Below, piece by piece: positions 1 to 64,000 of a stretch of DNA of 64,000 bases. Position 1 is the stretch's first letter. Each line of letters begins with the position of its first letter. This stretch comes from a virus. The DNA lies in IMG/VR virus record IMGVR_UViG_3300036907_000061, positions 4,627 through 68,626 of that record. One strand, written 5' to 3'. A program made the position numbers and the translations under genes. The notes beneath the pieces were generated by a model. That model ran no database searches and was not told where the DNA came from. It worked only from the letters and a program-made list of their open reading frames with translations.

Positions 1-1055
1 GGCTCTGACTCACGGGCCAGAACCCCCTGTAAAGCTCTTGTAAGACTGGAAAATATCACACCAGCCACACCCCCTGATGCCGCTGACTCTGCCAGATTGT
101 TCAGTAAATCCCTGTCTTTATCGTAATACTGTTTGGCTACATAGTTGTCTGCGAACTGGGTTATGGTGGAAAATAAGGCAGTAGTGGCTCCTTCCTTTGA
201 AATCTCCATACCCCTCTGTATCAACGTCTTGCCCAATTCTCCTCCGCTGGCTTTGTTCATCCGGTCCAGCCATGGAGCCACCGGAATTGCCATCGTAGTA
301 CCGCCTAAAGCATTCCACCAGAATACAGGACCCAATGCCGTAGCCTCGTCCGCGCCCTTGGACAAAGCCTCTTTATAAGCCCCTATAGCGCTCTGGGACG
401 CTCCCAGCGCTGCGATTGGGGCGTTGTTGAGCATTTGTGCCAGATAGCCATCCCTGGCCTTTCCTGCGGCCTTTACGGCGGCTGACTGGGCCAGCTCGTC
501 AGTGGCACCGGAAGCCAGTGCGTCTTTCAGTGCGGACTCGGCGGCTGACCGTGCTATTGCTTCGACACCCCCACGCATGATTGCCCTTCCCAACCCACCC
601 CCCACAAGATAGGGAATGAACGAACCAAGGGTTGATGGCATCTTGTTTGCCACCCACGAATCTTCCAGTCCGGGAGTGACTCCAGGGGCAATGTTTTCAA
701 TTGCCTGTCCGGATTGGTATAAGAGACTATCCTGTAGATTTCCAGTGGTCAGACCGGTGGACTTCGATGCTGCGGCAATGGTTTCAGGTATATCAGCCAC
801 ACCGCGTATTGCCGAACCGGCGAACGACTTGAATGGTTGGGTAATGTAATCTGAAGTTGTTAGGGCTGACTTATTGGTATCCTGAACTATTCGTTGATAG
901 TCGGAAACCGCATCTGGATAGGTGTTGAAGGTGTCCGGATACTTGGTGGCAAGGTCAAGTGTGATGACATCGTCCGGCCTGGTATCAGACGGGTTCTGTG
1001 ACTTCCACCATTGTACTACGGAGTTTCCGGTCGGTGTATTTGTGGGGTCTGGCAT
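1..1055 (-). CDS. Large internal virion / DNA ejection protein, N-terminal part (runs off window start)
   Basis: ATG at 1055 (MPDPTNTPTGNSVVQWWK...), 1 nt after the upstream stop. Ala/Gly-rich, and the frame reads open at both ends checked. Lies last in the structural operon. Confidence 0.6.
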   Translation of the reverse strand, partial: MPDPTNTPTGNSVVQWWKSQNPSDTRPDDVITLDLATKYPDTFNTYPDAVSDYQRIVQDTNKSALTTSDYITQPFKSFAGSAIRGVADIPETIAAASKSTGLTTGNLQDSLLYQSGQAIENIAPGVTPGLEDSWVANKMPSTLGSFIPYLVGGGLGRAIMRGGVEAIARSAAESALKDALASGATDELAQSAAVKAAGKARDGYLAQMLNNAPIAALGASQSAIGAYKEALSKGADEATALGPVFWWNALGGTTMAIPVAPWLDRMNKASGGELGKTLIQRGMEISKEGATTALFSTITQFADNYVAKQYYDKDRDLLNNLAESAASGGVAGVIFSSLTRALQGVLARESE

Positions 1056-1056
1056 G

Positions 1057-2577
1057 TTACCATAGTCCGAGGTTTGGATTTGCCTGTTGGGTGTCCATAT
1101 TTCCCTGCAAAGTAGGATACATAACGCTCTGAGCAAGCCCGGGAATTGAATTGGGATTGATGTTATTCATCATCATCTGCTGGTATCCGGGATTCTGCAT
1201 CTGCATCATTGGGCTGTAATTGGGGTTAACGTTGGCCATTATGGACTGAGACATCGGGGTAGGAATATGGGCCGATCCAAGTGGTCCCATAAGACCAAGG
1301 GGGGCCACCCCTCCGGCATTGGAAAATCCTGGAGCAAACATCTGCGCCTGTACTCCAATTGGGATATTGGGATATGGATTGGGATGGATGCTCTGCAAAT
1401 CCGGCATGGGCACCTTTGGCCCTCCAAACAGATATCTGCCGAAGTTTCCGATTGCGGTTCCCGCAGCCCTGGCTTCTCCGCCAACCACTGGTCCGATGGG
1501 ATTGCCACCCTCCGGAGAGAACATCTGTGGTATGATGCCAGGATATTGCTCTCCAGAGGGATTGATATTGGATTGGGGGTTGGGCTTCGATCCGGCGGAT
1601 GCCGGATTGGCAGGAAGACCGGGCTTCGATCCGGCGGATGCCGGATTGGCAGGAAGACCCACTGGAACGGACTGTGTGGATGGGGAAATGTTGGTCAACG
1701 CCTGGTGTTTGGCAAACTCTGCGGCAGCCTCCGGATACCTGGTTGCAAGCATATCCGAAGATTTGGACTTCTGCTCAATCATGTTGTTAAGCGCAAGCAC
1801 TTGATACTTAACTGATTCGGTCAGTTTCTGCGGGTCTTGGAATGACTGGGTTAGGGGTCCGTCCCTCCATGCGTTTAGTTTTGCCAGTGTGTTGGGACCG
1901 ACTGCTGCTGCGGCCTTGGATGCGTCACCGGAACTCTCGTACAACTTGGTGAATCTCTTTGACTCGGAATCGGTCAGTGTGGCTGAAAACTCTCCCACGG
2001 TCTGGGAATTATTCAGTGCCATTGCTGCAAGCTTGTTTGCGTTTGGATTGGATAACAGGTCATTGCGTTGACGGGTCAGGTCAGAGACCTGTCCATCCAA
2101 ATCTTGCAATGTCTGTGCCGCTATTGAAATCTTTGAGTTTCCAGCAGACTGATAAGCCCCCACAACACTCTTGTAATAATCCCCCACCGATTGCTTGGGG
2201 TCATAGGACGGGAAATCCTTGGCTGGTATCTCCTGCTGCATGACCCTTACTGCGTCCCACATCTTCTGGTCGTTGGCCCGGTCCAGATAAACATTCTGCA
2301 TTATCTCGGCCCTCTTGTTCATGGCGTTCTGCATGATTTCAGACCGGTCGTTCATGGACTGCTGTTGCAGGACGTATCGGTCAAGATATCTGCGCTCGGA
2401 CATCTGGGCCAGTCTCTCCTTTAATGCTGCCTCATATCCCATGGAACCTATCTGAAACTGTCTGGCGTTGTAATTCTGAACCGATTGTGATATGGGGTCA
2501 ATGGACGCATACAGCGTCTCTTGAGGAGTCATCCCCTGTTTGAATGGTAGAACTTGAACTGGTGGCACGTCGGGCAT
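1057..2577 (-). CDS. Putative internal virion (ejection) protein, Q/M/P-rich
   Basis: 506 aa helical, low-complexity ORF downstream of the pilot-like protein; synteny with podophage core genes. Confidence 0.5.
   Translation of the reverse strand: MPDVPPVQVLPFKQGMTPQETLYASIDPISQSVQNYNARQFQIGSMGYEAALKERLAQMSERRYLDRYVLQQQSMNDRSEIMQNAMNKRAEIMQNVYLDRANDQKMWDAVRVMQQEIPAKDFPSYDPKQSVGDYYKSVVGAYQSAGNSKISIAAQTLQDLDGQVSDLTRQRNDLLSNPNANKLAAMALNNSQTVGEFSATLTDSESKRFTKLYESSGDASKAAAAVGPNTLAKLNAWRDGPLTQSFQDPQKLTESVKYQVLALNNMIEQKSKSSDMLATRYPEAAAEFAKHQALTNISPSTQSVPVGLPANPASAGSKPGLPANPASAGSKPNPQSNINPSGEQYPGIIPQMFSPEGGNPIGPVVGGEARAAGTAIGNFGRYLFGGPKVPMPDLQSIHPNPYPNIPIGVQAQMFAPGFSNAGGVAPLGLMGPLGSAHIPTPMSQSIMANVNPNYSPMMQMQNPGYQQMMMNNINPNSIPGLAQSVMYPTLQGNMDTQQANPNLGLW
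1582..1659. repeat. Perfect 39-bp tandem duplication (GLPANPASAGSKP x2)
   Basis: gggcttcgatccggcggatgccggattggcaggaagacc at 1582-1620 and 1621-1659. Confidence 0.95.
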
Positions 2578-2578
2578 A

Positions 2579-3748
2579 TTATTCTCCTGGTCCCCCTCCG
2601 GGAATTATATTTCCATTTTGCATGGCGGGTCCGGTGGTGAAATTGCCATAGTTTCCATTGCCATAGGCACCCCCAAATACCCCCGCATCAAATCCGTATC
2701 CCAGGCTGGAAGGATTTCCGGCCATGGCTTGTTGCATCAACTGCTGTTGTTGGGCAAACTGCTGCTGCTGCTGCTGCTGTCCCATGGTGTAGTTCATGTA
2801 TGTCGAACCCAGTCCGGAGACGCCCTGTAGCGCCAGTTGGGCGGGTCCGGCATTGGGACCCATTACCGGCAGGGGCTGCATCATGGGTGGTTGGGCCTGG
2901 TTCATCTTCAAGAAGGACAAGGGTTGAAGGCTGTTTAGAATGGCATTGTTGTACAACTGTTGTGGCAGAAGGGCTGCATTGCCAGAGTTCTGCTGCATCT
3001 GGTATGGCATGTTTATATTCTGCAATGCCGTATTTAAGCCAAGATTTTGAATCTGTTGAGTCTGTTGAAGATTAGCCAGATTAGCTCCGGCAATCTGGCC
3101 TTGGGCCGTGTTCTGCGCTCCATATTGAAGCTGCCGGTTGCCATAGGAATCACCGGAATATCCCTTGGCTGCCTGGGTGGCCCTAATGTTTTGCATTGTA
3201 TTGTTAAATGCCTGCTGTGCCGCCTGCCTGGTGTAGGCCACGTTAGCCGAGGCAACTGGTTTGAAATAGTCCTCCAGCTTCTGGGTGTATCCGCCATTGA
3301 ACAGTGAGTTTGCCAGGGAGTTTGCTCCAGACTGACCCTGTCCGAATCCCCCGGTAGAAGCAAGTATGCTGGCCATGTCGGGTTGGGACATCTGATAGTT
3401 GCCAATAAGGTTCTGTCCCAGTTGATTCTCAAACCCTCCCATGTACATCGGCAAGAGTGCGTTGCCCTGAGACCCCCTGGATTGCAGGAACTCCTGATAA
3501 TTGGTCTGGTTGGCATTCTTCTGAGAATTGGACGCTCGATTCGCAGCGCTATTGGTGGACTGGGAGGCCATATAAGCCCCACCCACTCCAGCAGCAACGC
3601 TACCCAGCGCAAGAGCACCACCCACGCCCAGTCCAACACCAATGCCGCAATTCGTGTCTGGTTTCAGGTTGGCACGCTTACGGAATCCCTCAGGTTCGAT
3701 GGTCTCGAATCTAAAATTCCTTGGCTGGAAATAGAAGAACTTGTTCAT
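2579..3748 (-). CDS. Putative DNA pilot/ejection protein
   Basis: Gly/Ala hydrophobic N-terminal segment (GVGLGVGGALALGSVAAGVGGAYMAS) followed by a Q/N/A-rich body, typical of podophage ejection proteins. Confidence 0.55.
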   Translation of the reverse strand: MNKFFYFQPRNFRFETIEPEGFRKRANLKPDTNCGIGVGLGVGGALALGSVAAGVGGAYMASQSTNSAANRASNSQKNANQTNYQEFLQSRGSQGNALLPMYMGGFENQLGQNLIGNYQMSQPDMASILASTGGFGQGQSGANSLANSLFNGGYTQKLEDYFKPVASANVAYTRQAAQQAFNNTMQNIRATQAAKGYSGDSYGNRQLQYGAQNTAQGQIAGANLANLQQTQQIQNLGLNTALQNINMPYQMQQNSGNAALLPQQLYNNAILNSLQPLSFLKMNQAQPPMMQPLPVMGPNAGPAQLALQGVSGLGSTYMNYTMGQQQQQQQFAQQQQLMQQAMAGNPSSLGYGFDAGVFGGAYGNGNYGNFTTGPAMQNGNIIPGGGPGE

Positions 3749-4290
3749 GCTTCAATCGCTTTCTGTTCCGTTATTTTTAGACGATGGCGTTTATAAGAGT
3801 CTGTACGTTTGTATAAACCTTCCTCCATCTTGTCAACGTCTGTAAACAGCTCCTGATCCCATCCTTCGGTTGGATGGATGTTTTGCATCAGAACATCCTC
3901 ATGCATAAATCCAATCTTCCTGCCTGGTCCAGCCAAAAAAGCGCACGGAGCGACAATTTCTGTGACTGTGCGGTCGGAGTTCAAAATGCTCATGCGGCCT
4001 TTAAGTACTACGCAGTGATGGGGCTCCTTATGGCAGTGTCCTATAATAAGGGCGCCTTTCGGCATGATGCCTTCACGTATGTAAGTGTGATTTGTGAATG
4101 TATGAGTCACTGGAACGTCAATTTCCCATATGCCTGGGGTTCCTTTTTCAATCAGAGAGAAGAACATTGCTTCCAGGTCGTCCAGCATGTCTGGGGTGAT
4201 GTTTCCTTTGGTAGGAATAGGCAGCGAGTTAAACGGAACCAGTGCGGACTCTTTCCGTTGTCTACGTTTCTTTTTCAGCCGATTTCTCAT
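3745..4290 (-). CDS. Cupin-fold phage protein
   Basis: HTFTNHTYIREGIMPKGALIIGHCHKEPHHCVVLKGRMSI cupin-like motif, commonly found next to podophage ejection genes. Confidence 0.65.
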   Translation of the reverse strand: MRNRLKKKRRQRKESALVPFNSLPIPTKGNITPDMLDDLEAMFFSLIEKGTPGIWEIDVPVTHTFTNHTYIREGIMPKGALIIGHCHKEPHHCVVLKGRMSILNSDRTVTEIVAPCAFLAGPGRKIGFMHEDVLMQNIHPTEGWDQELFTDVDKMEEGLYKRTDSYKRHRLKITEQKAIEA

Positions 4291-6591
4291 TTATGTTAAT
4301 GCTTCAACCCACGGAATCCTGGTCACTGATCCGAGTTGGGTTCCGGAGCCGTCTCGGGTTAAAACCACACATATTTCTGTTCCACTATTTTGGTCAAATT
4401 CAACCGTATAATGGCACTGACTCCAACTGCTGACAATGGTTCCGAGTCCCGGCATGGCAATGGATTTAACATAAGACAATCCTATTTCCCGTCCGGGCGA
4501 TGCGGTATTCCACCATGCCTGAAAGTCATTTGAAGATGCGGTTATTTTGAATATGTGCATCACTCCTACTTCGTCGGTTATGACATAAATCCTCTTTTTT
4601 ATCGGATTGTATTGGAATAGCAATATTTTGGCCGTGCTTCCAGCGGGATGCCACAGTTGGAATTGCGCCACGTTTACTATCCCATTGGCCGAAGAGTCGG
4701 TCAGGTCTAGCTGGGCGGTGTTGTTGGTGGCCCAGGTATTCTTGGTGGCAGCGGTGCTGGTTACTTTATAGCAGTCAAGGTGTGAAACGGAGGTGGAGTC
4801 GTCGCTGGAAACGCACCATGCGGTGGCTGTGGGTGTGGACACGTACCACACAGGCTTGTACACACCGCTGCCAAGATGTGAAGAGAATAATGTTGGGGAC
4901 CATGCTGCCGTGGTTGTGAACAGGGTCCCGGTGATTACGGTTCCAGGTGCCCCTGCGAGTGCTCCGGTAGCTGATCCCGATGTGGTGATTGCTATCTGTC
5001 CATTGACTGCATTACTTGCCAGATAAGTTGTGGAACTTACTGTAATGGATGTGTCGTTTGATGACGGAGACCATATGTAGGTTCCCGCTGATGCTATGTT
5101 AACAGATGCAGCTCCGGTGCTGTCATATGTTGAGTCTGCGGTAATCAGGTTGGTTCCTGGATTGGTTGCTGCAAAGGTGTAGATTCCTCCAGAACTGCAC
5201 AATAGGAACGTTGGTCCGGTGCTGAAAAACCCAGAACCGAACACGGCACCATTGACGTTCTTGAGCCCGGATGCGGATGCTATCTGGGCCAATGGAGTCA
5301 CCTCATTACTGAGTAGGTCGTACTGGTTTACGTAGTACTTTCCGCTGTTGGAGAATTGGGACTGGCTGAAAGTGTATAAATGAGTGCCGAATGTGAACGC
5401 CCCCTCTGGGTTTGCCAGCTCATAGTTCAGGGCTGGAAACAAAGAAACACCAGCGTAGTTGGACAGCGCGCTTGCTTGTGCCTGTAACTGCCAGGATGCC
5501 GGGGTGATTACAACCAGTGAACCAGTGGTTGGGTTGGTAACTATTGGTGCTCCCAACTGGGTAAAATATAGATTGATAGCGTCAAACGACCACTCGAACG
5601 CGGCTTGTCCTCCAGATATGGTAAACTGATCCAGGGATACCGATTGTCCAACCCCAAATCCTGCGTCGGAAGTTACACATATCAGGGATGGTGTGAACGT
5701 CTGCGGCATACCACCAAGACCGTGGGCAACCTGTGTGGCGGTTGGGTAGCTTGACGCCAGCACAACCTGGGGCATGGTGAACAACTGCATACCTGACACA
5801 CCGGTGGTGGTGATGACTGTTGAGTTTCCATTGCCAGATGAGGTGGTAGCGCCTGAGCCTGACAGCAGAACAAAGACTCCCGCCTTGTACACCACCGCAA
5901 AAACGCAGGGAGCTTGAATCTGGCTGGCCAGCAATTGCTGTCCGGATGACTTTATTGGGATGGCACCCAGATTATTTACATTCAGTGTGGATGGACCTGT
6001 ATTGGAAGATGTGGTATAGACAAAGAACAGCATCCCGTCGTTATAGGAAGAAACCGGGGCCGACTTCACCAGTGTCGCTGTGATGAGTGCATTAGGGGTT
6101 CCGGTCAGCACAACGCTGGACTGTGCTGCGGTAAACGCTCCAGAGGATGTGAGTGGGGGAGAGCTCTGGCAGGTTGCGTCGTTTGAACCTTTTGTCCAGT
6201 AATATCCATAGTTTAGAATCAGTCCTGAAAGAACATAATTTCCATTGGCGTCATAATTGGTGACTGACGGCACAACGTTTGACCCACCAAGCCCCCCTTG
6301 TGCGGTAATTGCATAGGCGTTGGTGGTGGTTCCGATATCGTTATCTACTGGAACAATCTGATACAGAAGAGCTGGATTTAAGGCATTAATGGATACGGCG
6401 GCATCCTGCAAGGCGTTGATTCCAACCGATCCGTCATTTAAGGTTCCGTCCGGATTAAGCGATATTCCAAGAATGGTTGAAAGAGAATTGCAGAAGTTCG
6501 TCAAGATGGTAAAGTTGCCATCCACTTCCTGGGAAGTCAGCGGAGACCCTTTTATCAGACGGTAAACCAATTGGGGAACTGTAAGTGCCAT
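4291..6591 (-). CDS. Tail fibre protein
   Basis: N-terminal KGSPLTSQEVDGNF fibre-anchor motif, internal STLNVNNLGAIPIK motif, S/T/G-rich beta composition. Confidence 0.7.
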   Translation of the reverse strand: MALTVPQLVYRLIKGSPLTSQEVDGNFTILTNFCNSLSTILGISLNPDGTLNDGSVGINALQDAAVSINALNPALLYQIVPVDNDIGTTTNAYAITAQGGLGGSNVVPSVTNYDANGNYVLSGLILNYGYYWTKGSNDATCQSSPPLTSSGAFTAAQSSVVLTGTPNALITATLVKSAPVSSYNDGMLFFVYTTSSNTGPSTLNVNNLGAIPIKSSGQQLLASQIQAPCVFAVVYKAGVFVLLSGSGATTSSGNGNSTVITTTGVSGMQLFTMPQVVLASSYPTATQVAHGLGGMPQTFTPSLICVTSDAGFGVGQSVSLDQFTISGGQAAFEWSFDAINLYFTQLGAPIVTNPTTGSLVVITPASWQLQAQASALSNYAGVSLFPALNYELANPEGAFTFGTHLYTFSQSQFSNSGKYYVNQYDLLSNEVTPLAQIASASGLKNVNGAVFGSGFFSTGPTFLLCSSGGIYTFAATNPGTNLITADSTYDSTGAASVNIASAGTYIWSPSSNDTSITVSSTTYLASNAVNGQIAITTSGSATGALAGAPGTVITGTLFTTTAAWSPTLFSSHLGSGVYKPVWYVSTPTATAWCVSSDDSTSVSHLDCYKVTSTAATKNTWATNNTAQLDLTDSSANGIVNVAQFQLWHPAGSTAKILLFQYNPIKKRIYVITDEVGVMHIFKITASSNDFQAWWNTASPGREIGLSYVKSIAMPGLGTIVSSWSQCHYTVEFDQNSGTEICVVLTRDGSGTQLGSVTRIPWVEALT

Positions 6592-6603
6592 ATCTTGATT
6601 AGT

Positions 6604-6819
6604 TTAAGTCGTTTTGGTGTTGGATGCAAGTTTTTGTTTTATTGCATCTATCTCGTTTCGGTGGTCCTCCAGCACTCTTTGAATTGAGAATGTAATGTCC
6701 CCATGCCACTTTTGAAGCGTCTGCTGACCTGCCTCGGAAAGCTTGTAGAATACGTCGCTTGGGAACTGGGGCCACTGGATGACGCTTTTTGGTTGAGCGG
6801 GCGATGCTTGTGGTTTCAT
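6604..6819 (-). CDS. Small hypothetical structural protein
   Basis: 71 aa ORF with an ATGA overlap on the upstream gene. Confidence 0.5.
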   Translation of the reverse strand: MKPQASPAQPKSVIQWPQFPSDVFYKLSEAGQQTLQKWHGDITFSIQRVLEDHRNEIDAIKQKLASNTKTT

Positions 6820-9773
6820 ATTCTGCCTATGTTGTGCGAATCCACGGGAATGGTTCTGAATATTCGTCCGGTGATTTCAACGGGATTGTTGATTCCGGTG
6901 GTACTGATGCTGTCTCCTAGATAATAGGACATCATTGTGGGTTTTAGCAAATTGCTGGTCTTGGGATGGGCAATAACACCTGATTGCCTGATGGGATTCG
7001 ATCCGTCTGGATTAACGCTTCCAATAAAACCAACCGCCACCGAACTGTCGGCGGACTGGCTGGACAGTAAAAGAACGTATTCGTATATTATCTTCTCGCT
7101 AGATGCGTCTCCAAATGAACCCACACCGTGGGATATGTAACTATTGTATGGTTGTCCGTCTCTATGATAAATAGAGTTTATGATCGTGAATGTATCGGAT
7201 GTGATCTTGCCAGCCCCGATCACAATGACCTGTGTGGGCGAGACATATTCAGCCACTGCAAATGTTGATCCCGAAGACGTGCGAATGCTTTTCCACACAT
7301 CGGAAGGCTGAAAGAAGTCGGATGATGACGATGCAGTGTTGGAAACTGATGTGTCAAGATTTGCGGTAATAGAGCCAGATGACCTGCCCTGTCCGGACAT
7401 TAGCCCATAGCGGTATACCACTCCGGACTCTGTTCCAATTATAAACCAGTCCTCCCAATCGCCCGGGCTGGATTGTCCGGTTGGCCTCTTGACAGAGGCG
7501 GCAGATGTAATATCCATCGAGGTTGAAGATGCTGTTTGATACAGGTAGTCATATCTAATAGCCTTGTCCTGGGTTTGGGACGGGAAACAGATAAAGAACT
7601 CCTTGGTCACAGAGCTGGATTCAGTGAATATTCTATACTCCGCCGACTGTTCATATATCTGATTGACCGCTTGAGAGACTATCGATCCTGCGGTTCCGGT
7701 CAGAACGATGGCGGTATTTACTCCACCGATGGTGGCGGGCAGCGTACCTGCGGACATTTCCTGTAAGATGGGGCGTGGCAGTGGTGTGGAGATGGTCTGG
7801 TCTCCGGATGGTGATGTAATGATGAATTGGTCGTCGAATCCTGCCAGAACGCCCAGGGAATAATTTCCCGAACCATCATATGTTTGTCCATCGGGAACAA
7901 GGTTTACGCTGGTGATGGGTGACTGGCTGGCCTGTTCAAAAAATAAATTCTCGCAAGGCTGTAGTACCTGTACCGGCATTGGAACCTGACGGAGCAGGTC
8001 AAATTGATAGAAGTGGTCTTCTGACGCCCACATTAGAAACACATCGTTTATGCTTTCCAGCGTGTGTGGATATGCGATTTGAGTTCCACGGGTGCACTTG
8101 ATTCTTTGAAATGTGAACGGCTGAGAAGCGTTACCTGTGAATTGTGCGATGTATATGTCGGGGGTATCCTTTAGGATGACCAGATACCCCCTAAGCATCT
8201 TGGCCTGAACAATGGTTCCACCATCATCGTCCAGGTCTTGGAATTGTCCGGTTATGCTTCCCACTGTATCCGCCCTTTGTGCCAGCATGTCCAAGGCGTG
8301 GTTGTCATCGGAAGTGTCATGCAAAACGGTGGTTTGAACAACATCTGACAGTATGATTGAGTTGGCAGAGCCTGGGTATACAAACGCAATGACGGATGTT
8401 AGATTGTTGCCCTGATCTCCAATGCCATTCACAGTTATGCTTCCACCGTCCCCAAATAGTTCCGGCAGTGATTTGACGGGATAGTCCAGGTGTACCGTAG
8501 TTTGCCCCTGCGTTGCCCACGAAGGAACGGTTGCCCCAAATCTCCTGGGATCATCCGGCAGAGACCATATGCTTCTTCCTCCATAATGAGTGATGCCTGA
8601 TTCATTATTGAACAAAGCATAGGCGGATGGATTCTGTATGGAAACCGACTGTGGTTTTATTGGGTCATTGGATGCAACCGTAAGGTAGTGTGTGGACCCA
8701 TCGGTATGTATTCCGGTTATTTGACTGATGGTGCCATCCTGCCAGAATAGATTGAGACCAATTACCGCGTCTGGATTCAACGTGAATGTATTGTTAGGGA
8801 AAAGATTCTCTACGGATGGCTGTACGGAATAGTCTTTGTATGCATCGGGGCTGGAAGGGTTGGAGGATATGGTAAATAACTGTGATGGCTCGGAAAGATT
8901 GGATGAGTCGATAACACAATGGGTGGCATCCGTGACCGAAAGTATTACTCCCTGCAATCCATTGGCCATTGTTACAGTACATCCCTCCAGACCAACAAAT
9001 CCATTGCCATCATTGAACACCGCAGAGGAGGCCGTAAGAATTGATCCAGCAACTCCGGTGGTTCCGGAATTTACCGTTCCGGTGGCGGGGAGCGAAGATG
9101 ACACTCCTGATATGTATGCATTGTCGGAGGCGTTGATGGAAGACATTATGGTATTCATGGAGTCTTCCGTTATTTCCCGAATGTCGTGGCAGCAAAGAAT
9201 ATCATCAACCACCGAAATGGTGCCCACGCTTGCTATGCTGTTTTCCCTCAACTCATAAATAGGCTTGCATTTCAAGTCAAGAAGGTTATAAGTCATTGGA
9301 AGGTCCAGTCCGTTGTTCAGAACCAGCCACGACCCCACCTGTTCCGACTCCCATCTTCCGGCGTTGGGAGAAAGCCCGCTTGCTATGGTGATCCAATTTC
9401 CAACCTCGGTCTGGAAATATCCCACTACGGCGTATCCATCATCATTATAATCTCCGTTGTCCAGCCCGAAGTATCTCCAGATGGTGGTCTTGGTTCCCAC
9501 TATTACAGCCCTGCTTCCATTTGGAAGTATGCATTCTGCCGACAGGGTGATTGGGCCATCTACCCCAGGTGGAACAGATTGGTCTACAGAGGATGAGTTT
9601 GGGTTGGGTCGGAACTTGTCATATCCCTCTCCGCGAACCTCTCTTTCCAAAATCCTTCTCCAATCCCGTTTGGCAGTGTAGTTGGATGGACCAACATCCT
9701 CAACCGACATTCCAGACATCAGCCTGCCTCCGGAGGAGGGCTTGATTTCTATTGGTCTCGGAGGTCTGGCCAT
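6816..9773 (-). CDS. Putative tail nozzle / packaged-DNA stabilization protein (beta-propeller-like)
   Basis: 985 aa beta-rich ORF (WLVLNNGLDLP, SIWSLPDDP, YLVILKD) at the expected position in a podovirus tail module. Confidence 0.55.
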   Translation of the reverse strand: MARPPRPIEIKPSSGGRLMSGMSVEDVGPSNYTAKRDWRRILEREVRGEGYDKFRPNPNSSSVDQSVPPGVDGPITLSAECILPNGSRAVIVGTKTTIWRYFGLDNGDYNDDGYAVVGYFQTEVGNWITIASGLSPNAGRWESEQVGSWLVLNNGLDLPMTYNLLDLKCKPIYELRENSIASVGTISVVDDILCCHDIREITEDSMNTIMSSINASDNAYISGVSSSLPATGTVNSGTTGVAGSILTASSAVFNDGNGFVGLEGCTVTMANGLQGVILSVTDATHCVIDSSNLSEPSQLFTISSNPSSPDAYKDYSVQPSVENLFPNNTFTLNPDAVIGLNLFWQDGTISQITGIHTDGSTHYLTVASNDPIKPQSVSIQNPSAYALFNNESGITHYGGRSIWSLPDDPRRFGATVPSWATQGQTTVHLDYPVKSLPELFGDGGSITVNGIGDQGNNLTSVIAFVYPGSANSIILSDVVQTTVLHDTSDDNHALDMLAQRADTVGSITGQFQDLDDDGGTIVQAKMLRGYLVILKDTPDIYIAQFTGNASQPFTFQRIKCTRGTQIAYPHTLESINDVFLMWASEDHFYQFDLLRQVPMPVQVLQPCENLFFEQASQSPITSVNLVPDGQTYDGSGNYSLGVLAGFDDQFIITSPSGDQTISTPLPRPILQEMSAGTLPATIGGVNTAIVLTGTAGSIVSQAVNQIYEQSAEYRIFTESSSVTKEFFICFPSQTQDKAIRYDYLYQTASSTSMDITSAASVKRPTGQSSPGDWEDWFIIGTESGVVYRYGLMSGQGRSSGSITANLDTSVSNTASSSSDFFQPSDVWKSIRTSSGSTFAVAEYVSPTQVIVIGAGKITSDTFTIINSIYHRDGQPYNSYISHGVGSFGDASSEKIIYEYVLLLSSQSADSSVAVGFIGSVNPDGSNPIRQSGVIAHPKTSNLLKPTMMSYYLGDSISTTGINNPVEITGRIFRTIPVDSHNIGRI

Positions 9774-9781
9774 TTTTATTC

Positions 9782-10189
9782 TTATTGATAGTTTGTTCTG
9801 GAATTCATTGAGTAAAACGACTGTCTATCCCATTCTGGAAGATTGGTGGTCCAATGATCGTTGAGCACTTTGATCACTTTTTCTTGATTTTTAATTAGAA
9901 TGCTCTGCTTATTGGTTATAGCAGCCAGCACTTCCGACTGTTGATTGAGTTGGTTTAGAAACCGTGAATGAAAATAGTTGTTGTCCGATATGAACACATT
10001 GAGATTGGAATCAATCAGTGCCATTTTTGCTTCAAGACGTGCTTGATTGGCTGGTGAACGAGCCACATCGACAGCGCGGCCTATTAACCACGCCCCGCTT
10101 GCTATGGAAGTGAGAACAACGCTGATAATGGTTAATGTCTGTTTCCATTCAGTCCAATATACCCGAAAGAATGGTTTGAATGTTTTCAT
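9782..10189 (-). CDS. Single-TM membrane protein, holin/hemolysin-like
   Basis: One TM helix (TLTIISVVLTSIASGAWLIG) followed by coiled coil. Confidence 0.4.
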   Translation of the reverse strand: MKTFKPFFRVYWTEWKQTLTIISVVLTSIASGAWLIGRAVDVARSPANQARLEAKMALIDSNLNVFISDNNYFHSRFLNQLNQQSEVLAAITNKQSILIKNQEKVIKVLNDHWTTNLPEWDRQSFYSMNSRTNYQ

Positions 10190-10295
10190 ATCCCCATCTT
10201 TGGTTGACCGTCATTACAGTTTTGACCGGCGCACTCGCTCGCAATAACACCGCTAGCGGAGCAGAGTATGCCGATGATCCATTTTTCGTTATTGT

Positions 10296-10946
10296 TCATG
10301 GCCGGTTAAATTTAGGCGGGTTAAACGGCACGGTGTAGGCTACCTCGCTGGAATATGCGCTCTCGCTTCCGTCGCCCGCCAGACAAGTGGCCGCGAAATA
10401 ATAGGTACTGCCCTGAATCAAACCAAATACCGTTGCTGAATTGGTGGTTGACGAACAAGCCAGCGAATAAACGCCGCTGTTTGTTCCCACATACAGATTG
10501 TACCCTGTGATTTGCTGCTGACTGGCGTTCCATGCCAATCCTACTCTAGTCGTCAACTGGCAGAAGTTCTGCCACATCTTGCAGTCGGACGACACCTGCA
10601 CCCAGTTGTTGGATGACCGGATGAAGAAAGTGAAAGCGTCACTGTAGGTGGTCGTGACCGTCAAACTGGACACCGTATTTGTGGTGTTCAAAACTGCACC
10701 TGATTCAAGCTTTAGCTGCGTCTGTTTAGGTGACAGTGTGGCCGCGCCCGCCAAGCCAGCACAGAGCAGCAACAGAGAAATTGAAATCCTATCCCTGTTC
10801 AAGAAACGGCCTTTGTAAAAGTTCTTACGAACCACTTTGGAGACATCACACAGAGCGGCAAGATGTGGACATCCATCCGGCTTGTGCGCCTTATGGCAAC
10901 TGCAACAGTGCATCCCGGTAGGAACGTATATGTCACAGGTTTTCAT
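10296..10946 (-). CDS. Fibronectin type III domain protein with signal-like hydrophobic segment
   Basis: LAWNAS...GYNLYVGTNSGVYS...GLIQGSTYYFAATC...ESAYSSEV is an FN3 signature. Confidence 0.75.
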   Translation of the reverse strand: MKTCDIYVPTGMHCCSCHKAHKPDGCPHLAALCDVSKVVRKNFYKGRFLNRDRISISLLLLCAGLAGAATLSPKQTQLKLESGAVLNTTNTVSSLTVTTTYSDAFTFFIRSSNNWVQVSSDCKMWQNFCQLTTRVGLAWNASQQQITGYNLYVGTNSGVYSLACSSTTNSATVFGLIQGSTYYFAATCLAGDGSESAYSSEVAYTVPFNPPKFNRP

Positions 10947-11143
10947 TATGCGGTTGGGTTCCAAGTGTACGGGGAGAAACATACAGACGGTCTCGGCATA
11001 GCTTCAATTTTATCCGCCAACAACTGCATCTCATTCGCTGAACGGGACAAGGCAGCGTGTTGGCTTGTTTCTTCTGGCCAAGTCTTGGCAGCCCGTTCAA
11101 GGAACAAGCCACGCTCTTTTATTATTTGCAGGATTTGACTCAT
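10946..11143 (-). CDS. Hypothetical protein (MSQILQIIKERG...)
   Basis: ATG overlaps the stop of the upstream gene; stop abuts the next ATG. Confidence 0.45.
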   Translation of the reverse strand: MSQILQIIKERGLFLERAAKTWPEETSQHAALSRSANEMQLLADKIEAMPRPSVCFSPYTWNPTA

Positions 11144-13878
11144 GGCATCCTCCGTCCGAATGGCACCCACCAGAATATCGGCGCCGTGTTCGTGTAAAGG
11201 CTGAGGGTTGCGGTGACGGGAATTCCTGCCACTTGTCCCGGCGATTGAAGGAAAAATCCCAAGTCGCCCGCAATCCCAGGATAGGTGAATGTCACCGCTA
11301 TGTCCCACGCAAAGTATTCCAGGCCCGAAGAAAGGTCATGTGCCGAAAAGTCATTAGTGCCAAAAGTGAGCGTGTATGTCGTGCCGAGTTGGATAATGGT
11401 AGCATCTGGATTATTTCCATCCCCGCTTCTGAGGTAATATCGTCCCGCTGCATCATACACTGCTCCACTCGGTATCAGCGGTGCGTTTGTCCCGGCTGGC
11501 GCATTGGTTCCCGCCGGAGCCGTGTAAGATGTTCCGCCGCCTTTAAGTGCCAATTCTGACACTTCTGTCGCTGGCAGGGCGCGGTTGTAAATACGAACAT
11601 CGTCCAAACCCCCCTTGAGCCATCCGGCATTAGGGAAGATGTCCGTTGGCACGTCCCATTGATATGTCCCTTGATGCATCTCTGCTCCGATGCACATCCA
11701 AGGAACATAAGGGTTGCCAGAAACTCTCAACCAAGGAGCATTAAGTGCATTAGTGCTGATGGGCTGGCCGTTTTGATAGGCGACAATTGTGTTGCTGGCC
11801 GCGTTCCAAACAACCGCCAAGTGCCACCAGTTGCTTCCGTCACGCGGCTGGTTAAAATGAAGGCAAAGACTCGGATTGTCCGAGTTATTCGTCACGGTAT
11901 TCCCATAAATGACAAAGCATGGGCCAAACGGAGTTGTGTTCGTTTCCAAACTTCCGGTCATGGTCGGAGTCGGCTCGCCATAGGCCAGTGTCCAAGAATT
12001 TGTCGAGGCAGATGGCGTGTAGGAGTACGCCGGATTGTAACCGCAATCTAAGATGGTGTCGTGCCGCTCGGTATTGGTTGCCCACAAAACCCAACAGGCA
12101 ACTGTGCCGTTCGTGATGAACTGAATCTGATTCAAATTCGTGATGGCAGCGTACTGCGTCTGCGCGTGCGGCCCAGTACCATCCGTATAATTCGTGCCCG
12201 ACACATACCACCAGCCAGCCTGTCCATCCGGCCCGGTGGATGCAATTATCCAGTTCGTGCCGAAATTCAGTCCGGTGTGACCATAGCCCGTCACGTCCGC
12301 CAACTGATTTGACGACACAAAATTCTCGTTGAAGTCAAAATGAACCAACAGGTTCGGGTCGAACTCGAAACAGCCGATGTCGTATCCTGCCCCCAATGAC
12401 CTTGCTGTTCCCTCAATATCCGACGAATTGTAAGCCGACACATTTGTGCCAGTGTCAATCAGCGGACTGCCGTAAAGGGGCCGGAAATCACCGGCAAACA
12501 CAGCGTAGGATAACGCCGCCAGCTTGGGGTCGGTGCCGGGATTGATGTCAGCAGGTAGTATCCACTGATCTGGGTCAGTAGCATCGCCAACGTATTCAAT
12601 TATAGAGGTTGTTTTTGGCGACCAGTTCGTCCCATCCCAGTTCACGACGTAGTTGGAGACTAAAGTAAGATTCCAGTTGTTAGTCGGGGCGCCATGTGGA
12701 CAAGCAAATGTAACAAAACCCCCATTCGTGTTGCGTCCGCAGCCAATAAAAGCACAGTTGGCGACGACACCATTGCTTGCCGTTCCCCAATAGTCTGAAA
12801 GGTCATTGGTGGAATGAGATACGAAGTTGATTACTTCTCCGGAGGCGTTCTGATTTGTGGCACAAAAAATATAGGTATTATTGATTGCTTGAAAACCTGC
12901 AATACCCATTGACCCATTACCACCATTCGTCACCCCGCAACGCACAAACAGGTTGTTCCGTTCGGTGAAATTACGCACGGGGTCGGAGGCTACGGAACCA
13001 CTTACCATTTGGCCAAAGTCTATTAAGCAGTCCCAAAACTGATTGTCCTCAGCAAAATTATCGTGTGTAATAAACCAAGGATTGGAAAGGCTGATTGGAT
13101 CCGCCGTCATCTGTCCGTAACACTGAAACATGTCAGGATGCTCACCGCCCGGCACATTCTGCATGTTCGTTATGTAATTACCACGGAAAGTATTGTAAGC
13201 ACCAAAGAACTGAAAAGCGTCACAGGACATCAAGTTATAGAGGCGGTTGTTTACAATCAAGTTGGTTGTGCCGCCAACGCGGATACATTGAGCCGCGTAC
13301 ATATTCGTGATTACATTATTGCTGATAATGCAACTGTTGGCGCAGGCATCTAGGGATACATTTGTGTTTGCATCAATTCCGCTCTGACTATAGTTCCACC
13401 TTACCACCCAACACTCGCCAGCATTCGAGAAATCACGAAAGACGCAATCGTGGACAAACAAATGGCTCGCCTGTGGCCCTATGTTAATTGCCGCAATTGA
13501 CATCCCACCATTAAAGATGTTAGAGAACGTCATGCTGACGAATACTGTGTTGCTACCAACCACGTCAATGCCACCAGCGACATTGACCGCCCCCGGCATA
13601 CCCTGAATGGTAATCGGCGCGCTTGGAGTGCCGGAATTGGGCGATGTGATGACGCTCCCATTCGCGGTTTCATCATTGTAGTAAATGCCCGGCTGTTGAA
13701 TGAGTGTGTCGCCAGCCGAAAGTTGGGGCAATGCGTGAAGCAGCGTAGTCCAAGGCTGCGCCAGTGTGCCAGAATTGGTGTCGGAGCCGGTGGGCGAAAC
13801 GTAATAAGTCGCGCCGAAGCAGGCCGTCGCCAAGAGCAGCAGCAACAGGAACAGGATAATGGATAGGGTGCGGGTCAT
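11140..13878 (-). CDS. Secreted-type beta-helix (pectin lyase-like) + choice-of-anchor-Q-like + LamG domain protein
   Basis: Signal peptide; ATYYVSPTGSDTNSGTLAQPW start of a beta-helix; DFRPLYGSPLIDTG...YDIGCFEF; WWHLAVVW...AYQNG...LDDVRIYNRAL LamG motif. Confidence 0.8.
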   Translation of the reverse strand: MTRTLSIILFLLLLLLATACFGATYYVSPTGSDTNSGTLAQPWTTLLHALPQLSAGDTLIQQPGIYYNDETANGSVITSPNSGTPSAPITIQGMPGAVNVAGGIDVVGSNTVFVSMTFSNIFNGGMSIAAINIGPQASHLFVHDCVFRDFSNAGECWVVRWNYSQSGIDANTNVSLDACANSCIISNNVITNMYAAQCIRVGGTTNLIVNNRLYNLMSCDAFQFFGAYNTFRGNYITNMQNVPGGEHPDMFQCYGQMTADPISLSNPWFITHDNFAEDNQFWDCLIDFGQMVSGSVASDPVRNFTERNNLFVRCGVTNGGNGSMGIAGFQAINNTYIFCATNQNASGEVINFVSHSTNDLSDYWGTASNGVVANCAFIGCGRNTNGGFVTFACPHGAPTNNWNLTLVSNYVVNWDGTNWSPKTTSIIEYVGDATDPDQWILPADINPGTDPKLAALSYAVFAGDFRPLYGSPLIDTGTNVSAYNSSDIEGTARSLGAGYDIGCFEFDPNLLVHFDFNENFVSSNQLADVTGYGHTGLNFGTNWIIASTGPDGQAGWWYVSGTNYTDGTGPHAQTQYAAITNLNQIQFITNGTVACWVLWATNTERHDTILDCGYNPAYSYTPSASTNSWTLAYGEPTPTMTGSLETNTTPFGPCFVIYGNTVTNNSDNPSLCLHFNQPRDGSNWWHLAVVWNAASNTIVAYQNGQPISTNALNAPWLRVSGNPYVPWMCIGAEMHQGTYQWDVPTDIFPNAGWLKGGLDDVRIYNRALPATEVSELALKGGGTSYTAPAGTNAPAGTNAPLIPSGAVYDAAGRYYLRSGDGNNPDATIIQLGTTYTLTFGTNDFSAHDLSSGLEYFAWDIAVTFTYPGIAGDLGFFLQSPGQVAGIPVTATLSLYTNTAPIFWWVPFGRRMP

Positions 13879-13880
13879 TT

Positions 13881-16214
13881 TTAATACGTGCCGGTGGAAA
13901 CAAACACTCCGTTGGTCATGTATCCAGAGTAGCCATGAGTAAGTGTTATATTGGTCGGAATATCCACACTGCCAAAAGACGTGCCGACCGTCCCAATGAC
14001 GTTATTCAATCCCGAACCATTTCCGGCAAAAATTCCAACAAATGGAAGGTTGGGAGTTACCACAACACTTTTGATGTTGGTGGTTCCGGCTGTGTGATAC
14101 CTATAGAAAGAAACAAGTTCTTTCCCACTATTGTCTAAAAGAGCACCACTAGGATAACCCCCATCAGATTGTGGCGCAGAATCATTAATCTGTCCGATGT
14201 TTTGTATGTTGGTCATGGATAGTAGAGAAGTATTCGTCCAAGCTTGTGAAACAAGTGCCACGCTATTATATAGAATCCCAGAGTATCGGTCACCAAAATC
14301 CATTTCAATCGCCGGGCCGTTGGGAAGGGTGATTAAATTTAAAGATACGGGAGATGAAAACGAACCATTAGTCCAAGTAGTAATCATACCAGTTGCTGGT
14401 TCATACCATGTTACCCCGGCGTTGGTTGTCCAGTCCGCCCACAGGCAACAAGGATTTCCAACTGCCCAATTCTCTCTCCGAGAAACGCTTAGCCAGAATG
14501 TATCATTGATTGGCAGGATTTCAGGTTCGCTTAGATTGGCCTCGTAGTCTATCAGGTGATTAGTCCAAGTTAATCCATCCAGCGAACCCACCAACGCATA
14601 AATTGGGTCGTCCACCGCATAGTTGTAAAAACCGCATACCAAATTCGTTCCAGCCTTGCGGATGTGGCCATATGGCACACCAGTAAATGGGCTTTGGTAA
14701 TGTATCATCCCATTCGTTGATATTGTGGCAATATCAGTCCACGTAATGCCTTGGTCGTCAGACACAGAAACAATTGGTAAACCAAACATCCCAATGTTCG
14801 TAATTGATTGCATCCCGCGCACCAAAAAAAGCCGTCCATCAATGCAGCCAAAGGCCGTATTTCTCATATCCCAATAAGCATTGGTATAGATTATGGAAGT
14901 GGCTTGCCAAGTTAAACCGCCATCGGTGGTTTTCGAGAAATGTACCGAACTCGCCGCGGTGCCGTTTTGCGAGGAAGCACCCCATACTCGGTACACAGTC
15001 TTCCGGTCAGAGCTACTGTCTTGATTAGCTAAGGACTCGTATTGAGTGCCGGGCATCGTAGGGTAATTGGTGGGTCCGCCATCTGATAGGGCTGAGCTTG
15101 GTCTTAAATTATTCAGCAAAACACCATTAGGGGCGTTGGTAGCACTGTTCGCCGTCAGCGACGTGGTTGCATTGCTCACTGGCCCGGAGATTTGTGCGGG
15201 AAGTATCGGCGCGGTGTTGGTTACCGTGGCGGACAGGTTTCCGGCGGTGATGCTGGATGCCGCCACCGATCCCGCATTGCGCGCATAATCCACCACAAAT
15301 CCAGCCCCATTTGTGGGACTTCCGCTGGTGACAGAGTTGGTATTGCCAACCGCCATCGGATAGTTGGTCGGCGAAATCATCCCACTCTCGTTGGGCAGTG
15401 GATTGCCGTCAATGCCATAAATTGCGATGCTGGATGTGGTGGCATTGGGCACCGTATTCGTGGCGATGTTTCTGGCAAAATTAGAGTCAAAGTTGGAGAC
15501 GGATACTGAAAGTGCATTTATGGCATTAGGCCAAAAGAAAGTATTGGTGTTTGGCAGTGACGTGATCGTTGACAAAATATTTGTCGGCAGTGCTCCCCAT
15601 CCCGCATTATAGGCCGAGGATAAAAGAAAGCTCGACAGCACGTTCGTTCCTATCAATGCCCACCCAGCCGATAGGTTCGCCGGTATGCCGCTGATCCCAC
15701 TAGCCCACGGTAGTCCAGTAGAGCTCGAGAGATTCAGACCCGCCACCGTTGTTCCATTCGTGAACAGACTCCACGCATTGGTTGTAACCCAAGCATTGCT
15801 GCTCAAGATTGAAGATGATCCGAGGGGTGGAAGATTGGAAAGCGAGTTGTAATCAGACGATCCACCGCCAAGGGTTAAAAGAGTGTTGGTGCTCAAAGAC
15901 TCCCACTGTGTCAAAAAACCAACATTTTGGATTGATGCAAAGCTTATTGCGTTTGTGGCTATGTAGTGGTCTAATACGCTTAATGACTCTCCGGATGGCT
16001 CGAATGCGCTGGCGTCTGCAAATGCGGCTGTGCCTAACACATTGGAACCATTTCCATTGATACCCATGTCATTTAAGAACCCACCGGTGGTCTCGTTGGT
16101 CAGGGCCTTGCGGGTCAACTCGGAAGTGGTTACAATTTCTCGTCTTTGGGTATCCTGGGCCAATACACCAAGGGCGCAAGCCAATGAAAGTAAGAGGGAT
16201 ATGATTTTTTTCAT
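13881..16214 (-). CDS. Signal-peptide protein with BNR/Asp-box sialidase-like propeller (tailspike-like)
   Basis: Asp-boxes KTTDGGLTW, SDDQGITW, SLDGLTW, TTNAGVTW; DGGYPS motif; T/N-rich stalk. Confidence 0.75.
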   Translation of the reverse strand: MKKIISLLLSLACALGVLAQDTQRREIVTTSELTRKALTNETTGGFLNDMGINGNGSNVLGTAAFADASAFEPSGESLSVLDHYIATNAISFASIQNVGFLTQWESLSTNTLLTLGGGSSDYNSLSNLPPLGSSSILSSNAWVTTNAWSLFTNGTTVAGLNLSSSTGLPWASGISGIPANLSAGWALIGTNVLSSFLLSSAYNAGWGALPTNILSTITSLPNTNTFFWPNAINALSVSVSNFDSNFARNIATNTVPNATTSSIAIYGIDGNPLPNESGMISPTNYPMAVGNTNSVTSGSPTNGAGFVVDYARNAGSVAASSITAGNLSATVTNTAPILPAQISGPVSNATTSLTANSATNAPNGVLLNNLRPSSALSDGGPTNYPTMPGTQYESLANQDSSSDRKTVYRVWGASSQNGTAASSVHFSKTTDGGLTWQATSIIYTNAYWDMRNTAFGCIDGRLFLVRGMQSITNIGMFGLPIVSVSDDQGITWTDIATISTNGMIHYQSPFTGVPYGHIRKAGTNLVCGFYNYAVDDPIYALVGSLDGLTWTNHLIDYEANLSEPEILPINDTFWLSVSRRENWAVGNPCCLWADWTTNAGVTWYEPATGMITTWTNGSFSSPVSLNLITLPNGPAIEMDFGDRYSGILYNSVALVSQAWTNTSLLSMTNIQNIGQINDSAPQSDGGYPSGALLDNSGKELVSFYRYHTAGTTNIKSVVVTPNLPFVGIFAGNGSGLNNVIGTVGTSFGSVDIPTNITLTHGYSGYMTNGVFVSTGTY

Positions 16215-16227
16215 TTTGTGTGGTGCA

Positions 16228-16920
16228 TTAGGGTGCTGTTGTGGTAATGGTTATGGTATACGCTCCCACGGGTATTGTGAGGTATTCTCCATATCCAAGA
16301 GTGGTAGCAATCTGGGCTTGAAATTGTTCTCCAACCTCATACGAAATAAACCATGCCGAGTCCGGTATGGGCGGATTAACACTTACAATAGTTACGCTTG
16401 GAAATGGGGAATAGGTTTGGCTATAATGTACTCCAAACGGAATCAAATTACCGGGCAATATGCTCAACTCGTTGGTCACGGTCATTATTATTTTCATGCT
16501 GGAATCAGATGGTGATCCGTAGAATGCTGAAAATCCAAAACCCGTGGTATAATCGTCCAATGTTGGGGGGCATCCGACCAGGTTAATATCCAGGTTATTG
16601 CTTCCAAAAAAAGAATACACGCACACGCTCGAAAGTGTGAAAGAAGTTCCATCAGGAGAGACGTAGGTGTTGCTTCCCGTTGGTGTAACATCGCAAAAAA
16701 CTAGGTGCTTTTGTAAAGTGAGGTCGTAATAAACCATTCCATTCAGGCCAGACACTTTGCCTGTGGTAGTTAGAGTACAGTCAAGGCTGATATTGGTGTT
16801 GAACAATGAGTAGATCGTTTCCGTACCGTAAGACGCGGTGCCCACCACTGACAGATTTGTCTGCGACCACAACGGCAAACAAATCATCAAGTACAATAAG
16901 GAGATTAGTTTTTTAATCAT
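16228..16920 (-). CDS. Signal-peptide beta-rich protein
   Basis: MIKKLISLLYLMICLPLWS|Q signal peptide; S/T-rich. Confidence 0.55.
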   Translation of the reverse strand: MIKKLISLLYLMICLPLWSQTNLSVVGTASYGTETIYSLFNTNISLDCTLTTTGKVSGLNGMVYYDLTLQKHLVFCDVTPTGSNTYVSPDGTSFTLSSVCVYSFFGSNNLDINLVGCPPTLDDYTTGFGFSAFYGSPSDSSMKIIMTVTNELSILPGNLIPFGVHYSQTYSPFPSVTIVSVNPPIPDSAWFISYEVGEQFQAQIATTLGYGEYLTIPVGAYTITITTTAP

Positions 16921-17747
16921 GGATTCTGACTGCCAGTAAAGTTACCGGAAGGAACGCAGGTCAGCATAAACTGACACACCCCTCCCGTTACAAGATTGGT
17001 CGGAGGGGGAGAGTTGCCGTTCACCGACTGAGCAACCCATTGGTAATTGGTTGGCCACGCAAAATTCAATGCGTTGGTGGTAAGATTGTGCAGGATGATG
17101 TTGAAAGTTTGGCTGGAATTCGATCCTGGTGTGGCATTGGTAACTGAAAGGTAAAACAGGTTGGTGTCGTGGGAATACGAGAACAGTTCAAATGTTTGAG
17201 CCGACACTCCATTAAACGAACAGTTGGTCTGTCCATTGGTAAGAACCAGAAGTGAGTAGGTGTTGAAGTAGTTTGTGGTCACTCCGCTCATTGCGTTGGT
17301 TCCATTGATACCATTGGTTCCGTTTGTTCCATTGGTGCCATTTAATCCATTGGTGCCATTTAATCCATTGGTGCCATTTAATCCATTGAGTCCGTTGGTT
17401 CCGGTTCCATTGTTACTGACCCATATTCCACCCGTCATAGTTAAGTACGCCGTGATTAACCCCTGTGAGTTGGTGGTTTTAAGTACTATTAGATTTGTGT
17501 TGAGACTTTGAATGTCTACTATGAATCTTCCTCCATTTGTGGTAGGAATGTACAAATTACCAGATGAATCGTTGGTGATTCCAAGTACGCCTAGTGATTG
17601 CGCTGAGTACTCGTTTGTTATAACTCTGCGCCACAACTGGCTGGTCTGGGGTATGATTCTAAGCTGGGTTCCTATTTGGTTGGTTACCAGTGTTCCTCGC
17701 GCTGAAATAGCGAAGGCAATAATGATGATGGATAGATACTTGCACAC
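16917..17747 (-). CDS. Collagen-like (Gly-X-Asn) repeat fibre protein with signal peptide
   Basis: GTNGLNGLNGTNGLNGTNGLNGTNGTNGTNGINGTN triplets; C-terminal fibre-like domain (FAWPTNYQW). Confidence 0.7.
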   Translation of the reverse strand: MCKYLSIIIIAFAISARGTLVTNQIGTQLRIIPQTSQLWRRVITNEYSAQSLGVLGITNDSSGNLYIPTTNGGRFIVDIQSLNTNLIVLKTTNSQGLITAYLTMTGGIWVSNNGTGTNGLNGLNGTNGLNGTNGLNGTNGTNGTNGINGTNAMSGVTTNYFNTYSLLVLTNGQTNCSFNGVSAQTFELFSYSHDTNLFYLSVTNATPGSNSSQTFNIILHNLTTNALNFAWPTNYQWVAQSVNGNSPPPTNLVTGGVCQFMLTCVPSGNFTGSQNP

Positions 17748-17749
17748 AA

Positions 17750-18181
17750 TTATGACGGGTTAGGGACTGCGTTTCCGGCCAGCAATACCCACGCCCCGTT
17801 GGACGGGGATGTTCCAACCCATTGCAGAACTGCACTAAATCCTATGGAGTTGAACGTCAATGACTGAAAACTGGCGAAGATGCCATTCATGGTCCACGTC
17901 TGGGTGGTGGGAAGCGTGTAGGGGGGAATAATTACCGTCTTGACCTGTCCATTCCATTGTCCGTTGGGAATGGTGGCAATGAAATTTGATACCGGGCTCT
18001 TGGGTGTGGAAACGGCTAGAAACGTTGTGGAAGTGCTCAAGTCAACGGTGCCGTCGGTAATCAGTGTTTGAATGTTAGGCGTGAGTGGCGGTCGATGCCA
18101 TGGGGCGATTGGACTGGGTACTACCAGTGGCCCGTGGTTGCATCCGCCCCCGCCGTTATCGTCCCAATCGAATAGTGTCAT
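17750..18181 (-). CDS. Hypothetical structural protein
   Basis: 143 aa beta-rich ORF packed in the structural operon. Confidence 0.5.
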   Translation of the reverse strand: MTLFDWDDNGGGGCNHGPLVVPSPIAPWHRPPLTPNIQTLITDGTVDLSTSTTFLAVSTPKSPVSNFIATIPNGQWNGQVKTVIIPPYTLPTTQTWTMNGIFASFQSLTFNSIGFSAVLQWVGTSPSNGAWVLLAGNAVPNPS

Positions 18182-18184
18182 AAG

Positions 18185-18907
18185 TTATTTATTTGATCTT
18201 GGTTGAGTGAAAAGGTTCTTGCGTATTAACGCATATGACTGCATGAAGCTTTGGTGTCTGGCGATATCGTGCTCGACGTATAATGCTGTTTTTGCCGTCG
18301 CAAACGCGGCCACGGCTTCGGCTGCCTGTTCGTCATAAGGAACAAGTTCATCGTTATTGGATGTAAGCTTAAAACCGTTCCAATGCAAGGAAAATTTCTC
18401 GTTTGGCCTTATGAACGGATACAGGTAAAAGGTTTCGTTGTCGGGTCCTATGGAGAAAAGCGGCCTGCCGTCGAAGTGTTGTATGCGACCGTGCACCAGG
18501 TCGTATCGGTGTTCCCACGGCCAGTTTCGGCAGCTTAAACGATGCTGGTTTCTTTCTCTGCCCGACCTGCCATCCTCATCACGATCCACGCCGTATCCGG
18601 GATCAAGATGCTGGTGATAGAAGTCGTGGTCATACATATCATGTTCGTGTCCCACCACCCATGCATCAACAACGGAGCAGGAAGGGGGCAGGGTTCCAAC
18701 TCCAGCCTTCCCTTCGATGACAAAGTCCGTGCAGTAGTAAATGGTCTCGTGGTTCTTGCGATATCTTGGGATGTAATGCTGCAAATCAAGGACTGCGTTT
18801 CTGATTTGCTGGGGCAGGAATTCCTCCAGTCCTATGCGATTGGCGTCCAGAGGCAACTGTGACAGGACCAAATCCTGGAACTCTGACCATTTCATATAAT
18901 CGTCCAT
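18185..18907 (-). CDS. Putative head-tail adaptor protein
   Basis: 240 aa, helical termini with a beta core (FYLYP), located between capsid and tail genes. Confidence 0.5.
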   Translation of the reverse strand: MDDYMKWSEFQDLVLSQLPLDANRIGLEEFLPQQIRNAVLDLQHYIPRYRKNHETIYYCTDFVIEGKAGVGTLPPSCSVVDAWVVGHEHDMYDHDFYHQHLDPGYGVDRDEDGRSGRERNQHRLSCRNWPWEHRYDLVHGRIQHFDGRPLFSIGPDNETFYLYPFIRPNEKFSLHWNGFKLTSNNDELVPYDEQAAEAVAAFATAKTALYVEHDIARHQSFMQSYALIRKNLFTQPRSNK

Positions 18908-18914
18908 AATGATT

Positions 18915-19340
18915 CTATTGAGTGATTGTGGGGGTCTTTATGTCCATTACCCTGCCGATTACCAAGGCGTCGTCCAAATCGTTTATAGGGGCTTTACCGG
19001 AGTCGGTGGCTGGTGATGGGTTGGGTTCAACGAGAGCCCCCGCAGGCGAGACAAGGACGGATGTCTGGGATTGCCCCGGCAAGTTCAGTGAGTCGTTCCA
19101 GTCGGAGAGTGTGCCTGAGTTTTTTTTTAAACAGTTTTCATATTCTTCTTTGTTTATTTCCGTCACTGCCAGATTGGTCTTGCACAGTTCTGACAGGGAA
19201 GTTATCTTGATTGGGTCGGATGCGGAGAATACTCCCATCCATGTTCCACAAAGTATGTAGCACTCGAATTTGAACTGGAATCCTTTTCCCTGTATGGGAT
19301 GGGCTGCGTTAAGCGCGTGAAAGTATCTTGTTTCGCTCAT
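18915..19340 (-). CDS. Hypothetical protein
   Basis: 141 aa ORF in the operon. Confidence 0.5.
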   Translation of the reverse strand: MSETRYFHALNAAHPIQGKGFQFKFECYILCGTWMGVFSASDPIKITSLSELCKTNLAVTEINKEEYENCLKKNSGTLSDWNDSLNLPGQSQTSVLVSPAGALVEPNPSPATDSGKAPINDLDDALVIGRVMDIKTPTITQ

Positions 19341-19346
19341 ATTAGC

Positions 19347-19384
19347 TAAAACCGGCGTCAGCCCACCGAAAGGCCAACGCCGGA
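19347..19384 (-). terminator. Intrinsic terminator after the capsid-adjacent genes
   Basis: Minus strand ccggcgttggcct-ttcg-gtgggctgacgccgg followed by tttt. Confidence 0.6.
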
Positions 19385-19419
19385 GGTTGTACGCGGAGAA
19401 CCCAAAACCGCGTCACATA

Positions 19420-20007
19420 TTAGTGGTATAAACCAAATCCTACTGTCACGTCCCAATCGTCGTTGGAGTTGGTGCTTCCGTTCTGGAGTGACACCAGTCG
19501 GGCAACGTCCGCGTTTCCGAATTGATTTGTGTTGATCGCTATGGAGAACCGACCGTCCACTTCGTTGGTGAGAGTAGTGGCGGTTACAACGGCAATGGTG
19601 TTGGTAACCAGGCTATTGGTGCACCAGATATATCCGCCTGATACTGAATAGTTGGTATATGCCGTTGTTGGACCATTAGTGATGGTGTAAGCGCCAATCT
19701 TGTATCCCGGATACCACGTAAGGATTAGATTCCCATTGGTATCTGCGGTTATATTGTGATTGGCAACCTTGTAGAAAACGTCGAAGCTGGTTGTGGTCCC
19801 GTGCAAATCAATCACCCCGGCAACACCCGGTGCAGAGAAGGGATTGAGTGTAAATCCGGTAATGCTGGTGACGACGTTGGATGGGCCGATATCTTGGTTG
19901 AGCACCAGAATTCTAGAGTCGTATTGGTACTGAGGAACGAAACTCTGCGCCAGTGCCATACCCCCGATGGCGAATGATGTTAAAATTGCTAATGTGTATT
20001 TTTTCAT
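19420..20007 (-). CDS. Signal-peptide T/N-rich protein (capsid-decoration position)
   Basis: MKKYTLAILTSFAIGGMALA|Q signal peptide; second gene downstream of the major capsid gene. Confidence 0.6.
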   Translation of the reverse strand: MKKYTLAILTSFAIGGMALAQSFVPQYQYDSRILVLNQDIGPSNVVTSITGFTLNPFSAPGVAGVIDLHGTTTSFDVFYKVANHNITADTNGNLILTWYPGYKIGAYTITNGPTTAYTNYSVSGGYIWCTNSLVTNTIAVVTATTLTNEVDGRFSIAINTNQFGNADVARLVSLQNGSTNSNDDWDVTVGFGLYH

Positions 20008-20012
20008 GGTGG

Positions 20013-20684
20013 TTATTGGTAAACGATATCTGATGTGCTGGGCTGAACCGTAGCATTGGTTGCGGTGAATTGAGAATTGGGCTGCATTGCAACGGTAAAC
20101 GTGTTAGTGCCCACCCCAAGATACTTCACAATTGATCCACTTACTGCATTGCTATACCATAGCCCACCGGCGGCGGTGGTTGGACTTAATGTAACGGTCA
20201 CTATGGCCCTGCGATTGCCAAGAACATACCAAACGCCGGTTGTGAAGTCGGTGGTGACTTCGCTGAATTTCGTGGAGTTTGTGGAATAAGTGCCGGATAT
20301 GGTTGTATTCCCAAGAAAGGTTGAGTTGGTGGAATATATTGATACCGGATTGGTTTGTGTTCCAATGGTCCAAGTCTGCCAATAAGCCGTGTCTACGGTC
20401 CAAATCTCGTACAAACCGCCGCTGCTATTGGTGCTGACATTGATGGTCAGAATGTCGTGTATCAGATTTGGAAAGTTGGTGGACGGAAAGGCAATATGGA
20501 ACGTGCCCTGCGCGTTATTCGTAGTGGTCGAATTGGCCGTTGAATAAATCACATATGGCCAGGACGACTGATAAAGGTCGGGCAGGCTGTTTCCGTTGTT
20601 TTGGTTGGGCCACTGTGCTGGCTGTGCAAAAGCATAAGCCATAACGGTCAGCGACGCCAGTGTGGTTAAAATCAGTTTTCTCAT
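20013..20684 (-). CDS. Signal-peptide T/N-rich protein directly after the major capsid gene
   Basis: Likely start MRKLILTTLASLTVMAYAFA|Q, with an AxA cleavage site. Confidence 0.6.
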   Translation of the reverse strand: MRKLILTTLASLTVMAYAFAQPAQWPNQNNGNSLPDLYQSSWPYVIYSTANSTTTNNAQGTFHIAFPSTNFPNLIHDILTINVSTNSSGGLYEIWTVDTAYWQTWTIGTQTNPVSIYSTNSTFLGNTTISGTYSTNSTKFSEVTTDFTTGVWYVLGNRRAIVTVTLSPTTAAGGLWYSNAVSGSIVKYLGVGTNTFTVAMQPNSQFTATNATVQPSTSDIVYQ

Positions 20685-20745
20685 GTGTTTTTCTTTGTGT
20701 TTTGGTTTATGCGGGAGCGGGGTATTATCCCCGCCCCCAATATTG

Positions 20746-22482
20746 TTAGCCATTCAAGTCACAACCGGTAACCGTCAGCTTCGGACAGGCGTCGCTGAAA
20801 TTCTCGATTATCTGGTGGCGGTTGGCATTGCCAACTCGAACTTCAAATGTCTGGCTGTTGAGCAGATAGTGCTGGACATTGGGGGTGATCACATCAATGT
20901 ACAGGTTGTCTGACAGGTTGTTCGTGCGAGGAACGCTCATCGTTTTGATGAGATTGATCATAATATCCGACCAATCAATCATCCACAATGCCCGTCCTCT
21001 TGATTTTTGAGCACCCTGGAATTGGGCAACCCGGTCATCAAAGTACAGGTCGCTGAACACACAGAGCTGGTATCCGTAATCCGGCAGGTCGTACATATCG
21101 TACTCCCACAGGACGGCACCATTGAAACTAATCTTCTCTCCGATTTTGGCAAAGAGAGTCAGGTCGGACGAGTATTTCGCTTTGTAATACTTCATCATCA
21201 ACTGACGAATCGCCGGACGTGTTTTGAGCAGGTCGGTCATTACATCGACTCGGTCAACCGAAATGCCAGCCTCGCCCTCGCGCTCGCGCTTGGCAATATG
21301 ACCGGCTTGGAACAGTTGGTCAAGGTCAAGCGGGCCTCCTTGTTTGTCAAGAACCTGTCCGCATTCGTCCATCTGGGTTCTGAAACCCTTGGTATTTGCC
21401 TTGTATTCGATGGCCAGAGTGGAACCCGCTCCTTGAGTAGCGGCCCATGCGGGGTCGTATACCCGGGGCAGAGACTGCCACAGCGCGGTAGTCTGGTTTT
21501 CGTTGATGGCCTTGCCATAGAAACAGGTGCGGTAATATTCATCCTCACGGAATTTCTCCTGTTGGGCACGAAGCTTGGCAAGAGGAAGGGTGCGGAATAA
21601 CTTGGTTCCAGCGCTGGTTGTGGCGGCTTCCAAAGCCTTCACGTATTCATCATTGTATTTGTGAACCCAGCGATAGGTTTGCTGCCAGTAGTCGATCAAA
21701 CCGTAATCGTTGTAACCAGGCAGTGCGAATCCATATTTCTCGAAGTCGCTCACACTGTTGGTGAGGATTTGCACAACTCCAGTCGTGGGCTGATAGGCGG
21801 CTTGCTGGCCTCCGGTGGCAGACTCCCACCATCCGTTTGTGCCAGCATCATTTGTGCCGCCGTAAGCAAAGTCACCCTTATAGGTCTGGCTGGGGGCAAC
21901 AATCACATAGGCGGAGTTGGCGTCAATGTTGGCGGACGAAACAATTCGCATGTTGGCAGTCATGGAAACGTTGGCGGTCCCAAGCCATTCAATCACAACA
22001 TAATGACCCGGCAGGAAATATCGCTCAATGTTTACCAGTGCGCTGTTGGGCTTCTTGACCCACGGAGAGGCATCGGCGTCTTGGGTGCCATTGGTAACCG
22101 TCAGGGTCCAGTGTGCGCCGGGGGATGTTCCGCCAGTTGCAGCACCGGCACTGACTCTGAAATAGTTTGGATTGACTTTGTTCCGGCGAGGAACCAGGCT
22201 AAAGGGGGCGATAACACTGGGGGCTCCGCTTGATTTTCCTTCTTTGAATCCAACGGTGCGAGACAGGAGCAGGTCGGTAAGTGAGCGTTCTTGCACACCG
22301 GCCATTCGCGCTTCCTTGGTTTGTGCAATCACTCGGTCGAGACCGATTTCTTTCAAGAAGGCGCTCTCGATGTCGCTCTGCGTCCAGGTGGAAATACTGG
22401 CTCTCGTCAAACTCATCGCGTCGTCGACGCTAATAAGGCGGGGGCTGCAATTGTCGGCGTTAAAGGCTAAGGGGTCTGGCAT
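20746..22482 (-). CDS. Major capsid protein (putative)
   Basis: 578 aa; follows portal and scaffold; has its own promoter; HK97-like elements suggested (TCFYG, TKGFRTQ). Called mainly from synteny. Confidence 0.7.
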   Translation of the reverse strand: MPDPLAFNADNCSPRLISVDDAMSLTRASISTWTQSDIESAFLKEIGLDRVIAQTKEARMAGVQERSLTDLLLSRTVGFKEGKSSGAPSVIAPFSLVPRRNKVNPNYFRVSAGAATGGTSPGAHWTLTVTNGTQDADASPWVKKPNSALVNIERYFLPGHYVVIEWLGTANVSMTANMRIVSSANIDANSAYVIVAPSQTYKGDFAYGGTNDAGTNGWWESATGGQQAAYQPTTGVVQILTNSVSDFEKYGFALPGYNDYGLIDYWQQTYRWVHKYNDEYVKALEAATTSAGTKLFRTLPLAKLRAQQEKFREDEYYRTCFYGKAINENQTTALWQSLPRVYDPAWAATQGAGSTLAIEYKANTKGFRTQMDECGQVLDKQGGPLDLDQLFQAGHIAKREREGEAGISVDRVDVMTDLLKTRPAIRQLMMKYYKAKYSSDLTLFAKIGEKISFNGAVLWEYDMYDLPDYGYQLCVFSDLYFDDRVAQFQGAQKSRGRALWMIDWSDIMINLIKTMSVPRTNNLSDNLYIDVITPNVQHYLLNSQTFEVRVGNANRHQIIENFSDACPKLTVTGCDLNG

Positions 22483-22522
22483 AATTTAATCTTTCGTTGC
22501 GATGGTTTTCGCTTTTGATCAC

Positions 22523-22551
22523 ATCTTAACATACAACACCATCATAATCAA
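22523..22551 (-). promoter_or_regulatory. sigma70-like promoter for the capsid gene
   Basis: TTGATT-17-TAAGAT with an extended -10 TG. Confidence 0.5.
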
Positions 22552-22622
22552 CAAATACCATTTAGAAGTATTATTTTATGGGTTTGGATTTGTTTTGCTG
22601 TATTGTTACTTTATGACGAACA

Positions 22623-24062
22623 TTACTTGATGCTGAACAGCTTTCCCGACACAGACTTTACATCTAATGGCCTTCTTGTTGAATCAGCAGGATTAGCTGG
22701 TTGGGTTGATGGTATGGAGGGTCCAGGAATGCGTCTTGGACCAGCCGGTGCCGTCGGGGTGTTTGGCGGTGCCGCAGGTATGTTTTGTGGCGCAGGGGTA
22801 ACATTTTGTTCTGGTGCGGGTATGTATCCGAATTCTTCCGCCATCTTCCTTGCATGCACAACCCGAGCCTCTGCCCCCTGTTTGGCAGCCCAGGCAAACA
22901 TTTCCAGAATCTGACTATGGGTTGCGGTCCAATAACTCTTGGTCTCAAAGTTATTATTTAGAGTTGATGCCTCAGATGGATTAGATTGAAGCATGGTTGA
23001 AAATTGCTGCCTGGTCAGGAACCGGCGACCGTTTCTAACTGTTATGTCGGGACCCGAGTTTGCTATGCTGTTGCACTGTTCATTGATGAATGAAGATATT
23101 GCAATGTGGGTGGCGTCTCTCTCGTTGAACTTCTTTGCACCCCTCAGTAAGTAAACATATTCACCGGCATATTTTGCGGCGCGTTGCGCCTCTTCGTCGT
23201 AGACTGTAAGGGCCATTTTTTGCTGCTTGGTGATCTTATCTGGGGTGGTAGACCTTGCTTTTATGGCGTCGGCTATGGGTGAGTTTACATCTGGTAGAAT
23301 AAGCTTTTCGCCCACGTCGCGTATGATGTCATGCTGCATCTGCTCAATTCCGGGTCGCAGTTCATTTTCAAGGCTCCTGGCTGATAACTCCTCTATTTGA
23401 GGGGCCAGATTTTTTCGTACCCTTTCTTCCGCTTCCCGGGTTCCGATCTCGCGCTGTACCCTTCTGGACTCTGACGCGCCTATTCTTGGTTTGGATGCAA
23501 GCACCTTCTGGAATGCGGTGTCGTTCTCATCAAAGGTTCGATCGGGGTCTTCCGATGACAGCTTCTGCACCTTCTGGTCATATTCCTTGTAGAACGCCAC
23601 CATCTTCTTCTGCAATCCTTTATGGCGGTCGGGGTAAAGACTTTCGGCCACCTCCATTTCTCTAAGTTCTTCCCTTTGTTCTTCGGTCAGGGAGGAAATA
23701 TATTGTTCGTCATCCGGTATAACCGGAGCTGGCGGCGGCTCCGCAGCAGGGATCGGTGCGGGTTCTGGAGGAAGAATAGATTCGGCATTGACGATCTTCG
23801 CCCTTTTTTTCCTGGCTGCCGGAGCTGGAGGAGGCTCTGGAGATACTGGTGGAGCGGGAGTGGCGGGTGCTGCGGGTGTAACATCTGAAACCACTACCGG
23901 GGGAACCGTTGGTGTGGGTGTCGGTTCTGGAGCGGGTTCTGGGGCTGGTGCCACTACTACGTTTTGACCCAAATCACCTAAAATCTTTTGGATGAATGAG
24001 TCTGGTTTTTGAGGTTCTGTCACAACCGGAACTTCCGGTGTTGGGTTTGTGGGTTCTGGCAT
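22623..24062 (-). CDS. Scaffolding protein (putative)
   Basis: Pro-rich disordered ends and a charged helical core, between portal and capsid genes. Confidence 0.6.
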   Translation of the reverse strand: MPEPTNPTPEVPVVTEPQKPDSFIQKILGDLGQNVVVAPAPEPAPEPTPTPTVPPVVVSDVTPAAPATPAPPVSPEPPPAPAARKKRAKIVNAESILPPEPAPIPAAEPPPAPVIPDDEQYISSLTEEQREELREMEVAESLYPDRHKGLQKKMVAFYKEYDQKVQKLSSEDPDRTFDENDTAFQKVLASKPRIGASESRRVQREIGTREAEERVRKNLAPQIEELSARSLENELRPGIEQMQHDIIRDVGEKLILPDVNSPIADAIKARSTTPDKITKQQKMALTVYDEEAQRAAKYAGEYVYLLRGAKKFNERDATHIAISSFINEQCNSIANSGPDITVRNGRRFLTRQQFSTMLQSNPSEASTLNNNFETKSYWTATHSQILEMFAWAAKQGAEARVVHARKMAEEFGYIPAPEQNVTPAPQNIPAAPPNTPTAPAGPRRIPGPSIPSTQPANPADSTRRPLDVKSVSGKLFSIK

Positions 24063-24066
24063 AATG

Positions 24067-26481
24067 TTATTGCGGTGGTGGTGCCCCTTGAGTCATCCCA
24101 CCGGGTGGCGATCCGGGGGGTGGACCTTGTGGGCTGGATTGTTTTTCAATTTGTGCGGCTGCTTGGGGATTGGTCTGGCTGATGACCTGCAATATTGCCT
24201 GAACTTGTTTTGCGGTTGTGTGTTCGGTGTCTGCCAGTTGTTGTATGGCCTGCATTACTTGCTGGTCGTCTCCCATTTCAAATGAATCGCTTTCGCCATC
24301 TTTGAGCTGCATGTTCAGGTCTACTCCGGCATCGGAGTCGCGCACCATGGTGTTGATGAGTTCCAGGACTTTCTTCTTGCCCATGGCGGTCAGTACGGCC
24401 TTTTGGACTTCTGGTTGCAGGGTTCCAATGGCGTGGAGTATCTGCACCAAAACCTGGGCTCGTTGGGTTCCAATGGAACGGAATGATCCGTCGCGGGTAT
24501 TGAAGATGTAGTTGTGAATCAGGTTCTGTTTATTGCCCATGATGGTGTAAAATCCAGGAACATAACCCATGGGCATGTCACCATCTTCATTTGGCTTTAC
24601 CTCAAATCCAGCCTGCTCCACTATGGATTGTGGATATCTTGCCTCCACCGTAAGTTCAATATCTGGCGTGCCGCATGCTATGAGGGATTCAAAGCAGATT
24701 CGTTTCATTGCCGCCCTGCCCTCATCTATTGGGGAAGAAATGAAGTTGTAAATTACATCGGTTGTGCCGCTGATCGCGGCGGTCTCGGTTGCGGAAATCT
24801 CATGCGATGGAACCTGCCCCTGTTCATGGGCGCTCATCATTGCCAGGCGCTCTGCCAGATTTATGGTGGTTGTTATCGCTTGCAGGATTTCCCCTATCTG
24901 GGTATTGGTTTGGGCGCGGGTAACACTAAATATATTTTCGCCCTTTATCTCAATTCCCATCTCCCGCATCTTTGAGAAAGACGCCTCAAGTATGATGATG
25001 CCCGCGTAGTAATCCTTGGAGGTCATTGACTTTACAAATTCGTCATATGCCTTCTTGCCGTCTTCGGTGTCTGGGAACACATCCTTGTTCAGCGTTGCCA
25101 CTGTAAACAGGTCTCGCTTAACCACTTCCAGAAGCTGGCTGAACAGGTTGGTGATCTGGTCCTGGAATGGAAGCATCTCGTGGGCGAGGGAAATATTAAG
25201 GAATCTAGCATCCTGCTCATTGAAGCTGTATACTGCCCCCGGGCTGCTTGGCATTATCTTGGCATAAACAACAGTATTGTCTCCAGCAACTTTCAAATGT
25301 ATCCACACAGGATACGGGTAAGTGCCCCAGTTCCAGTTTTGGGGAATGACCTTTACCCACAGGTTGGTGTAGAAAGTGGCCACTTCTTCCATGCCTCCCT
25401 GATAAATACCGGCATAGACTCCTATGGTATTCTTGCGGTCGTTCTTGGCGGCCGGGTCATCGTCCACGTTGGGTATCAGTGGTGGAATGAGTCGGTCGAA
25501 ATATTGATTGAAGTAGGTTGGGAAGGTGGTAAACCAGCTAATCATTCCCCTGGAGAAACAAACAGAATCTCGGTTGAAGAAGTCGGGACTCTCCATCACA
25601 TCGCCCCACCGGCAAACATCCCAGTATCCAACGTATTCGCATCCTGTGTCGGTGTTCAGACTTGTCAATGGATGATTGTTGTCGTAGAATAATCTGGATG
25701 GGTGGGGAGTAACCCAGGCAATCCCCTCCTTGGACACTCTGGGTGTAATCTTGAAATCTGATTTTCCCGCCAGTTCTGGTGCTATTTTCTCGGCTTCATA
25801 GGTCCAGTATCGTTCCCAGTTTGATCTGGGAAATGCCACCGTGTGTCCATACAAAAGCATTTCACGCACGAACTGGTCCTGCTGGTGCCGATATCCAAAA
25901 TCATCAGCCATTACATCCATTCTCTGACTGGTAAGGTCGGCCCTGAGATATCCAACTTGACTGACGTTTCGGGGGTCATATTTCCACCATGGCCACAATC
26001 CTGCATATTTTGCCGATTGGGCGGCAACCCTACGCATGATAATGGATCGCACTATATTGACGTTTACCTCTGTGAACTTTGGAAGATCGATGAATACGGG
26101 CTCTCCATCCTTGTTCTTTTTGACGTACTTGTCTCCGCCTGGAACTCCCTCCATGGCTTTTGCGGCTTTTGGGATGTCTATCCTTCCTTGAGCGTATTGC
26201 ATCAGGGGAAGAATCTGCTTGTTGATGGGGCAAGAATCCCATGCCAAATCTACTGCGGAATAGATGGCATGATTAACCAGAGAATGGTATATATGCTCCT
26301 GCAACCAACCGGCAACCATGAGTTTGAACTTCTCCCTTAACTTTACCTCTTCTGTGATAGCCTTTAGTTCTCCGGGAGACATCTTTTTCTGCTTGCGAGG
26401 ATCGGGCATCTTGGACGTGAAGAATTTTCGCAGTCGGGAATCGTTGGTTCCAAACCGTTCCAGGATGTCGTAGTTTACCAT
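24067..26481 (-). CDS. Portal protein
   Basis: 804 aa; EISATETAAI motif (TATE-like motif of podophage portals); Q/P-rich tail; downstream of the terminase. Confidence 0.75.
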   Translation of the reverse strand: MVNYDILERFGTNDSRLRKFFTSKMPDPRKQKKMSPGELKAITEEVKLREKFKLMVAGWLQEHIYHSLVNHAIYSAVDLAWDSCPINKQILPLMQYAQGRIDIPKAAKAMEGVPGGDKYVKKNKDGEPVFIDLPKFTEVNVNIVRSIIMRRVAAQSAKYAGLWPWWKYDPRNVSQVGYLRADLTSQRMDVMADDFGYRHQQDQFVREMLLYGHTVAFPRSNWERYWTYEAEKIAPELAGKSDFKITPRVSKEGIAWVTPHPSRLFYDNNHPLTSLNTDTGCEYVGYWDVCRWGDVMESPDFFNRDSVCFSRGMISWFTTFPTYFNQYFDRLIPPLIPNVDDDPAAKNDRKNTIGVYAGIYQGGMEEVATFYTNLWVKVIPQNWNWGTYPYPVWIHLKVAGDNTVVYAKIMPSSPGAVYSFNEQDARFLNISLAHEMLPFQDQITNLFSQLLEVVKRDLFTVATLNKDVFPDTEDGKKAYDEFVKSMTSKDYYAGIIILEASFSKMREMGIEIKGENIFSVTRAQTNTQIGEILQAITTTINLAERLAMMSAHEQGQVPSHEISATETAAISGTTDVIYNFISSPIDEGRAAMKRICFESLIACGTPDIELTVEARYPQSIVEQAGFEVKPNEDGDMPMGYVPGFYTIMGNKQNLIHNYIFNTRDGSFRSIGTQRAQVLVQILHAIGTLQPEVQKAVLTAMGKKKVLELINTMVRDSDAGVDLNMQLKDGESDSFEMGDDQQVMQAIQQLADTEHTTAKQVQAILQVISQTNPQAAAQIEKQSSPQGPPPGSPPGGMTQGAPPPQ

Positions 26482-26482
26482 A

Positions 26483-26785
26483 TTAAGCCCGTTTTACAAT
26501 AGCGATGATGTTGTTCTCTCTCGTGAGATGGCAGTGTAAGTCTTCAACGTCCACATCCTGATGGCCGTATGGATCATATTTCACAATGTCGCCAATCCGC
26601 ACCTCCACCGGAATCAGGGTGCCATTGGTAAACCGCCTGCCCGGCCCATGTGCTAGAACTTTTCCATTTATGTGTGGATTGCGAGGGTCTGGTGCGGCAT
26701 TCTGTGGAAGTATAAATCCTCTTAGTGTTTGTTCGCCTTCGTCCACTGGATGTATTAATACCTGATTAGAGCACGGCTGAAGCAT
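26483..26785 (-). CDS. groES: Co-chaperonin GroES (Cpn10)
   Basis: LQPCSNQVLI...TLRGFILP...GKVLAHGPGR...VRIGDIVKY...ENNIIAIV matches the GroES pattern. Confidence 0.9.
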   Translation of the reverse strand: MLQPCSNQVLIHPVDEGEQTLRGFILPQNAAPDPRNPHINGKVLAHGPGRRFTNGTLIPVEVRIGDIVKYDPYGHQDVDVEDLHCHLTRENNIIAIVKRA

Positions 26786-27176
26786 ATTGGTCTCTATATT
26801 TTTTACCAATGAAGTTCATTGGCATGATTGGTTCTCCGCTGTGTTGGGTTCTGAAATATACCAGGGCACTCTGTATGATTGCGAAATGAAGAGACGCTAC
26901 CGGCTCGAATTTTCCTTTGTAGATTGCCCGCTCCAGTTGCGACTTCTTGAGGCAGCATAGCTCCGCCAGTTCTTCCATGGTGCAGTTGAGTTGCTGGCAT
27001 AGGTTTACGGCGCTTTGCAGGCTCCATCCGGCATGAATGCCAAGCCTTTCGTAATGCCTGTGGATACGATACGCAGCGCCGGTTTTGAGCAGTTCTCGTT
27101 GATGTTTGTAATTCCTTCGCTTCTTACGGCTGCATTCCGTCGGCGGTTTTTGTGGTTGGGTTGGCGCTGACTCCAT
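26766..27176 (-). CDS. Putative HTH DNA-binding protein
   Basis: LNCTMEELAELCCLKKSQLER is HTH-like. Confidence 0.45.
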   Translation of the reverse strand: MESAPTQPQKPPTECSRKKRRNYKHQRELLKTGAAYRIHRHYERLGIHAGWSLQSAVNLCQQLNCTMEELAELCCLKKSQLERAIYKGKFEPVASLHFAIIQSALVYFRTQHSGEPIMPMNFIGKKYRDQYASAVL

Positions 27177-27465
27177 TTTCGGATTCCTCTTCGGCGTCCT
27201 CGTCTTCCTTGTCCCCCTTTACCACCTTGACGCCGGGTTCGTCGTTTTCGGCGGTATCACCGGACTTGGTTGATCCCTTGGGGGTGACGAATTCTATCTC
27301 GGAAATTGAGAATGTGCAGGTATTGTCATCAGATTGGTCTAACTGCAAGACGGCGCTTTTTACTGTCAGCTCGTCGCCCGGTTGTAGTTTGCTGACTAAT
27401 GAAGCGAGTTCCGGTTCGTCCCGAGTGTCAATAATGACCTTGTCGATTTGTGTGGTATTCATCAT
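27124..27465 (-). CDS. Acidic hypothetical protein
   Basis: 113 aa ORF directly after a promoter. Confidence 0.5.
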   Translation of the reverse strand: MMNTTQIDKVIIDTRDEPELASLVSKLQPGDELTVKSAVLQLDQSDDNTCTFSISEIEFVTPKGSTKSGDTAENDEPGVKVVKGDKEDEDAEEESENGVSANPTTKTADGMQP

Positions 27466-27510
27466 GGCGGTGTGCCTTTGTTAGTTAATGGAAAATGTAT
27501 GTTCGACCAT

Positions 27511-27539
27511 AAAATATGCCATATCACCGTTGGTGTCAA
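27511..27539 (-). promoter_or_regulatory. sigma70-like promoter
   Basis: TTGACA-17-TATTTT. Confidence 0.55.
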
Positions 27540-27546
27540 GATTTCT

Positions 27547-29118
27547 TTAACCGGAGCCTACTCTGATGAGTCTTGGTGCCACTTCGGCCTGTTTGAAAAC
27601 CAACCTTCCGCCCAGCGACTCTTTGAACATGGGATACGAACAGGCATCAAACACATCCACGTATGGGTGCTGTCGCTTGGGTTTCTCTGGGTCTTCCTTG
27701 TCGGCCTCCAGATTCCCCATCATGTCTCGCACATTCTTGCAGGTTGCAGAAACGAATAACTCATCCTGCCACAATTTGGATTGTAGTAATCTGATTCGGG
27801 CCGAGATGCTTCCCTGTCCCTTGGGGCAGCCAATCATCTTAATCTGTCTCACTCCAACGGCACCGATGTCTTTTGAAAATTCAGGGGCGGCTTTGTTGAA
27901 CTCTTTCTCAAACTCCATTGCGTCGTAACTTCCGGTGCCGGGCCGGTACTGGTTGATGGCCGATTCATCGGTGATGTGCATGTATTGAAACTCGAAATTG
28001 CATGTTTTCTTCCAGAACCGCATCCTTTCAATCACCTCCCAGGCCAGGCTTTTATACAGCGTTCGTTTGTAAAACTTGCAGATTTCATCGAAAATTATTA
28101 TGACATTCTTGTCCTTCATGGGTATGAATTGCTCGAATATGATTGCCGACCACATCTGTCCCAGGTCGTATCCGATGTGGATGGGCCATCCGGGCCGGGG
28201 CAGTAATCCCTCTCCTTTGATAATATCCCCCTTACAGTGCCGGTCCTGATTCCAGTATTCGGTAAGTATTCCATCTCCCCTTGGCCGGTCCACCCATTCT
28301 CCACCAACCAGTCTGCGGTATTCGGTCGGGTCGTTCTTGAGGGTCTTTTGAAGCTGTTCCATGTAGCCCCTGGGAACCCTATGTGCGTTCTCAGTGAATG
28401 GAATGTGGAATATGGAAAAATCCTTGTCTCTGATGCCGGTCTTTTCATCAACGCATTCTACATGAAATACCTTGAATACCCAATGAGAAGGACCTTCTGG
28501 ATTGCAGGTGGCAACAAATTGCTGTGGTCCGGTGATTCCCCGTCTGCGACCCAGTTGCAGTTTTGGATAGACGAAGTATTCCCTGCCGTCGCAATTGGTC
28601 AATTCCTCCACAATTACCATGCTGGGAGACCATGCTTTTACTCGATGCTCAACCTGAACAGAATACTGAATTGACATCAATAGAATCTTGGACCAGCCGC
28701 CATATCTGTTCCTGATCCATCTATGTCGATCTTTGGTGAGCGGGTCTAGTTTGCTGGCGGTGTATTCCAGTCCAATTCCGTCCTTCCATGCTGGAAGAAT
28801 CAAGGTATCCATGTCATACCAAAGGCCTTCAAATCCAGACCGCAGTGAGGGTGTGATGATTAGAACCAGGGCGTTATCGTTGTCGTAGGCGTGTCTAACC
28901 CCCATATAACCGGCACAGATTGATTTACCGCTTGCCTTTTCGGCTTCCATCAATACGTTCAAAGCCGAACTGTGAAATGCCAGTTTCTGGGTTGGATTAA
29001 GATCGGGCTCCCACGTCTTGTCGGGAATGGGTTTGGATGTGGGCGGTGGCGGTGTTTCGACCGGCTCGAATTGCTCAACTATGGCGCTGGCAAGGTCGTC
29101 TGTGAAATTAGGTCGCAT
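27547..29118 (-). CDS. terL: Terminase large subunit
   Basis: Walker A-like EKASGKS, Walker B VIVEE, ATCNPEGPSHW coupling motif, nuclease GYDLG and DVFDA. Confidence 0.9.
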   Translation of the reverse strand: MRPNFTDDLASAIVEQFEPVETPPPPTSKPIPDKTWEPDLNPTQKLAFHSSALNVLMEAEKASGKSICAGYMGVRHAYDNDNALVLIITPSLRSGFEGLWYDMDTLILPAWKDGIGLEYTASKLDPLTKDRHRWIRNRYGGWSKILLMSIQYSVQVEHRVKAWSPSMVIVEELTNCDGREYFVYPKLQLGRRRGITGPQQFVATCNPEGPSHWVFKVFHVECVDEKTGIRDKDFSIFHIPFTENAHRVPRGYMEQLQKTLKNDPTEYRRLVGGEWVDRPRGDGILTEYWNQDRHCKGDIIKGEGLLPRPGWPIHIGYDLGQMWSAIIFEQFIPMKDKNVIIIFDEICKFYKRTLYKSLAWEVIERMRFWKKTCNFEFQYMHITDESAINQYRPGTGSYDAMEFEKEFNKAAPEFSKDIGAVGVRQIKMIGCPKGQGSISARIRLLQSKLWQDELFVSATCKNVRDMMGNLEADKEDPEKPKRQHPYVDVFDACSYPMFKESLGGRLVFKQAEVAPRLIRVGSG

Positions 29119-29821
29119 CTTGCGGCTCTCTGGTTAGTGGGCCAAAAGACGGACTGCGTGGTGGTTTTCCTCCTAGGTTTTGAGACTGTGAAAGCTGACG
29201 TATTCTTGCGGCGGTGAGGGTGGCTTTGAGTGCCCGGTCATACATTCCGTTCATCAATTCAAGCAGTCTGCTTCTGTCCTTGCGAAGCATTTCCTCGTAA
29301 TCTAGCGCAAGTTCGCTGTTCACAGATTGTTTGTCTGGGTCGTTGATTACCGAGGTGATGTTCTTTACCTCAATCATCATCTCTATGAACTGTCGGGCTA
29401 TTCCCCCACCAAGAAGATCGACCACATTTCGGAAATGGGCTCGATGGAATTTCTGTAGATTGACAGCAAGATCAAGGTCTTCCCCGGATATTCCAATGTT
29501 TTCAAGACCGCTTCTTACCAGCCTGTCCTCTTTCTCAATCAACCTGGCCATTGCGTCCTCCGCTATTAATGGCGCTATAGCCTCGCTGGGAGCCGTAGGA
29601 AGCGTCGGGGCCGCCCGGTTGATGTCTGTGTAGTCTACTGGAATCGGTGGGGTCTTGTGCTTTCTCTGCCACCTAAGCGATAAGTTCTTGTTTCCGTTGA
29701 TTTTTTGCTTTAGATCGGGTCCGGTTATCCCCAGCACTCGTGCAGCCCTTGAGACCACACCTTGACACTGTTCCATTGCTTGGTGAATGGAAGCCTCTGA
29801 GATTGGGTTTTCATCAGGCAT
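29108..29821 (-). CDS. Terminase small subunit (putative)
   Basis: N-terminal HTH (GVVSRAARVLGI); overlaps the terL start. Confidence 0.55.
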   Translation of the reverse strand: MPDENPISEASIHQAMEQCQGVVSRAARVLGITGPDLKQKINGNKNLSLRWQRKHKTPPIPVDYTDINRAAPTLPTAPSEAIAPLIAEDAMARLIEKEDRLVRSGLENIGISGEDLDLAVNLQKFHRAHFRNVVDLLGGGIARQFIEMMIEVKNITSVINDPDKQSVNSELALDYEEMLRKDRSRLLELMNGMYDRALKATLTAARIRQLSQSQNLGGKPPRSPSFGPLTREPQDAT

Positions 29822-30224
29822 GTCGGTCACTGTCGAAAGCTGAACCTCCGCCAAGTCTAAGCGAGTAATAAATTGTTTCAATCTCTACATCTGCAACTCC
29901 CTGCGCCGCAAGGGCTTCCTTCATCAACTCGTCGCACTCGAACCGGGACAGGGTGAGTTGTGTCCATGTTCCATCGGGCTGTAGCTCTTGCAGGAAGTTA
30001 TGATACCCGGCGTCGTGTAATAGGCCCGGAAACCATTCTGGCCCAAACGGAGGAATAATGTCCCACACGAATCTTGGAGTAGAAATCCCATCCGTGGAAC
30101 CACCGTCAATGGCCCTCAGTACGCGACCATCTTGAGTCACATACTCAAGTGGCTCCAGCAGAATGAAATTATGGCCGTCATAGGTTCTGACGGCCAATGA
30201 CAGGTTTTTGAAACCGTATGACAT
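29814..30224 (-). CDS. DUF1353-like protein
   Basis: TDGISTPRFVW...PFG...LLHDAGY...R.ECD..MKEAL motif. Confidence 0.8.
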   Translation of the reverse strand: MSYGFKNLSLAVRTYDGHNFILLEPLEYVTQDGRVLRAIDGGSTDGISTPRFVWDIIPPFGPEWFPGLLHDAGYHNFLQELQPDGTWTQLTLSRFECDELMKEALAAQGVADVEIETIYYSLRLGGGSAFDSDRHA

Positions 30225-30860
30225 TTAGAACTTCCAAGTGAAGTTGATGTGAGCCATGGGCATGGCAGGTTGCAATCCACGCGCGGCGGCACCGGCGCAG
30301 TTCACTACCCCACCTCCAAAATCGATGAACTTGTCCGATCCGACCTGAAAATTAAGGTCGCCGGTCAACCCGCTCTGCTCTCCAATTAACACCCCTCCAT
30401 TCAAAGAGGTGAATGGTCCGGAGAATAGTCGCACAATAACCGGAAGGTTTAGAACAGGAATGGTTTCCACGGTGGAGATGGAAAGGTTAATCGTGGCGTC
30501 GTAAAAGTTAAATGCCCGAGTTTTCTTGCCCGTGTTCAGGTCGGTCGTCTCGGTCTGGATTCCGGCAATCGCAAAACCGGCGTTTACCATGGAATTTGTG
30601 TTGACTCCATTCACTTCAATGCCGCCGCCGTAATTTCCAGACCCGTTTTGCAGACCGAAGATACCGGCTGAAATGGGATTGGTCAAGGTCAGTGTCTTGA
30701 AGAAGTTGTACCCATCGGTTACGACCTTGGTTGCCCCAGCTGGAACAGAAGATATAACGTTGCTGACGGTGGTTACCGTGTTGGTGGATACCACTGTTTG
30801 GGCGGCGGCGGAGAGCGACAGCATTGACACCAATGCCGCTGTGAATAATAGGGTTTTCAT
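30225..30860 (-). CDS. Secreted protein, possible outer-membrane beta-barrel
   Basis: Signal peptide MKTLLFTAALVSMLSLSAAA|Q; amphipathic strands; C-terminal INFTWKF with terminal Phe. Confidence 0.55.
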   Translation of the reverse strand: MKTLLFTAALVSMLSLSAAAQTVVSTNTVTTVSNVISSVPAGATKVVTDGYNFFKTLTLTNPISAGIFGLQNGSGNYGGGIEVNGVNTNSMVNAGFAIAGIQTETTDLNTGKKTRAFNFYDATINLSISTVETIPVLNLPVIVRLFSGPFTSLNGGVLIGEQSGLTGDLNFQVGSDKFIDFGGGVVNCAGAAARGLQPAMPMAHINFTWKF

Positions 30861-30870
30861 GGTTGGTATA

Positions 30871-31062
30871 TTATCGGAGTTGTGGGACGGGGATGTCGTG
30901 GGCATGTCCCAGAACCCCAAACACTTGGAGCAACCAGAACACCACGCAAATTAACACTACTACGTTGATTACTTTTTTGATTGTTCCGTCGATTGGCAGG
31001 TAGGTGTTTAATACCCACAACAGCAATCCAACAACGGCCAGGATGATGATGACTTGAAACAT
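30871..31062 (-). CDS. Small two-TM membrane protein (Thivi_2564-like)
   Basis: IIILAVVGLLLWVLNTYLPIDGTIKKVINVVVLICVVFWLLQVFG. Confidence 0.7.
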   Translation of the reverse strand: MFQVIIILAVVGLLLWVLNTYLPIDGTIKKVINVVVLICVVFWLLQVFGVLGHAHDIPVPQLR

Positions 31063-31069
31063 AATTTAT

Positions 31070-31372
31070 TTATGGACTTACCGCAGGAACTGCGGATTTG
31101 TTTGGGCCGGTTTGGTTGATGGCATCGACGGCGTCTGCGATGTTGTTTACAATTGAAGCGTCAGCGGCATAGTACGCGGTGAGGGCCTTGCCAATTGCGC
31201 CCACAATCACTCCAAACAGGGCCACATACCACATCACAGCAAGCTGCGTGGGTGATAGTATTGTGGATGTGTTGGGTGAGATTTGGGATAGTTGGGTAAG
31301 GAATCCGATTCCCGCCAGAGAGGCCCCCAACACCTGAACCGCACCACCTAGATTTGTTTTTGCGTGTGCCAT
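31070..31372 (-). CDS. Holin-like two-TM protein
   Basis: Two hydrophobic helices; KT-N-L-GG start and AAD end resemble phage holin-like proteins. Confidence 0.5.
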   Translation of the reverse strand: MAHAKTNLGGAVQVLGASLAGIGFLTQLSQISPNTSTILSPTQLAVMWYVALFGVIVGAIGKALTAYYAADASIVNNIADAVDAINQTGPNKSAVPAVSP

Positions 31373-31376
31373 AAAT

Positions 31377-31973
31377 TTAGATGCATAGAATGTTTACCGC
31401 CTGCGTTCCTCCACCTACCGTCATGTACAGGTCGGCCATGTTGAACTTGAACTGGGTCGGTGAGGTCAGGGTCAGGGAATTCCCGGAGGTGATAGTCGTG
31501 AACCATCCATATGAGTTTGCCAGACTGACCGAGTCGGGGGAGATGGAAACCGTAGCACCGCCGGAAGGAACTGAAATTGTAACCTGTTGAGCCATAACCA
31601 CTAATGAGATGATTCCACCAACGGTTGGGCTGTTGTTGGTAACTGCGAACGCGCTCTCTCTCCAGTTGTCTGGGTTCTGGGGAATGGTGGCTGTAATTGT
31701 TTTGGCAGCATAGTCAACGGAGGTAATGAGATAACTTTTGGCATTCAGCATCGGGTCTTCCGTGATGCCAGATACGTTAACCACCTGTCCGACCCTAACC
31801 CAGAATATTCCAGCCGATGCAGAAAACGTAACACTGCCCAGTCCGTCACCAACATATCCGGTGATTAAGATGTTGGGGGGTGCCAAAGATGTGGGGGTGG
31901 TTGCGATGGTTGCCGAATAGGTTAACCAGCCCAGATTGGGAAGCCCGGTTGCGGATGACGTGGCTGTTAGCAT
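31377..31973 (-). CDS. Structural beta-sandwich protein, paralog A
   Basis: Co-linear similarity with 32018-32614 (TGLP.L.W.TY, W.RVGQ.VNVSGI, FKFN..D). Confidence 0.65.
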   Translation of the reverse strand: MLTATSSATGLPNLGWLTYSATIATTPTSLAPPNILITGYVGDGLGSVTFSASAGIFWVRVGQVVNVSGITEDPMLNAKSYLITSVDYAAKTITATIPQNPDNWRESAFAVTNNSPTVGGIISLVVMAQQVTISVPSGGATVSISPDSVSLANSYGWFTTITSGNSLTLTSPTQFKFNMADLYMTVGGGTQAVNILCI

Positions 31974-31980
31974 TGTGGTG

Positions 31981-32009
31981 AATCTAGGTCAGATGATGGT
32001 CGGTTGCAA
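31981..32009 (-). promoter_or_regulatory. sigma70-like promoter for paralog A
   Basis: TTGCAA-17-TAGATT. Confidence 0.45.
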
Positions 32010-32017
32010 GTTTTATT

Positions 32018-32614
32018 TCAGATGTACATTATTTGCAGGATGGTAGTTCCAGACGTAGAAATACCGTACCAGTCTCCGAGATTGAACTTGAAATCCCTTG
32101 GCATGAAGATAGGTCCATAAACTGTTCCAGATGAATAGGTTGTGATTTGACCATAGCCTCGATTTAGGCTGATGTCGTCTACCGAAACCTGCACATCTCC
32201 GGCACCTGATTTTGTCTTGAAATACACCCTCTGAGCCATGGCAACCATGGATATGATTGGCGTTCCGGATGCTGCGCTGGTGGCGCTAAAGGTGTTGGTG
32301 CCATAGTTCTGAGGGTTGGTGGGTATTTTGCATGTGATCGTGGTGTTGGTGTAGTCTACTGCCGTTATCAGGAATGATGTCTGGTTTAGATTGGGATACT
32401 CCACTATTCCAGATACGTTTACAAATTGGCCCACCCTGGCCCACAGGATTCCACCGGAACAAGTAAAAGTAACATTTCCAACGCCGTCTCCTGAGTAAGA
32501 AGTAATCGCTATGTTTGTCGGTGCCAGGCTGATCGGGCCTGAGGTTAGTGGAACTTCATAGGTCTGCCACAGCAATGTGGGAAGGCCTGTTGAGGAGGTG
32601 TAGCATGTAAGCAT
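32018..32614 (-). CDS. Structural beta-sandwich protein, paralog B
   Basis: See paralog A. Confidence 0.65.
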   Translation of the reverse strand: MLTCYTSSTGLPTLLWQTYEVPLTSGPISLAPTNIAITSYSGDGVGNVTFTCSGGILWARVGQFVNVSGIVEYPNLNQTSFLITAVDYTNTTITCKIPTNPQNYGTNTFSATSAASGTPIISMVAMAQRVYFKTKSGAGDVQVSVDDISLNRGYGQITTYSSGTVYGPIFMPRDFKFNLGDWYGISTSGTTILQIMYI

Positions 32615-32622
32615 AACCACTC

Positions 32623-32696
32623 AATATACCTCATAGTCAACCGGTTGCAAGAAAAAAGATTTAACCACTTGACAAACGTTGGATGTGTGCTATCTT
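32623..32696. promoter_or_regulatory. Divergent promoter pair separating the late and replication arms
   Basis: Minus: TTGCAA-16-TATATT (32650-32623). Plus: TTGACA-16-TATCTT with extended TG (32669-32696). Confidence 0.55.
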
Positions 32697-32789
32697 GTTG
32701 TACGATGCGAGTCAGACATAATTTGCCCCCTATGCCCGCCAGAAGTTCTGGCGCTCTCCGGTCAGACAATGACCAGGCTCGCATGGGTG

Positions 32790-32901
32790 ATAGGGGCTTC
32801 TCTTTCCCCCACACCCCTTATCTCTTAAATACATATACAGAGACAGATATAGATATATGCGTCGTAACGTCAGGTGTTACGACGTGTTACAGTGTAACGT
32901 T
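32790..32901. promoter_or_regulatory. Putative origin/iteron region
   Basis: Repeated GTAAC/GTTAC (cgtcgtaac...gttacgacg inverted; gttacagtgtaac) and ACAGAGACAGATATAGATAT immediately upstream of the initiator-like gene. Confidence 0.4.
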
Positions 32902-33522
32902 ATGAGCTCCACCAGCAACCAGTTTGTTAGGGTTTTCCTTAAAATATTAGATTCTTCCATTGCGGAGGATTACAGGGTAAGGCACGTCTTTGAAGACTTA
33001 TTCAAGCTCTGTGATTACAAGACTGGCGTTCTGGACATGACCAGACAGTCCTTATCCAGGAGGCTCAACATGCCAATTGAAGAAATTAATCGGGCAATAG
33101 AAAAGCTAGAGTCTCCAGACCCAAACAGCAGGGACCAGCAATTCGATGGAAGAAGGATCGAAAAACTGGATGCCCATCGGGATTGGGGCTGGAAAATATT
33201 AAACTGGGAAAAGTATAGAGAAATACTCAAGAAATCTTCTGGAGCAGAAAGAACAAGAAATTGCAGGTCGGAGTCTGGAGATTTTATTAATCCAACACTT
33301 GAGGAAGTGATTCAATTCTGCGAATCCATCGGACTGCAAAAACTTGATGCAGAGGGCTTTTATTGGGGAAAGGAATCCGGCAAGGAAGGTGGAAGGTGGA
33401 TGAATGGAAAATATCCAATGAAGGATTGGAAGGCAACCATACGGCAATGGAAGTCGTATGGATACATGCAGAGCCAAAAATCAGAACAGAAACAAAAGAA
33501 AGTGGTTGATTTTGCCCCATGA
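32902..33522 (+). CDS. Replication initiator / replisome organizer-like protein
   Basis: wHTH-like N-terminus (LESPDPNSR...GRRI...GWKILN); C-terminal PTLEEV...W..GK.PMKDWKATIRQW domain; directly upstream of the primase-helicase. Confidence 0.7.
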   Translation: MSSTSNQFVRVFLKILDSSIAEDYRVRHVFEDLFKLCDYKTGVLDMTRQSLSRRLNMPIEEINRAIEKLESPDPNSRDQQFDGRRIEKLDAHRDWGWKILNWEKYREILKKSSGAERTRNCRSESGDFINPTLEEVIQFCESIGLQKLDAEGFYWGKESGKEGGRWMNGKYPMKDWKATIRQWKSYGYMQSQKSEQKQKKVVDFAP

Positions 33523-35174
33523 AGTATCAGGATTTCATCACAAGGTTTCCCAGGTTCAGGAAGCTGGGAGGAAGGGTGGAAGGAATTCTCACCAACTGTC
33601 CGGCACACGAGGATGGAACTGCATCGTTGCAGATTTGCCGGGGCAATGACGAAAGGGTTTTGATTACTTGTCACGCTGGCTGTTCTACGGAATCGGTGGT
33701 TTCTTCCCTGGGACTCAAGATGGGAGATTTATTTCCAGACCGGGAAAACAGACCCTTCATTGTTCCAAAATCAACATCGGCAGCAACAACAGTAAAACCT
33801 GAAATCGAGTGCGTTTATCCATACCTTAATCACTCAGGAAATGAAGTGTATCAGGCGGTAAGACTTCAACCCAAGTCGTTTCGGCAGAGGCATTTGGTGG
33901 ACGGAAAGTGGGTTTGGTCAATGGATGGGGTTGAAAGGGTTTTGTATCATTTGCCGGAAGTTCTTCAATCGCAGGAAGTTTGGATTTGTGAGGGCGAAAA
34001 AGATGCCGACAATCTGGTCGCGCTTGGATACTGCGCCACATGCAATGTTGGGGGAGCCGGAAAATGGCTTGACGGATATACAGAAACGCTTGTTGGAAAA
34101 GACGTTGTGATTTGCGGAGACTCTGACGATCCCGGCAAAAAGCACGTCGAACTGGTTTTTGATTCAATCTGCGGAAAGGTAAAGACAGTAAGAATCATCA
34201 AACTGCCAGAGGGGATCAAGGATGTTTCAGATTATATATCCACTTTCAAAGACCCATCTGGACCCAAAAGGGCGCTCGACGACATTAAAAATTCGGCACA
34301 TCCCTTTGTAAAAGGAATCAAACTCCCAATTTATTCCATGAGCGAGATGGAGGGAAAGTATAAAGCACACGTTCGTAGAGCCTCCGAACTAAAACTTGAC
34401 CTTGGAAAGTGGATTCCAACATTCGGAAGACACATACGTCCCCTGGTGGAGGGGGAGTTGGTGTTTGTGCTGGGAGATGTAGGGGGAGGGAAAACCGCCG
34501 TGCTGCAACAGATTGCAGAAGTCTCCAGACCACTGCCAACCATCATGTTTGAGTTGGAACTTCCAGAAGAGCTTTTGTTCGAGAGATTTCTGGCACACAA
34601 ATCCAAACTGACCTGCTCTCAAATTGAGACCGGATATCTGTCTGGCGACTCTCTGGGGGCGGGACTGGACTCCGCATTTAAAAATCTCTTCGTCTGTCCA
34701 GAATCCAAACTCACACTGGAGGACATTGAACGATACATCATGCGCGGAGAGCTGAAACTGGGCGAGAGGCCACGGTTAATTTTAATAGACTACATCCAGC
34801 TAATGCAAGGAATGGGAGACAATCGCAGGGAGAGGGTATCAGATATTGCAGAAGGATTGAAAGTGCTGGCCAAGTCCACCAGGACAATCATCATCTGTTC
34901 GTCCCAAGTCCAGCGGCCCACCGAGGGCAATAGGAAGATTGGGCTGCATTCAGGCAAGGAAAGCGGCAGCATAGAGGCCTCATGCGGATTGCTGCTTGGT
35001 CTTTGGAGAGACGAAGAAGACCCCACATTGATGCACTTGAAGGTGCTGAAATCAACCAAGGGAGGAGCGGGCCTGGAAGTTCTCTGCAACTTTGATGGCG
35101 CAAGAATGACAATAACCGAACGCTCGCAGTTTGCAGGGTCGGACGTTCCCAACACGCAATCTAAAGACCCATGA
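33519..35174 (+). CDS. Primase-helicase (Zn finger + TOPRIM + DnaB-like SF4 helicase)
   Basis: CPAHED..CHAGC; ICEGEKDAD and DSDDPG TOPRIM motifs; GDVGGGKT Walker A; LIDYIQL; SSQVQR; ESGSIE. Confidence 0.9.
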   Translation: MKYQDFITRFPRFRKLGGRVEGILTNCPAHEDGTASLQICRGNDERVLITCHAGCSTESVVSSLGLKMGDLFPDRENRPFIVPKSTSAATTVKPEIECVYPYLNHSGNEVYQAVRLQPKSFRQRHLVDGKWVWSMDGVERVLYHLPEVLQSQEVWICEGEKDADNLVALGYCATCNVGGAGKWLDGYTETLVGKDVVICGDSDDPGKKHVELVFDSICGKVKTVRIIKLPEGIKDVSDYISTFKDPSGPKRALDDIKNSAHPFVKGIKLPIYSMSEMEGKYKAHVRRASELKLDLGKWIPTFGRHIRPLVEGELVFVLGDVGGGKTAVLQQIAEVSRPLPTIMFELELPEELLFERFLAHKSKLTCSQIETGYLSGDSLGAGLDSAFKNLFVCPESKLTLEDIERYIMRGELKLGERPRLILIDYIQLMQGMGDNRRERVSDIAEGLKVLAKSTRTIIICSSQVQRPTEGNRKIGLHSGKESGSIEASCGLLLGLWRDEEDPTLMHLKVLKSTKGGAGLEVLCNFDGARMTITERSQFAGSDVPNTQSKDP

Positions 35175-35470
35175 GACGACAAAAGCAATACACCGACCGA
35201 ATCAGCATTGTTGCTGAAATCAACGACCACAAGCGAAAGGTAAAACAGAAGATTGAGGAGGCAGAACAACTGGACAATTCTGCCACCGAGATGTTCCGGG
35301 CCGGAATCAAAGAAGATGGAGAATATCGCAGAGACCGGGCAAGAAAGCTGCGCCGGTCTGCATTCCTGATCGAAGATGGAAGGCTTAAGAGATTGAAAAA
35401 CACCCTGGCCGCATTCGACACCCAGACCCTGCCTGGAATTGTGGGAGACTCCACTGTTGTATTACAATGA
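35171..35470 (+). CDS. Hypothetical protein
   Basis: ATGA-coupled ORF. Confidence 0.5.
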   Translation: MRRQKQYTDRISIVAEINDHKRKVKQKIEEAEQLDNSATEMFRAGIKEDGEYRRDRARKLRRSAFLIEDGRLKRLKNTLAAFDTQTLPGIVGDSTVVLQ

Positions 35471-35724
35471 CAGTCAGTCACTTAGAGGACGGAAGGTTCT
35501 CGGTTCCCAGCGAGACCGACCCATTCAAGGAATACATAGTTGACGTGATGGATAATCCCAGCCACCCAATCTGCACCTGTGACTATTACATAGCGGTCAT
35601 CGAGAAGGATATGGAGAGGGGGGTTCCGTATACGCCCTGCAAGCATATAGAATGTACGCTAATGTTCCTGGGACAAAGTGTTGTAAATCATATGGTTAGG
35701 AAGCACCACAAAATAGTTGGATAA
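35467..35724 (+). CDS. SWIM-type zinc-finger protein
   Basis: CTC-x(n)-PCKHI. Confidence 0.65.
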   Translation: MTVSHLEDGRFSVPSETDPFKEYIVDVMDNPSHPICTCDYYIAVIEKDMERGVPYTPCKHIECTLMFLGQSVVNHMVRKHHKIVG

Positions 35725-35740
35725 ATCTGCATGCCAGCCC

Positions 35741-35768
35741 TTGACTTTTTCCAGACTTGTGCTATACT
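35741..35768 (+). promoter_or_regulatory. sigma70-like promoter
   Basis: TTGACT-16-TATACT with extended TG. Confidence 0.6.
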
Positions 35769-35794
35769 GTAGGAAGTAAGTTGAATAAGAATAA

Positions 35795-36133
35795 ATGAAA
35801 CTGAGCTATAACCCAAAGCTGGTCGTCTCGTATCTTGCCGAGCATGGAATTCCCACTCCCATATTTGAACACCGATTCGCAGAATGCATAGGACGACGCT
35901 GGAGATTCGACCTTGCATGGGAATTATCTCCCACCCAAAAACTGGCCCTGGAAGTGCAGGGGGGATTGTTCATACCCAAAGGCAGGCATGTTTTCGGAGC
36001 CTCGCTGATCAAGGAGCACGAAAAGCTCAACACCGCAGCCGCCATGGGTTGGAGGGTGCTGTTCTGCCAGCCTAAAGATTTGCTGACCCAACCAACAATC
36101 ATATTCATTAAAAAATCACTCGGATTACCATGA
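35795..36133 (+). CDS. PD-(D/E)XK endonuclease (resolvase/Vsr-like)
   Basis: EHRF...RRWRFDLAW...LALEVQGG...EKLNTAAAMGWRVL. Confidence 0.8.
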   Translation: MKLSYNPKLVVSYLAEHGIPTPIFEHRFAECIGRRWRFDLAWELSPTQKLALEVQGGLFIPKGRHVFGASLIKEHEKLNTAAAMGWRVLFCQPKDLLTQPTIIFIKKSLGLP

Positions 36134-36414
36134 TAACAGTAAACATTGAAACCGGAAAGATAAATAAAGAATTCCTGGTCAAAGGCAAGAATGGAAAAAC
36201 GTATCTCGATGTGGTGCTGTTTGAGACTCCCGATTCCGAATATGGCAATGACTACGTGGCGGTTCAGGGAGTAACCAAGGAACAGCGAAACGAAGGGAAA
36301 AAGGGACCCATCATTGGAAATGCGAAGATATATCAATCTCGCAAGGAAGACGCTCGGGTTGACAAGGCGAAAGAACCATCACCCGCACCAGATGACTCGG
36401 AAGTACCATTTTGA
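36130..36414 (+). CDS. Single-stranded DNA-binding protein (small type)
   Basis: GKNGKTYLD...YGND...PIIGNAK and acidic DDSEVPF tail. Confidence 0.7.
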   Translation: MITVNIETGKINKEFLVKGKNGKTYLDVVLFETPDSEYGNDYVAVQGVTKEQRNEGKKGPIIGNAKIYQSRKEDARVDKAKEPSPAPDDSEVPF

Positions 36415-36609
36415 TTTATGAGAACAAATGTAGGATTTAATGATTCACCTTTCCAGAAATGGAATTCAATGTCAGAATCTGGAGACCCGTTCAAGCCATG
36501 GAATAACCCGTTTGGCTCTGACGGAAGAGAATACCAAAAGTGGTGCGATCAACACCATATTCCAAGTCGAGAAAGATAAACCATACCAACAATACCCACC
36601 AAGCCCAAT

Positions 36610-36879
36610 ATGAGAGAAATAACAATTAAACCAGTACTTAATGGCTATATCGTAACAGTAGGATGTCAGAAGGTTGTATTTGACTGCAAGGACTGTCTGC
36701 TTCAAAAACTTTCGGAATACCTTGACCACCCAGAAGCGGTGGAACAAGAATTCTTAAAAGACGCGCTCAATCCAATGCCAGTCATGCCAGCGCCAGAACC
36801 GCCTTGCCTTCCAGTAGGATATGGGGGTTTGGACTCCTCTCGCCCCATGTCCGATATTTCGACTTCCCGACCACGATAA
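36610..36879 (+). CDS. Hypothetical protein
   Basis: ITIKPVLNGYIVTVGCQKVVF is a recurrent phage motif. Confidence 0.55.
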   Translation: MREITIKPVLNGYIVTVGCQKVVFDCKDCLLQKLSEYLDHPEAVEQEFLKDALNPMPVMPAPEPPCLPVGYGGLDSSRPMSDISTSRPR

Positions 36880-36882
36880 TTT

Positions 36883-37905
36883 ATGAAACAAGGATTAGTA
36901 CCGATTGAAGTTGAGGTGTTGCCGGTATCGGTTGCCGGAACGCTTGAGCGGGCGGAGATAGATGTTCAGATCGCCACCGCAAGGGCATACCCGCGTTCTC
37001 TGGAACAGTTTCAAAAGCGGGCGTTGAGCATGGCCACTTTGGATGAGGAAACCGCCGAGTCGTGCATCTATCAACGGCCCGTGGGAGATGGAAAGATTGC
37101 CGAGGGCGCGTCCATTCGACTCGCTGAAATTGTCGCTGCATCATACGGAAATCTTAGGGTTGCGTCCCGGCTGATCGAACAGACCGAGCGGTTCGTAAAG
37201 TGCGAGGGGGTTGCGATTGATTTGGAATCCAATTACGCCGGTAAGAGCGAGGTCATCGAGCCAACCGTCACCAAGGAAGGCAGGCCTTACTCTGAACGGC
37301 AGCGGGCCGTGGTCGCCAAGGCCGCACTGGCCAAGGCTTATCGTGACGCCACCTTCAAGGTCATACCCCGGTCGGTGTGCAAGTCCATCATTGACGCCGC
37401 CAAGAAAGTGGCCGCCGGAGACGAGAAGACCATCGACAGCCGCAAGAAGCGGGCACAGGACTGGCTGAAACTCATCAAGGTTGATGATTCAAGGGCATTT
37501 CGCGCCCTGGGAGTGCAAGGCTGGTCGGATGTTGGAGTGTCGCATCTTCTGGTGATTACCGGGCTCAGAACCGCTATCAACGATGGGGACACCACGGTTG
37601 ATGAGGCGTTTCCGGGATTGTCCATCAAGCAGGCGAATACGGGTGCGGCACCAAAGACCTTCACGGTTGGAAGTGGTGAAGTTCCGGAAACTCCCAAGAA
37701 GGTTGTGCCCGAGAACCTGATCCTGCTTCGCAAGAACATGGTCGCGTCAAACATCGAAGAGAAACCGCTGCTGGAGTTGGGGCGAGCCACCGGAATGTTT
37801 GACGAGTCATTGAACAGTCTTGAGGAAGTGTCAGAAATGCAACCCAAGGCGATTGATGCCGCAAACTCCGGATGGAAGTCCATTCTCAAAACCTTAAAGA
37901 AATAA
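36883..37905 (+). CDS. Putative single-strand annealing / recombination protein
   Basis: RAEIDVQIATARAYPRS...GASIRLAE; lies between the SSB and the exonuclease. Confidence 0.6.
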   Translation: MKQGLVPIEVEVLPVSVAGTLERAEIDVQIATARAYPRSLEQFQKRALSMATLDEETAESCIYQRPVGDGKIAEGASIRLAEIVAASYGNLRVASRLIEQTERFVKCEGVAIDLESNYAGKSEVIEPTVTKEGRPYSERQRAVVAKAALAKAYRDATFKVIPRSVCKSIIDAAKKVAAGDEKTIDSRKKRAQDWLKLIKVDDSRAFRALGVQGWSDVGVSHLLVITGLRTAINDGDTTVDEAFPGLSIKQANTGAAPKTFTVGSGEVPETPKKVVPENLILLRKNMVASNIEEKPLLELGRATGMFDESLNSLEEVSEMQPKAIDAANSGWKSILKTLKK

Positions 37906-37906
37906 C

Positions 37907-38098
37907 ATGCTGGACTTTTTCTTTCAACCACACGACCAGTCGTACCATGTATTCCGTGGCCCCGACAAGCTGGGAACCATATTTCATGGACAGGACAAGT
38001 TCTTCCACTTCCTGCCTTCCGTTCAGCCGCAGCCGTTGAGCATGCTGATGATGGATGAAATAGCCGTCAAACTTGAAAGATTGAATAACTCAAAATGA
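37907..38098 (+). CDS. Hypothetical protein
   Basis: Short ORF packed in the operon. Confidence 0.45.
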   Translation: MLDFFFQPHDQSYHVFRGPDKLGTIFHGQDKFFHFLPSVQPQPLSMLMMDEIAVKLERLNNSK

Positions 38099-39195
38099 AA
38101 AAAGACGCACGAAAGGGACTTCCTAGCGCAAGTTCCATGTCCCGATTGGAACACTGTCCCGGGTCTAACAACCTCATCAAACAGGTTGAACCCACCAAGA
38201 TCAAGTCCCATAAAGAGTGGGCATCCTCTGGGGATAGGGTGCATAAATACCTTGCCAAGCCCAATGACAAGAACTTCAAACTTTTGAGTCCTGATGAATT
38301 ATCTGTGGCACAGTCCTGTCAAGAGCAGCGAAAGCTGATCATCGAACAGGTCATTGCTGGAGAGTTCGACAGCATTGCTGAACACCGCTACTGGTATGCC
38401 CTGGAACATCCGCAGAACTTTTCAGGACAGCCAGACGAAGTGATTGTCACCATGGATGGCAAGACGGCGTTAATCATTGATTACAAGTCACTTCCGGGAG
38501 ACGTGGAGAGCGCGGAGAACAATCTGCAATTGATGTCTCTGGTATGCCTGATTCATGTCAATTTTCCCACTGTGGAAGAATGCTTTGCCGCCATAATCCA
38601 ACCGCTGGTTTCGTCAAAACCCACCATTGCACATTATCGGCGCGAGGATATGGCGGCTGCTTTAACACGCATACTAAAAATAATTAAGGACTCACAAAAC
38701 CAGGAAGCCATACGCAACCCAGGCAACCACTGTCAGTATTGCGGGGCCAAAATCTCCTGCCCGCAGGCACACGGATTGGTGACAAATGCATCCCTGGTTC
38801 GCCGGGATGAGGTGGCGGTAATGACTCCGGATAGGTTGGTGATTCTGTTGAACGCCTGCAAAGCCGCCGAGTCCATCATCAAAGCGGTAAAGGAAAGAAG
38901 CAAGGAATTGCTAAAAGAGAATCCAGAATGTATTCCAGGATGGAAACTCGAACCCGGCGACAACGTTCGCTCCATCATCGACAACAAGAAGGCTTATCTT
39001 GCCTTGATGAACGCAGGAATGATTGACCTTGAAACCTTCATGGCCATTGTCAAAATACCGCTTGGAGAACTGGAGAACACTGTGGCCGCGCGCATCAAAG
39101 TCAAGAAGACTGAGGCCAAGGTAATGGTTAATGAGACTCTCGGCGCATTGATTGAAGTGAAACAAAAAGACTCGTCACTTGCTCAAGTAAAATGA
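38095..39195 (+). CDS. Cas4-like PD-(D/E)XK exonuclease (DUF2800-like)
   Basis: SASSMSRLEHCPGS, GDRVH, GQPD, IIDYK, NLQL, HCQYCGAKISC Fe-S cysteines. Confidence 0.85.
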   Translation: MKKDARKGLPSASSMSRLEHCPGSNNLIKQVEPTKIKSHKEWASSGDRVHKYLAKPNDKNFKLLSPDELSVAQSCQEQRKLIIEQVIAGEFDSIAEHRYWYALEHPQNFSGQPDEVIVTMDGKTALIIDYKSLPGDVESAENNLQLMSLVCLIHVNFPTVEECFAAIIQPLVSSKPTIAHYRREDMAAALTRILKIIKDSQNQEAIRNPGNHCQYCGAKISCPQAHGLVTNASLVRRDEVAVMTPDRLVILLNACKAAESIIKAVKERSKELLKENPECIPGWKLEPGDNVRSIIDNKKAYLALMNAGMIDLETFMAIVKIPLGELENTVAARIKVKKTEAKVMVNETLGALIEVKQKDSSLAQVK

Positions 39196-39418
39196 AGTTT
39201 CAAATTATCTATTGCGATCCTCCATGGATGGAGTCTGGAGGTGGGGCCATCAGGAGGGGCGCAGACCGACATTATCCGCTGATGAAAACTGGGGATATAG
39301 CAATCCTGCCAGTGCACAGGATTGCTGACACAAACTGTCATCTGTATATGTGGTCAACAAACAATCACCTTCCAGATGCATTGAAAGTCATGGAATCGTG
39401 GGGATTCAGATATGTAAC
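39192..39418 (+). pseudogene. MT-A70 family N6-adenine methyltransferase, 5' part (interrupted)
   Basis: IIYCDPPW...HYPLM...LYMW...WGFRYV, then the sequence switches into an attC site at TAAC 39415-39418. Confidence 0.9.
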
Positions 39419-39499
39419 ACTGAGGTCAGGCACGGCGGAGCCTGACGTTGGAATTAACCCGCAGCGCAACCCGCCGTTGCCTGCACCGATTGGTTAGAT
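39412..39499 (-). other. attC-like site 1
   Basis: Minus strand: ATCTAAC caatc GGTGCAGG caacggcgg...ccgccgtg CCTGACC tcagt GTTACAT = R'', spacer, L'' with an extra base, L', spacer, R'. Confidence 0.85.
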
Positions 39500-39767
39500 G
39501 CGTATGAACGAACAACAAAAAATAGAAGCTCTGCGAGCCGCGCTGGTAACGAAAAACTCCGCGCTCGAAAACTACGGACGGCACTTTGACTGGTGCTTCG
39601 TATCCAAAGTGACCAACGCCAATGGCAAACTGGGAATAATCACGAACGAAGCGGAAGCCTGCGACTGCGGCCTGATGCGAGAACGCGCAAGCCATCTAAA
39701 GGTGCTCGCCGACGCTGAAGCATCTAAACGATTTGTTAGCCCAAAATATTATGACAAAAACATATAA
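39498..39767 (+). CDS. Cassette 1 hypothetical protein (Zn-binding H..C / CDC)
   Basis: Bounded by gttagatgc (39493) and gcatctaa (39720). Confidence 0.6.
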   Translation: MRMNEQQKIEALRAALVTKNSALENYGRHFDWCFVSKVTNANGKLGIITNEAEACDCGLMRERASHLKVLADAEASKRFVSPKYYDKNI

Positions 39768-40056
39768 ACATGCAGAAATCATCGGGCCGTTTGTCGAGCC
39801 TGAATGGAGTTACGCGGTCATTGATGGCTACAAGGTGCCACATATCAGGCTGCGGCCACTCACGGGTGAGAACGACGGCAAAACTGAAATCCATATGGTG
39901 CGCGGCGGGCAGTGCTGGATAATAGACGACAGCGGAATAGACGTGATACTACACCTGCTGGCAACCGCGATGGCCGTGGCTGCGGGATACACCTGCCACG
40001 GAGAGCAGTCACAGCCAGCAAACCCGTTCAAAGTCCGAATGACATCTTTGGGCTAA
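39751..40056 (+). CDS. Cassette 2 hypothetical protein
   Basis: Bounded by the perfect inverted repeat gttagcccaaa (39735) / tttgggctaac (40047); the stop codon lies in the TAAC. Confidence 0.65.
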   Translation: MTKTYKHAEIIGPFVEPEWSYAVIDGYKVPHIRLRPLTGENDGKTEIHMVRGGQCWIIDDSGIDVILHLLATAMAVAAGYTCHGEQSQPANPFKVRMTSLG

Positions 40057-40125
40057 CAGTGAGTTCAGGCGTGCGGAACCTGAACCGTCCGAATAACTGG
40101 AAGGCGTATCCCGCATCGCCTGAAC
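40051..40125 (-). other. attC-like site 2, split (remainder at 39727-39741)
   Basis: ctaac agtga gttcaggcg tgcgg...ccgca t cgcctg aac; the missing aac-gattt-gttagccc arm lies at the other end of the cassette. Confidence 0.7.
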
Positions 40126-40177
40126 GTAGAACTGAGCGATGGCCGCGGTGGACATTCGCTCCAGTGATTTGTTAGCG
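40119..40177 (-). other. attC-like site 3
   Basis: Minus strand: CGCTAAC aaatc ACTGGAGC ... GCTCAGT tctac GTTCAGG. Confidence 0.85.
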
Positions 40178-40190
40178 GAATTTTTGATGA

Positions 40191-41084
40191 ATGAACTATT
40201 ACAACGAACACGACCCAAAGGCGGCTGCCTGGTTGCGCGAACTAATCCGCGCTGGCGAAATCCCGCCCGGTCATGTGGATGAAAGGGATATACAAAATGT
40301 CAAACCAACTGAACTTGCTGGATATACCCAATGCCACTTCTTCGCCGGAATCGGCGGGTGGCCACTCGCGCTGCGCCTCGCCGAATGGCCAGACACAGAA
40401 CCTGTCTGGACAGGCTCATGCCCATGTCAGCCGTTTAGCTGTGCTGGCGAAGGAATGGGAGAATCTGACGAAAGACACCTGTGGCCGGATTTCCGAAACC
40501 TCATCGGCAACAAAAAGCCTCCAGTCGTGTTTGGCGAGCAGGTTGCGAGCAAGTCTGGACTGCAATGGCTCGATGGAGTATGCGCTGACATGGAAAGAGC
40601 GGGCTACGCCATCGGGACGGCTGATCTGTGCGCTGCGGGCTTCGGGGCGCCGCACATCCGCCAGCGGCTCTACTTCGTCGCAGAGCGCGTTGGAGTCGCC
40701 CAGGGCGACTGCGACGAATCCCGACGGGACGACGCGCACGCGGCTCGACCAGCTTCCGCGGCAGGCGAATCTGGCGAGCTGGCGGACGCCGAATGCAACG
40801 GACGGCGATCATGGCGGACCAAACTCTCGGGACTCGGCGGGCGGATTGCACCTTTCGGGGCAGGCACTCCCGATGGGCACCCCGGCCCGACTAACGGCCA
40901 CTGGCGAGCTGCTGATTGGCTCCTCTGCCGGGATGGCAAGTGGCGGCCAGTTGAACCCGGCACATTCCCGCTGGCTCATGGGGTATCCGGTCGCGTGGGA
41001 CTCCTGCGGGGCTACGGCAATGCAATCGTGCCACAAGTTGCCGCGAAATTCATCCAAGCATGGTGCGAGTCCGTATTCCGCTAA
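40191..41084 (+). CDS. DNA cytosine-C5 methyltransferase, alpha polypeptide (cassette 3)
   Basis: FFAGIGG (I), SCPCQPFS (IV), GEQV (VI), RQRLY (VIII), GYGNAIV (X). Bounded by gttagcggaat (40171) / attccgctaac (41075). Confidence 0.9.
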   Translation: MNYYNEHDPKAAAWLRELIRAGEIPPGHVDERDIQNVKPTELAGYTQCHFFAGIGGWPLALRLAEWPDTEPVWTGSCPCQPFSCAGEGMGESDERHLWPDFRNLIGNKKPPVVFGEQVASKSGLQWLDGVCADMERAGYAIGTADLCAAGFGAPHIRQRLYFVAERVGVAQGDCDESRRDDAHAARPASAAGESGELADAECNGRRSWRTKLSGLGGRIAPFGAGTPDGHPGPTNGHWRAADWLLCRDGKWRPVEPGTFPLAHGVSGRVGLLRGYGNAIVPQVAAKFIQAWCESVFR

Positions 41085-41133
41085 CCAAGATTACTTGGAT
41101 GAAGGACAGAATGGGAATCGGACAGTATTTTAG
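40297..41133 (+). CDS. Overlapping +1-frame C5 methyltransferase beta polypeptide (motif IX)
   Basis: Long open alternate frame with WRTPNATD and LNPAHSRWLMGYP (motif IX, absent from the main frame); aaggga SD-like sequence upstream of the ATG. Confidence 0.7.
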   Translation: MSNQLNLLDIPNATSSPESAGGHSRCASPNGQTQNLSGQAHAHVSRLAVLAKEWENLTKDTCGRISETSSATKSLQSCLASRLRASLDCNGSMEYALTWKERATPSGRLICALRASGRRTSASGSTSSQSALESPRATATNPDGTTRTRLDQLPRQANLASWRTPNATDGDHGGPNSRDSAGGLHLSGQALPMGTPARLTATGELLIGSSAGMASGGQLNPAHSRWLMGYPVAWDSCGATAMQSCHKLPRNSSKHGASPYSANQDYLDEGQNGNRTVF

Positions 41134-41530
41134 AGGCATCACCGAAGACTGTCTATTTGGAGTAAGGGGCAATCTGCCATATCTTAACAAGAATGGAAAG
41201 AGGGCCCAAGGGATTACCGGGTTCACCGCCCCCAGAACGGAACACAGCGCAAAGCCTGTGGAAATGCGGGCAATGATTGAGCATGTATCTGGATCAGAAG
41301 ACAGAAAAATGCTTGAAATGTTCGCCCGAGAGCCGCACGAAGGATGGCATTGCATAGGAAACGAAATAAACGGAAACAGCATACTTGATGAAATTTTACA
41401 ATTAACCAGCCATGAAACACTTCCAGGAAATATCGGAGACCATCATTCGCAACTGCCGACGGGCATCCGGTCTGGCGAAGAGGGCGGTGGGAAAAAAGAG
41501 ACAGAAGCTCAACCGGACATCGTGCCTTGA
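41086..41530 (+). pseudogene. MT-A70 methyltransferase, 3' part
   Basis: TWMKDRMGIGQYFRGITEDCLFGVRG...EHSAKP...LEMFARE..GW..IGNE. Confidence 0.9.
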
Positions 41531-41612
41531 ACTTATAGAAGTTGCCCGGGCCATAAACTCATCCGCCCAATACCTGGAATGCGCCGCCACCGGACAATAC
41601 CTTGGAAACTAA
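41412..41612 (+). CDS. Hypothetical protein
   Basis: Short ORF overlapping the MT-A70 tail. Confidence 0.35.
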   Translation: MKHFQEISETIIRNCRRASGLAKRAVGKKRQKLNRTSCLELIEVARAINSSAQYLECAATGQYLGN

Positions 41613-41613
41613 A

Positions 41614-42126
41614 ATGAACGAAAAAATAGAAAGGCTGTTAAAAATTGTCGACGAGTTCCCCATCAGGGGACGAATAGACTACACCGACCAGTCCGACCTG
41701 CTGTTCTGCAACTCGGTGCTTGCCGCGATCAGGGATGCGGCACCTGCGATCCGTTTCGCATTCACCAGCCAAGCCCCGATTGTGGAAGCGCAAGTCGTGC
41801 CCAGCAGTTTTCCTCAAGCATTGCGACTAGAGGAACAAAGCATCCGCATCCAAGATTCGAGCCGGGGTATGCCGGATGTGCCCCCGGTGGCCGGGCCGGT
41901 CTACACCTCAGGAGCAGCGGGTCAAAAATCGGACACCGATAACAAACCCTCACCTTCCGAAACCAGTCCCGGCGTGTTAGCCGTGACAGCCTCGGAACCA
42001 TCAGAACAAAAGAAAACAGCAAAACGAAAATCTTCCAAACTGAAAACTCGGAAGAAGAAATCTTTATCACCCGCGCCCATTGCGCGTACCGAAGAGGTTT
42101 CAGTCCAAACCACAGCACAACCATAA
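41614..42126 (+). CDS. Hypothetical protein with basic disordered C-terminus
   Basis: ORF in the operon. Confidence 0.5.
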   Translation: MNEKIERLLKIVDEFPIRGRIDYTDQSDLLFCNSVLAAIRDAAPAIRFAFTSQAPIVEAQVVPSSFPQALRLEEQSIRIQDSSRGMPDVPPVAGPVYTSGAAGQKSDTDNKPSPSETSPGVLAVTASEPSEQKKTAKRKSSKLKTRKKKSLSPAPIARTEEVSVQTTAQP

Positions 42127-42136
42127 CATAGCACAT

Positions 42137-42646
42137 ATGGCAAAGAAAGTCAAATCCCCACAGTTAATCCCGGTGTTTCCGGAGTCGGTTACACAAATGA
42201 AGCTTCGTTTTTCAAAGGCATTGGAGCATGTCTTCAAACTTGACCAGCCTGCGGACGGAAAGGAATACAAGCCGGAAATGCCCGGACCCGTAAACGTGTT
42301 TGATTCTATGGGGTCAATCCGGTTCGTGGTACAGAAGATTTCCGCCAACGGTGCCCCTCCGGTATTGAACTTCACGTTCGGATGGGGGCCGGATGTAAAG
42401 CAGCCTCCGGTCAACCTGGAATGGTTCATTGTGGAATGCCACAGCCTGGCCTATGAACTATGCGGAAAGCTGCGGCCACTTTCCTGCGAACTGATCGGAA
42501 ACAACTTTCTGGCCATAAACTATTCAATCGAGGAAAACAATGACGCCCACAAGCACACTGGCACTGGTGAGGAATCTGTCGGAGGGAAGGCTGTCACAGG
42601 CCAGGCCGATAAAGTTCAAGACGGTAAAATTACTGCCCAAGACTGA
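42137..42646 (+). CDS. Hypothetical protein
   Basis: ORF in the operon. Confidence 0.5.
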   Translation: MAKKVKSPQLIPVFPESVTQMKLRFSKALEHVFKLDQPADGKEYKPEMPGPVNVFDSMGSIRFVVQKISANGAPPVLNFTFGWGPDVKQPPVNLEWFIVECHSLAYELCGKLRPLSCELIGNNFLAINYSIEENNDAHKHTGTGEESVGGKAVTGQADKVQDGKITAQD

Positions 42647-42761
42647 CAACATCAAACCCGAACTGGTGTATGTGTGCACAGAATGCGACTGGGGGCATCC
42701 GTTTAGCCCCAAGTTCTGCATGGAATGCGGAAATGACAGGTTCACCATGGAAATAATATGA
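42540..42761 (+). CDS. Small zinc-ribbon protein
   Basis: CTEC...CMEC; ATGA-type coupling to the next gene. Confidence 0.5.
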   Translation: MTPTSTLALVRNLSEGRLSQARPIKFKTVKLLPKTDNIKPELVYVCTECDWGHPFSPKFCMECGNDRFTMEII

Positions 42762-43561
42762 AAGAAATATCAATCGTAGGACTGGGAGACATTCACGCCG
42801 GAAGCAAATCCGCCATATGCGTTCCAGACATGGAACTATGCGGAGGGGGATACTTCCGGTACTCAGCAGCCCAGAAGGGCCTGTATGACGCATGGGCCGG
42901 TCTGGCCCGGGACTGGCAAAACCCAGACATCCTGATCGCCAATGGTGACTTGATTGAAGGTCAGGCACGCAAGGAATCGGGAGTGCCCTGCTGGTCGACC
43001 GACCTGGAGGATCAAATGCATTGTGCCGAGCTCTTAATCAACATGTTCCATCCCAAGCAATTATACATCATTAATGGCACTGGATATCATGTTGACGCCG
43101 GAGGAAAAAGCCTGGAAAACATTCTGGCGGAAAAGATGGGTGCGGTGAAGATTGGAACCGGTCGATCCGTCTCAGCCGAAGAGCTGTTCCTTAGAGTTGG
43201 CGGGTTCACGTTCCACGCCGCACATCATATTCAGGTGGGGACCGGATGGTATCGCACAACTCCGGTGTCCAGGGAATTGGTATTCGCCCTGCTGAACGAA
43301 TCACACAAGCACAAGGTTGACGTTATCCTAAGAAGCCATGTCCATTCGTTTGTTGGTGTGGAATTTACCAGACAACACGGATTCACGCTGCCATGTTGGC
43401 AATTACAGACCAGATACATGTATAAGAAGTCCGCACTGGGGATGGTGCCGGATATTGGTGCCATACGATTCAGAATCAACAATGGAGAATTAAAACTCGA
43501 CAAACGTTTCTTTAAGATACCCGAAGCGAGACCAACACTGTTCAAATATGAAGACCAATAA
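42758..43561 (+). CDS. Calcineurin-like metallophosphoesterase
   Basis: GDIH, NGDLIEG, GTGYH, HH and SHVH motifs. Confidence 0.85.
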   Translation: MKEISIVGLGDIHAGSKSAICVPDMELCGGGYFRYSAAQKGLYDAWAGLARDWQNPDILIANGDLIEGQARKESGVPCWSTDLEDQMHCAELLINMFHPKQLYIINGTGYHVDAGGKSLENILAEKMGAVKIGTGRSVSAEELFLRVGGFTFHAAHHIQVGTGWYRTTPVSRELVFALLNESHKHKVDVILRSHVHSFVGVEFTRQHGFTLPCWQLQTRYMYKKSALGMVPDIGAIRFRINNGELKLDKRFFKIPEARPTLFKYEDQ

Positions 43562-43799
43562 GACGAGTGAAAATACTCACTCAACTGAGTTAAATATCCC
43601 CAAGGAGTGGGCTGAGGCCCTGTCAAACGAGCGGCCCGAGGGATGTTTTACAATCACTGAATTGATGCAACTCATCCATCCCAGCATATCCCGATCCGCA
43701 ACCCATAGAAGGATTAAAAAATTGGTAACACTGAAAAGGGCCAGCGTGATATCTCAGGTATATCAAGGAACAATGACCCACTTTTACAAATTGAAATGA
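43548..43799 (+). CDS. Winged-HTH small protein
   Basis: FTITELMQL...SRSATHRRIKKLV. Confidence 0.55.
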   Translation: MKTNKTSENTHSTELNIPKEWAEALSNERPEGCFTITELMQLIHPSISRSATHRRIKKLVTLKRASVISQVYQGTMTHFYKLK

Positions 43800-43947
43800 A
43801 CTTGATCCGGCGCAAATTTGGACGGGTCGGAGTGGCCGTTTATTCCAGCCAGCCAACGCAACTGGAAGTTTCCGGTGCTCAACATTCAGCCCGCCAGCTT
43901 GACACCCGTATGCTGGCTTTGGCCCGGAGATGCGCCGGACATTGACT

Positions 43948-44733
43948 ATGAAAGAAATAAAATCACTATACCTGGCAGGTCCAATGAGGGGTTATGAATC
44001 CCTTAACTTTCCAGAGTTCCACCGTATGTCAAGGGAATTAAGAATACGTGGATACGAAGTATGGAGTCCGGCGGAAAACGATTTGTCCAACGGAGTTGAT
44101 CCTGAAAACCCAAAAACCACCGACCCTTCATTTGAAGACTGCATGGCGTTCGACCTTCCATTCGTGTGCAAGCTGGATGGAATTGCGGTATTGAAAGGAT
44201 GGGAGAAGTCTGCCGGTGCAACATTGGAAGTTTCTGTTGCCAGAAGCCTCGGCAAGCCGGTACTGGATGCTTACACCTGCGATCCAGTGGAGACTATTAG
44301 TAATGGAGGAAAACCTTCCAATCCCAAAGATGCGATTGGAAGCCACAAGATACCACTGCATTTATGGCCCGAAACAGCAACCATCATGGGCAGTCTTGGA
44401 ATGCTGGATGGAATGTTGAAGTACGGAAGGGCAAACTTTAGGGCCATTGGCATACGATACTCCATCTACATCGACGCCTTGAAACGACATGTAAACGCCC
44501 TGTTCGAGGGAGAAGACCTTGATCCTGACAGCGGACTTCCGCATGAGGCCCACGTTCTGGCATGCATGGCCATCATCATTGATGCAAAGGCGGCTGGTAA
44601 ATTGAACGATGACAGACAGGTCAATGGAGGATACAGGGGACTGATCAATTCCATGACACCACACGTCGAGAGGCTAAAAGAGCTTTACAAGGACCGCACC
44701 CCCCATCATTACACCATACAGGACAAGTTATGA
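43948..44733 (+). CDS. DUF4406-like (nucleoside deoxyribosyltransferase-like) + dATP/dGTP diphosphohydrolase-like fusion
   Basis: YLAGPMRG...NFPEF...GWEKSAGATLE in the N-terminal half; NPKDAIG..K.PL...G..KYGRANFR...DPDSGLPH.AH in the C-terminal half. Confidence 0.8.
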   Translation: MKEIKSLYLAGPMRGYESLNFPEFHRMSRELRIRGYEVWSPAENDLSNGVDPENPKTTDPSFEDCMAFDLPFVCKLDGIAVLKGWEKSAGATLEVSVARSLGKPVLDAYTCDPVETISNGGKPSNPKDAIGSHKIPLHLWPETATIMGSLGMLDGMLKYGRANFRAIGIRYSIYIDALKRHVNALFEGEDLDPDSGLPHEAHVLACMAIIIDAKAAGKLNDDRQVNGGYRGLINSMTPHVERLKELYKDRTPHHYTIQDKL

Positions 44734-44830
44734 CCGACGAACAAGAGTCCAAACCAGCCGTGGCCGCGCTGGTGTTCCTGTGCGGTATTGCAACCGTGGC
44801 AACCGTCATCTACCTGATACTCAACAATTT

Positions 44831-45091
44831 ATGAATCAGAGATTTCTTTCACCGGCAACCAATCCGGTTTACATTGTCGATCCCATGGAGCGGCACCAGT
44901 TTGTTCCTCCGGGAGAATTCTGCCAGCGGTGCGGCAAGTTAAGGGCATTGCATCGCAATGACGGGTTCGTTCCCAATCAAGAACCCCCAAGATGTTCGAT
45001 GAGGATGGACGTGAGATACAATCGTCATCCGTACTTCTTCAAACCGGGAGACGTGCCGGAGGATGAATTCGGGAAAGGGCCCAATCAATGA
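44831..45091 (+). CDS. Hypothetical protein
   Basis: H...CxxC...H motif. Confidence 0.45.
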   Translation: MNQRFLSPATNPVYIVDPMERHQFVPPGEFCQRCGKLRALHRNDGFVPNQEPPRCSMRMDVRYNRHPYFFKPGDVPEDEFGKGPNQ

Positions 45092-45300
45092 ACATTGAAT
45101 TCGACCGATACTGTTCTTTAATGAACAACGACTCGGCATTAACCGAGGAGGAAATCAACTGCGGGTGGCACTTCTGCGCCGACTGGGACCTGCTTCTGAT
45201 AGGCCCGGGAATGGGTGAGATTGCGTCATGCGACTGTGACATACCATGCCTGGAGAACGAAAAGAAGATTCAGATTGAGAAGATGATGATTAATCTATGA
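45088..45300 (+). CDS. Hypothetical protein
   Basis: GWHFCADWDLLLI...CDC phage motif. Confidence 0.55.
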   Translation: MNIEFDRYCSLMNNDSALTEEEINCGWHFCADWDLLLIGPGMGEIASCDCDIPCLENEKKIQIEKMMINL

Positions 45301-45659
45301 AACCACACAGACTTGGAATATACTCCATGGGCAGGCATGAAGTGGAGCTCTGGGTTGATCCCAACTCCCAGGACGGGGCGTTCTGGAGCAAACCGGAACA
45401 CGGTAAACTTCCCCGGATACAGGTCGGACTGCGGCACGAGGATTGGAGGTCCGTGCTTTGCGTGCTGATTCACGAGTGCATGGAATGGCAGTTAACGTAT
45501 TTAAGGGCCCGATACACCGTATCCAGTGAAGTCGGACAGGATTCCGGGTCGTATCTGTTTAGCTGCAATCATCAGGTATTTGACGAGGCTTGTGTTGGGA
45601 CTGCAATTTACCTTGCTGAATGCTATCAAACCCTGAAACGGGAATGGGAAAACAAATGA
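45297..45659 (+). CDS. Zincin-like small protein
   Basis: VLIHECME (HExxE). Confidence 0.5.
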   Translation: MKPHRLGIYSMGRHEVELWVDPNSQDGAFWSKPEHGKLPRIQVGLRHEDWRSVLCVLIHECMEWQLTYLRARYTVSSEVGQDSGSYLFSCNHQVFDEACVGTAIYLAECYQTLKREWENK

Positions 45660-45883
45660 CCGAAATGCTTAAAATAACCATCGGTTCCGCCGAAAGGATG
45701 TATACCGGAAAGAGATATCACCTGGCTCCAACACCCGCAGAGCGTCAGAGACATGGCGACTTCATGGCGGCCATGCAAAACTTGTCGGACATGCAAAACT
45801 CTAAGCCAGACATCAGAATCCAATTACCAGGGGGTGCCATGCCACCCTATCAAGGCTGGCCGTTTATTCCATTTATCACATGA
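45656..45883 (+). CDS. Hypothetical protein
   Basis: ATGA-coupled. Confidence 0.4.
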   Translation: MTEMLKITIGSAERMYTGKRYHLAPTPAERQRHGDFMAAMQNLSDMQNSKPDIRIQLPGGAMPPYQGWPFIPFIT

Positions 45884-46206
45884 AAATGACCAAAGAGCAA
45901 AGAGAGTCCAACGGTGCCAAAATCAAAGCGACCGTTGCCTTAAACAGGAAGAAGTGGGATTCCCAGACCATTGTGGTGGACGAGAACTGGAAGGTGCACC
46001 GGTGCGACCAGTTCAACTGGGAGATTCGATACCGGGAAGAATTCTCTGGATATTACGGAAGACTAACCTCGGCGCTGGAGGCTTTGCTTCCCAAGATGCT
46101 TGGGGAAGAGTCACCGGGAGGGTCTATAGCATCCCTGCTTGAGCTGGGGCGCGATATTAAGCGCCGGATCATCCAATCCCTGCCGGACACCCTTCCGACG
46201 CCTTAA
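45880..46206 (+). CDS. Hypothetical protein
   Basis: ATGA-coupled. Confidence 0.5.
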   Translation: MKMTKEQRESNGAKIKATVALNRKKWDSQTIVVDENWKVHRCDQFNWEIRYREEFSGYYGRLTSALEALLPKMLGEESPGGSIASLLELGRDIKRRIIQSLPDTLPTP

Positions 46207-46215
46207 ATCAAACCT

Positions 46216-46545
46216 ATGAGAGCCAACCGCATCGAACCAAAGCCCCGAACCGCCAGGCCGTCAAAAGTGCCGCCCAAGGAGCAGGAGCGCAGGCAATACG
46301 TGCACCGGGTGAGGGAATGGTTAAGGGAGCCCCTGAACCAATGGTGCGTCGTATCCATACTGGAGGACGAGACCGGAGTTCATTTATCCCGCGCCACACA
46401 ATGTCATCACAGCAGGGGCAGGCTTGGATGCCTGCTTCTGGACGAGAGATTTTGGATACCTGTAAGCTCCGCCGGACACCGATACATTCACGATCATCCC
46501 GATTTCGCACGTCGGCATGGATGGATATGCGAGAAGGCTTCATGA
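46216..46545 (+). CDS. HNH-like nuclease
   Basis: ATQCHHSRGR...W..VS..GH..IH.HP..A...GW. Confidence 0.65.
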   Translation: MRANRIEPKPRTARPSKVPPKEQERRQYVHRVREWLREPLNQWCVVSILEDETGVHLSRATQCHHSRGRLGCLLLDERFWIPVSSAGHRYIHDHPDFARRHGWICEKAS

Positions 46546-46616
46546 GATTGAGTCTGGTGAATCAATCGAACAGGAATTGGAGCGGGAAATGAGTCCAGAA
46601 AACCTAAAGATTGAGG

Positions 46617-47099
46617 TCAGGAACTCTTCCGGACAGTGGGTGGAAGATACTTTTCCAGAACCTTCTGGGCACCGTCAGAGTCTCCCCGCTTAAGGTATTC
46701 CAAGTATTCCGTTTCCCCAACCAGCGGAAGACCATTCTTTCTGGCCCTGTACACCGCTTGTTTGATTCTCTGGTATTCCGCCCTATCATCGGCAGACATC
46801 TTGTGCCTATAAAGGGCGTGATTAAGAAGAATCCAGCCACCATTAACTTTCTTCAAGCGCCTTCCTTCATGCTCGGTTGACCTGGAATATGGGTCAGGAG
46901 ACTCAAACTTCCTTAGAGCATCCTCGCAGTCTTTAACCGATATCCTTGCAGCATTTGCCAGTCCTGGAATAGCCGCTTCCACCATGCCGCTTCTATCGGC
47001 GAGGGCCAGCAACGTCACCCACAGAATCCTAGTTTTATCATCCTCGCTCCATATTGATGATGTGACTATTGAATTGAAAAGCTTTGTATAATTTGCCAT
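46617..47099 (-). CDS. Second replication-initiator-like wHTH protein (N-terminal domain only)
   Basis: YTKLFNSIVTSSIW...FESPDPYSRS..HEGRR..KV.GGW.LLNH, paralogous to 32902-33522. Confidence 0.75.
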   Translation of the reverse strand: MANYTKLFNSIVTSSIWSEDDKTRILWVTLLALADRSGMVEAAIPGLANAARISVKDCEDALRKFESPDPYSRSTEHEGRRLKKVNGGWILLNHALYRHKMSADDRAEYQRIKQAVYRARKNGLPLVGETEYLEYLKRGDSDGAQKVLEKYLPPTVRKSS

Positions 47100-47191
47100 A
47101 TGTAAACTATGTTACCATATTTGTTTACATTTGTCAACATAAATAACACATGTGCATAAGCATAAGCAATTACGCAGAAAGTAAACACCAC

Positions 47192-47226
47192 CAACTGTGC
47201 CATTATGGCTCAACTGTGCCATTATG
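47192..47226. repeat. 16-bp direct repeat x2
   Basis: caactgtgccattatg at 47192 and 47211. Confidence 0.9.
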
Positions 47227-47347
47227 TCACACTTTAAGACAATAGACCATTCCAGACATGGTGATAATCACAAAGCACATAATTTGACTAAAAATTTGGA
47301 AAGTTCGGAGAGGGGACTTGTAAAGGAATCGCAGCCAGGAACCGAGA

Positions 47348-47367
47348 CCCCACCCCACCCCCACCCC
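47348..47367 (-). other. G-quadruplex motif
   Basis: GGGG T GGGGG T GGGG T GGGG on the minus strand. Confidence 0.8.
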
Positions 47368-47404
47368 TCAACGGAGTCTTGCGTCATAACGTCAATTAAG
47401 CTAT

Positions 47405-47557
47405 CAACCCATTGATTGCCAATGGTTTGCAACAAAAGCCAAAAAACCAAAAAATATCATTTTCGACGTAAATCGTTGATACTCAACGACTAACAACAAA
47501 AAAAGTGTAGCTAGTAACTCCCTATTTCCCCGTAACCAGTTGAATATCAGTGATTTA
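47405..47557. repeat. Three 25-bp imperfect palindromes with 64-bp period
   Basis: caacccattg-attgc-caatggtttg (47405), taaatcgttg-atact-caacgactaa (47469), taaccagttg-aatat-cagtgattta (47533). Confidence 0.8.
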
Positions 47558-47590
47558 CACCAGGTTGCGTGTCTTATAGGTCCCCTTGCA

Positions 47591-48150
47591 CGGTATTAGC
47601 TAGGGGGGTACTGGCCAGTGGGGCTAGTACGGTTGGGCGGTCAAGCTCGGTGGAGCTTGTAGCAATTCGCTCAAGGCAAACGCCGAGTGGCTTTGACTAG
47701 GTTGTGACTGTCTAACGCATTAACCGGCCTGAAAAACTGAAAGCGTTAGCGTGACTGTCAGCACGAGATATACTGAGAAGAACGGGGAAGAAGTAGCGTA
47801 ACAGAGAAATAGCGTCACCTATGGTGCTTACGCCCTGCGCGTCTAGAGCCTGTACCCGGCACGTGTGCCGAGCAGAGCAAACGGCGCAACGGCCAATCCT
47901 GGGTGTAAAGGCGTCCCGTACAGCGTTAGTGTTCCCAAAGTCGAAAAGAACACCCCGTTGCCATGACAAAACTATCAATACCGGCTGAGTCCGTGAGGTG
48001 GTTGGCGCGGTAGCGATTCACCTGGTGCGTTTGCATCAGCCATGGTTAGAATCCGCCGTTAAAGACTATTGGAGTCCTGCTTTGGTGTCAGTCGGGAATC
48101 ATATGGATTAGAGTCTGCGGGTCGTTGACGCAGGAAAGTGAAACCCTTTC
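47591..48150 (+). ncRNA. Candidate large structured non-coding RNA
   Basis: No convincing ORF and many nested stems (see findings). Confidence 0.5.
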
Positions 48151-48313
48151 CAACTCGAACTCACATTTTTTCCGCTCCTTTCTTCATTCTTTGGCTTCCA
48201 TGAAACCACCCTCCCGGAACACGTCAAGCGGTTGGTCTCTACTGATTAACCCGTGCTTAGGAAGCTGTGACAAGGCAGCAATTCAAGTGGCGAGTCACAT
48301 GGAGTCAAATCAA

Positions 48314-48805
48314 ATGCACACAGTAGCAACAGTAAAAACGGAATCGACGCTGGCAATGGCAATCATAGGTGCAGGCATGACCGGCATGCAGATCGTACCA
48401 AAAGTCAGCGCCAGGGGCAAGCAAATCGGCGCGAACATCAAGGTCGGAACCCAGGGTTCCTTCCGCGACATCAAACTGGCTTTGCAGTCGGCTGATCCGA
48501 AGCTCAAGGGCAATAAGCTCACCAAGAAAACCAATGAAATCTTCTTTGGCGAGTCTGACTTGCGCGATACCGTTGAACACGTCCTGCTGGACAAAGCCCA
48601 CAAAGAAGGCGTCCATCTGGATTCAGCGACCATCACCACCCGCGGCATGACCCTCCGGTTGAAGAAACCGGCTGACGCGGATGCCCGTGGCGCGAAACTC
48701 AAAAAGGCGATGGAAGCCCTCGCGGAGTCGCGCGGCATCTCCGTTGCCGAACTGGAAGCATCGCTTCCGAAGGCCAAGACCGAAGAAACGGTTGTGGAAG
48801 TCTAA
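48314..48805 (+). CDS. Lys-rich early protein
   Basis: ggag SD then ATG at 48314; biased codon usage; followed by a hairpin. Confidence 0.65.
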   Translation: MHTVATVKTESTLAMAIIGAGMTGMQIVPKVSARGKQIGANIKVGTQGSFRDIKLALQSADPKLKGNKLTKKTNEIFFGESDLRDTVEHVLLDKAHKEGVHLDSATITTRGMTLRLKKPADADARGAKLKKAMEALAESRGISVAELEASLPKAKTEETVVEV

Positions 48806-48820
48806 TCGGCGGCAAAACAT

Positions 48821-48844
48821 CCGGCTGTCAGCAATGGCAGCCGG
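48821..48844 (+). terminator. Hairpin with GCAA tetraloop
   Basis: ccggctgtca-gcaa-tggcagccgg followed by tcattt. Confidence 0.55.
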
Positions 48845-48883
48845 TCATTTGCTTCTGGTCAACTATACAAAAAGGAACGGGTT

Positions 48884-49048
48884 ATGACATGGCTAATTAC
48901 CGTCAAAGGCGATGATACCTTTGTCTGGGATGGGCAGATAACCGGCACAGAATCGGAAATGCTGGCAAAACTGCCATTATTGCTTCACAATCTGGGAAGC
49001 AGCACAATCGAGCAATTCAGATCAATCACCATTGACAAGATTGATTGA
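48884..49048 (+). CDS. Small hypothetical protein (54 aa)
   Basis: aagga SD then MTWLITVKGDD... Confidence 0.45.
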   Translation: MTWLITVKGDDTFVWDGQITGTESEMLAKLPLLLHNLGSSTIEQFRSITIDKID

Positions 49049-49056
49049 TTTTCACT

Positions 49057-49195
49057 TTCCCGCGTGCCTGGACTGGCAAACAGCGTAATCCGTCACTAAT
49101 TCAGCGGCATCCGTTCAGTCCGCGTCTTTAAGGTGACGTTGCGAATCGTCCGGAGTTCTGGCCCATAAAGGCTAAACCGGCGGCGCGGGAATCCA
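49057..49195 (+). ncRNA. Candidate multi-branched small RNA ending in CCA
   Basis: ttcccgcg/cgcgggaa closing stem followed by tcca; three internal hairpins. Confidence 0.4.
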
Positions 49196-49227
49196 CTTTC
49201 CCTGACGGTAAACAACAACAAAAAACT

Positions 49228-49599
49228 ATGGAAACCACAAACATAAATGAAGTAGAAATCAACGGCGTTCAGTATGTTCGAAAGGACTCTGTTATTCCGA
49301 AACTCAACAAGGAAAACGCATGCATAGTGCGATGTGAAACGGCGGGCGTTTTCTTTGGCTATCCATCGTCAACCGACCTTTCCAAAGGCGTTGTGACATT
49401 GAAACAGGCGCGCAGACTATGGTATTGGTCTGGAGCCGCGTCCCTGTCTCAACTGGCGGTTGACGGCACATCCAAACCCGGGGAATGCAAGTTCCCGGTG
49501 TCGGTCCCTGAAATCTCCCTAACCAAAGTCATTGAATTGATTCCCTGTACTGAAAAGTCGGTGAATTCAATCAATGATGTCGCCATATGGAAAGTCTAA
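49228..49599 (+). CDS. DUF6948-like protein, copy 1
   Basis: IVRCETAGVFFG...L.QARRLWYWSGAASLSQLAVDG...IELIPC. Confidence 0.8.
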   Translation: METTNINEVEINGVQYVRKDSVIPKLNKENACIVRCETAGVFFGYPSSTDLSKGVVTLKQARRLWYWSGAASLSQLAVDGTSKPGECKFPVSVPEISLTKVIELIPCTEKSVNSINDVAIWKV

Positions 49600-49832
49600 A
49601 TAAAGGCTACGGCTACGGCTCCGGCTCCGGCGACGGCTACGGCTCCGGCTCCGGCGACGGCTACGGCTACGGCTCCGGCTACGGCTGCGGCTCCGGCTAC
49701 GGCTACGGCTACGGCTCCGGCTCCGGCGACGGCTGCGGCTCCGGCTCCGGCTGCGGCTACGGCTACGGCTGCGGCGACGGCTCCGGCTCCGGCTCCGGCT
49801 ACGGCTACGGCTACGGCTCCGGCGACGGATAA
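49587..49832 (+). CDS. Gly-X (GY/GS/GD/GC) repeat protein, copy 1
   Basis: GGC-(TAC/TCC/GAC/TGC) hexamer array in frame from an overlapping ATG. Confidence 0.65.
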   Translation: MESLNKGYGYGSGSGDGYGSGSGDGYGYGSGYGCGSGYGYGYGSGSGDGCGSGSGCGYGYGCGDGSGSGSGYGYGYGSGDG

Positions 49833-50243
49833 ACCACAACAAAAGGAACTGCATGCCCCGATGTAAAATGTATAAGATGGGCGATGTCATTTACACCGCT
49901 GTGCGAAATGACAACGTCATTGACATCTATCAACATACCACGTTCATCAAAACCACCACCTATCCAAGCAATGCGGTTGCAAAGAAGGCAATAAACGAAC
50001 TGTAATTCAGCAATACAACTCCCGGCATCCAATCGTGCCGGGACTTCTGTTACTGAAAGGAACTTATGGCATCTCCCAACACCCTGCAATTACGCAAGAT
50101 AGGAACGGTTAACAAGTCCGTTTTTGTCAAACAGCCGCATCTCTCAAAAACCATTCGCCAACAGCGCGATGTTCCGGTGTACCAATTGGGAAAGGTCATC
50201 CATTCCGGAGGAACCAGGGTTGGATCGTTCAAATAACAATTTC

Positions 50244-50308
50244 GGCGGTTTGCCAAGGCTGTCAGGTTGGCTGTATAGCGCCGGGCAAAACCGGGTGAAC
50301 CGCCTCCA
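50244..50308 (+). ncRNA. Minimal tRNA-like element
   Basis: ggcggttt/gaaccgcc acceptor-like stem followed by tcca; two internal hairpins; no D arm. Confidence 0.35.
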
Positions 50309-50309
50309 A

Positions 50310-50382
50310 TGTCCGGTAGCTCAGAGAGAGCGCGAATTTGATAAATTTGAGATGACAGGCTTAATTCCTGTCCCGGACGCCA
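50310..50382 (+). tRNA. tRNA-Ile(GAT), atypical or degenerate
   Basis: tgtccgg-ta-gctc agaga gagc-g-cgaat tt GAT aa atttg...acagg cttaatt cctgt-c-ccggacg-cca; non-canonical T loop and short D loop. Confidence 0.6.
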
Positions 50383-50386
50383 ATTT

Positions 50387-50430
50387 CGGCGGGTAGCTCA
50401 ATTGGCAGAGCGCAGGACTAATAATCCTCC
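50387..50430 (+). pseudogene. 5' tRNA fragment (anticodon AAT, Met-like body)
   Basis: cggcggg-tagctcaattggcagagc-g-cagga ct AAT aa tcct; no T arm follows. Confidence 0.55.
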
Positions 50431-50688
50431 CAAGCGGACACGTCCAAGTTAAAACGAGGGGTCGTGGATGTTGGAGTGGATGGCAACAACTACAAACCAT
50501 ATTCAATGGACAACATCAACAGCATTATGGCTTTCAAGCCAATGATGCCAAACGATTTACCCTTCCAAGACCACCACGATTTAAGGGAGGAAGATTTATG
50601 AGCGACACCACAAAAATACTGGACGTATGCCTGGTAATAGCGCTATGCTTCTACGCACTGTCCATCATTATATCTCTCATCTGGTAAT

Positions 50689-50889
50689 ATGGACTATCAC
50701 CTGTGCCAGCAATTCTCCCACCTGTTATACTTCGCCCTGGTTGCGGCGTACATGACTGTGATCTGGATACAATGCGGAACCGAGCGAATGTGTCGGGGAT
50801 TGAATTTTAGACACGATGTCAACACAGCTCTCCTGGGTTGGATATTGATAGTCTGGGGAGCTTTCAACCTGATGATGGTATTTATATGA
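50689..50889 (+). CDS. Small two-TM membrane protein
   Basis: Two hydrophobic segments. Confidence 0.45.
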   Translation: MDYHLCQQFSHLLYFALVAAYMTVIWIQCGTERMCRGLNFRHDVNTALLGWILIVWGAFNLMMVFI

Positions 50890-50996
50890 GCAAACATCTC
50901 AAACAAGCCTGCAAGCGATTCATACGCAAGGCAACCCATGTTCACTGGGTGAAGCTGCAAATCGCGGCGGGAAAGTGATTTAAACAACAAAAAACT

Positions 50997-51368
50997 ATGG
51001 AAACCACAAACATAAATGAAGTAGAAATCAACGGCGTTCAGTATGTTCGAAAGGACTCTGTTATTCCGAAACTCAACAAGGAAAACGCATGCATAGTGCG
51101 ATGTGAAACGGCGGGCGTTTTCTTTGGCTATCCATCGTCAACCGACCTTTCCAAAGGCGTTGTGACATTGAAACAGGCGCGCAGACTATGGTATTGGTCT
51201 GGAGCCGCGTCCCTGTCTCAACTGGCGGTTGACGGCACATCCAAACCCGGGGAATGCAAGTTCCCGGTGTCGGTCCCTGAAATCTCCCTAACCAAAGTCA
51301 TTGAATTGATTCCCTGTACTGAAAAGTCGGTGAATTCAATCAATGATGTCGCCATATGGAAAGTCTAA
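50997..51368 (+). CDS. DUF6948-like protein, copy 2 (identical)
   Basis: Same protein sequence as copy 1. Confidence 0.8.
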   Translation: METTNINEVEINGVQYVRKDSVIPKLNKENACIVRCETAGVFFGYPSSTDLSKGVVTLKQARRLWYWSGAASLSQLAVDGTSKPGECKFPVSVPEISLTKVIELIPCTEKSVNSINDVAIWKV

Positions 51369-51607
51369 ATACAGGCTCCGGCGACGGCTACGGCTACGGC
51401 TACGGCTACGGCTCCGGCGACGGCTACGGCTCCGGCGACGGCGACGGCTACGGCTCCGGCTCCGGCTCCGGCGACGGCTACGGCGCCGGGTCCGGTGGCG
51501 GCTCCGGCTCCGGCTCCGGCTCCGGCTGCGGCGACGGCTCCGGCTCCGGCTCCGGCGACGGCTACGGCTCCGGCTCCGGCGACGGCTCCGGCTGCGGCGA
51601 CGGATAA
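51356..51607 (+). CDS. Gly-X repeat protein, copy 2
   Basis: Same architecture as copy 1 with a different repeat order. Confidence 0.65.
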   Translation: MESLNTGSGDGYGYGYGYGSGDGYGSGDGDGYGSGSGSGDGYGAGSGGGSGSGSGSGCGDGSGSGSGDGYGSGSGDGSGCGDG

Positions 51608-51710
51608 ACCATTTCCGGGAAACCGGACGGTGTCGGGGGTAATGTTCTAATACTTGGCAGAGGGCGAGAACACGTCTGTCTGTTCAGGAACCTCCGACGC
51701 TTTTAATTTT

Positions 51711-51914
51711 ATGCAGATTGTTACCGACCCACATGGAGCGCAGGTTCTTTCGGAGCTAAACGATGAGGGTGATCAATCTGATACCCCCATTCACAATAGG
51801 CTTTATTCCATAAAAGGGGATCACTCACAAATGGTGGTAATGACTGGAGAGGAGTTGGACTCTCTCGCATCCCAATGGAAACAACATAGTTTACAAAATA
51901 AAGGATACACATGA
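51711..51914 (+). CDS. Hypothetical protein
   Basis: ATG after a structured intergenic region. Confidence 0.45.
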   Translation: MQIVTDPHGAQVLSELNDEGDQSDTPIHNRLYSIKGDHSQMVVMTGEELDSLASQWKQHSLQNKGYT

Positions 51915-52348
51915 CGTTCTCAGAACTTGAATTAAAAATTGGAAAATAGGACAAATCATAATGGCACGAACATGCAAATGGGGGCGGGTGGGTTCAAAAT
52001 GATGCCATCGTTGCATCATCTGTATTCATCGGCAAAAAAGTAATAGTCCATTGCTTCTTAGGAACACCGCGGGTGTATGGGAATGCTCGGGTGTCTGGTG
52101 GTGCTCAGGTGTATGGGGATGCTCGGGTGTATGGGGATGCTTGGCATCAATCTCCACTATTTATCGTTGGCAGCGTGTTCTCTTTGACCAATTGCAAACA
52201 TGGTCATATCCAAATCGGTTGCCAATGCCGTACTTTTGAGTGGTGGAAGAAGAGCGGATTAACCCTTGCCAAGGAGCACTCTTTCACTCCAGGACAAATC
52301 AAGGAATACAAGGCTTATATCGAGCTATTTGAGAAAGTTGGGAAATGA
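51911..52348 (+). pseudogene. Hexapeptide-repeat (VYGDAR) protein with two in-frame stops
   Basis: ATG 51911 is in frame with HANGGGWV...VYGNARVSGGAQVYGDAR...IQIGCQ; TAG at 51947 and TAA at 51959. Confidence 0.7.
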
Positions 52349-52387
52349 GTAAAGTAAAATTAATCCCACCAGACATTTAATCAATTT

Positions 52388-52575
52388 CAGGCGCAGGGTC
52401 ACTTCCGGTTCCGTCCGGTTTTCGACCTCCAAGCAAGAGAATCGGCGTGGCTGGTAGCATTCGTCGGGTTCGTACCCGACTCACCAAGCCTTTTACCCCG
52501 AAAGAAAATGGCATGATACGCTCCCCTTAAGGTGGCCGATTGGCTGCTGGGTGGTGTATGTGGCCGTCCCGCCTG
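52388..52575 (+). ncRNA. Candidate structured RNA with a T-arm-like hairpin
   Basis: caggcg/cgcctg, ggtcac/gtggcc and aatcggc/gccgatt stems; gtcgg-gttcgtac-ccgac hairpin. Confidence 0.4.
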
Positions 52576-52636
52576 TTTAAACGTCACAGTGAACGCAATA
52601 GAATCTTTAACAGGCAGTTAAAAACAACATCACACT

Positions 52637-52822
52637 ATGGGATTACTTGGAAAGTTAATTGGTACGGCACTGGATGTGGCTACTTCGCCTATTGCGGTTA
52701 TAAAGGACGCAATCCCCGGAGCTGGTGGATACATTGACGGCAACCTCAGCCACACTGGAAGGAAAATCGAAGAAGTGTCCGATGATCTCAAAGAAGTGCG
52801 CGAAGACATCGAAGACCTGTAA
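52637..52822 (+). CDS. Small hypothetical protein
   Basis: MGLLGKLIGTALDVATSPIAVIKD is a recurrent phage motif. Confidence 0.6.
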   Translation: MGLLGKLIGTALDVATSPIAVIKDAIPGAGGYIDGNLSHTGRKIEEVSDDLKEVREDIEDL

Positions 52823-52846
52823 CTCATTTACAGACAAGAAACCACC

Positions 52847-53266
52847 ATGCAGTTCTCAGACAAGTTAAAAAGCTTTCCTCCTATTTTATGCCGACTGCTG
52901 GGCCGCAGGCCCTGGGCTGGACCTCTATCAACAAAGGAGATAGCAGAAGTCAGCGGACTTTCGGAGCCAAAAGTAGAAACCATTTCACAACAGACTGGCT
53001 GGGATGAAATCACAGTGGGTGACATGTTCGCATTCCTGACCGGTTGCGGAATCCCGCTGGACAACAGCAGCCAGATGAGAAGGGTGCTGATGTATCTCAG
53101 GAGAAATCCTGAATTTGAGTATTTATTCAACGATTCCGAGTGGAAAACCAGATGGCTGCCCATGCTGGTGAAGTTCCGCAAGATTTACCCCAGCCATCTC
53201 GTCCCAGGGACTCCTCAATTTAAACCGCTCAGGCGCCTGCTGGAACGGCTGGCCCCCATTATATGA
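52847..53266 (+). CDS. HTH-containing protein
   Basis: LSTKEIAEVSGLS. Confidence 0.55.
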   Translation: MQFSDKLKSFPPILCRLLGRRPWAGPLSTKEIAEVSGLSEPKVETISQQTGWDEITVGDMFAFLTGCGIPLDNSSQMRRVLMYLRRNPEFEYLFNDSEWKTRWLPMLVKFRKIYPSHLVPGTPQFKPLRRLLERLAPII

Positions 53267-53637
53267 CCAAGAAAGAACTCCAATCCGGACTGTTATCCTT
53301 CTCTGGACTGTCCAAGAGATGGCACAGGCATCAGTCGGGATTGGTATATTCGGATGGTGTTAAGTGGCTGTGCGACAACAACAACTGTAATGTATTGATT
53401 GATGACATATCCGCTTTCCAGGACTCGGATCGGGTCGGCAACAATATTGAAATGCAGGACTTCCAATTATGGATACTGTGGCACGACCAGTTCACCCATG
53501 TCTCCATTCTTTACGGAATGATTGACGAAAACATTCCCCCGCTCATCGAGCACAATATACCCATTCTTCTTCCTCTGGATGTCATCCGGCTTCACGTAAT
53601 CAACTCCGTTTTAATTCTACCCACTGAAAACATATGA
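53263..53637 (+). CDS. DUF6876-like protein
   Basis: FSG...WHRH...YSDGVKWL...FQLW.L...VLILP.E. Confidence 0.6.
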   Translation: MTKKELQSGLLSFSGLSKRWHRHQSGLVYSDGVKWLCDNNNCNVLIDDISAFQDSDRVGNNIEMQDFQLWILWHDQFTHVSILYGMIDENIPPLIEHNIPILLPLDVIRLHVINSVLILPTENI

Positions 53638-53695
53638 AAACCACCGAATTCGGCAAGCAGAAGATACACAAACTCTGGATTACCATTATCCCATT

Positions 53696-54070
53696 ATGAC
53701 CCACAACTCAATTCGATGCATATCGCCCTACAAGTGGAACGGCTTGTGGGTGTTCGACGACCCCAACACCGGACTGGAGAGGGAGGCTTTCGTGGCGGGG
53801 GCAGATGTCATCATAGACCAGGCAACTGCACACATCCGGGACGCGGCCAATGGATTCATTCTACTTTTCTCTGATAATCCCTTCCCCAACCACCAGGTCA
53901 GATTGGATTTGGTGGAGACACTCAAGTCTGACGATCCCGGGGAGATTGGCATGTGTGGCAGCACTTACCAGTGCCAATCCCTTGGTCTAACCGGATGGCT
54001 TTGTCCGTCCCTGTATCTTTACTTTGCCAGCATACCGCAACACATATACACGCAATTCAAATCAATTTAA
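53696..54070 (+). CDS. DUF6717-like protein
   Basis: I.PYKWNGLWVFDD...L.REAFVAGAD..ID...GWLCP.L..YF. Confidence 0.75.
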   Translation: MTHNSIRCISPYKWNGLWVFDDPNTGLEREAFVAGADVIIDQATAHIRDAANGFILLFSDNPFPNHQVRLDLVETLKSDDPGEIGMCGSTYQCQSLGLTGWLCPSLYLYFASIPQHIYTQFKSI

Positions 54071-54080
54071 GGAGTCGGGC

Positions 54081-54269
54081 ATGGACACGGACGCCAAATC
54101 CAATCAGGATACATTGCACAACTGTCCGAAATGTTCATGTCCGATTTCCTTTTCTGAACACTGCCCGGTATGTCTGGGAATGGAAAGGGTTGAGATAGCG
54201 AGAATGGTTTTCAAATCCCTTCGCCGAGTTGGAGGCATGGTGCACCTGGAAAGAAGCTGTCCGGATTGA
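54081..54269 (+). CDS. Small zinc-ribbon protein
   Basis: CPKC...CPVC; aggag SD. Confidence 0.45.
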   Translation: MDTDAKSNQDTLHNCPKCSCPISFSEHCPVCLGMERVEIARMVFKSLRRVGGMVHLERSCPD

Positions 54270-54367
54270 TTTCGCCTTCTGTCTTATGGGCAGACGGCGT
54301 GGTCAAGCTTGACCTCACGCCAAACCCCGGTTGACAGGGTAAATGACAGATTACTGTCGCAACACAA

Positions 54368-54610
54368 ATGAAAGACAAAACAATGATCCGCATCGTATGC
54401 ACATTCGGCGTTGCCGAAACAACCACCCACGAGTGCCCGCAAGGCACCACCATCGGCGAACTCAAGGCCGACTCTTCGCTGAAAGCCCGCCTGGGCTACG
54501 GTGACAACGTGAAATGCCTCATCAACGGCGTTTCGATAGATGACGACGCCGAAGTTCCCGCCGGGGCCACTGTCCGTTTCGAGACCGCGGCCAACCAGAA
54601 GGCGGCGTAA
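54368..54610 (+). CDS. Ubiquitin-like (beta-grasp) protein
   Basis: IRIVCTFG...GTTIGEL...LINGV......V..GATVRFETAANQKAA is a ThiS/MoaD/Ubl-like pattern; upstream of E2, E1 and JAB genes. Confidence 0.75.
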   Translation: MKDKTMIRIVCTFGVAETTTHECPQGTTIGELKADSSLKARLGYGDNVKCLINGVSIDDDAEVPAGATVRFETAANQKAA

Positions 54611-54633
54611 GCCGTTCTTGGCAACAACCCAAA

Positions 54634-54665
54634 GAGGGGGGATAGAAATATCCTCCCTCTCCCTT
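54634..54665 (+). terminator. Hairpin after the Ubl gene
   Basis: gaggggggata-gaaa-tatcctccctc. Confidence 0.55.
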
Positions 54666-54670
54666 AATTT

Positions 54671-55366
54671 ATGTCACAACGATACTTCAGGCTGGACCTG
54701 GACGGAACGGTCACCGATGTCACCCTCTCCGAGAACAAACTTGAAGTGGGAGAGGATTTGATTTCCAACATTGGCGGATCGATTGTTAGAAAATGCCTTA
54801 ATGTCTTTCAAATAAAGGACCATGCACCCACCAGCATGGTTATAACATCGGAAAAGGTCTGCGCCACCACAATCATCTCGGAAATTCCCATCACTGCTCC
54901 GTTCATCATGTCCGGAGACGCCCTGGTTCCGGTCTTTTCATCCGACGCAGACCCTGTTTTTACAATGGTTTGGAAAGTTCCGGGGGACATGATTCTGGCA
55001 TTCATGGTTGAATGCTTCCGAGAGTCAAACCGATGGTATGCGGCACACAATCACCTGATTGCATTTGATGGCGAAAAAGCCGCCTATCGCATTCCATTGT
55101 CCAACATATACGATGACGGAAAATTATGCAATGGAGAGTTCAATTCAACGGGTAAAACGATCCAGGAAAGCGTGTCCAAAGCCCTGGACCAATTCTGCAA
55201 ATCCCAATGGAACCAGGATTTGGACCGAACCCCGTCCCAATCGCAGGCCATGTTCCGGTTCAAACCCACCGACGCTGGATTTGATCAACTGCCCCCACTC
55301 CAGAAGGACTGGAGATTACTGTGCCAGAAAATCGGAACCGAATCACTTCCGCTATTCCTGTTCTAA
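54671..55366 (+). CDS. Prokaryotic E2-like protein (family D / PRTRC-B-like)
   Basis: YRIPLSNIYDDGKLCNG...F..S.WN.DL with the putative catalytic Cys. Confidence 0.7.
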   Translation: MSQRYFRLDLDGTVTDVTLSENKLEVGEDLISNIGGSIVRKCLNVFQIKDHAPTSMVITSEKVCATTIISEIPITAPFIMSGDALVPVFSSDADPVFTMVWKVPGDMILAFMVECFRESNRWYAAHNHLIAFDGEKAAYRIPLSNIYDDGKLCNGEFNSTGKTIQESVSKALDQFCKSQWNQDLDRTPSQSQAMFRFKPTDAGFDQLPPLQKDWRLLCQKIGTESLPLFLF

Positions 55367-55368
55367 AC

Positions 55369-56178
55369 ATGAAACCAAATCCCGCAGATTTTACCATCTT
55401 GAATATCAATGCAGAACGGGGGACGATCCGATCCCTACCCCATCCAACTCTTGGATATATTCACGAATTGGAACGTGATCCCCATCTGTGGATTCACGCT
55501 GAGAGCAATCAGGGAGGGAATGGGTACACCGACGAAATCGATGAGGCGGGATGGTTTACTGCTGCAAGCGTTCATGAATTATATATTGGGGACGGTGCTC
55601 AATTCTGGGTTCCCAGTAATCCATTTGTTATCAAAGCGGAAAAATCAGCCCCATCCGGCCCATCCAGACGGTGTTTTATCGTTGAACCATCACGTCCAAA
55701 CCAATCATTTTACTGGCTGAGGGGTGAAAATGGAATGAGCTTTGGGTATACCGCCAACCGGGTGACTGCCGGAATATGGACCTTGCAGGAGGCGATGGAA
55801 AAATCATTGGGTGTCCAGTGTGAATTTTGGATTATCAATGATCGAAAATTCGAGCCCAAATCACCCACCCACCACCTCGTCCACCTGCTCACAACCTGCA
55901 AGAATAGTCCCGAGGAGGTTGATTGGCGCAAGATTCTTTCCATGGATTTTGCCAGCATGACGTCCCGGAATATATCTCCCATAAGCGACAAATGCGATTC
56001 AGCAGTCATGGCTGGATTGCTGGCTTATTCCGATAGGGCAAGAGACTTGCTGTCGTATGATGATTTCGTTGAGTTTCACATGATCTTATCAAGAGCCTGT
56101 GACCGGTACAAGTCAAAGGTGAAGGAAAATAACCTTCCCAAGACTGCAAGCAAGATAGTGTCGGCATTATTAAAATAA
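55369..56178 (+). CDS. Hypothetical protein of the Ubl operon
   Basis: Tightly packed between E2 and E1. Confidence 0.55.
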   Translation: MKPNPADFTILNINAERGTIRSLPHPTLGYIHELERDPHLWIHAESNQGGNGYTDEIDEAGWFTAASVHELYIGDGAQFWVPSNPFVIKAEKSAPSGPSRRCFIVEPSRPNQSFYWLRGENGMSFGYTANRVTAGIWTLQEAMEKSLGVQCEFWIINDRKFEPKSPTHHLVHLLTTCKNSPEEVDWRKILSMDFASMTSRNISPISDKCDSAVMAGLLAYSDRARDLLSYDDFVEFHMILSRACDRYKSKVKENNLPKTASKIVSALLK

Positions 56179-56179
56179 T

Positions 56180-56842
56180 ATGGCAAGAATATTCATCATT
56201 GGATGCGGCGGAGTGGGCTCATGGCTCGCTCCGGCAATCTGCCTGCTGGCGGGCAGGAGAAACGTAACCCTGGTTGACGGAGATTCTCTGGAGGACAAGA
56301 ATCTGGACCGTCAATTATTCTCCGAGGACGATATCGGGAGAAACAAGGCCGAGGCCCTTGCGGAAAAATACCAATGCGAGCACATACCCTCGTTTTATGA
56401 GGAGGGCCTGGTCCGGCATAAGGATTCTGACTGGCTGCTGGTTGGGGTGGACAACAATGCCGGAAGACTCTCATGTTTAAAGTCGTGCGACGACTTCGGG
56501 TGTCAGGCCATATTTGGGGCCAATGAAACCCACTCCTCCGAGGCATACTATTATCGAAAAGACTGGTCCGGAACCAGGCTGGACCCCAGAATTTACTACC
56601 CGGAGATTCTCAAACCTGGCTCCGACCCCAGGGTCAGGTCCATTGGGTGTACCGGGGAGGCGCAAAAGGACAATCCCCAACTGGTATCCTCCAACGTGTC
56701 GGCCAATTCCCTTATGCAAAGCCTGTATGTGGTCTGGGGCATGGAGGCTCCCAAGTTATCAGCCGATATCATTCCCTTTCTGCCTTTCAGAAGAATCATC
56801 AACCTGTCTGCCATGTCGGAAATTAAAGTAGGACAAGCATGA
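56180..56842 (+). CDS. ThiF/E1-like adenylyltransferase
   Basis: IIGCGGVGS, LVDGD, NLDRQ, NKAEAL, GVDNNAGR; SIGC is the putative catalytic Cys. Confidence 0.9.
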   Translation: MARIFIIGCGGVGSWLAPAICLLAGRRNVTLVDGDSLEDKNLDRQLFSEDDIGRNKAEALAEKYQCEHIPSFYEEGLVRHKDSDWLLVGVDNNAGRLSCLKSCDDFGCQAIFGANETHSSEAYYYRKDWSGTRLDPRIYYPEILKPGSDPRVRSIGCTGEAQKDNPQLVSSNVSANSLMQSLYVVWGMEAPKLSADIIPFLPFRRIINLSAMSEIKVGQA

Positions 56843-57918
56843 AACAAAACACAAGATTCAAGGATTGGAAAAAATTCGAGGCGGCAGACCCCGCCTTGAA
56901 GTCCATGGACCCGAAGCTTGAATCCATTGTCATAAACAACCATCAAACCCAGGAGGATGGCGTATTTTATTCCTCCAAGGCTTCCGGAAAATATAACAAG
57001 ACCGAAAAGGGCGCGGAGCGGATTTCCCTGGAAGAGGCCCTGAAAGTTTGCGCCGACAGGTCGGCCACCCACATATGGGTTGAGGTGTGTTTTATTTACA
57101 GTAGAATAAAATGCTCAGCTCTATCAGAATGGATTTCCCGACCGCCAAACATTGAAGGATGCCTGGTATTGTGCATGCCCCGCGAGGTGTTCTACACCCG
57201 AAGTGGTTCTGGTGGTTTTTTGTCCACCACTGACGACATCCAACTGGCCGGTAGGTGGAACGCAACTCATCCCACCATATTAAATACAGCAGGCAATAGA
57301 AGTATGGAGATTTGGATTCCATCGGAAGAGAAAATACCCGACGGCAAGACCAGGATGTGCTCCATGGAGAAAATGTTGAGCGGCAGTCTGATTGATTTGA
57401 TCAAGTCCGCGCCCAAAAATCCCGTGGTCAGGTCCATCGTGCTTCAAAAGATGAAGAAGTCCCCCCCGGACGCATGCGACACTTTTGAAAAGATCAAGGA
57501 CTGGATTGAGTTCAATTTCGCCGCTTACGAATGGGCCCCCAATCCCAAGAGTGGTCGGGGGGTGAACTTTACCATTGAGGGTTCGGATCGGGAAACGGGT
57601 TCTTGCAGCTATGCATGCCACCGATTTGGGAATGTGGAGGAGACGATTTCCGAGGATGACATTTTAGCGGAGGCCCAACGGGCGCTTGCGGAGGGCTCAA
57701 TGGAAAGCTTCATAGATTCCATACATGAAACACTGCGGGAGCGAGCCGCGTCCAACATGGAATGCGGGGGAGGGGAGGATTATGAATATGATGATTACGA
57801 AGGAAATGCTTCGGATGGATTGGAAATTGATTTGAATATCTCTGTGGTAAAAGATAAAATAACCGGATTCCTGCAAACATATCATCGGGACATCCTCAAT
57901 CAACTGAAAGAACTATGA
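56839..57918 (+). CDS. Hypothetical protein of the Ubl operon, acidic C-terminal half
   Basis: ATGA-coupled to both E1 and JAB. Confidence 0.55.
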   Translation: MKQNTRFKDWKKFEAADPALKSMDPKLESIVINNHQTQEDGVFYSSKASGKYNKTEKGAERISLEEALKVCADRSATHIWVEVCFIYSRIKCSALSEWISRPPNIEGCLVLCMPREVFYTRSGSGGFLSTTDDIQLAGRWNATHPTILNTAGNRSMEIWIPSEEKIPDGKTRMCSMEKMLSGSLIDLIKSAPKNPVVRSIVLQKMKKSPPDACDTFEKIKDWIEFNFAAYEWAPNPKSGRGVNFTIEGSDRETGSCSYACHRFGNVEETISEDDILAEAQRALAEGSMESFIDSIHETLRERAASNMECGGGEDYEYDDYEGNASDGLEIDLNISVVKDKITGFLQTYHRDILNQLKEL

Positions 57919-59150
57919 ACCTGGTCAAAACCGAAATAACCCATCTGATAAGAAACAAGGAGGCCGCCGGGATACTCCAGTTCAAGGGGGAGTATAAAGT
58001 AACCGAGGCCAAAGGGGAGCTGACCTATGCCGGTCCCAAGATTCCCCCCGGCGAATGGAACAAGATACTTTCATTCTTAAAGTGGGTGTATGACACCACC
58101 CAGAGCGAGGCCCAGGTCAGGCTGTATCTCAACACCAAGACCAATGTGTGGGCGGCGTGGGCCTATCCCCAGGAAGCCAACACCGGAATGACCGCCAAGG
58201 AGATTGCCAATGAGGCGGCCAACGCCCAAAGGGCTCAGTTCAAAGATGATGCGGGGTGGATATATTTCGGAACCGTGCACTCTCATTGCGCCTGTTCAGC
58301 ATTCCAGTCCAGCACGGACGAGTCCAATGAGAAGGACCAGGACGGAATCCATATCACCATTGGATATCTGGACAAGACGGTGTATGACTTTCACGCCAGG
58401 CTCTATTTCGGAAAGGACCAGTTTACCCCAGATATGTCTGTTTTCTGGGAAACGGGGGATGTCATGAGCGGAGTGCCGGATGTTGTAAGGGACATGATCC
58501 CGGACGGATGGCAGGACAAACTGGCAAGGATGCAAATGGTGGTTCCACCATCCGAACCATCTTTCCCGGAACCATGGAAGGAAAATGTGGTGGATGTAAG
58601 GCCGCAATGGCAGAAAAACGACCGGGCCTGGGATGAGGATAACAGGCAGGGATGGAATGGTCGTTCCAACATCATCCACATCGATGGCAAGCCCAACCGC
58701 TGGGATGAGTCCACACACCGGTATATTGAACAGGAGTGGGACCAGTTCAAATCGCAGTACGTGCCGTTGGGTTCGGCATCAAACAAAGTTCCCGAACCCT
58801 CCTCCAATCCGGCGTGGTCAAAACAAAGAAGGAAGAAGGGAAACAGGGACAAGCTTATGCCAATTGACGTCCGCAAACAGGAAGCTTGTGATGAACTTTT
58901 CAAGATGGCCAATGAGCTGGGAGCGGAAGAGGCCGATATCATGCTGGAGTCCCAAGGCCTGGCCGATTGTCCTCTGGCCTGCGCCCTGGTAAAGGTGTTA
59001 AAGGATTACGATTTGGTTCCATCCGACATGGTTGACCAGATTGAGTGGGAGTTCAAATTTGACAAGAACACAGGAGCTCTCAAAGACCCGGTCCTGGAAT
59101 ATGACAAGTCCACCAACCAGTCAGAATTCGAGTCCGGTTTTCCGAATTGA
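57915..59150 (+). CDS. JAB/MPN+ metallopeptidase domain protein
   Basis: SEAQV...GTVHSHCACSAFQSSTD...GIHITIG (E-HxH-x7-S-x2-D). Confidence 0.85.
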   Translation: MNLVKTEITHLIRNKEAAGILQFKGEYKVTEAKGELTYAGPKIPPGEWNKILSFLKWVYDTTQSEAQVRLYLNTKTNVWAAWAYPQEANTGMTAKEIANEAANAQRAQFKDDAGWIYFGTVHSHCACSAFQSSTDESNEKDQDGIHITIGYLDKTVYDFHARLYFGKDQFTPDMSVFWETGDVMSGVPDVVRDMIPDGWQDKLARMQMVVPPSEPSFPEPWKENVVDVRPQWQKNDRAWDEDNRQGWNGRSNIIHIDGKPNRWDESTHRYIEQEWDQFKSQYVPLGSASNKVPEPSSNPAWSKQRRKKGNRDKLMPIDVRKQEACDELFKMANELGAEEADIMLESQGLADCPLACALVKVLKDYDLVPSDMVDQIEWEFKFDKNTGALKDPVLEYDKSTNQSEFESGFPN

Positions 59151-59153
59151 TTT

Positions 59154-59471
59154 ATGAAAATACCAACAATAAAATTAAAACTCAGAGCTGGCAATGGTCT
59201 GTATGCATATAGACAAGGAAGAGCGATCATACTGTGCCATAGATTTGTGGAAGAAACCATCGGAACAACACCACCAATCATAACGGTAACAACAAGTCTA
59301 AAGAAGCCTAAATACAAAAAGGCAAGATTTATCAAGCTGGGTTCTTTGTATGGCAAGTTTTCCCATTGGCAAGGCGGTATGGTGTATAGGGCTGCTGTCA
59401 TTCTAATCAGAAAACTATTCCCCAATCGAGATAAGGTCAGTCTTTGGATTATAATCCGCAGGTTAAAATGA
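59154..59471 (+). CDS. Basic hypothetical protein
   Basis: ORF in the operon. Confidence 0.4.
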   Translation: MKIPTIKLKLRAGNGLYAYRQGRAIILCHRFVEETIGTTPPIITVTTSLKKPKYKKARFIKLGSLYGKFSHWQGGMVYRAAVILIRKLFPNRDKVSLWIIIRRLK

Positions 59472-59863
59472 AGTTCTGGGTGTTCATTCTGTGTCTGGTG
59501 CTGTGCCACGCCAGCGCTCAAGACATCAGGATTGTTGCCCTGAGTCAGATTGAATCCGGAGACCGGGATGATGCGATTGGTGCCTGTGGGGAGGTTTCCC
59601 GATGGCAGGTTCTGCAATCAGTGTGGATGGAGTATGCGAAGGATGAGAATCCCAAAGTATCTTCCGAGGCGGTTGTGGTGGTCAATCGAATCATCAATGA
59701 CCGGATAAATCATTTCACCCAGAGATACCATAGACAGCCCACCGATGAGGAGTATTATCTGCTATGGCATCGCCATGCAAGGGTCTTGAATCCCCGAATC
59801 AATGAAAAGGAACGGGCTGAAAGATTTGCAAATTTAGTGCGGTCAATGCGTTCTACACAATAA
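59468..59863 (+). CDS. Secreted lysozyme/lytic-transglycosylase-like protein
   Basis: Signal peptide; ALSQIESG.D.AIG..GEVSRWQV with a putative catalytic Glu. Confidence 0.7.
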   Translation: MKFWVFILCLVLCHASAQDIRIVALSQIESGDRDDAIGACGEVSRWQVLQSVWMEYAKDENPKVSSEAVVVVNRIINDRINHFTQRYHRQPTDEEYYLLWHRHARVLNPRINEKERAERFANLVRSMRSTQ

Positions 59864-59867
59864 TCAT

Positions 59868-60122
59868 ATGGCCAGAAAACTTCTTCCCCTGATACATTAC
59901 TCTCCTGGAGCACAGTTATCACCCCAATTCAACCCTCCCAAACCACTGGCCTGCTGCCCGTCATGCAAGCGTCCGCTAATCGCGGAAAAGAAAGAAGGTT
60001 TGTTTGCGGTATATTGTGGAAATCCCCATTGTGACAGCGTAATCGCCAACACCGGGGCTTCCGGCAGTACTCCTGATGAGGCTATGGACAACTTCAATGC
60101 CAAAATGGCAAAAAATATATGA
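59868..60122 (+). CDS. Lar-like zinc-finger protein
   Basis: CPSC...VYCGNPHC...EAMDNFN. Confidence 0.55.
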   Translation: MARKLLPLIHYSPGAQLSPQFNPPKPLACCPSCKRPLIAEKKEGLFAVYCGNPHCDSVIANTGASGSTPDEAMDNFNAKMAKNI

Positions 60123-60388
60123 CTGAAACCGAGACCAAACTGCGCGAAATCCTATGCCTGTTTCTGGGCATAAATACGGACCAGATTCAACCATCTTCGG
60201 ACATCATAAAAGACCTTGGTGCTGATAGTCTGGACGTGGTGGAAATCATCATGGAAATAGAAGATGAATTTCAGATTGCCATCGACGACGAAGACGTATT
60301 AAAAATAAAGACATTCCAGGATGTGCTTGCTTTGGTGGATAAAGAGTCGTCCTCACTACTGAGTCATCAATTCCAGGGTGACTCATAA
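60119..60388 (+). CDS. acpP: Acyl carrier protein
   Basis: DLGADSLDVVEIIMEIEDEFQI.IDDED..KIKT with the phosphopantetheine Ser. Confidence 0.92.
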   Translation: MTETETKLREILCLFLGINTDQIQPSSDIIKDLGADSLDVVEIIMEIEDEFQIAIDDEDVLKIKTFQDVLALVDKESSSLLSHQFQGDS

Positions 60389-60431
60389 CAAATGAGAGAG
60401 ACTACAGGCCGTTCACTGAGGCGCGTGACCT

Positions 60432-60842
60432 ATGACAACCGCAACCAAAAACTCGAAGCGACAAACTCGGACGCCCAACGGCGGCGAAGAAACAACCATC
60501 TTCCTTGCTGCTCTTGCAGCAAAGCTCGAACTGCCAACCGATGTGACACTGCTGGCTTGCGGCATGCAGGGTCTGAGATACGGTATGGCAACTGTCGGTG
60601 AATGTGCAGACAAAATCATCAAAGACTATCTAAACGGCGCACTGGCCGAACGTCTAGCCGGTGGCGGCAACGGTGGAGCGCAAGACCGGCCCGAAAAGAA
60701 ATGGTGCGCGTGGTGTGGGGTGTGGGGCGACCACACAAGCGGCGGATGTGACGACCTCCACGATGTTTTACTGCATCGTCGAGCGGAAGCAGAAAAGCAG
60801 CCGAACGCGGGAACTGATCCGACGCCGACAAACAACAAATAA
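60432..60842 (+). CDS. Hypothetical protein (cassette-like, ends in an attC arm)
   Basis: C-terminal PNAGTDPT is read from the left attC arm; CAWC..GDH motif. Confidence 0.5.
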   Translation: MTTATKNSKRQTRTPNGGEETTIFLAALAAKLELPTDVTLLACGMQGLRYGMATVGECADKIIKDYLNGALAERLAGGGNGGAQDRPEKKWCAWCGVWGDHTSGGCDDLHDVLLHRRAEAEKQPNAGTDPTPTNNK

Positions 60843-60932
60843 ATATGAGAGAACGAAATCTGCCGTTGAACACAGAACTGCCGCATGAAAAACCGCAGGA
60901 CGAGGGGCTGTTAGGTCCGGCGACTTGTGAGG
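60800..60932 (-). other. Degenerate attC-like site 4
   Basis: gaac gcggga actgatccgacgcc ... ggctgttaggtccggc gactt gtga pairs on the top strand with G-T wobbles. Confidence 0.45.
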
Positions 60933-61168
60933 CGATTCCTCACGCTGATCTGCTGGACATGTTGAAAGGGGCCGCGTGGTATTCCGGCGGGCGTGAGTGC
61001 TACGGTGAGCATCAAGGATACAGTTTCGATGTGGACGAAGAAACATCTCTGCGCGACGTGCTCTACCGCGACGAGACTCTATACAAAACGCCAGAAGAAG
61101 CAATCGTCGCCCACTGGCACAGACACTATTCGCCGAACGACCGAACTCTGCCGCGTGCCGACAAATGA
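60845..61168 (+). CDS. Cassette hypothetical protein
   Basis: Starts inside site 4 and ends inside site 5. Confidence 0.55.
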   Translation: MRERNLPLNTELPHEKPQDEGLLGPATCEAIPHADLLDMLKGAAWYSGGRECYGEHQGYSFDVDEETSLRDVLYRDETLYKTPEEAIVAHWHRHYSPNDRTLPRADK

Positions 61169-61263
61169 CACTCGACGACCAAGCATGGAAGGAACATATC
61201 GCTATGCTCAAAGCATCTAAACTGGCGGCGCAAGGCACGTTGGCAGCAGTGAGCTTGTTAGCC
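61132..61263 (-). other. attC-like site 5
   Basis: gaac gaccga actctgcc gcgtgcc ... ggcacg t tggcag c agt gagctt gtta, with two extrahelical bases. Confidence 0.8.
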
Positions 61264-61422
61264 TGCCGCCGCTGCGGAAAAACACCATCAATGACATCAA
61301 ACGGTGGTATGTGGTATGCGACCTGTGAGCATCCAGCGTGTGACACAACCATCCACGCCGAAACGCTCGATGAGCTTGTCAAGTGGTGGAACATAATTCA
61401 AAACTCAACTGCGGCAGGCTAA
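61165..61422 (+). CDS. Cassette-borne Lar-like zinc-finger protein
   Basis: CRRCG...CEHPAC...VKWWN; core bounded by a perfect 13-bp inverted repeat, gttagcctgccgc / gcggcaggctaac. Confidence 0.65.
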   Translation: MTLDDQAWKEHIAMLKASKLAAQGTLAAVSLLACRRCGKTPSMTSNGGMWYATCEHPACDTTIHAETLDELVKWWNIIQNSTAAG

Positions 61423-61461
61423 CGCTCCGGGTGAGCCACCAGCGCGCGAAAACCAAAAACT

Positions 61462-61680
61462 ATGAATACTCAAACGACTCCCGAACTGCAACAAACAATC
61501 GAAACTGTGAAAACCGCGAAAGCCACGAACCTGTTCTTGGCGGACGTGAAAACCTACGGCAGCCAAAGTCAAGCCCTCCGCGCCCTGGACTGTCAGACCC
61601 GCGATGAAGCAATCACGATGCTGGCCGCCGTGCAAAAGGTCAGCGTGTTCAAGCGCGACGGAAGGGTGGTGGTGCAATGA
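61462..61680 (+). CDS. Hypothetical protein
   Basis: aaaactATG start following an attC half-site. Confidence 0.5.
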   Translation: MNTQTTPELQQTIETVKTAKATNLFLADVKTYGSQSQALRALDCQTRDEAITMLAAVQKVSVFKRDGRVVVQ

Positions 61681-62048
61681 AACCATGCCCGCGCTGTGGA
61701 AATCGGAATCAAGACTCTTTGGGTGCTTGTTGCGGGTGTGGCTACACAACTCCAACCCCGCGTGAAATTGTGGAACGGGCAGGCGCAAAAACAAAATGCC
61801 GGACGCTCTCCGGCCAGCACGAGAAGCTAGAACGCGCCCGCGCCTGCCTGCGAACCAAAACAAAGGAGTCGCAACGGCGCGGCGACCTTCTGAACCACGC
61901 CGAGGAACTTCTGGTCGCCGTGGTGGAATTTGTGAACGACTGGAAAAAAGGCGACTTCCAACTCTGCGAACTCGCAAGCTGTGACGCCGAAGTGATGAAA
62001 GATAAGGCCGTCATATTTTCAAAGGAACTCGCCAAGCAACCGCTATGA
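61677..62048 (+). CDS. Zinc-ribbon hypothetical protein
   Basis: CPRC...CCGC. Confidence 0.5.
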   Translation: MKPCPRCGNRNQDSLGACCGCGYTTPTPREIVERAGAKTKCRTLSGQHEKLERARACLRTKTKESQRRGDLLNHAEELLVAVVEFVNDWKKGDFQLCELASCDAEVMKDKAVIFSKELAKQPL

Positions 62049-62142
62049 ATCCAGCCTCACAACTCGGTAAAATGGCTGCTGGCGTGCCGAAGAAATTCAG
62101 CGCGTCCGAACTCGCAAAACGCAAGGAACTAGATTTTCTTTC

Positions 62143-63024
62143 ATGGCCAATACCAACGTAAAACTACAGCCCGAACTGGGGTCTCTGGCTATTGAATTCG
62201 ATAACGCACTGCTGCAAAGGTGCAAGTCCAGACACACCATAGCTGCTTACCATGCCGCAGTTCAGGGGTGGCTGTCATACCACCGACTGATAAAAGCTTC
62301 ACCTAGAAGCATTACAGAGGCACAGGTGGCATCCTGGATAAACAGGTCTGGAGGACAGAAGCTTGCAACCCGCAAGCTTTGGTTGGCTGCTATTACCGCT
62401 TTCTGTGAATACTTGCGTAATTGCGGTTACATACTGGGAAATCCTGCCAAGAATGTGTCAGTGGACTTCAATTCCCTTACCCACGAACAGAGGGAAACCA
62501 AGAAGAAGATTCCTTTCACCGACGAGGAAGTGGATCGTTTAATTAAATATTTCAAGGAACACAACGAGTTATTCTGGGAGTGGGCCGTTATTGTTGGACG
62601 GGATACCGGATTGAGGATATCGGATATATGCAATCTGGAGCATTCATGCTTCAACGATCCAGGAACAATATCAGTATGGCAGGAAAAGGTGAATACCCGG
62701 GTATCACTTCCAACCACCCCACGGATCGTCGAGATGATTCCAAGGCTGCCTGGCGATGGAAGGTTCATTTTCAACCACGAGCGCTCAATCGTCATCAATC
62801 CTTTTGAGAGAACCAGGCTAAGAAACTATTTTCACGAAGTCCTGCAAAAGATTGGAATCCACGGCAAGTCCTTCCACTGCCTTAGATACGCATTTCTGCA
62901 AAGCCACAACAATCAAGGGGAGAAGGAGGTGCTTGCCAGAAAGCTGGTGGACGCCATGACCTTGGAAGATATACGCCGACTGGCTGGGCATGGCAACTCT
63001 CACACCACAAAAGGATACCTATGA
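62143..63024 (+). CDS. Tyrosine recombinase/integrase (Xer-like, not IntI-type)
   Basis: TGLRISD (R), K, HCLR, LAGH, TTKGY catalytic residues; no IntI-specific insertion before HxxR. Confidence 0.9.
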   Translation: MANTNVKLQPELGSLAIEFDNALLQRCKSRHTIAAYHAAVQGWLSYHRLIKASPRSITEAQVASWINRSGGQKLATRKLWLAAITAFCEYLRNCGYILGNPAKNVSVDFNSLTHEQRETKKKIPFTDEEVDRLIKYFKEHNELFWEWAVIVGRDTGLRISDICNLEHSCFNDPGTISVWQEKVNTRVSLPTTPRIVEMIPRLPGDGRFIFNHERSIVINPFERTRLRNYFHEVLQKIGIHGKSFHCLRYAFLQSHNNQGEKEVLARKLVDAMTLEDIRRLAGHGNSHTTKGYL

Positions 63025-63185
63025 AAAAATTACCAAACCCCGGCAGCGATAAGGCGAGAAAATTGGGATGTCTTTGCCCGGTCATGGACAACAACCATGG
63101 AAAAGGCTATATGGGAATGAAAGGAATATTCGTGATGCAGGGCAACTGTCCACTACATGGAACCAAACAAAGGAAAAAGAAATGA
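63021..63185 (+). CDS. Small Cys/His phage protein
   Basis: PNPGS..A..LGC.CP..DN..G.G...CPLHG; ATGA overlap with the integrase. Confidence 0.7.
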   Translation: MKKLPNPGSDKARKLGCLCPVMDNNHGKGYMGMKGIFVMQGNCPLHGTKQRKKK

Positions 63186-63427
63186 ATGATTTGCATTGGG
63201 TCACTGGCAAACCGACATCTCATGGATGGTATTGGTTGAAGTCCTACCACACCAATCTAGTCACCAAGGCCAGAGAGGTGACCGATGTTGGGATTGTTTT
63301 CGTGTGCCAGGGATCATATCGACGGAAAGCGGGATTGCAGGTGATAGGAAAGTTCTGGCGGGCCATGATGGAGGAGATTCCGGTAGACGACCAGTGGGCG
63401 GGACCAATTGAAACCCCACAAGATTAG
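63182..63427 (+). CDS. Hypothetical protein
   Basis: W...KPT.HGWYW...QWAGPI..P motif. Confidence 0.6.
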   Translation: MNDLHWVTGKPTSHGWYWLKSYHTNLVTKAREVTDVGIVFVCQGSYRRKAGLQVIGKFWRAMMEEIPVDDQWAGPIETPQD

Positions 63428-63606
63428 CGCTTAAATCCTCTAAGGGTCATGGCTAATCTGGCTCGTTTTCCAACAACCCCCGGCTCCTTTGCGGCGCGTC
63501 CCAGAGTGTGCAGGTCTATGCTGTGACCCAATGGAATGTGCAGATTCTTGTGCAATGCGCCCGGCTTGTGTTGGGCAAGAGCCTTTTGTATCCAATGTTC
63601 TGACAT
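63424..63606 (-). CDS. Small basic phage protein
   Basis: WIQKA...KPGALH..L.IP...GKRARLA.TL; upstream TTGACT-16-TAAATT promoter. Confidence 0.7.
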   Translation of the reverse strand: MSEHWIQKALAQHKPGALHKNLHIPLGHSIDLHTLGRAAKEPGVVGKRARLAMTLRGFKR

Positions 63607-63646
63607 GCCATAATTTAACACTCAAACAGAAAAAGTCAAATGAAAT

Positions 63647-63949
63647 ATGGAAATCACCGAATCCATTATTCCCATGCGTGGCGCGGTGATTGAGGTGTCT
63701 AAAACCAAGGAGATACCGCACATCTATCACGGAGATAAGGAACAGAGGAGCCTTGAGATCACCATTCTGGCGCATAGATATTTGTACTACTGTTTAGCCA
63801 GACCGGTCATCAGCGATTACACCTACGACATGACCTGCAAAGATGCCAGAACCAAGTTTCCACACAGCCAGGTTTTGCTTTCAATGGGCAGCGACAACGC
63901 TGCAGACTATCCGATTGAGGCTATTCAACTGGCGCATAGGATGTGCTAA
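63647..63949 (+). CDS. Stand-alone NAD-dependent DNA ligase domain Ia-like protein
   Basis: HRYLYY....PVISDYTYD motif. Confidence 0.65.
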   Translation: MEITESIIPMRGAVIEVSKTKEIPHIYHGDKEQRSLEITILAHRYLYYCLARPVISDYTYDMTCKDARTKFPHSQVLLSMGSDNAADYPIEAIQLAHRMC

Positions 63950-64000
63950 AACGCCGCCGCACCCTGTCGCAGCATGTTGAGACTGGGTCTGGAAATTGAT
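63946..64000 (-). CDS. 3' end of a minus-strand ORF entering from beyond the window
   Basis: ...RPSLNMLRQGAAAF* with TAG overlapping the plus-strand stop. Confidence 0.3.
   Translation of the reverse strand, partial: SISRPSLNMLRQGAAAF

Follow-up and report, generated by a model that had tools for sequence, protein, structure and literature searches.

Clusters of attC sites lacking an integrase (CALINs) have been described in phage genomes without IntI, with a cargo that includes DNA methyltransferases, and five of the six phage attC sites assayed were recombined by IntI1 (Qi et al., 2023; PMC9892861). IntI has also been described to insert cassettes at double-stranded genomic sites of the attG type, with a minimal sequence of 5'-GWT-3'; such an insertion can disrupt genes, and a cassette lying behind a promoter is expressed (Loot et al., 10.1101/2022.09.11.507474). 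Both phage attC clusters and attG insertion are already published, whereas we did not find the antisense orientation described below in print: the words "antisense" and "opposite" are absent from the text of PMC9892861, whose supplementary tables may list orientations.

The window analyzed here is a 64-kb stretch of the genome of a peat phage. It contains a 1667-bp insert consisting of three integron-type cassettes, located inside an MT-A70 methyltransferase gene. The insert is like the CALINs in the text of Qi et al. (2023; PMC9892861) in being an attC array without IntI in a phage, with methyltransferase cargo. It goes beyond that text in having a base-resolved insertion point inside a phage gene, an attC family that could be traced to the integrons of specific metagenome-assembled genomes (MAGs), genes that are all antisense, and one circularly permuted cassette. 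The target, G/TTAC (the slash marks the crossover), fits the 5'-GWT-3' attG consensus as given by Loot et al. (10.1101/2022.09.11.507474), whose described experiment used the E. coli chromosome; here, the setting is a natural phage genome and three cassettes are involved. The features are as follows, with R1 denoting the attC covariance model defined below.

39192..39418, plus strand: MT-A70 (m6A-type) methyltransferase, N-terminal part, ending with the target TAAC (Pfam PF05063)
39419..41085: insert, 1667 bp
39412..39499, minus strand: attC1 (model R1 29.2 bits, window-wide E 1.2e-4; fold)
39498..39767, plus strand: ORF1, 89 aa, function unassigned (no Pfam or PHROG match)
39720..39745: cassette 1/cassette 2 junction, GCATCTAAAC GATTT GTTAGCCCAAA (sequence; no hairpin in folding)
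39751..40056, plus strand: ORF2, 101 aa, function unassigned (family of 31 proteins)
40047..40125, minus strand: remainder of attC2, namely L'', loop, L', spacer TCACT and R' GTTAGCCCAAA (permutation analysis)
40118..40176, minus strand: attC3, short, 59 nt by model match (model R1; boundary base 40125)
40191..41084, plus strand: ORF3, C5-cytosine DNA methyltransferase, 297 aa (Pfam PF00145, E 3.9e-15)
41086..41530, plus strand: MT-A70 gene, C-terminal part (Pfam PF05063)
61132..61263, minus strand: attC site of this family, part of a smaller second array (model R1 19.4 bits, E 0.026)
62143..63024, plus strand: phage tyrosine recombinase, 293 aa (Pfam PF00589, PF02899)

Insertion into the MT-A70 gene

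The insert is bracketed by copies of TAAC at 39415-39418 and 41082-41085 and, because TAAC is repeated, limits of 39418-41084 are equally valid. Coordinates and letters were found to be as claimed in the original prediction: removal of the 1667 bp, fusing 39192-39418 to 41086-41530, yields a single 223-aa MT-A70 frame with a stop. Left unjoined, the frame of the N-terminal piece enters the hairpin and ends there, at 39497, and the C-terminal piece can be read in frame from an ATG within cassette 3, at 41060 (ORF 41060-41530). The two pieces match positions 1-70 (E 6e-10) and 90-172 (E 4.5e-14) of the 172 positions of the PF05063 profile, so that the domain, instead of forming one polypeptide in the phage, is divided by the insert. 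A gene naturally split at this point would have spoken against the prediction, and this is contradicted by the homologues: 120 of the 120 full-length MT-A70 homologues among the matches listed are unsplit, with both halves in one protein; in 112 of these 120, exactly one junction codon lies between the pieces; and another viral locus, L001, is uninterrupted across the junction, reading WGFEYVTAITWMKDRMG. The best homologue is only 77% identical to the N-terminal piece. The empty-site allele of the phage itself was not found, in that four runs showed only the filled allele and no 39418-41086 joint. The insertion splits, and probably inactivates, the m6A-type methyltransferase.

On the minus strand, the target reads CTTG G/TTAC ATATC. 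GWT stands at the crossover, no target bases are lost, and the MT-A70 frame is exactly restored when the insert is removed. The GC content is 0.60-0.69 within the insert and 0.47 in the flanks. Contigs from other runs span 39418 (X2, X5) and 41085 (X2, X3), and because they bridge both junctions, these are not an assembly artefact. Other runs' contigs diverge at 40122/40123 and 40173/40175, with loose ends that coincide with predicted crossover points.

attC sites and mobile cassette units

Model R1 was built from 12 attC sites of one bacterial integron only (MAG G004, whose IntI scores 391 bits), and is a family-specific surrogate rather than the published general attC model, with rough E-values. 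Searching both strands of the window (128 kb) with E up to 10 returned three matches, all on the minus strand: 39412-39499, 40118-40176 and 61132-61263. Two of the three lie in the insert. The expectation that its hairpins would score with an attC model was thus borne out with this surrogate for attC1 (29.2 bits) and attC3 (21.5 bits; E 0.0085 window-wide, 2e-4 locally), with one other match in the window. The scores of attC3 and of the 61132 site (E 0.026) are modest, and the latter reaches only 10.4 bits with the filters off. Across 55 other viral loci (295 kb), R1 gave four matches, three of them directly 5' of a methyltransferase gene.

attC1 consists of R'' ATCTAAC, spacer CAATC, a bulged L stem, spacer TCAGT and R' GTTACAT, of which TTACAT is supplied by the target gene. 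attC3 consists of R'' CGCTAAC, spacer AAATC, an L stem whose 5' arm has two extra bases, spacer TCTAC and R' GTTCAGG. The spacers are 5 nt on both sides in both sites. The boxes show the RYYYAAC/GTTRRRY core with conserved AAC and GTT, except that the fourth base of the attC3 R' is C, not R. In folding, TAAC was found to pair with GTTA, 4-5 bases stayed unpaired on either side, and the stem was bulged (z-scores -2.3 to -4.4). The result is an R stem, an unpaired spacer and an L stem whose L'' arm (5', top-strand) has extrahelical bases. It is a rule of attC anatomy, anchored here on the G004 arrays, that the extra base is carried by the L'' arm, and the phage sites agree with the bacterial consensus in the arm on which their extra bases fall (columns 17 and 21/24 of alignment A1).

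The 114-nt spacer between ORF2 and ORF3 contains two sites, at 40047-40125 and 40118-40176. The proposal that hairpins with attC anatomy separate the genes held for the spacer boxes and bulged stems, but not for the ORF1/ORF2 interval, where only GATTT was found. This junction has no hairpin because cassette 2 is permuted and attC2 is split: the minus strand at 39720..39745 carries the attC2 R'' box and spacer, followed by G and the opening bases of cassette 1. The attC2 boxes are GGCTAAC...GTTAGCC, with the site's own R'' separated from the remainder by the cassette body, and its interior gives a weak match (5.9 bits) to R1 positions 22-85.

Read on the minus strand, the cassettes extend over 41084-40125, 40124-39729 and 39728-39418. 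On the attC top strand, the minus strand of the window, each cassette would run TT..., gene, R'', L'', loop, L', final G; hence each gene is surrounded by its own GTTAG/CTAAC pair, and the array begins without a hairpin and ends with one. Since a hairpin is present at the 39418 end and none at 41085, only insertion with the minus strand as top strand fits.

The three inverted pairs are TTTGTTAGCGGAAT / ATTCCGCTAACCAA (14 nt, 93% complementary), TGTTAGCCCAAA / TTTGGGCTAACA (12 nt, 100%) and ATTGGTTAGATGC / GCATCTAAACGAT (13 nt, 85%). Each cassette start can pair with the R'' of its own cassette but not with that of the neighbouring one, the own pairs measuring 11, 11 and 9 (imperfect) nt. The three matching gene-bounding pairs that had been predicted are thus present, although the first is imperfect, GCATCTAAAC having one extra A, and a one-base T/A discrepancy affects both this pair and the cassette 1/2 junction. 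GTTA...TAAC inverted pairs of at least 11 nt, 100-2500 nt apart, occur three times in the window; 300 shuffled sequences contained 0.14 on average and never more than 2. The third is a 13-nt pair at 61257/61423 that encloses a small gene, and the adjoining 61132..61263 site resembles one at 11690-11797 of another array-bearing locus (L005). Exact GATTKGTTAG occurs three times in the window, always within the insert, whereas with at most one mismatch it is at chance level (9 against 7.33 expected; at least 9 in 32 of 100 shuffles). Both copies of exact TAACASTGAGKTCAGG in the window are within the insert.

The cassettes move as units. Cassette 2 is a circular permutation of an intact cassette of equal length (396 bp) in a metagenome contig (L035): 392 of 396 nt align at 90.8% identity after rotation by 328 nt, whereas only 110 of 396 bases agree without rotation. 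The L035 cassette has different neighbours, and its copy of ORF2 is 95% identical; most of the 31 proteins of the ORF2 family are encoded by ordinary phage-like genes without attC. The start of cassette 3, the methyltransferase cassette, recurs behind another hairpin in a further locus (L081), and the attC1 hairpin recurs in L005, L035, G004 and G003, standing between different genes in L005 and L035. The rearranged alleles that the original prediction called for therefore exist. Judged from sequence, the permutation of cassette 2 is the footprint of a circular intermediate, a circle that would have been opened at GTT in the L'' box, not in the R' box. Unlike in the reactions described by Loot et al. 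(10.1101/2022.09.11.507474), the cassette circle itself seems to be the GTT-bearing partner here.

Source of the recombinase

As had been claimed, the phage was found to lack IntI: no TIGR02249 match was obtained in the whole 68.6-kb phage record, estimated to be 98% complete. The record thus shows no intI with attI beside the array, and the block is a CALIN, not an integron. The tyrosine recombinase at 62143-63024 was considered as IntI and rejected, with a BLASTP E of 0.28 against the G004 IntI and the IntI-specific segment missing. Its best NCBIfam score is 42.9 bits against a cut-off of 220, it matches the PHROG phrog_1 integrase (E 8e-25), and it is probably a lysogeny integrase.

Bacteria with the same attC family do have IntI. 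A 22-mer from hairpin 1 is present in two bacterial MAGs (G004 and G003), one labelled Verrucomicrobiae, and IntI in both exceeds the TIGR02249 cut-off of 265 bits (391 in G004; 375 and 279 in G003). The R1 family was found in 31 of 101 sampled genomes of the class of G003. Homogeneous attC families are typical of sedentary chromosomal integrons, the Vibrio repeats being the standard example, and those in MAGs G004, G003, G058, G026 and G040 have the same attC family as the phage. The family has GCCTAAC as R'', GCTGGAGCC or GGTGCAGGC plus extra bases as L'', and a length of about 60-130 nt. The G004 cassettes, with attC sites of about 108 nt and sense genes, are like those of the phage in that their first bases are complementary to their own R'', with inverted pairs of 11-13 nt. 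The bacterial integrons have IntI adjacent to the array, the gene facing away from it in G004, whereas the phage has none. The host assignment derives from the attC family, because the phage and the two MAGs have no other DNA in common; the host is probably a member of Verrucomicrobiae or a close relative from the peat habitat.

It is therefore likely that integron cassettes entered the phage gene by attC × attG recombination, with a host IntI in trans as the most likely catalyst. A folded attC would recombine with the double-stranded secondary attG-type site G/TTAC on the minus strand within the MT-A70 gene, during infection or lysogeny. The action of an integron integrase from the bacterial host is suggested by the shared attC sites. 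The insert would deliver a C5-cytosine methyltransferase and two small genes, with all three following the phage's own transcription. This agrees with the original prediction of secondary-site insertion by a host IntI, which is supported by the unsplit homologues, the R1 scores, the rearranged alleles and the lack of a phage IntI.

It is unlikely that the phage's own Xer-like tyrosine recombinase (62143-63024) moves the cassettes as part of a phage-encoded integron-like system. The second small array (61132-61447) does lie about 700 bp upstream of its gene, but the attC family is that of bacterial integrons with a genuine IntI, and the recombinase belongs to the general phage integrase family phrog_1 and lacks the IntI-specific segment. 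Moreover, only five homologues with 32-37% identity were found in 5.8 billion proteins, none of them in viral_contigs, and searches of the fragmentary L005 and L001 records did not recover the gene, although L005 has an array.

Still less probable is a block copied by homologous or illegitimate recombination with a phage or bacterial array, with TAAC as microhomology. Phage genomes are mosaic, a 4-bp repeat by itself is weak evidence of a specific site, and an off-target route at GTTRRRY-like motifs is raised in the text of Qi et al. (PMC9892861). Such an event would not account for both insert ends lying exactly at the R-box AA/C crossover, for the attC × attG polarity, with one end lacking a hairpin and the other having a hybrid R', or for an MT-A70 frame restored to the codon, and the permuted internal cassette needs a circle. 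The remaining candidates, namely another hairpin-guided single-strand element (IS200/IS605-like or non-autonomous), a self-splicing intron or an assembly chimera, are very improbable even taken together. Insertion after a tetranucleotide, subterminal hairpins and the lack of a target duplication beyond TAAC would suit such an element, but no transposase was seen in the insert, where the sole family match is the ORF3 methyltransferase, the right end has no hairpin, and attC model R1 matches. Against an intron, no Rfam family was found at 36000-44000 with E up to 1, bar one unrelated weak match; against a chimera, contigs of three other runs span the junctions.

Cassette orientation and a possible phage cassette pool

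What distinguishes the phage cassettes from their bacterial relatives? A textbook cassette has a sense gene followed by attC. The phage cassettes are reversed, which needs its own explanation: ORF1-ORF3 are all on the plus strand, whereas every attC match falls on the minus strand. Genes are likewise antisense to attC in L005 and L035, whereas in bacterial arrays of the same attC family the longest frame is sense in 17 of 22 cassettes and antisense in none. The ORF1 ATG lies within an R box, its last 12 codons and stop lie within cassette 2, and the ORF3 stop falls in the CTAAC box. ORF3 matches PHROG phrog_363 over residues 1-291 (E 1.8e-78), shows about 70-75% nucleotide identity to the methyltransferase genes of many phages, and likely has an anti-restriction function.

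The antisense orientation and the phage-type cargo look phage-specific. These features uphold part of the earlier proposal of a phage-specific cassette pool, although the attC family itself proved to be common to ordinary bacterial integrons. As a tentative suggestion, more doubtful than the insertion route itself, phages of Verrucomicrobiae-type hosts may keep their own pool of antisense-attC cassettes, made from phage genes and shuffled by host integrases. The cargo would be methyltransferases and small early genes, each preceded by an attC in antisense orientation, and host integrases would shuffle the cassettes among phage genomes and occasionally into the host integron. The reversed polarity would place the recombinogenic bottom strand on the phage sense (non-template) strand, where phage transcription or replication might expose it, making the cassettes unusually mobile. 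Cassette circles acting as GTT-bearing targets would then give rise to permuted cassettes.

Overall, the locus is a natural integron cassette block, resolved to the base, that lies within a peat phage gene and not in an integron, and joins laboratory attG insertion to phage attC clusters and to a group of candidate hosts for this uncultured phage. At the sequence level, the permuted cassette testifies to circular cassette intermediates in the environment, and suggests a reaction in which the cassette circle is the secondary-site partner. The contrast within one attC family, antisense in viral and metagenome contigs versus sense in bacterial arrays, suggests an orientation rule that would render phage-side cassette traffic recognizable and testable, and is relevant to the traffic of methyltransferases and other anti-restriction genes between phages.

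The interrupted MT-A70 gene

The virus record is 68.6 kb in length and 98% complete by CheckV estimate, the window being part of it. The MT-A70 gene starts at 39192 and reads to ...WGFRYV, after which TAAC (39415-39418) is followed by foreign sequence, and the gene continues 3' of a second TAAC at 41082-41085. Joining 39192-39418 to 41086-41530 gives a single open frame of 223 aa, and the Pfam MT-A70 profile (172 positions) is matched over positions 1-70 by the N piece and 90-172 by the C piece. GC content was found to be 0.47 in the MT-A70 gene versus 0.60-0.69 in the insert. A total of 143 proteins longer than the 75-aa N piece were matched; the best 120 of the 143 range from 139 to 250 aa in length and from 51 to 77% in identity, contain both pieces on one chain in every case, and show a gap of exactly one residue, the junction codon, between the two pieces in 112 cases. 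In the viral relative L001, too, the MT-A70 gene is uninterrupted across the insertion point. Judged from these sequences, the MT-A70 gene is not naturally split, and the precise insertion proposed in the original prediction is supported by the restored frame, the unsplit homologues (best 120 of 143) and the contiguous L001 gene.

Because contigs from other sequencing runs bridge both 39418 (runs X2 and X5) and 41085 (X2 and X3), the insert junctions are real. A near-identical full-length protein representing an empty-site allele was not found with the N piece, the best of the best 120 of 143 matches being 77% identical. A joint across the insert was absent from the four runs mapped to the region, to which little weight is attached as the coverage consists of short, low-depth contigs; the sole joint listed in these runs, from 40550 to 40623 inside ORF3, occurs in one X2 contig. 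An ATG at 41060 is a possible restart for the C part of the gene. Separately, the MT-A70 homologue of L001 (5740-6294) contains two in-frame TAG codons (...DIAA(TAG)PIQ... and ...LYI(TAG)TTNN...) in an otherwise conserved frame, and is either a pseudogene or a gene of a phage in which TAG is decoded as a residue.

attC hairpins and cassette layout

Features of the insert and attC covariance model (R1) sites in the window
39498-39767, plus strand, ORF1, no family match
39751-40056, plus strand, ORF2, no family match
40191-41084, plus strand, ORF3, C5-cytosine DNA methyltransferase (PF00145, E 3.9e-15; phrog_363, E 1.8e-78, residues 1-291)
39412-39499, minus strand, R1 site (attC1, hairpin 1), 29.2 bits, E 1.2e-4
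40118-40176, minus strand, R1 site (attC3), 21.5 bits, E 0.0085
61132-61263, minus strand, R1 site, 19.4 bits, E 0.026
41084 to 40125, read on the minus strand, cassette 3, 960 nt
40124 to 39729, read on the minus strand, cassette 2, 396 nt
39728 to 39418, read on the minus strand, cassette 1, 311 nt

The R1 covariance model was built only from 12 complete attC sites of the bacterial metagenome-assembled genome (MAG) G004, and is a family-specific surrogate for a general attC model; it was used in place of a crude home-made stem scanner that gave many false positives. In the G004 consensus fold, an unpaired spacer separates an R stem of 7-9 bp from an L stem whose 5' arm carries extra bases. 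R1 was observed to match three sites only in the window (both strands, E up to 10), all on the minus strand, and the two in the insert (29.2 and 21.5 bits) agree with the attC identity originally proposed for the hairpins. R1 sites are absent from L001 and from another viral locus, L004. Across 55 viral loci with ORF3 relatives (295 kb), four matches were found, 51 of the 55 having none at E up to 0.1, and the isolated phages L002 and L003 gave no match at E up to 1. In the class of a second MAG, G003, 31 of 101 sampled genomes contain matches. From the R1 matches and the occurrence of the same hairpin beside true integron integrase (IntI) genes, the hairpins are, at the sequence level, members of the attC family used by bacterial integrons with a true IntI.

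The pattern CTAACNNNNCRSTGSAG was found at 16 sites in G004 and none in G003 (reversed control, 0 and 2), the G003 sites deviating from it at its letters. A degenerate hairpin 17-mer matched two loci in viral_contigs, of which that in L005 is genuine and that in L004 falls by chance within a structural gene, and the exact 28-mer of attC3 had no match there. No intron or other Rfam family was detected in 36000-44000, the sole match being a weak one to an unrelated sRNA at 42810. An IS200/IS605-like reading was rejected in view of the match to the attC model, the lack of a hairpin at the right end and the fact that no transposase was seen.

As originally proposed, each of the three genes is framed by its own matching GTTAG.../...CTAAC inverted pair (14 nt, 93% complementary; 12 nt, 100%; 13 nt, 85%). 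Inverted pairs of at least 11 nt number three in the window versus a shuffle mean of 0.14, and none of 300 shuffles gave three. In the folded hairpins the TAAC/GTTA ends are paired, 4-5 bases are unpaired and the stem is bulged. The accompanying proposal that hairpins separate the genes holds between ORF2 and ORF3 but not between ORF1 and ORF2, where there is none, and the ORF2-ORF3 spacer comprises two sites, a further difference from the first description. The MT-A70 N piece and ORF C of L005 have ...EVRHGGA-type tails, both stopping at TGA within hairpin 1. The attC hairpins also lend codons to phage-strand genes (window 39415-39497; L005 12183-12230; L007, a G003 IntI locus, 5937-6002), and start codons lie inside hairpin loops in L007 and L005.

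Cassettes in an array are ordered TT..., gene, R'', L'', loop, L', G, and because of this order an inserted block has a hairpin-free start and a hairpin end followed by the target TT. Since the hairpin of the insert sits only at the 39418 end, with none at 41085, it must be the minus strand that serves as the attC top strand, and every R1 match is likewise on that strand. The minus-strand target reads CTTG G/TTAC ATATC, and its GTT conforms to 5'-GWT-3', the consensus that Loot et al. give for attG sites of the genome where IntI mediates insertion (bioRxiv 10.1101/2022.09.11.507474). As it stands in the window, the R' of attC1 (GTTACAT) is partly made of target sequence, the box truly matching attC1 R'' being at the start of cassette 1 itself. 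A start that matches its own R'' is expected of integron cassettes, and the bacterial cassettes of G004, with pairs of 11-13 nt, show the same start/R'' arrangement.

As for gene content, the ORF3 DNA is 70-75% identical to methyltransferase genes of many phages. The ORF1 protein had no match in G003 or G004; ORF2 had no usable match in the ESM Atlas, and its AlphaFold2 model (alignment A3) had a mean pLDDT of 47.7, too poor for a fold search. A second plus-strand frame overlapping ORF3 (40273-41133) is open for 286 aa and has its own PHROG "DNA methyltransferase" matches (phrog_1008, E 4.4e-29; phrog_31772). Two overlapping CDS are annotated likewise in Xanthomonas phage PhiXhv-5, the second being 42% identical to this frame, which could reflect dual coding, a frameshifted gene or a high-GC effect. 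Outside the insert, a GC-rich island at 36883-37905 (0.56-0.58 versus about 0.46 around it) holds a 340-aa gene of unassigned function (phrog_3657, E 3e-34); as R1 has no match in it, the gene looks foreign but is not organized as a cassette.

Integron integrases and the candidate host

A 22-mer of hairpin 1 was found in two MAGs, G003 (labelled uncultured Verrucomicrobiae) and G004 (labelled "bacterium"). With the curated TIGR02249 threshold (265 bits) as the IntI criterion, G004 contains one IntI (391 bits) and G003 two (375 and 279 bits); none of 14 control genomes reached the cut-off. In a canonical arrangement, the IntI gene of G004 faces away from an array of repeats of about 108 nt with small sense genes between them, one repeat being phage hairpin 1 on the opposite strand. 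In G003, about 370 nt separate hairpin 1 from an IntI reading frame downstream of it, and four R1-matching sites lie on the far side of the second IntI. The ...RKYPNAGKQWEWQWFFPS...RRRHH... segment of the G004 IntI (458-aa frame) is also conserved in the IntI of G003, but the phage recombinase lacks it; we take this segment to be the IntI-specific insertion, the IntI membership itself being based on the TIGR02249 score.

The integrases of the two MAGs are 65% identical over the core and each is much extended at its N terminus, the frames being 458 aa (L008, the G004 IntI locus, 1060-2436) and 545 aa (L007 6061/6371-7698) versus 315 positions in the family model. Just upstream of IntI in G003 (contig C27), L007 3471-5940 contains, between two attC sites, a 347-aa tyrosine recombinase, a methyltransferase-like frame and a frame stopping abruptly after ...LILPGE, presumably an IS91-type transposase. 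All of these frames are antisense to the array, and the segment looks like a second disruptive insertion beside IntI.

IntI is absent from the whole 68.6-kb phage record, as the original prediction had it for the insertion. The sole tyrosine recombinase of the phage (62143-63024) matches general integrase families; its best NCBIfam score was 42.9 bits versus a cut-off of 220, its comparison with the G004 IntI gave E 0.28, and it has five homologues only. Neither it nor the neighboring DUF2800 gene has relatives in viral_contigs. Because the record has no IntI and the phage recombinase is not IntI-like, the best-supported candidate catalyst of the insertion is an IntI that the host supplies in trans. 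The integrase gene suggests that the phage is temperate, and a prophage state would expose it to host IntI. The putative host assignment has the shared attC family as its sole basis, no other DNA shared with G003 or G004 having been found in the part of the window searched (48 kb, beyond position 16000).

A second small array was observed at 60800-61447, about 700 bp upstream of the phage recombinase. It contains a minus-strand attC site (61132-61263), whose hairpin is similar to the L005 site at 11690-11797, and a small gene bracketed by a 13-nt inverted pair (61257/61423).

Permutation, orientation and possible cassette traffic

In the viral contig L005, hairpin 1 belongs to an array of three cassettes carrying other genes. 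An alignment of ORF2 relatives matched 11 metagenome loci, of which only L035, a 2-kb contig with an ORF2 95% identical, has attC sites, its four sites and its genes being on opposite strands; the ten more distant loci (35-69% identity) have no R1 sites, and because of this the ORF2 gene family, as sampled by these sequences, is not always in cassette form. In the ORF2 cassette of L035, the type of attC that is split in the window is intact, and the neighbors are different. Both cassettes are 396 nt in length; a 328-nt rotation aligns 392 of the 396 nt at 90.8% identity, whereas the unrotated cassettes agree at 110 of 396 bases. Because only the rotated copy aligns, cassette 2 of the window is by alignment a circular permutation, and rearranged alleles, which the original prediction called for, thus exist. 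It follows that cassette 2 must have passed through a putative circle and re-entered via the GTT of the L'' box, not the R' box; a double-stranded circle acting as an attG-type partner of attC3 would be one possible route. The T count at the two cassette 2 junctions is off by one.

In L077, L081 and L107, which account for three of the four R1 matches in the 55 ORF3-relative loci, the attC site immediately precedes the methyltransferase start and is on the other strand. L081 shares the cassette 3 start letter for letter, with a longer hairpin and other upstream DNA. Single low-depth contigs of X2 and X5 diverge at the predicted crossovers (40122/40123, 40173/40175, and after ...ATTCCGCTAAC near 41059), and are taken as supporting evidence only.

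All three insert genes are antisense to their attC, as are the genes of L005 and L035.

Orientation of the longest open frame per cassette relative to attC of the same family (a crude criterion, not gene calls)
Five bacterial genomes: sense 17, antisense 0, unclear 5, total 22
L005 and L035: sense 0, antisense 3, unclear 2, total 5

The more distantly related homologues of ORF2 and ORF3 occur as ordinary phage genes and lack attC, which suggests that the insert cassettes were made from phage genes. The two integron-proximal units of G003 are also antisense, one holding a methyltransferase-like frame, and phage-bacterium cassette traffic may therefore be two-way.

Qi et al. described 17 phage attC clusters without IntI, the cargo of which includes methyltransferases, and showed that five of six phage attC sites tested are recombined by IntI1 (Qi et al., 2023; PMC9892861). 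Insertion by attC x attG recombination was likewise demonstrated by Loot et al. (bioRxiv 10.1101/2022.09.11.507474). Since attC arrays in phages and attG insertion are already known, the window case is a well-resolved new instance. No description was found in the literature, including the available text of Qi et al., of antisense cassettes as a phage rule, of a permuted cassette or of a link between phage cassettes and Verrucomicrobiae-type integrons; an antisense rule within one attC family was not found in print, and supplementary tables may bear on orientation. For the phage itself, a predicted m6A-type gene is split by the insert and a predicted C5 methyltransferase is acquired, and an altered methylation pattern, and hence altered restriction evasion, would be a plausible consequence.

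What the first reader, a model, noticed from the sequence alone, without database searches (positions are those of the whole stretch)
39412..61447. attC sites are inverted relative to their genes and can carry the start and stop codons
Seen: at every well-formed site the extrahelical bases lie in the downstream arm of the coding strand, and the crossover is at the upstream TAAC/GAAC. Each attC therefore sits 5' of its gene, the reverse of canonical integron cassettes. At 60800-60932 and 61132-61263 the hairpin loop holds the stop of the previous gene and the ATG of the next. About 30 N-terminal residues (e.g. ...GTLAAVSLLA, ...GLLGPATCEA) and the C-terminal tails (PNAGTDPT, PNDRTLPRADK) are encoded by the recombination site itself. 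Inference: these cassettes bring their own translation start and couple to whatever phage operon they land in.
Basis: partly seen in the sequence, partly recalled or inferred. Interest (0 to 1): 0.8.

Follow-up and report, generated by a model that had tools for sequence, protein, structure and literature searches.

The report
Phage integron cassettes read backwards
A peat phage carries genuine integron-type recombination hairpins (attC sites) whose recombining strand is the strand that encodes the genes, the opposite of normal integron cassettes, so that the hairpins sit in front of their genes and partly encode the ends of the proteins.

Summary
The core observation holds. The window is most of a 68.6-kb phage genome with no integron integrase (IntI). 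It has three well-formed attC sites, all on the + (coding) strand: 39412-39499, 40119-40177 and 61132-61263. All three show the published bottom-strand geometry: AAC, 5-6 nt spacer, 3 bp, bulge, 6 bp, bulged T, spacer, GTT, with both bulges on the arm opposite AAC. One further hairpin has a single bulge, and there are two degenerate sites.

Three results support this polarity:
- A 1667-bp cassette block splits an MT-A70 methylase gene exactly at + strand TAAC/TAAC.
- The site at 39412 belongs to a family found at 37 places. In bacterial-type arrays of that family, genes lie on the opposite (canonical) strand. In phage-type contigs they lie on the same strand.
- A strict geometry scan gave 23 coding-strand hits and 0 antisense hits in phage-type loci. 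The published phage CALIN of TJE1 scored as canonical.

At 61132-61263 the loop holds an ATGA stop/start overlap. The 29-residue leader it encodes also heads an unrelated protein.

One headline site, 60800-60932, has no 3' arm and does not fold. Which start codons are used, and which recombinase acts, remain untested.

This is a new variant of a known kind.

The parts
39192..39497 (+). N-terminal half of a split MT-A70 DNA methylase gene. It reads through attC site A and stops at TAG inside the GTTAGAT box.
   Evidence: Pfam MT-A70 model positions 1-72; sequence
39412..39499 (+). attC site A: R' ATGTAAC (39412-39418), 5-nt spacer, 5' arm 39424-39438, loop, 3' arm 39471-39487 with bulged T and C, 5-nt spacer, R'' GTTAGAT (39493-39499). 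The + strand is the bottom strand.
   Evidence: Fold z -2.27, bulges on the 3' arm; geometry scan with 0 mismatches; covariance model (CM) R1 scores 84 bits on + versus 29 on -; 37 family sites
39419..41085 (+). 1667-bp cassette block inserted in the MT-A70 gene. It begins just after TAAC and ends with CGCTAAC.
   Evidence: Joining 39418 to 41086 keeps the frame (..RYVT-KITWMK..). The intact homologue reads ..KVRTPKLITWVK...
39498..39767 (+). orf89. Its ATG abuts R'' of site A. Site A plus orf89 is conserved together in L045/L027.
   Evidence: 95.8% identity over 283 nt
39735..39741 (+). Orphan R'' box GTTAGCC with spacer GATTT in front of orf101. It lacks its hairpin here. In L017 the complete h1-type attC precedes the orf101 homologue.
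39751..40056 (+). orf101. Its stop TAA lies inside GGCTAAC (40051-40057).
40051..40125 (+). Hairpin h1, a diverged member of the A family: GGCTAAC, spacer AGTGA, arms 40063-40076 and 40111-40125, with one bulged T on the 3' arm.
   Evidence: CM R1 scores 30 bits on + versus 12.5 on -; fold of 40051-40177 z -4.9
40119..40177 (+). attC 'site 3': CCTGAAC, spacer GTAGA, arms 40131-40142 and 40153-40165 with bulged C and T on the 3' arm, spacer GATTT, R'' GTTAGCG.
   Evidence: Geometry scan with 1 mismatch; the same hairpin with other flanks in runs X2 and X4
40191..41084 (+). dcm-like cytosine-5 DNA methylase cassette gene. Its stop TAA lies inside CGCTAAC (41079-41085).
   Evidence: Pfam DNA_methylase 3.9e-15, TIGR00675 1.7e-12
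41086..41530 (+). C-terminal half of the split MT-A70 gene.
   Evidence: Pfam MT-A70 model positions 89-172
60800..60916 (+). Degenerate site D: GCCGAAC plus a spacer and 5' arm like those of site C, TAA 60840-60842, ATG 60845, GTTAGGT 60910-60916. There is no 3' arm.
   Evidence: Fold z +1.1
60845..61168 (+). Gene of the P0003 family. The conserved core starts at about residue 31. The N-terminal 30 residues and the tail after 'SPN' are read from sites D and C.
   Evidence: Alignment of 14 sequences
61132..61263 (+). attC site C: R' GCCGAAC, 6-nt spacer, 5' arm 61145-61159, 74-nt loop with ATGA at 61165-61168, 3' arm 61234-61250 with bulged C and T, 6-nt spacer, R'' GTTAGCC 61257-61263.
61165..61422 (+). 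Small zinc-finger gene with a weak Lar-like match. Residues 1-33 are encoded inside site C. Its stop TAA lies inside GGCTAAC (61417-61423).
61417..61447 (+). Half-site: GGCTAAC, spacer GCTCCG and 5' arm GGTGAGCCACC. It is homologous to the 5' half of complete sites in L052 and L045. No 3' arm was found.
62143..63024 (+). Tyrosine recombinase of 293 aa. It is not an integron integrase and is probably the phage's own integrase.
   Evidence: PF00589 and SAM_1 match; TIGR02249 gave no hit at E<=10; best PDB match is phage Gp33

Best explanation
The phage carries two small clusters of integron-type attC sites with no integron integrase, that is, CALINs. Their recombinogenic bottom strand is the phage's coding strand.

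If the folded bottom strand is cleaved at AA|C of the 5' box, each mobile unit has this order: C, spacer, hairpin, GTT box, ORF, ..TAA. The attC therefore lies in front of its gene, and the unit often ends exactly on a TAA stop.

One block of such units (orf89, orf101 and a dcm-like methylase) was inserted into a GTT/AAC secondary site inside the phage MT-A70 gene.

Because the attC is transcribed upstream of its gene, the reading frames have adapted to it. Upstream ORFs run through the AAC box and stop in it or in the loop. Downstream ORFs start in the loop, sometimes as an ATGA overlap, or within a few bases of the GTT box. Parts of the site are thus translated as C-terminal tails and N-terminal leaders.

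Shown: site geometry, strand, junctions, family membership, and recurrence in other phage contigs.

Inferred: that a host IntI acting in trans moves the units, that the loop ATGs are used, and that termination-reinitiation couples the genes.
For: Geometry.
- A, site 3 and C match the published bottom-strand layout on the + strand (rule from PMC5027507, passages read).
- With strict criteria, phage-type loci (74,337 nt) gave 23 hits on the coding strand and 0 on the antisense strand. Fourteen of the 23 are not of the A type that selected those loci. The far bulge is T in 23 of 23.
- The null expectation is 0.13 hits per strand, from 30 Markov simulations.

Family.
- The arms of site A occur at 37 places: the window, L005 and 35 sites in 34 metagenome contigs.
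- In 20 bacterial-type loci the strict scan gave 45 hits on the A-site strand and 1 on the other strand. All 29 non-A hits were co-oriented.
- There, flanking ORFs with Pfam hits were 5 of 20 on the opposite strand and 0 of 20 on the same strand (Fisher p=0.047).
- In 12 of 22 rows the opposite-strand frame ends -5 to +11 nt from the GTT box, against 0 of 10 phage-type rows.
- In phage-type loci, 4 of 9 same-strand ORFs had clear Pfam hits: helicase, RNA-ligase-like, RecT and an N6_N4 methylase.

Control.
- The published TJE1 CALIN gave bottom-strand geometry on the - strand at 1016-1075 and 1462-1519, with its genes on the + strand. That is the canonical arrangement.

Crossover.
- The MT-A70 halves rejoin in frame at TAAC|C.
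- Homology between the window and L045 starts at TAAC.
- Tails in the P0003 family diverge after SPN.

Coding overlap.
- P0002 shares only the first 29 residues with ORF 61165-61422.
- Among the 23 strict sites, the first ATG of the downstream ORF lies in the loop in 5, in the GTT box in 4, and 1-9 nt after it in 9.
- The upstream stop lies in the AAC box in 6 and in the loop in 13. An ATGA overlap occurs in 3.

No IntI: TIGR02249 found nothing in G000, G001 or G002.
Against: - No recombination was observed. Contigs of four other runs bridge both MT-A70 junctions, and none restores the gene.
- The purine-skew and strand-stability criteria of PMC5027507 are inconclusive here. Purine content is 0.52-0.55 on the + strand. 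Site A folds 1 kcal better on the - strand. In the family the bottom strand is on average 0.3-0.5 kcal less stable.
- The near bulge is C in 20 of 23 sites, not the usual G.
- Linkage of an attC to its downstream gene is not strict. One leader precedes two unrelated bodies, and N-termini of the P0003 family vary.
- Site D and the half-site lack a 3' arm.
- My scan is home-made. It is not IntegronFinder or HattCI.
- For some phage-type loci (L022, L024, L030, L035, L049) the coding strand rests on ORF layout only.
Confidence: 0.78

Rival explanations
1. The hairpins derive from attC sites but now serve as conserved 'linker' sequences. The phages' own homologous-recombination enzymes (RecT/exonuclease type) shuffle genes at these linkers. 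The MT-A70 insertion arose by TAAC microhomology, and no integron integrase is involved.
For: No IntI in G000, G001 or G002. Exonuclease or RecT genes lie next to the arrays in the window and in L045. The P0001/P0002 homology ends inside the site, at the 3' arm/spacer boundary, rather than at a core triplet. Qi et al. 2023 (PMC9892861, section 3.4 read) also raise off-target homologous or illegitimate recombination.
Against: The insertion ends fall exactly on the AAC of an R' box. The full bulge geometry is kept in sites whose stems differ in sequence, which suggests selection for integrase recognition rather than for homology alone. The same family forms ordinary cassette arrays in bacterial-type contigs.
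Confidence: 0.12
2. The sites are canonical in polarity: the + strand is the top strand, each gene is followed by its own attC, and the crossover is at G|TT. The bulge positions mislead, and the MT-A70 event was a rare top-strand or R'' recombination.
For: Stop codons inside xxCTAAC right after a gene (orf101, dcm, the Lar-like gene) look like ordinary cassettes. Top strands can recombine at about 1000-10,000-fold lower frequency (PMC5027507, passage read). orf101 is followed by hairpin h1 in the window.
Against: 23 of 23 strict sites have both bulges opposite the AAC on the coding strand. With identical arms, bacterial-type arrays carry their genes on the other strand. TJE1 scores as canonical with the same scan. 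In L017 the h1-type site precedes orf101.
Confidence: 0.05
3. The sites belong to a phage-owned system. The Xer-like tyrosine recombinase at 62143-63024 recombines them as an integron-like platform. It lies where an intI would lie relative to attC polarity.
For: The recombinase lies about 700 bp beyond the second cluster. It is on the strand and side that a canonical intI would occupy relative to the attC top strand (and coordinates).
Against: It is not an IntI: TIGR02249 gave no hit at E<=10, it is 293 aa long, and its best PDB match is a phage integrase. G002, a 96%-complete phage with at least 4 such sites, has no PF00589 match at all. tblastx of the window against the fetched loci reported no match in 62143-63024.
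Confidence: 0.05

Closest known systems
Integron gene cassettes and their attC sites (canonical, e.g. attCaadA7, VCR)
   Same: AAC/GTT boxes, 5-6-nt unpaired central spacer, bulged bases at positions 16 and 23 separated by 6 bp, and a variable loop. Each gene is bracketed by complementary GTTAGxx...xxCTAAC boxes. A stop codon often lies in the TAAC box.
   Different: The gene lies on the bottom strand instead of the top strand, so the attC precedes its gene. The near bulge is mostly C rather than G. Start codons and N-terminal residues lie inside the site. There is no attI, Pc promoter or IntI.
CALINs (attC clusters lacking an integrase) in phage genomes (Qi et al. 2023, PMC9892861; abstract, section 3.4 and passages read)
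   Same: attC clusters without IntI in phages, with DNA methylase cassettes among them.
   Different: That paper describes the TJE1 and PH101 cassettes as arranged like bacterial arrays. My scan of TJE1 gives the canonical polarity, whereas here the polarity is inverted. I saw no mention there of start codons inside attC. Its supplements could not be read.
Cassette insertion at genomic secondary sites, attG (Loot et al., bioRxiv 10.1101/2022.09.11.507474; passages read)
   Same: Insertion at a short GWT/GTT target inside a gene, with no attI. The MT-A70 target reads G|TT on the - strand.
   Different: The event here is a natural one in a phage gene and involves a three-gene block. The integrase responsible is unknown.
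Short ORFs in attI/attC that couple translation (ORF-11; termination-reinitiation in attC; review PMC8876359, passages read)
   Same: Stop and start codons placed in recombination sites, proposed to relieve the hairpin block and couple translation.
   Different: There the site encodes a separate short peptide on the top-strand transcript. Here the site's loop, arm and box are in frame with the cassette protein itself.
Synthetic attC sites embedded in coding sequences (Nivina et al. 2020, PMC7439510; passages read)
   Same: An attC structure and a protein-coding function share one stretch of DNA.
   Different: Those sites were engineered. The ones here are natural and lie at gene ends.

Membership tests
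Integron attC recombination site | Imperfect inverted repeat bounded by a 5'-xxxxAAC box and a GTTxxxx-3' box (R'/R'') | tested here: met
   A: ATGTAAC/GTTAGAT. Site 3: CCTGAAC/GTTAGCG. C: GCCGAAC/GTTAGCC. The R boxes of A and C pair at 6/7 and 5/7; those of site 3 pair at only 4/7.
Integron attC recombination site | Unpaired central spacer of 5-6 nt on each arm | tested here: met
   Spacers are 5/5, 5/5 and 6/6.
Integron attC recombination site | Extrahelical bases near L'' on the arm opposite AAC in the bottom strand, the far one a T, with 6 bp between them | tested here: met
   Each has 3 bp, C, 6 bp, T on the 3' arm of the + strand at A, site 3 and C. The far bulge is T in 23 of 23 strict sites across phage-type loci. 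The near bulge is C, not the usual G.
Integron attC recombination site | Bottom strand richer in purines and more stable than the top strand | tested here: inconclusive
   Purine content 0.52-0.55 on the + strand; strand energies are mixed.
Integron attC recombination site | Recombined by an integron integrase as a folded single strand | not testable with these tools
A population look found no excised form.
Canonical integron gene cassette | ORF on the top strand, followed by its attC | tested here: not met
   The ORFs are on the bottom strand. Bacterial-type relatives and TJE1 do meet this feature.
Complete integron | intI (IntI-type tyrosine recombinase) with attI next to the array | tested here: not met
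   TIGR02249 gave no match at E<=10 in G000. The 293-aa recombinase matches only generic and Xer models far below their cut-offs.
CALIN (cluster of attC sites lacking an integrase) | At least two attC sites within about 4 kb and no IntI nearby | tested here: met
   A, h1 and site 3 lie within 0.8 kb. C lies with degenerate site D and a half-site within 0.65 kb. There is no IntI. The sites were called with my own scan, not IntegronFinder.

The most novel reading that the evidence does not exclude
A phage-adapted class of integron cassettes exists in which the recombinogenic bottom strand is the sense strand. The attC precedes its gene and doubles as a translation-start and coupling module, and sometimes as an N-terminal leader. 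This would let small genes, among them methylases and possibly restriction-alleviation proteins, drop into any co-directional phage operon and be expressed without a promoter or Shine-Dalgarno sequence of their own. Such cassettes would be exchanged among phages through host integron integrases.
Probability: 0.45. Interest if true: 0.85.

Novelty: new variant of a known kind. Interest (0 to 1): 0.72.

Why it matters
Bottom-strand selectivity of integron integrases is usually explained as the device that puts promoterless cassette genes in the right orientation behind the Pc promoter. Here the same attC family is used with the opposite gene polarity in at least five independent phage-like contigs.

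If this holds, gene orientation relative to attC is not fixed by the recombination chemistry. It would also mean that phages hold their own pool of cassettes, which standard cassette annotation (ORF followed by attC) would mis-assign.

It offers natural examples of attC sites that also encode protein, something so far shown only with designed sites. It also gives a testable route by which phages gain small accessory genes such as DNA methylases.

Tried and rejected
Searches and tests that led nowhere
- Rfam at gathering threshold over the window: 0 matches.
- blastn of 56001-64000 against the phage collection: no match.
- Close relatives of the phage sought through its exonuclease in viral contigs: 17 pattern matches, 0 confirmed.
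- A sliding-window fold did not discriminate sites.
- A first loose AAC...GTT scan gave only 4 folding pairs per strand.
- Counts of GTTAG and CTAAC are not enriched in the region.
- The 17-nt A/h1 motif in viral contigs gave L005 plus one chance match, L004, inside a coding region.
- The gapped A/h1 pattern in GTDB genomes gave 11 hits. None has a TAAC box, so I read them as chance short hairpins.
- The pattern shared by the 5' halves of C and D found 0 viral contigs.
- The Lar-like protein found 0 relatives in viral contigs.
- The P0001/P0002 alignment found 0 relatives in metagenome contigs.
- The A-family covariance model found only A and h1 in the window. It is too sequence-specific to detect site 3 or C.
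- The purine-skew and strand-stability criteria were inconclusive.
- GC3 and open-frame cover could not assign the coding strand in the metagenome contigs, so I used Pfam hits and stop positions instead.

Sequencing runs
- No RNA holder was listed.
- Laid contigs of X2-X5 showed no joint restoring MT-A70. Parts without cover are not interpreted. Peat as a habitat rests on coded run labels only.

Readings considered and rejected
- IS200/IS605-type single-strand transposon: no TnpA gene, and the geometry is that of attC.
- N4-type hairpin promoters: the phage has no giant RNA polymerase.

Limits of what I could see
- Supplements of PMC9892861, which hold the attC coordinates and orientations for 17 phage CALINs, could not be read and may bear on the novelty claim.
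- Not-in-print claim: searches and the passages read turned up no description of bottom-strand-sense cassettes in phages or of cassette start codons inside the attC loop. This covers the held library only.

Full report
WHAT THE WINDOW IS

The window is bases 4627-68626 of a single 68,626-bp IMG/VR virus record, estimated 98% complete. It encodes a large terminase, virion proteins, a primase/helicase and an exonuclease. From about 32.8 kb onward the genes lie on the + strand. Coded run labels suggest peat metagenomes.

THE SITES

I found three well-formed sites on the + strand:
- A, 39412-39499
- 'site 3', 40119-40177
- C, 61132-61263

Each reads 5'-xxxxAAC, spacer of 5 or 6 nt, 5' arm, loop, 3' arm, spacer of the same length, GTTAGxx-3'. 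In each, the 3' arm carries two unpaired bases. A C follows the first 3 bp, and a T follows a further 6 bp.

Nivina et al. 2016 (PMC5027507, passages read) describe the attC bottom strand as follows:
- R' is RYYYAAC at the 5' end, and R'' is GTTRRRY at the 3' end.
- The unpaired central spacer is 5-6 nt.
- The extrahelical bases lie near L'' at position 16 and, as a conserved T, at position 23/24, with 6 bp between them.
- These bases lie on the arm opposite AAC in the bottom strand and on the same arm as AAC in the top strand.

By that rule the + strand is the bottom strand at all three sites.

A fourth hairpin, h1 (40051-40125), is a diverged relative of A with only the T bulge, again on the 3' arm. 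Two further sites are degenerate. D (60800-60916) shares its AAC box, spacer and 5' arm with C but has no 3' arm; its fold z-score is +1.1. The half-site at 61417-61447 has only a 5' half. Nothing attC-like was detected between 41.1 and 60.8 kb.

IS THIS MORE THAN CHANCE?

A lax version of the scan has a background of about 2.4 hits per genome on both strands together (40 Markov simulations). The strict version allows spacers of 5-6 nt, at most 1 mismatch and at most 1 G-T pair.

In 74,337 nt of the window's right half plus 11 phage-type loci, the strict scan gave 23 hits on the coding strand and none on the antisense strand. The expectation is 0.13 per strand (30 simulations). Fourteen of the 23 are not of the A type that had been used to find those loci. 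Their stems differ in sequence while the geometry is kept.

SITE A BELONGS TO A WIDESPREAD FAMILY

Its two arms, searched as an exact pattern, occur in 34 metagenome contigs at 35 sites, in one IMG/VR contig (L005), and in the window. All 37 show an AAC-type box, a spacer, the arms, a spacer and a GTT box. A few boxes are degenerate (AAT, GAC, or GTT missing in L044).

The contigs fall into two kinds.

Bacterial-type, 20 loci:
- The strict scan finds 45 sites on the A-site strand and 1 on the other strand.
- The 29 additional non-A sites are all co-oriented, with up to 7 sites in one locus. These are ordinary cassette arrays.
- Flanking ORFs with Pfam hits number 5 of 20 on the opposite strand: Imm35, N_methyl with DUF1559, DJ-1/PfpI at 1e-26, a sub-threshold HTH_20, and Barstar.
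- On the same strand the count is 0 of 20 (Fisher p=0.047).
- In 12 of 22 rows the opposite-strand frame ends -5 to +11 nt from the GTT box.

This is the canonical arrangement. Gene orientation and bulge position agree in calling the displayed strand the bottom strand.

Phage-type loci (window, L005/L028, L017, L022, L024, L026, L027/L045, L030, L035, L037, L049, and L052 found through a protein):
- The genes are on the same strand as the bottom strand.
- Four of 9 same-strand ORFs have clear Pfam hits: ResIII/DEAD helicase and an RNA-ligase-like protein in L026, RecT in L045, and an N6_N4 methylase in L037.
- L045 also has a homologue of the window's exonuclease.
- L005 shows a tiled operon on that strand.
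- L017 and L052 carry homologues of window genes on that strand.
- For L022, L024, L030, L035 and L049 the strand rests on ORF layout only.

As an outside control I scanned Tetrasphaera phage TJE1, whose CALIN sites were shown to recombine with IntI1 by Qi et al. 2023 (PMC9892861; abstract, section 3.4 and table passages read). The looser version of the scan put bottom-strand geometry on the - strand at 1016-1075 and 1462-1519, between + strand genes. That is the canonical arrangement. The inversion is therefore not an artefact of the scan, and it is not a general property of phage CALINs.

WHERE THE CROSSOVER LIES

The MT-A70 methylase gene is split. Pfam model positions 1-72 end at 39419 and positions 89-172 resume at 41111. 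Joining the + strand after ..GTAAC (39418) to C-AAG.. (41086) keeps the frame and gives ..WGFRYVT-KITWMKD... The intact methylase of Morganella phage Mecenats66 reads ..WGFKVRTPKLITWVK...

The 1667-bp insert starts with site A immediately after TAAC and ends with the dcm stop inside CGCTAAC. No hairpin lies at the right end. This is what bottom-strand cleavage at AA|C predicts for insertion into a G|TT target on the - strand. Such secondary-site (attG, GWT) insertion has been shown experimentally by Loot et al. (bioRxiv 10.1101/2022.09.11.507474, passages read).

Further points agree with this:
- L045/L027 carry site A plus orf89 at 95.8% identity over 283 nt. The homology begins at TAAC, and the upstream box there is CCGCTAAC, the same as the window's dcm end.
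- In L017 a complete h1-type site precedes the orf101 homologue.
- In the 14-member P0003 family the core is conserved, and the tails of P0003, P0004 and P0005 diverge directly after 'SPN', which is CCG AAC.
- A contig in run X4 continues a diverged dcm end ..CGCTAAC with different sequence.

CODING OVERLAP

In site C the loop holds ATGA at 61165-61168. ORF 60845-61168 reads through GCCGAAC, the spacer and the 5' arm (..SPNDRTLPRADK) and stops there. ORF 61165-61422 starts there and reads through the loop, the 3' arm, the spacer and GTTAGCC (residues 1-33) before its Cys-rich body. It then stops on the TAA of GGCTAAC.

The database protein P0002 shares only residues 1-29 with it (30 of 35 aligned residues identical) and then has an unrelated Cys-rich body. 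The leader therefore belongs to the site rather than to the gene.

The same layout recurs elsewhere:
- L052 has two hand-aligned C-type sites at about 2615-2741 and 2880-3008, each with three bulges, all on the 3' arm. One loop holds TAG..ATG and the other holds ATGA.
- L045 has a site at about 5708-5826 with a loop ATG.
- In L037 a Pfam-supported methylase has in-frame ATGs at 117 and 129 in the loop and at 186, abutting the GTT box.

An automatic tally over the 23 strict sites gave these counts.

| Feature | Position | Sites |
|---|---|---|
| Upstream stop | in the AAC box, as TAA\|C | 6 |
| Upstream stop | in the loop | 13 |
| First ATG of the downstream ORF | in the loop | 5 |
| First ATG of the downstream ORF | in the GTT box | 4 |
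| First ATG of the downstream ORF | 1-9 nt after the GTT box | 9 |
| ATGA overlap of stop and start | - | 3 |

The tally uses first ATGs and open frames, not gene calls.

At site A the truncated MT-A70 frame stops at TAG inside GTTAGAT, and the ATG of orf89 follows at the next base.

WHAT IS NOT SHOWN

- Which start codons are used. TTG at 61255 and ATG at 186 in L037 are in-frame alternatives abutting the GTT box.
- Whether coupling occurs.
- Which enzyme acts. There is no IntI in G000, G001 or G002.
- The window's 293-aa tyrosine recombinase is generic or Xer-like, and its best PDB match is a mycobacteriophage integrase. G002, with at least 4 such sites, has no tyrosine recombinase at all.
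- The insertion is fixed. Contigs from three other runs bridge the left junction and two bridge the right one. No excised form was seen.
- The purine-skew and stability criteria do not help.

MECHANISM (INFERENCE)

A host integron integrase, acting in trans during infection or lysogeny, most likely recombines the folded coding strand.

With genes co-directional with replication, the coding strand would be the lagging-strand template. It is also the non-template strand in transcription. Either would favour folding of the bottom strand, but I have no evidence for this.

Placing the attC upstream means that an inserted unit ends on its own TAA. It also brings a start that sits next to wherever the interrupted upstream frame terminates. 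That would suit insertion into a tightly packed, co-directional phage operon.

A serious rival is that the conserved hairpins now act as homology linkers for the phages' own RecT/exonuclease recombination.

COMPARISON AND NOVELTY

The following are already in print:
- attC clusters and methylase cassettes in phages (PMC9892861)
- secondary-site insertion (the Loot preprint)
- stop and start codons and short coupling ORFs in attI/attC (review PMC8876359, passages read)
- designed attC sites inside coding sequence (PMC7439510, passages read)

In four literature searches and the passages read, I did not find either of two things. One is a set of cassettes whose genes lie on the bottom strand as a recurrent phage arrangement. 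The other is a cassette protein whose N-terminus is encoded by the attC loop and arm. The supplements of PMC9892861 were closed and might bear on this.

I file this as a new variant of a known kind.

EARLIER NOTES OF THIS SCAN

These were the insertion, a 'permuted attC' at orf101, and the second cluster with a non-IntI recombinase. My results agree with all three. L017 adds the unpermuted form.

Noticed in passing
window 52637-52822: A 61-aa gene is homologous (about 75% nt identity, 79% aa identity) to the L017 gene at 677-865. In L017 an h1-type attC follows it. In the window the gene ends on CTGTAAC with no hairpin after it, so it may be a cassette that lost its attC.
   Followed up: partly
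window 49214-49513 and 50983-51282; 49509-49932 and 51290-51701: An exact 300-nt duplication is present. Each copy is followed by a long tract of 6/12/18-nt Gly-rich repeats that differ between the two copies.
   Followed up: no
window 49213, 50982, 52622, 60830: A shared A-rich sequence, AAACAACAAAAAACT-ATG, lies in front of four start codons, including the ATG at 60845 inside degenerate site D. It may be this phage's usual translation-start context in place of a Shine-Dalgarno sequence.
   Followed up: no
L052 (IMG/VR contig of 54,277 bp, G002), about 2615-4460: A second, otherwise unrelated phage carries at least four attC sites of the same polarity between small zinc-finger genes. It has no tyrosine recombinase at all.
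   Followed up: partly
L045 5097-5826: This phage-like contig has RecT and an exonuclease, followed by three consecutive sense-strand attC sites. The first precedes a 96%-identical copy of site A plus orf89. The second has the canonical G as its near bulge.
   Followed up: partly
window 40122-40175: Contigs of runs X2 and X4 match only the site 3 hairpin and then run on with unrelated sequence. The breaks fall just before AAC and just after GTT or GTTAG. This hairpin therefore occurs in other contexts in other samples.
   Followed up: no
window 47712-47751: A short CTAACGC...GCGTTAG hairpin with a 24-nt loop lies in a stretch without clear ORFs. It did not pass the attC geometry scan.
   Followed up: no
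L036 413-1270 (- strand): A bacterial-type cassette next to an A-family attC encodes an N_methyl/DUF1559 protein. From memory, that pairing is typical of Planctomycetota, which hints at the bacterial source of the attC family.
   Followed up: no

What the first reader, a model, noticed from the sequence alone, without database searches (positions are those of the whole stretch)
54368..59150. Complete phage-encoded ubiquitin-like conjugation operon (Ubl-E2-X-E1-Y-JAB)
Seen: a tightly packed operon with a beta-grasp protein, an E2-like protein with Cys (NIYDDGKLC), a ThiF/E1 with nucleotide-binding motifs and a candidate catalytic Cys, a JAB peptidase with an intact zinc motif, and two unknown ORFs between them. 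Known: Ubl/E1/E2/JAB sets occur in PRTRC-type loci and in bacterial antiphage conjugation systems (Bil, CBASS Cap2/Cap3). Inference: in a phage early region this may tag host or phage proteins for takeover or counter-defence. X and Y are candidate E3 or substrate proteins.
Basis: partly seen in the sequence, partly recalled or inferred. Interest (0 to 1): 0.85.

Follow-up and report, generated by a model that had tools for sequence, protein, structure and literature searches.

The report
Phage-borne ubiquitin-like protein tagging operon
A bacterial virus from peat carries a compact six-gene set that looks able to attach a small ubiquitin-like protein to other proteins, and the same set turns out to be common in uncultured phages although nobody knows what it tags.

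Summary
Window 54368-59150 (+) carries six tightly packed genes in a 98%-complete phage genome: Ubl, E2-like, X, ThiF-type E1, Y and JAB.

- **E1:** the firmest part. It passes Pfam's ThiF cut-off and matches solved E1 enzymes.
- **Ubl:** has a beta-grasp model, and its tail docks in the E1 active site in a controlled co-fold.
- **JAB:** keeps E..HxHx7SxxD in 26 of 26 relatives.
- **E2:** keeps PxxNx7CxG and matches PRTRC protein B by profile (93%). Fold search found no solved E2, so this is the weakest part.

**Distribution:** the order Ubl-E2-(small variable gene)-E1-(Y)-JAB recurs in 64 of 79 viral contigs fetched through JAB. It also occurs in seven Verrucomicrobiota MAG contigs.

**New points:**
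- The Ubl tail is an invariant Lys followed by Ala or Gly, not Gly-Gly.
- About half of the Ubls carry caps, longer tails or tandem copies that need trimming.
- A hairpin follows the Ubl gene.
- Y is a large family with no known fold.

**Closest known:** the uncharacterised PRTRC cassette. This operon fails PRTRC's cut-offs and has no ParB.

**Reading:** a real Ubl conjugation cascade, about 0.75. Its role (takeover, counter-defence or exclusion) is untested.

The scan flagged a similar operon in another genome (e1-6308858).

The parts
54368..54610 (+). Ubl: 80-aa ubiquitin-like modifier precursor. Homologues start at the window's Met6 (54383). Tail ETAANQK-A-A: invariant Lys78, Ala79, and one capping Ala80.
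   Evidence: Atlas model TM 0.70-0.78 to Ub-RnfH, SUMO/ubiquitin, ThiS/MoaE and SAMP2 clusters. Weak Pfam hits are mostly beta-grasp families. Co-fold with the E1 dimer: ipSAE 0.77 against a best control of 0.00. Tail statistics.
54633..54660 (+). 12-bp G+C-rich hairpin between the Ubl and E2 genes (terminator- or attenuator-like, or an mRNA-stabilising 3' structure).
   Evidence: A strong hairpin sits at the same place in 27 of 27 close loci, with different sequences (z -2.9 to -7.5). In the wider set 40 of 65 reach z <= -3, against 8 of 77 control windows inside E1.
54671..55366 (+). E2-like protein (231 aa): variable beta-rich N-terminal part, then a conserved P142-x-x-N145-x7-C153-x-G155 active-site loop.
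   Evidence: These residues are invariant in 26 of 26. Prok-E2_D sub-threshold hits in 15 of 26. hhalign to PRTRC_B: 93.3%, E 2.7e-7, 61 columns. AF2 pLDDT 88.7. No solved E2 found by Foldseek or by profile.
55321..56178 (+). X: unknown protein (269 aa from the ATG at 55369). The last ~105 aa align with the small X genes of relatives. The N-terminal ~165 aa are specific to this window.
   Evidence: No Pfam, NCBIfam, PHROG or PADLOC hit. An ORF of 77-368 aa fills this slot in 68 of 69 loci, but the ORFs are not one family by hhalign. It has the highest dN/dS of the six genes in 6 of 7 computable pairs, always below 1.
56180..56842 (+). E1: 220-aa single-domain ThiF-type adenylating enzyme. GxGGxG 8-13, D33, D35, N41, R44, Q45, K56, D91; candidate catalytic Cys157 in GCTGEAQ.
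   Evidence: Pfam ThiF 61.6 bits against a cut-off of 28.1. Profile hits to solved E1-family enzymes: TcdA 5.7e-18, UBA5 1.2e-15, BubCD 8e-13, ThiF 5e-11, MoeB 2.9e-9, Cap2 3e-9. hhalign to PRTRC ThiF: 99.5%, 205 columns, with Cys157 aligned to its Cys. Conserved residues.
56839..57918 (+). Y: unknown protein. The conserved ~190-aa C-terminal core (about 170-359) is helices, a long beta-hairpin, helices and an acidic loop. The N-terminal ~165 aa are variable and modelled with low confidence.
   Evidence: AF2 core pLDDT is mostly above 90; residues 1-166 are below 50. No Foldseek PDB match at E <= 0.001. No Pfam family. No PDB profile hit. 603 representative clusters at E <= 0.001. Present in 32 of 79 JAB-fetched loci. 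dN/dS 0.10-0.35.
57915..59150 (+). JAB/JAMM metallopeptidase (411 aa): conserved N-terminal ~230 aa with E65...H122-x-H124-x7-S132-x-x-D135, and a variable C-terminal half.
   Evidence: The motif is invariant in 26 of 26. Prok-JAB 23.2 bits against a cut-off of 25, hit by only 3 of 26 members at E <= 0.01. PRTRC_A hit at 9e-5. hhalign to PRTRC_A: 78.5%, E 1.7e-5. No PDB profile hit.

Best explanation
This is a phage-borne ubiquitin-like protein conjugation cascade. It is a distant, virus-specific relative of the PRTRC cassette.

Proposed steps:
1. The Ubl gene is followed by a hairpin, which probably makes Ubl more abundant than the enzymes (inferred).
2. The Ubl is made as a precursor ending ...N-Q-K-A-A. 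The JAB metallopeptidase removes what follows the Lys-Ala, here one Ala. In relatives it would remove up to 30 residues or cut between tandem copies (inferred from family pattern).
3. The E1 dimer binds the Ubl through its LGYGDN loop and threads the tail into the ATP site. It adenylates the terminal Ala and probably takes it as a thioester on Cys157. The docking is modelled; the chemistry is inferred.
4. Cys153 of the E2 takes over the Ubl and passes it to lysines of target proteins (inferred).
5. JAB may also reverse the tags.

The variable N-terminal part of E2 and the fast-evolving X are the best candidates for choosing targets. Y is an accessory subunit or a target that occurs in this branch only.

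The module is accessory and moves between unrelated phage backbones. I therefore think it acts on host or competing-element proteins during infection (takeover or counter-defence), not in virion building.

Odds: conjugation chemistry about 0.75. The takeover or counter-defence role about 0.4.
For: - **E1:** Pfam ThiF scores above its cut-off. The family profile matches solved E1 enzymes. The ATP, Mg and Arg-finger residues are invariant, and Cys157 is nearly so.
- **Ubl fold:** the Atlas model has TM 0.70-0.78 to seven named Ubl clusters, and every row that carries a Pfam family is beta-grasp.
- **Ubl-E1 docking:** ipSAE 0.77 against a best of 3 controls of 0.00. That mark was reached by 58 of 80 solved complexes and 2 of 110 mismatched pairs. 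The runs share at least 92% of contacts and the partner pLDDT is at least 87. Ubl residues 73-80 touch E1 residues 8, 10-13, 44, 89-93 and 113-121. ThiF-ThiS-type complexes are solved, so the pass may reflect likeness. My own alignments and three chains also differ from the calibration.
- **Tail pattern in 67 Ubl ORFs:** Lys is invariant, followed by A in 58, G in 6, Q in 2 and N in 1. 37 end there, 20 carry 1-2 further residues and 10 carry 3-30. Six are tandem di-Ubls.
- **JAB:** the motif is invariant in 26 of 26.
- **E2:** the motif is invariant in 26 of 26, and the profile link to PRTRC_B is 93.3%.
- **Gene order:** kept in 64 of 79 JAB-fetched loci.
- **Selection:** purifying on all six genes.
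- **Hairpin:** 27 of 27 close loci.
- **Accessory and mobile:** the window's terminase has no match in 17 of 21 operon-bearing records, and its primase/helicase none in 17 of 21. Two complete genomes whose terminase is 56-57% identical to that of an operon-bearing phage lack E1 and JAB, and the positive controls rang.
Against: - No experiment exists, and no RNA run was listed.
- The confident E2 model (pLDDT 88.7) found no solved E2 or any other structure at E <= 0.001. The E2 profile hit nothing in the PDB even at E <= 10. Pfam Prok-E2_D stays below its cut-off (16.7 against 25 bits).
- Prok-JAB is below its cut-off and is hit by only 3 of 26 members.
- The Ubl has no terminal Gly and shows no profile similarity to PRTRC_C.
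- The Pfam ThiF match covers only residues 2-64.
- X and Y have no known fold or family, so target choice is a guess.
- The two genomes without the operon differ over the whole left arm. Their lack of it says little about dispensability.
- The phage has a tyrosine integrase. A defence role in the lysogen therefore fits equally well.
Confidence: 0.55

Rival explanations
1. Same chemistry, opposite role. The operon is a prophage-carried defence or superinfection-exclusion system, like Bil. It would tag proteins of incoming rival phages to protect the lysogen.
For: - The window phage has a tyrosine integrase 3 kb downstream.
- Seven of the 8 genome-collection hits lie in Verrucomicrobiota MAG contigs. 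One contig is 125,616 bases, longer than these phages.
- The module is accessory and moves between backbones.
- All bacterial Ubl/E1/E2/JAB systems characterised so far are antiviral (PMC10557695, passages read).
- X evolves fast, as expected in an arms race.
Against: - The operon is co-oriented and tightly packed inside the replication and recombination block. In relatives it sits just upstream of RecT and a PD-(D/E)XK/DUF2800 nuclease. It is not a separate island.
- 11 of the 21 operon-bearing virus records have direct terminal repeats, the state of packaged virions.
- PADLOC models hit only the E1 Rossmann part.
- I did not check whether the MAG contigs are integrated prophages.
Confidence: 0.22
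2. The cascade regulates the phage's own replication, recombination or maintenance. This is what PRTRC cassettes are assumed to do on plasmids and ICEs. It would tag a phage protein, with Y or X as the substrate.
For: - The operon lies among replication and recombination genes.
- Y is translationally coupled to E1 and JAB through 4-nt overlaps, and Y is under purifying selection.
- PRTRC is described as a presumed partitioning cassette (PMC13366799, passages read).
Against: - No ParB_N, PRTRC_D or PRTRC_E was found in the 68.6-kb genome. The PRTRC_D search rang nowhere, so it says nothing.
- Y is missing from 47 of 79 loci, and in 39 of these E1 abuts JAB.
- No Lys is invariant in Y.
- The module sits on unrelated backbones with different replication genes.
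Confidence: 0.12
3. It is not a protein tagger. The Ubl would be a sulfur carrier (ThiS/MoaD/CysO type) that E1 adenylates for thiocarboxylate chemistry, with JAB uncapping it. The product could be a modified nucleotide or a cofactor.
For: - E1 is a small single-domain ThiF/MoeB-type enzyme.
- JAB with Ubl and E1 sets occur in sulfur assimilation (PMC1779556, passages read).
- The phage has other nucleotide-metabolism genes, for example a dATP/dGTP diphosphohydrolase domain.
Against: - A conserved Cys-bearing E2 homologue sits in 64 of 79 loci.
- The Pfam and NCBIfam scans of the six proteins showed no rhodanese or sulfurtransferase.
- The tail ends Lys-Ala, not Gly-Gly.
- Tandem di-Ubl genes fit a released modifier.
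Confidence: 0.05

Closest known systems
PRTRC cassette (ParB-related, ThiF-related cassette; NCBIfam TIGR03734-03742). From its taxa and description I take it to be operon type 6d of Iyer, Burroughs and Aravind 2006; that equation is my inference, not a tested fact.
   Same: - Stand-alone ~70-aa Ubl whose tail is Lys plus one small residue: A-G-A-K-G in four PRTRC_C proteins, A-N-x-K-A here.
- E2 with P-x-x-N-x7-C-x-G (hhalign 93.3%).
- Single-domain ~220-280-aa ThiF E1 with an aligned Cys (99.5%).
- JAB peptidase (78.5%).
- Carried by mobile elements, prophages included (PMC13366799 and bioRxiv 10.64898/2026.10.01.756045; passages read).
- Function unknown in both.
   Different: - All four proteins score far below PRTRC cut-offs: 29.9 against 144.75, 12.7 against 131.45, 22.1 against 101.8, and no hit for C.
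- No profile similarity of the Ubl to PRTRC_C.
- No ParB or PRTRC_E.
- Order is Ubl-E2-X-E1-Y-JAB, against C-(D-position gene)-B-A-ThiF in four genomes.
- The terminal residue is mostly Ala.
- The E2 lacks the downstream His seen in PRTRC_B.
- X and Y match neither the D-position nor the E-position proteins.
BilABCD (type I and II) antiviral ubiquitination-like operons
   Same: - A four-part set of Ubl, E2, JAB deubiquitinase and E1.
- The Ubl is made with a short non-conserved C-terminal extension that the JAB enzyme removes. In E. aridi a single terminal Ala blocks adenylation.
- Multi-beta-grasp Ubls exist.
(All from PMC10557695, passages read.)
   Different: - Bil E1 is multidomain (inactive and active adenylation domains plus a CYS domain), and its Ubl has a universally conserved Gly (same passages). 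Here E1 has 220 aa and one domain, and the tail is Lys-Ala.
- Bil is a bacterial defence system. This operon is on phage genomes.
- No sequence-level match to Bil was seen in any search.
Type II CBASS Cap2/Cap3
   Same: An E1-type adenylation domain (PADLOC E1-E2 models and NCBIfam cap2_3 hit E1 residues 2-65; PDB Cap2 3e-9) and a JAB partner.
   Different: Cap2 is an E1-E2 fusion that conjugates a CD-NTase. Here E1 and E2 are separate, a dedicated Ubl exists, and no CD-NTase is present.
Lambda/T1 tail assembly proteins TAPI (Ubl) and TAPK (JAB + NlpC/P60)
   Same: A phage-encoded Ubl with a JAB peptidase predicted to release it (PMC1779556, passages read).
   Different: These have no E1 or E2 and lie in the tail module. 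Here the operon lies about 25 kb from the terminase, on the other strand and among replication genes.
ThiS-ThiF and MoaD-MoeB sulfur-carrier pairs
   Same: Beta-grasp carrier plus a small homodimeric adenylating E1. The modelled interface has the tail in the ATP site.
   Different: Those carriers end in Gly-Gly and have no E2. JAB is usually absent.

Membership tests
PRTRC system | ThiF protein reaches the TIGR03736 cut-off | tested here: not met
   29.9 bits against 144.75, over residues 3-64 only. It is homologous by hhalign: 99.5% over 205 columns.
PRTRC system | Protein B (E2) reaches the TIGR03737 cut-off | tested here: not met
   12.7 bits against 131.45. hhalign 93.3% over 61 columns around the Cys.
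PRTRC system | Protein A (JAB) reaches the TIGR03735 cut-off | tested here: not met
   22.1 bits against 101.8. hhalign 78.5% over 58 columns.
PRTRC system | Protein C (Ubl) matches TIGR03738 | tested here: not met
   No hit for any of 26 members at E <= 1. hhalign probability 0.4%. Only the Lys plus small-residue tail is alike.
PRTRC system | ParB homologue and proteins D/E in the cassette | tested here: not met
   No ParB_N or PRTRC_E in the whole 68.6-kb record, and the controls rang. The PRTRC_D search rang nowhere and is uninformative. X and Y do not match the D- or E-position proteins.
E1 / ThiF superfamily (PF00899) | Rossmann adenylation domain with GxGxxG, the Arg finger and the Mg-binding Asp | tested here: met
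   61.6 bits against a cut-off of 28.1. 63 PDB sequences at E <= 1e-5. D33, D35, N41, R44, Q45, K56 and D91 are invariant in 29 rows.
E2 / UBC superfamily (Pfam Prok-E2_D, PF14460) | Catalytic Cys preceded by the conserved Asn loop, on a UBC fold | tested here: inconclusive
   The motif P142-x-x-N145-x7-C153 is invariant. Its spacing equals that of the HPN-Cys loop of canonical E2s; that comparison is recalled, not tested. 15 of 26 members hit PF14460, all below the cut-off. In the AF2 model the Cys sits after four strands and before a helix. Foldseek found no E2, and there are no PDB profile hits.
JAMM/MPN+ metallopeptidases (Pfam Prok-JAB, PF14464) | E...HxHx7SxxD zinc motif | tested here: met
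   E65, H122, H124, S132 and D135 are invariant in 26 of 26. The Pfam score of 23.2 is below the cut-off of 25, and only 3 of 26 members hit at E <= 0.01.
Ubiquitin-like beta-grasp modifiers | Beta-grasp fold with a flexible C-terminal tail that enters the E1 active site | tested here: met
   Atlas model (pTM 0.64) has TM 0.70-0.78 to Ub-RnfH, SUMO, ThiS/MoaE, SAMP2 and ubiquitin clusters. In the co-fold, tail residues 73-80 sit at the E1 P-loop, R44 and D91 region. These are model-based results, not measurements.
Ubiquitin-like beta-grasp modifiers | C-terminal Gly or Gly-Gly | tested here: not met
   The tail is Lys-Ala in 58 of 67 ORFs, Lys-Gly in 6, and Lys-Gln or Lys-Asn in 3.
BilABCD | Multidomain E1 (IAD + AAD + CYS) and a Ubl with a conserved Gly | tested here: not met
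   E1 has 220 aa and a single adenylation domain. The Ubl tail has no Gly. The criteria come from PMC10557695.

The most novel reading that the evidence does not exclude
Phages of environmental bacteria carry their own widespread ubiquitin-like tagging system, with a Lys-Ala rather than Gly-Gly terminus. They would use it to mark host or rival proteins during infection, a prokaryotic counterpart of the way eukaryotic viruses exploit ubiquitin. The variable E2 N-terminal part and the fast-evolving X would be the target selectors in an arms race. Y would be a new kind of accessory factor (E3-like or regulatory) with a fold not yet seen in solved structures.
Probability: 0.3. Interest if true: 0.85.

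Novelty: new variant of a known kind. Interest (0 to 1): 0.68.

Why it matters
All bacterial Ubl conjugation systems with a known role (type II CBASS, Bil) defend cells against phages. A complete and widespread cascade carried by the phages themselves would show the other side of that conflict. It could also give the first function for the long-uncharacterised PRTRC-like group.

The system is small: an 80-aa Ubl, a 220-aa E1 and a 231-aa E2. It is diverse, with at least 112 viral contigs through JAB and 603 Y clusters. It has a usable chemical signature, because trypsin would leave a single Ala (+71 Da) on modified lysines. The question can therefore be tested directly by expression and mass spectrometry.

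The Lys-Ala or Lys-Gly terminus, the natural caps and the tandem genes also make it a clean case for studying how E1 and JAB enzymes read non-Gly-Gly tails.

Tried and rejected
- **DNA similarity:** the operon has no match in 50,697 deposited phage records by blastn.
- **tblastn against the same phage records:** JAB gave no match at E <= 1e-3. E1 gave 8 weak records, none above 60% identity and mostly N-terminal only. I take this to mean there is no cultured relative in that collection.
- **E2 bridge:** an E2 profile search of the 90%-clustered protein collection gave only 12 proteins, none with a precomputed Pfam domain. It gave no bridge to Prok-E2_D.
- **Foldseek:** E2 against PDB gave 0 hits at E <= 0.001. 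E2 against BFVD gave 2 uncharacterised phage proteins. Y against PDB gave 0 hits at E <= 0.001.
- **PDB profile searches:** Ubl, E2, Y and JAB gave nothing meaningful.
- **Atlas search for Y:** scores were 0.83 or lower, with no structure held.
- **Y as a query:** the alignment was too poorly conserved for the search for related loci.
- **X:** it is not a single family by BLAST clustering or hhalign.
- **Terminase relatives:** the window's terminase alone found no relatives in viral contigs.
- **Rejected idea, core gene of one phage lineage:** the operon sits on at least three terminase types. It is missing from two complete genomes whose terminase is related to that of an operon-bearing phage. 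Those two genomes share almost nothing with the first 20 kb of G404, so this says little about dispensability.
- **Rejected idea, hairpin universal in the family:** it is strong in 27 of 27 close loci but in only 40 of 65 of the wider set.
- **Sequencing runs:** no RNA holder listed. I laid no reads.
- **Papers not held:** Burroughs et al. 2008 and 2009. I cannot say whether they describe this phage family.
- **Claim that this variant is not in print:** it rests on searches only.

Full report
**Setting.** The window is bases 4627-68626 of a 68,626-base virus record that CheckV rates 98% complete. Large minus-strand ORFs up to about 32 kb include a terminase large subunit and a virion protein. 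The plus-strand block from 32.8 kb onward starts with a primase/helicase. It also holds a DUF2800/PD-(D/E)XK nuclease, a metallophosphatase and a dATP/dGTP diphosphohydrolase-domain protein. Further along are an acyl-carrier-like protein and a tyrosine integrase. The finding lies in this replication and accessory block, about 3 kb upstream of the integrase.

**Observation.** Six plus-strand ORFs sit at the stated coordinates. X ends 1 nt before E1. E1/Y and Y/JAB overlap by 4 nt. If X starts at the ATG at 55369, it begins 2 nt after the E2 stop. The only real gap is 60 nt after the Ubl gene, and it holds a 12-bp G+C-rich hairpin.

**Conservation.**
- An E1-based scan gave 21 family loci and 9 distant ones in viral contigs. 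It also gave 7 Verrucomicrobiota MAG contigs and one unrelated N-terminal match in genomes.
- Of the 28 family loci, 23 carry Ubl, E2, E1, Y and JAB in the window's order. Four are cut by contig ends, and one (L021) has no detectable Y.
- An independent JAB-based scan found 112 relatives. 79 loci were kept. Profile HMMs of my alignments found Ubl, E2, E1 and JAB in that order in 64 of the 79.
- Of the other 15, 14 lack one or more of the four, mostly at contig ends. One (L162) is rearranged.
- NG86 dN/dS on 8 close pairs is below 1 for every gene: Ubl 0.05-0.37, E2 0.10-0.44, X 0.20-0.68, E1 0.07-0.42, Y 0.10-0.35, JAB 0.08-0.39. X is the highest in 6 of 7 computable pairs.

**E1.**
- Pfam ThiF scores 61.6 bits against a cut-off of 28.1, though only over residues 2-64.
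- The 29-row family profile matches 63 PDB sequences at E <= 1e-5 over positions 3-120. These include TcdA, UBA5, UBA6, SAE2, BubCD, Uba4, ThiF, MoeB and Cap2.
- D33, D35, N41, R44, Q45, K56 and D91 are invariant. The glycine loop and Cys157 (GCTGEAQ) are nearly so.
- Against four PRTRC ThiF proteins hhalign gives 99.5% over 205 columns, and Cys157 aligns with their Cys.

**Ubl.**
- Pfam gives only weak hits, but they cluster in beta-grasp families. For the window protein these are Ubiquitin_TPR1 (0.0084) and ThiS (0.11).
- Across the 26 members the hits are IQUB 3, ThiS 2, and one each of Ub-Mut7C, YukD, TGS, TUG-UBL1 and PB1, among 21 families listed.
- The ESM Atlas holds this exact sequence with a model (pTM 0.64). 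Structure search gave three unnamed viral clusters at TM 0.83-0.87. After them came Ub-RnfH 0.78, SUMO 0.73, MoaE/ThiS 0.74, SAMP2/ThiS 0.70, ubiquitin 0.73 and another SUMO cluster 0.71. Every row with a Pfam family is a Ubl family.
- A co-fold of two E1 chains with the Ubl scored ipSAE 0.77 against a best of 3 controls of 0.00. That mark was reached by 58 of 80 solved complexes and 2 of 110 mismatched pairs. The runs share at least 92% of contacts, and the partner pLDDT is at least 87.
- In that model Ubl residues 73-80 touch E1 residues 8, 10-13, 44, 89-93 and 113-121. The conserved LGYGDN loop (36-47) touches E1 206-213 and the second protomer.
- Two cautions apply. ThiF-ThiS-type complexes are solved, so this shows likeness at least. 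My alignments and the three-chain set-up also differ from the calibration.

**The tail.**
- In 26 close homologues the core ends ET-x-A-N-x-K-(A/N/Q).
- In 67 Ubl ORFs of the wider set the Lys is invariant. It is followed by Ala in 58, Gly in 6, Gln in 2 and Asn in 1.
- 37 proteins end at that residue, 20 carry 1-2 further residues and 10 carry 3-30. Six are tandem di-Ubls whose first copy ends the same way.
- The window's Ubl ends K78-A79-A80, so it carries a one-residue cap.
- The pattern is what a processed modifier would show, and it parallels type II BilA. There a conserved Gly is followed by up to nine residues, and a single terminal Ala blocks adenylation until the JAB enzyme removes it (PMC10557695, passages read).
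- Four PRTRC_C proteins that I fetched end A-G-A-K-G or G-T-K-G. They have the same Lys plus small-residue ending, although hhalign sees no overall similarity (0.4%).

**E2.**
- P87, F89, W101, L129, P142, N145, C153, G155 and L184 are invariant in 26 sequences.
- 15 of 26 members hit Pfam Prok-E2_D, best E 3e-4, all below the cut-off.
- hhalign against four PRTRC_B proteins gives 93.3% (E 2.7e-7) over 61 columns. It aligns P-x-x-N-x7-C-x-G in both. PRTRC_B has a downstream His that this family lacks.
- The AF2 model is confident (pLDDT 88.7, pTM 0.78). It has strands at 96-102, 108-118, 121-132 and 138-140, then the Cys loop, then a helix at 164-177. An extra beta-rich part precedes these.
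- Foldseek found nothing in the PDB at E <= 0.001. In BFVD it found only two uncharacterised phage proteins.
- I therefore call it E2-like by motif and profile, with the fold unconfirmed.

**JAB.**
- E65, H122, H124, S132 and D135 are invariant in 26 of 26.
- Prok-JAB scores 23.2 against 25 bits, and only 3 of 26 members hit it.
- PRTRC_A hits at 9e-5. hhalign to PRTRC_A gives 78.5% over the HxH...S..D block.
- The C-terminal half is variable.

**X and Y.**
- An ORF of 77-368 aa (mostly 105-125) fills the E2-E1 slot in 68 of 69 loci. These ORFs fall into many BLAST clusters. hhalign links only one pair of clusters, at 73%.
- The window's X is unusually long. It has no family hit.
- Y has a ~190-aa conserved core with only P192, N194 and R198 invariant or nearly so. 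The core model is confident, and the N-terminal 166 residues are disordered in it.
- Y has no Foldseek, Pfam or PDB match.
- A full HMMER search found 603 representative clusters at E <= 0.001, of which 276 are at <= 1e-30.
- Y is present in 32 of 79 JAB-fetched loci. In 39 loci without it, E1 abuts JAB within -13 to +11 nt. Y is therefore an addition of the window's branch.

**Hairpin.** All 27 close loci, the window included, have a strong hairpin between Ubl and E2. The sequences differ, and a U-run often follows (z -2.9 to -7.5). In the wider set 40 of 65 reach z <= -3, against 8 of 77 control windows inside E1. I read it as a device that raises Ubl above the enzymes, either by partial termination or through a stable 3' end. 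That is inference.

**Relation to PRTRC.**
- In four genomes the canonical order is ParB-size gene ... C, a 336-459-aa gene, B, A, ThiF.
- The window's proteins fall far below all PRTRC cut-offs.
- The genome has no ParB_N or PRTRC_E.
- X and Y match none of the other cassette proteins.
- So this is a relative of PRTRC, not a member.

**Distribution.**
- The window's terminase has no match in 17 of 21 operon-bearing records. The exceptions are L021's record at 43% identity and three records at 28%.
- Its primase/helicase is likewise unmatched in 17 of 21.
- Yet its E1 is closest (50-59%) to the ~56-kb group with direct terminal repeats and to the MAG contigs. This shows module exchange between phage backbones.
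- Two complete genomes whose terminase is 56-57% identical to G404's lack E1 and JAB, and the positive controls rang. Their whole left arm differs, however.
- Near-identical DNA occurs in several peat and permafrost metagenome runs. No RNA run was listed.

**Literature.**
- Iyer et al. 2006 (PMC1779556; section 14 and passages read) defined bacterial E1/E2/JAB/Ubl operon types. For phages it noted only the TAPI/TAPK tail-assembly pair.
- Canonical PRTRC cassettes have since been annotated in a Burkholderia gladioli prophage, with the remark that the function has not been studied (PMC13366799, passages read).
- They have also been found in a Phocaeicola prophage, where protein B is a target of a diversity-generating retroelement (bioRxiv 10.64898/2026.10.01.756045, passages read). 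That fits an E2 that recognises targets directly.
- My five searches found no description of the present variant.
- An earlier first-stage note of this scan (e1-6308858) flagged a similar operon in another genome.

**Verdict.** The biochemical reading, a Ubl-E1-E2-JAB conjugation cascade, is well supported for E1, Ubl and JAB and moderately supported for E2. The biological role is open. I favour action on host or rival proteins (about 0.4) over lysogen defence (about 0.22), self-regulation (about 0.12) and sulfur transfer (about 0.05).

Noticed in passing
window 60119-60388 (+): An 89-aa protein with a clear phosphopantetheine-attachment (acyl carrier protein) domain (PF00550, 58.6 bits). It lies in the phage accessory region, next to small zinc-finger genes.
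   Followed up: no
window 43930-44733 (+): A fusion of DUF4406 with the N-terminal domain of dATP/dGTP diphosphohydrolase (PF18909, 74 bits). From memory, this domain is linked to phages that alter their DNA bases. Nothing further was checked.
   Followed up: no
window 53263-54070 (+): Two DUF genes lie directly upstream of the operon: DUF6876 (54.3 bits) and DUF6717 (55.2 bits). They are not conserved next to the operon in relatives.
   Followed up: partly
L023-L031 (viral contigs of 80-222 kb): Nine large phage contigs carry a ThiF-type E1 only 29% identical to the window's. BLAST detected no Ubl, E2, Y or JAB of this family there. They may hold another E1-based system.
   Followed up: no
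L162:5585-9400: This is the only rearranged operon: di-Ubl, then JAB, E1 and E2. Both Ubl copies end Lys-Gly.
   Followed up: partly
L113-L161 (33 loci): In the branch without Y, the gene between E2 and E1 is a well-conserved ~110-aa family with the motif CGRKRGAILRYIK. It is unrelated by hhalign to the window's X.
   Followed up: partly
L016:6707-7909 and the same slot in L017, L018: An extra 400-aa gene with no Pfam match sits between E1 and Y in the di-Ubl branch.
   Followed up: partly
L001:9366-10304 and neighbours: In the ~56-kb phage group the operon lies just upstream of a RecT recombinase. A DUF2800/PD-(D/E)XK nuclease follows in 10 loci. In the window the nuclease homologue is 15 kb away, at 38095-39195.
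   Followed up: partly
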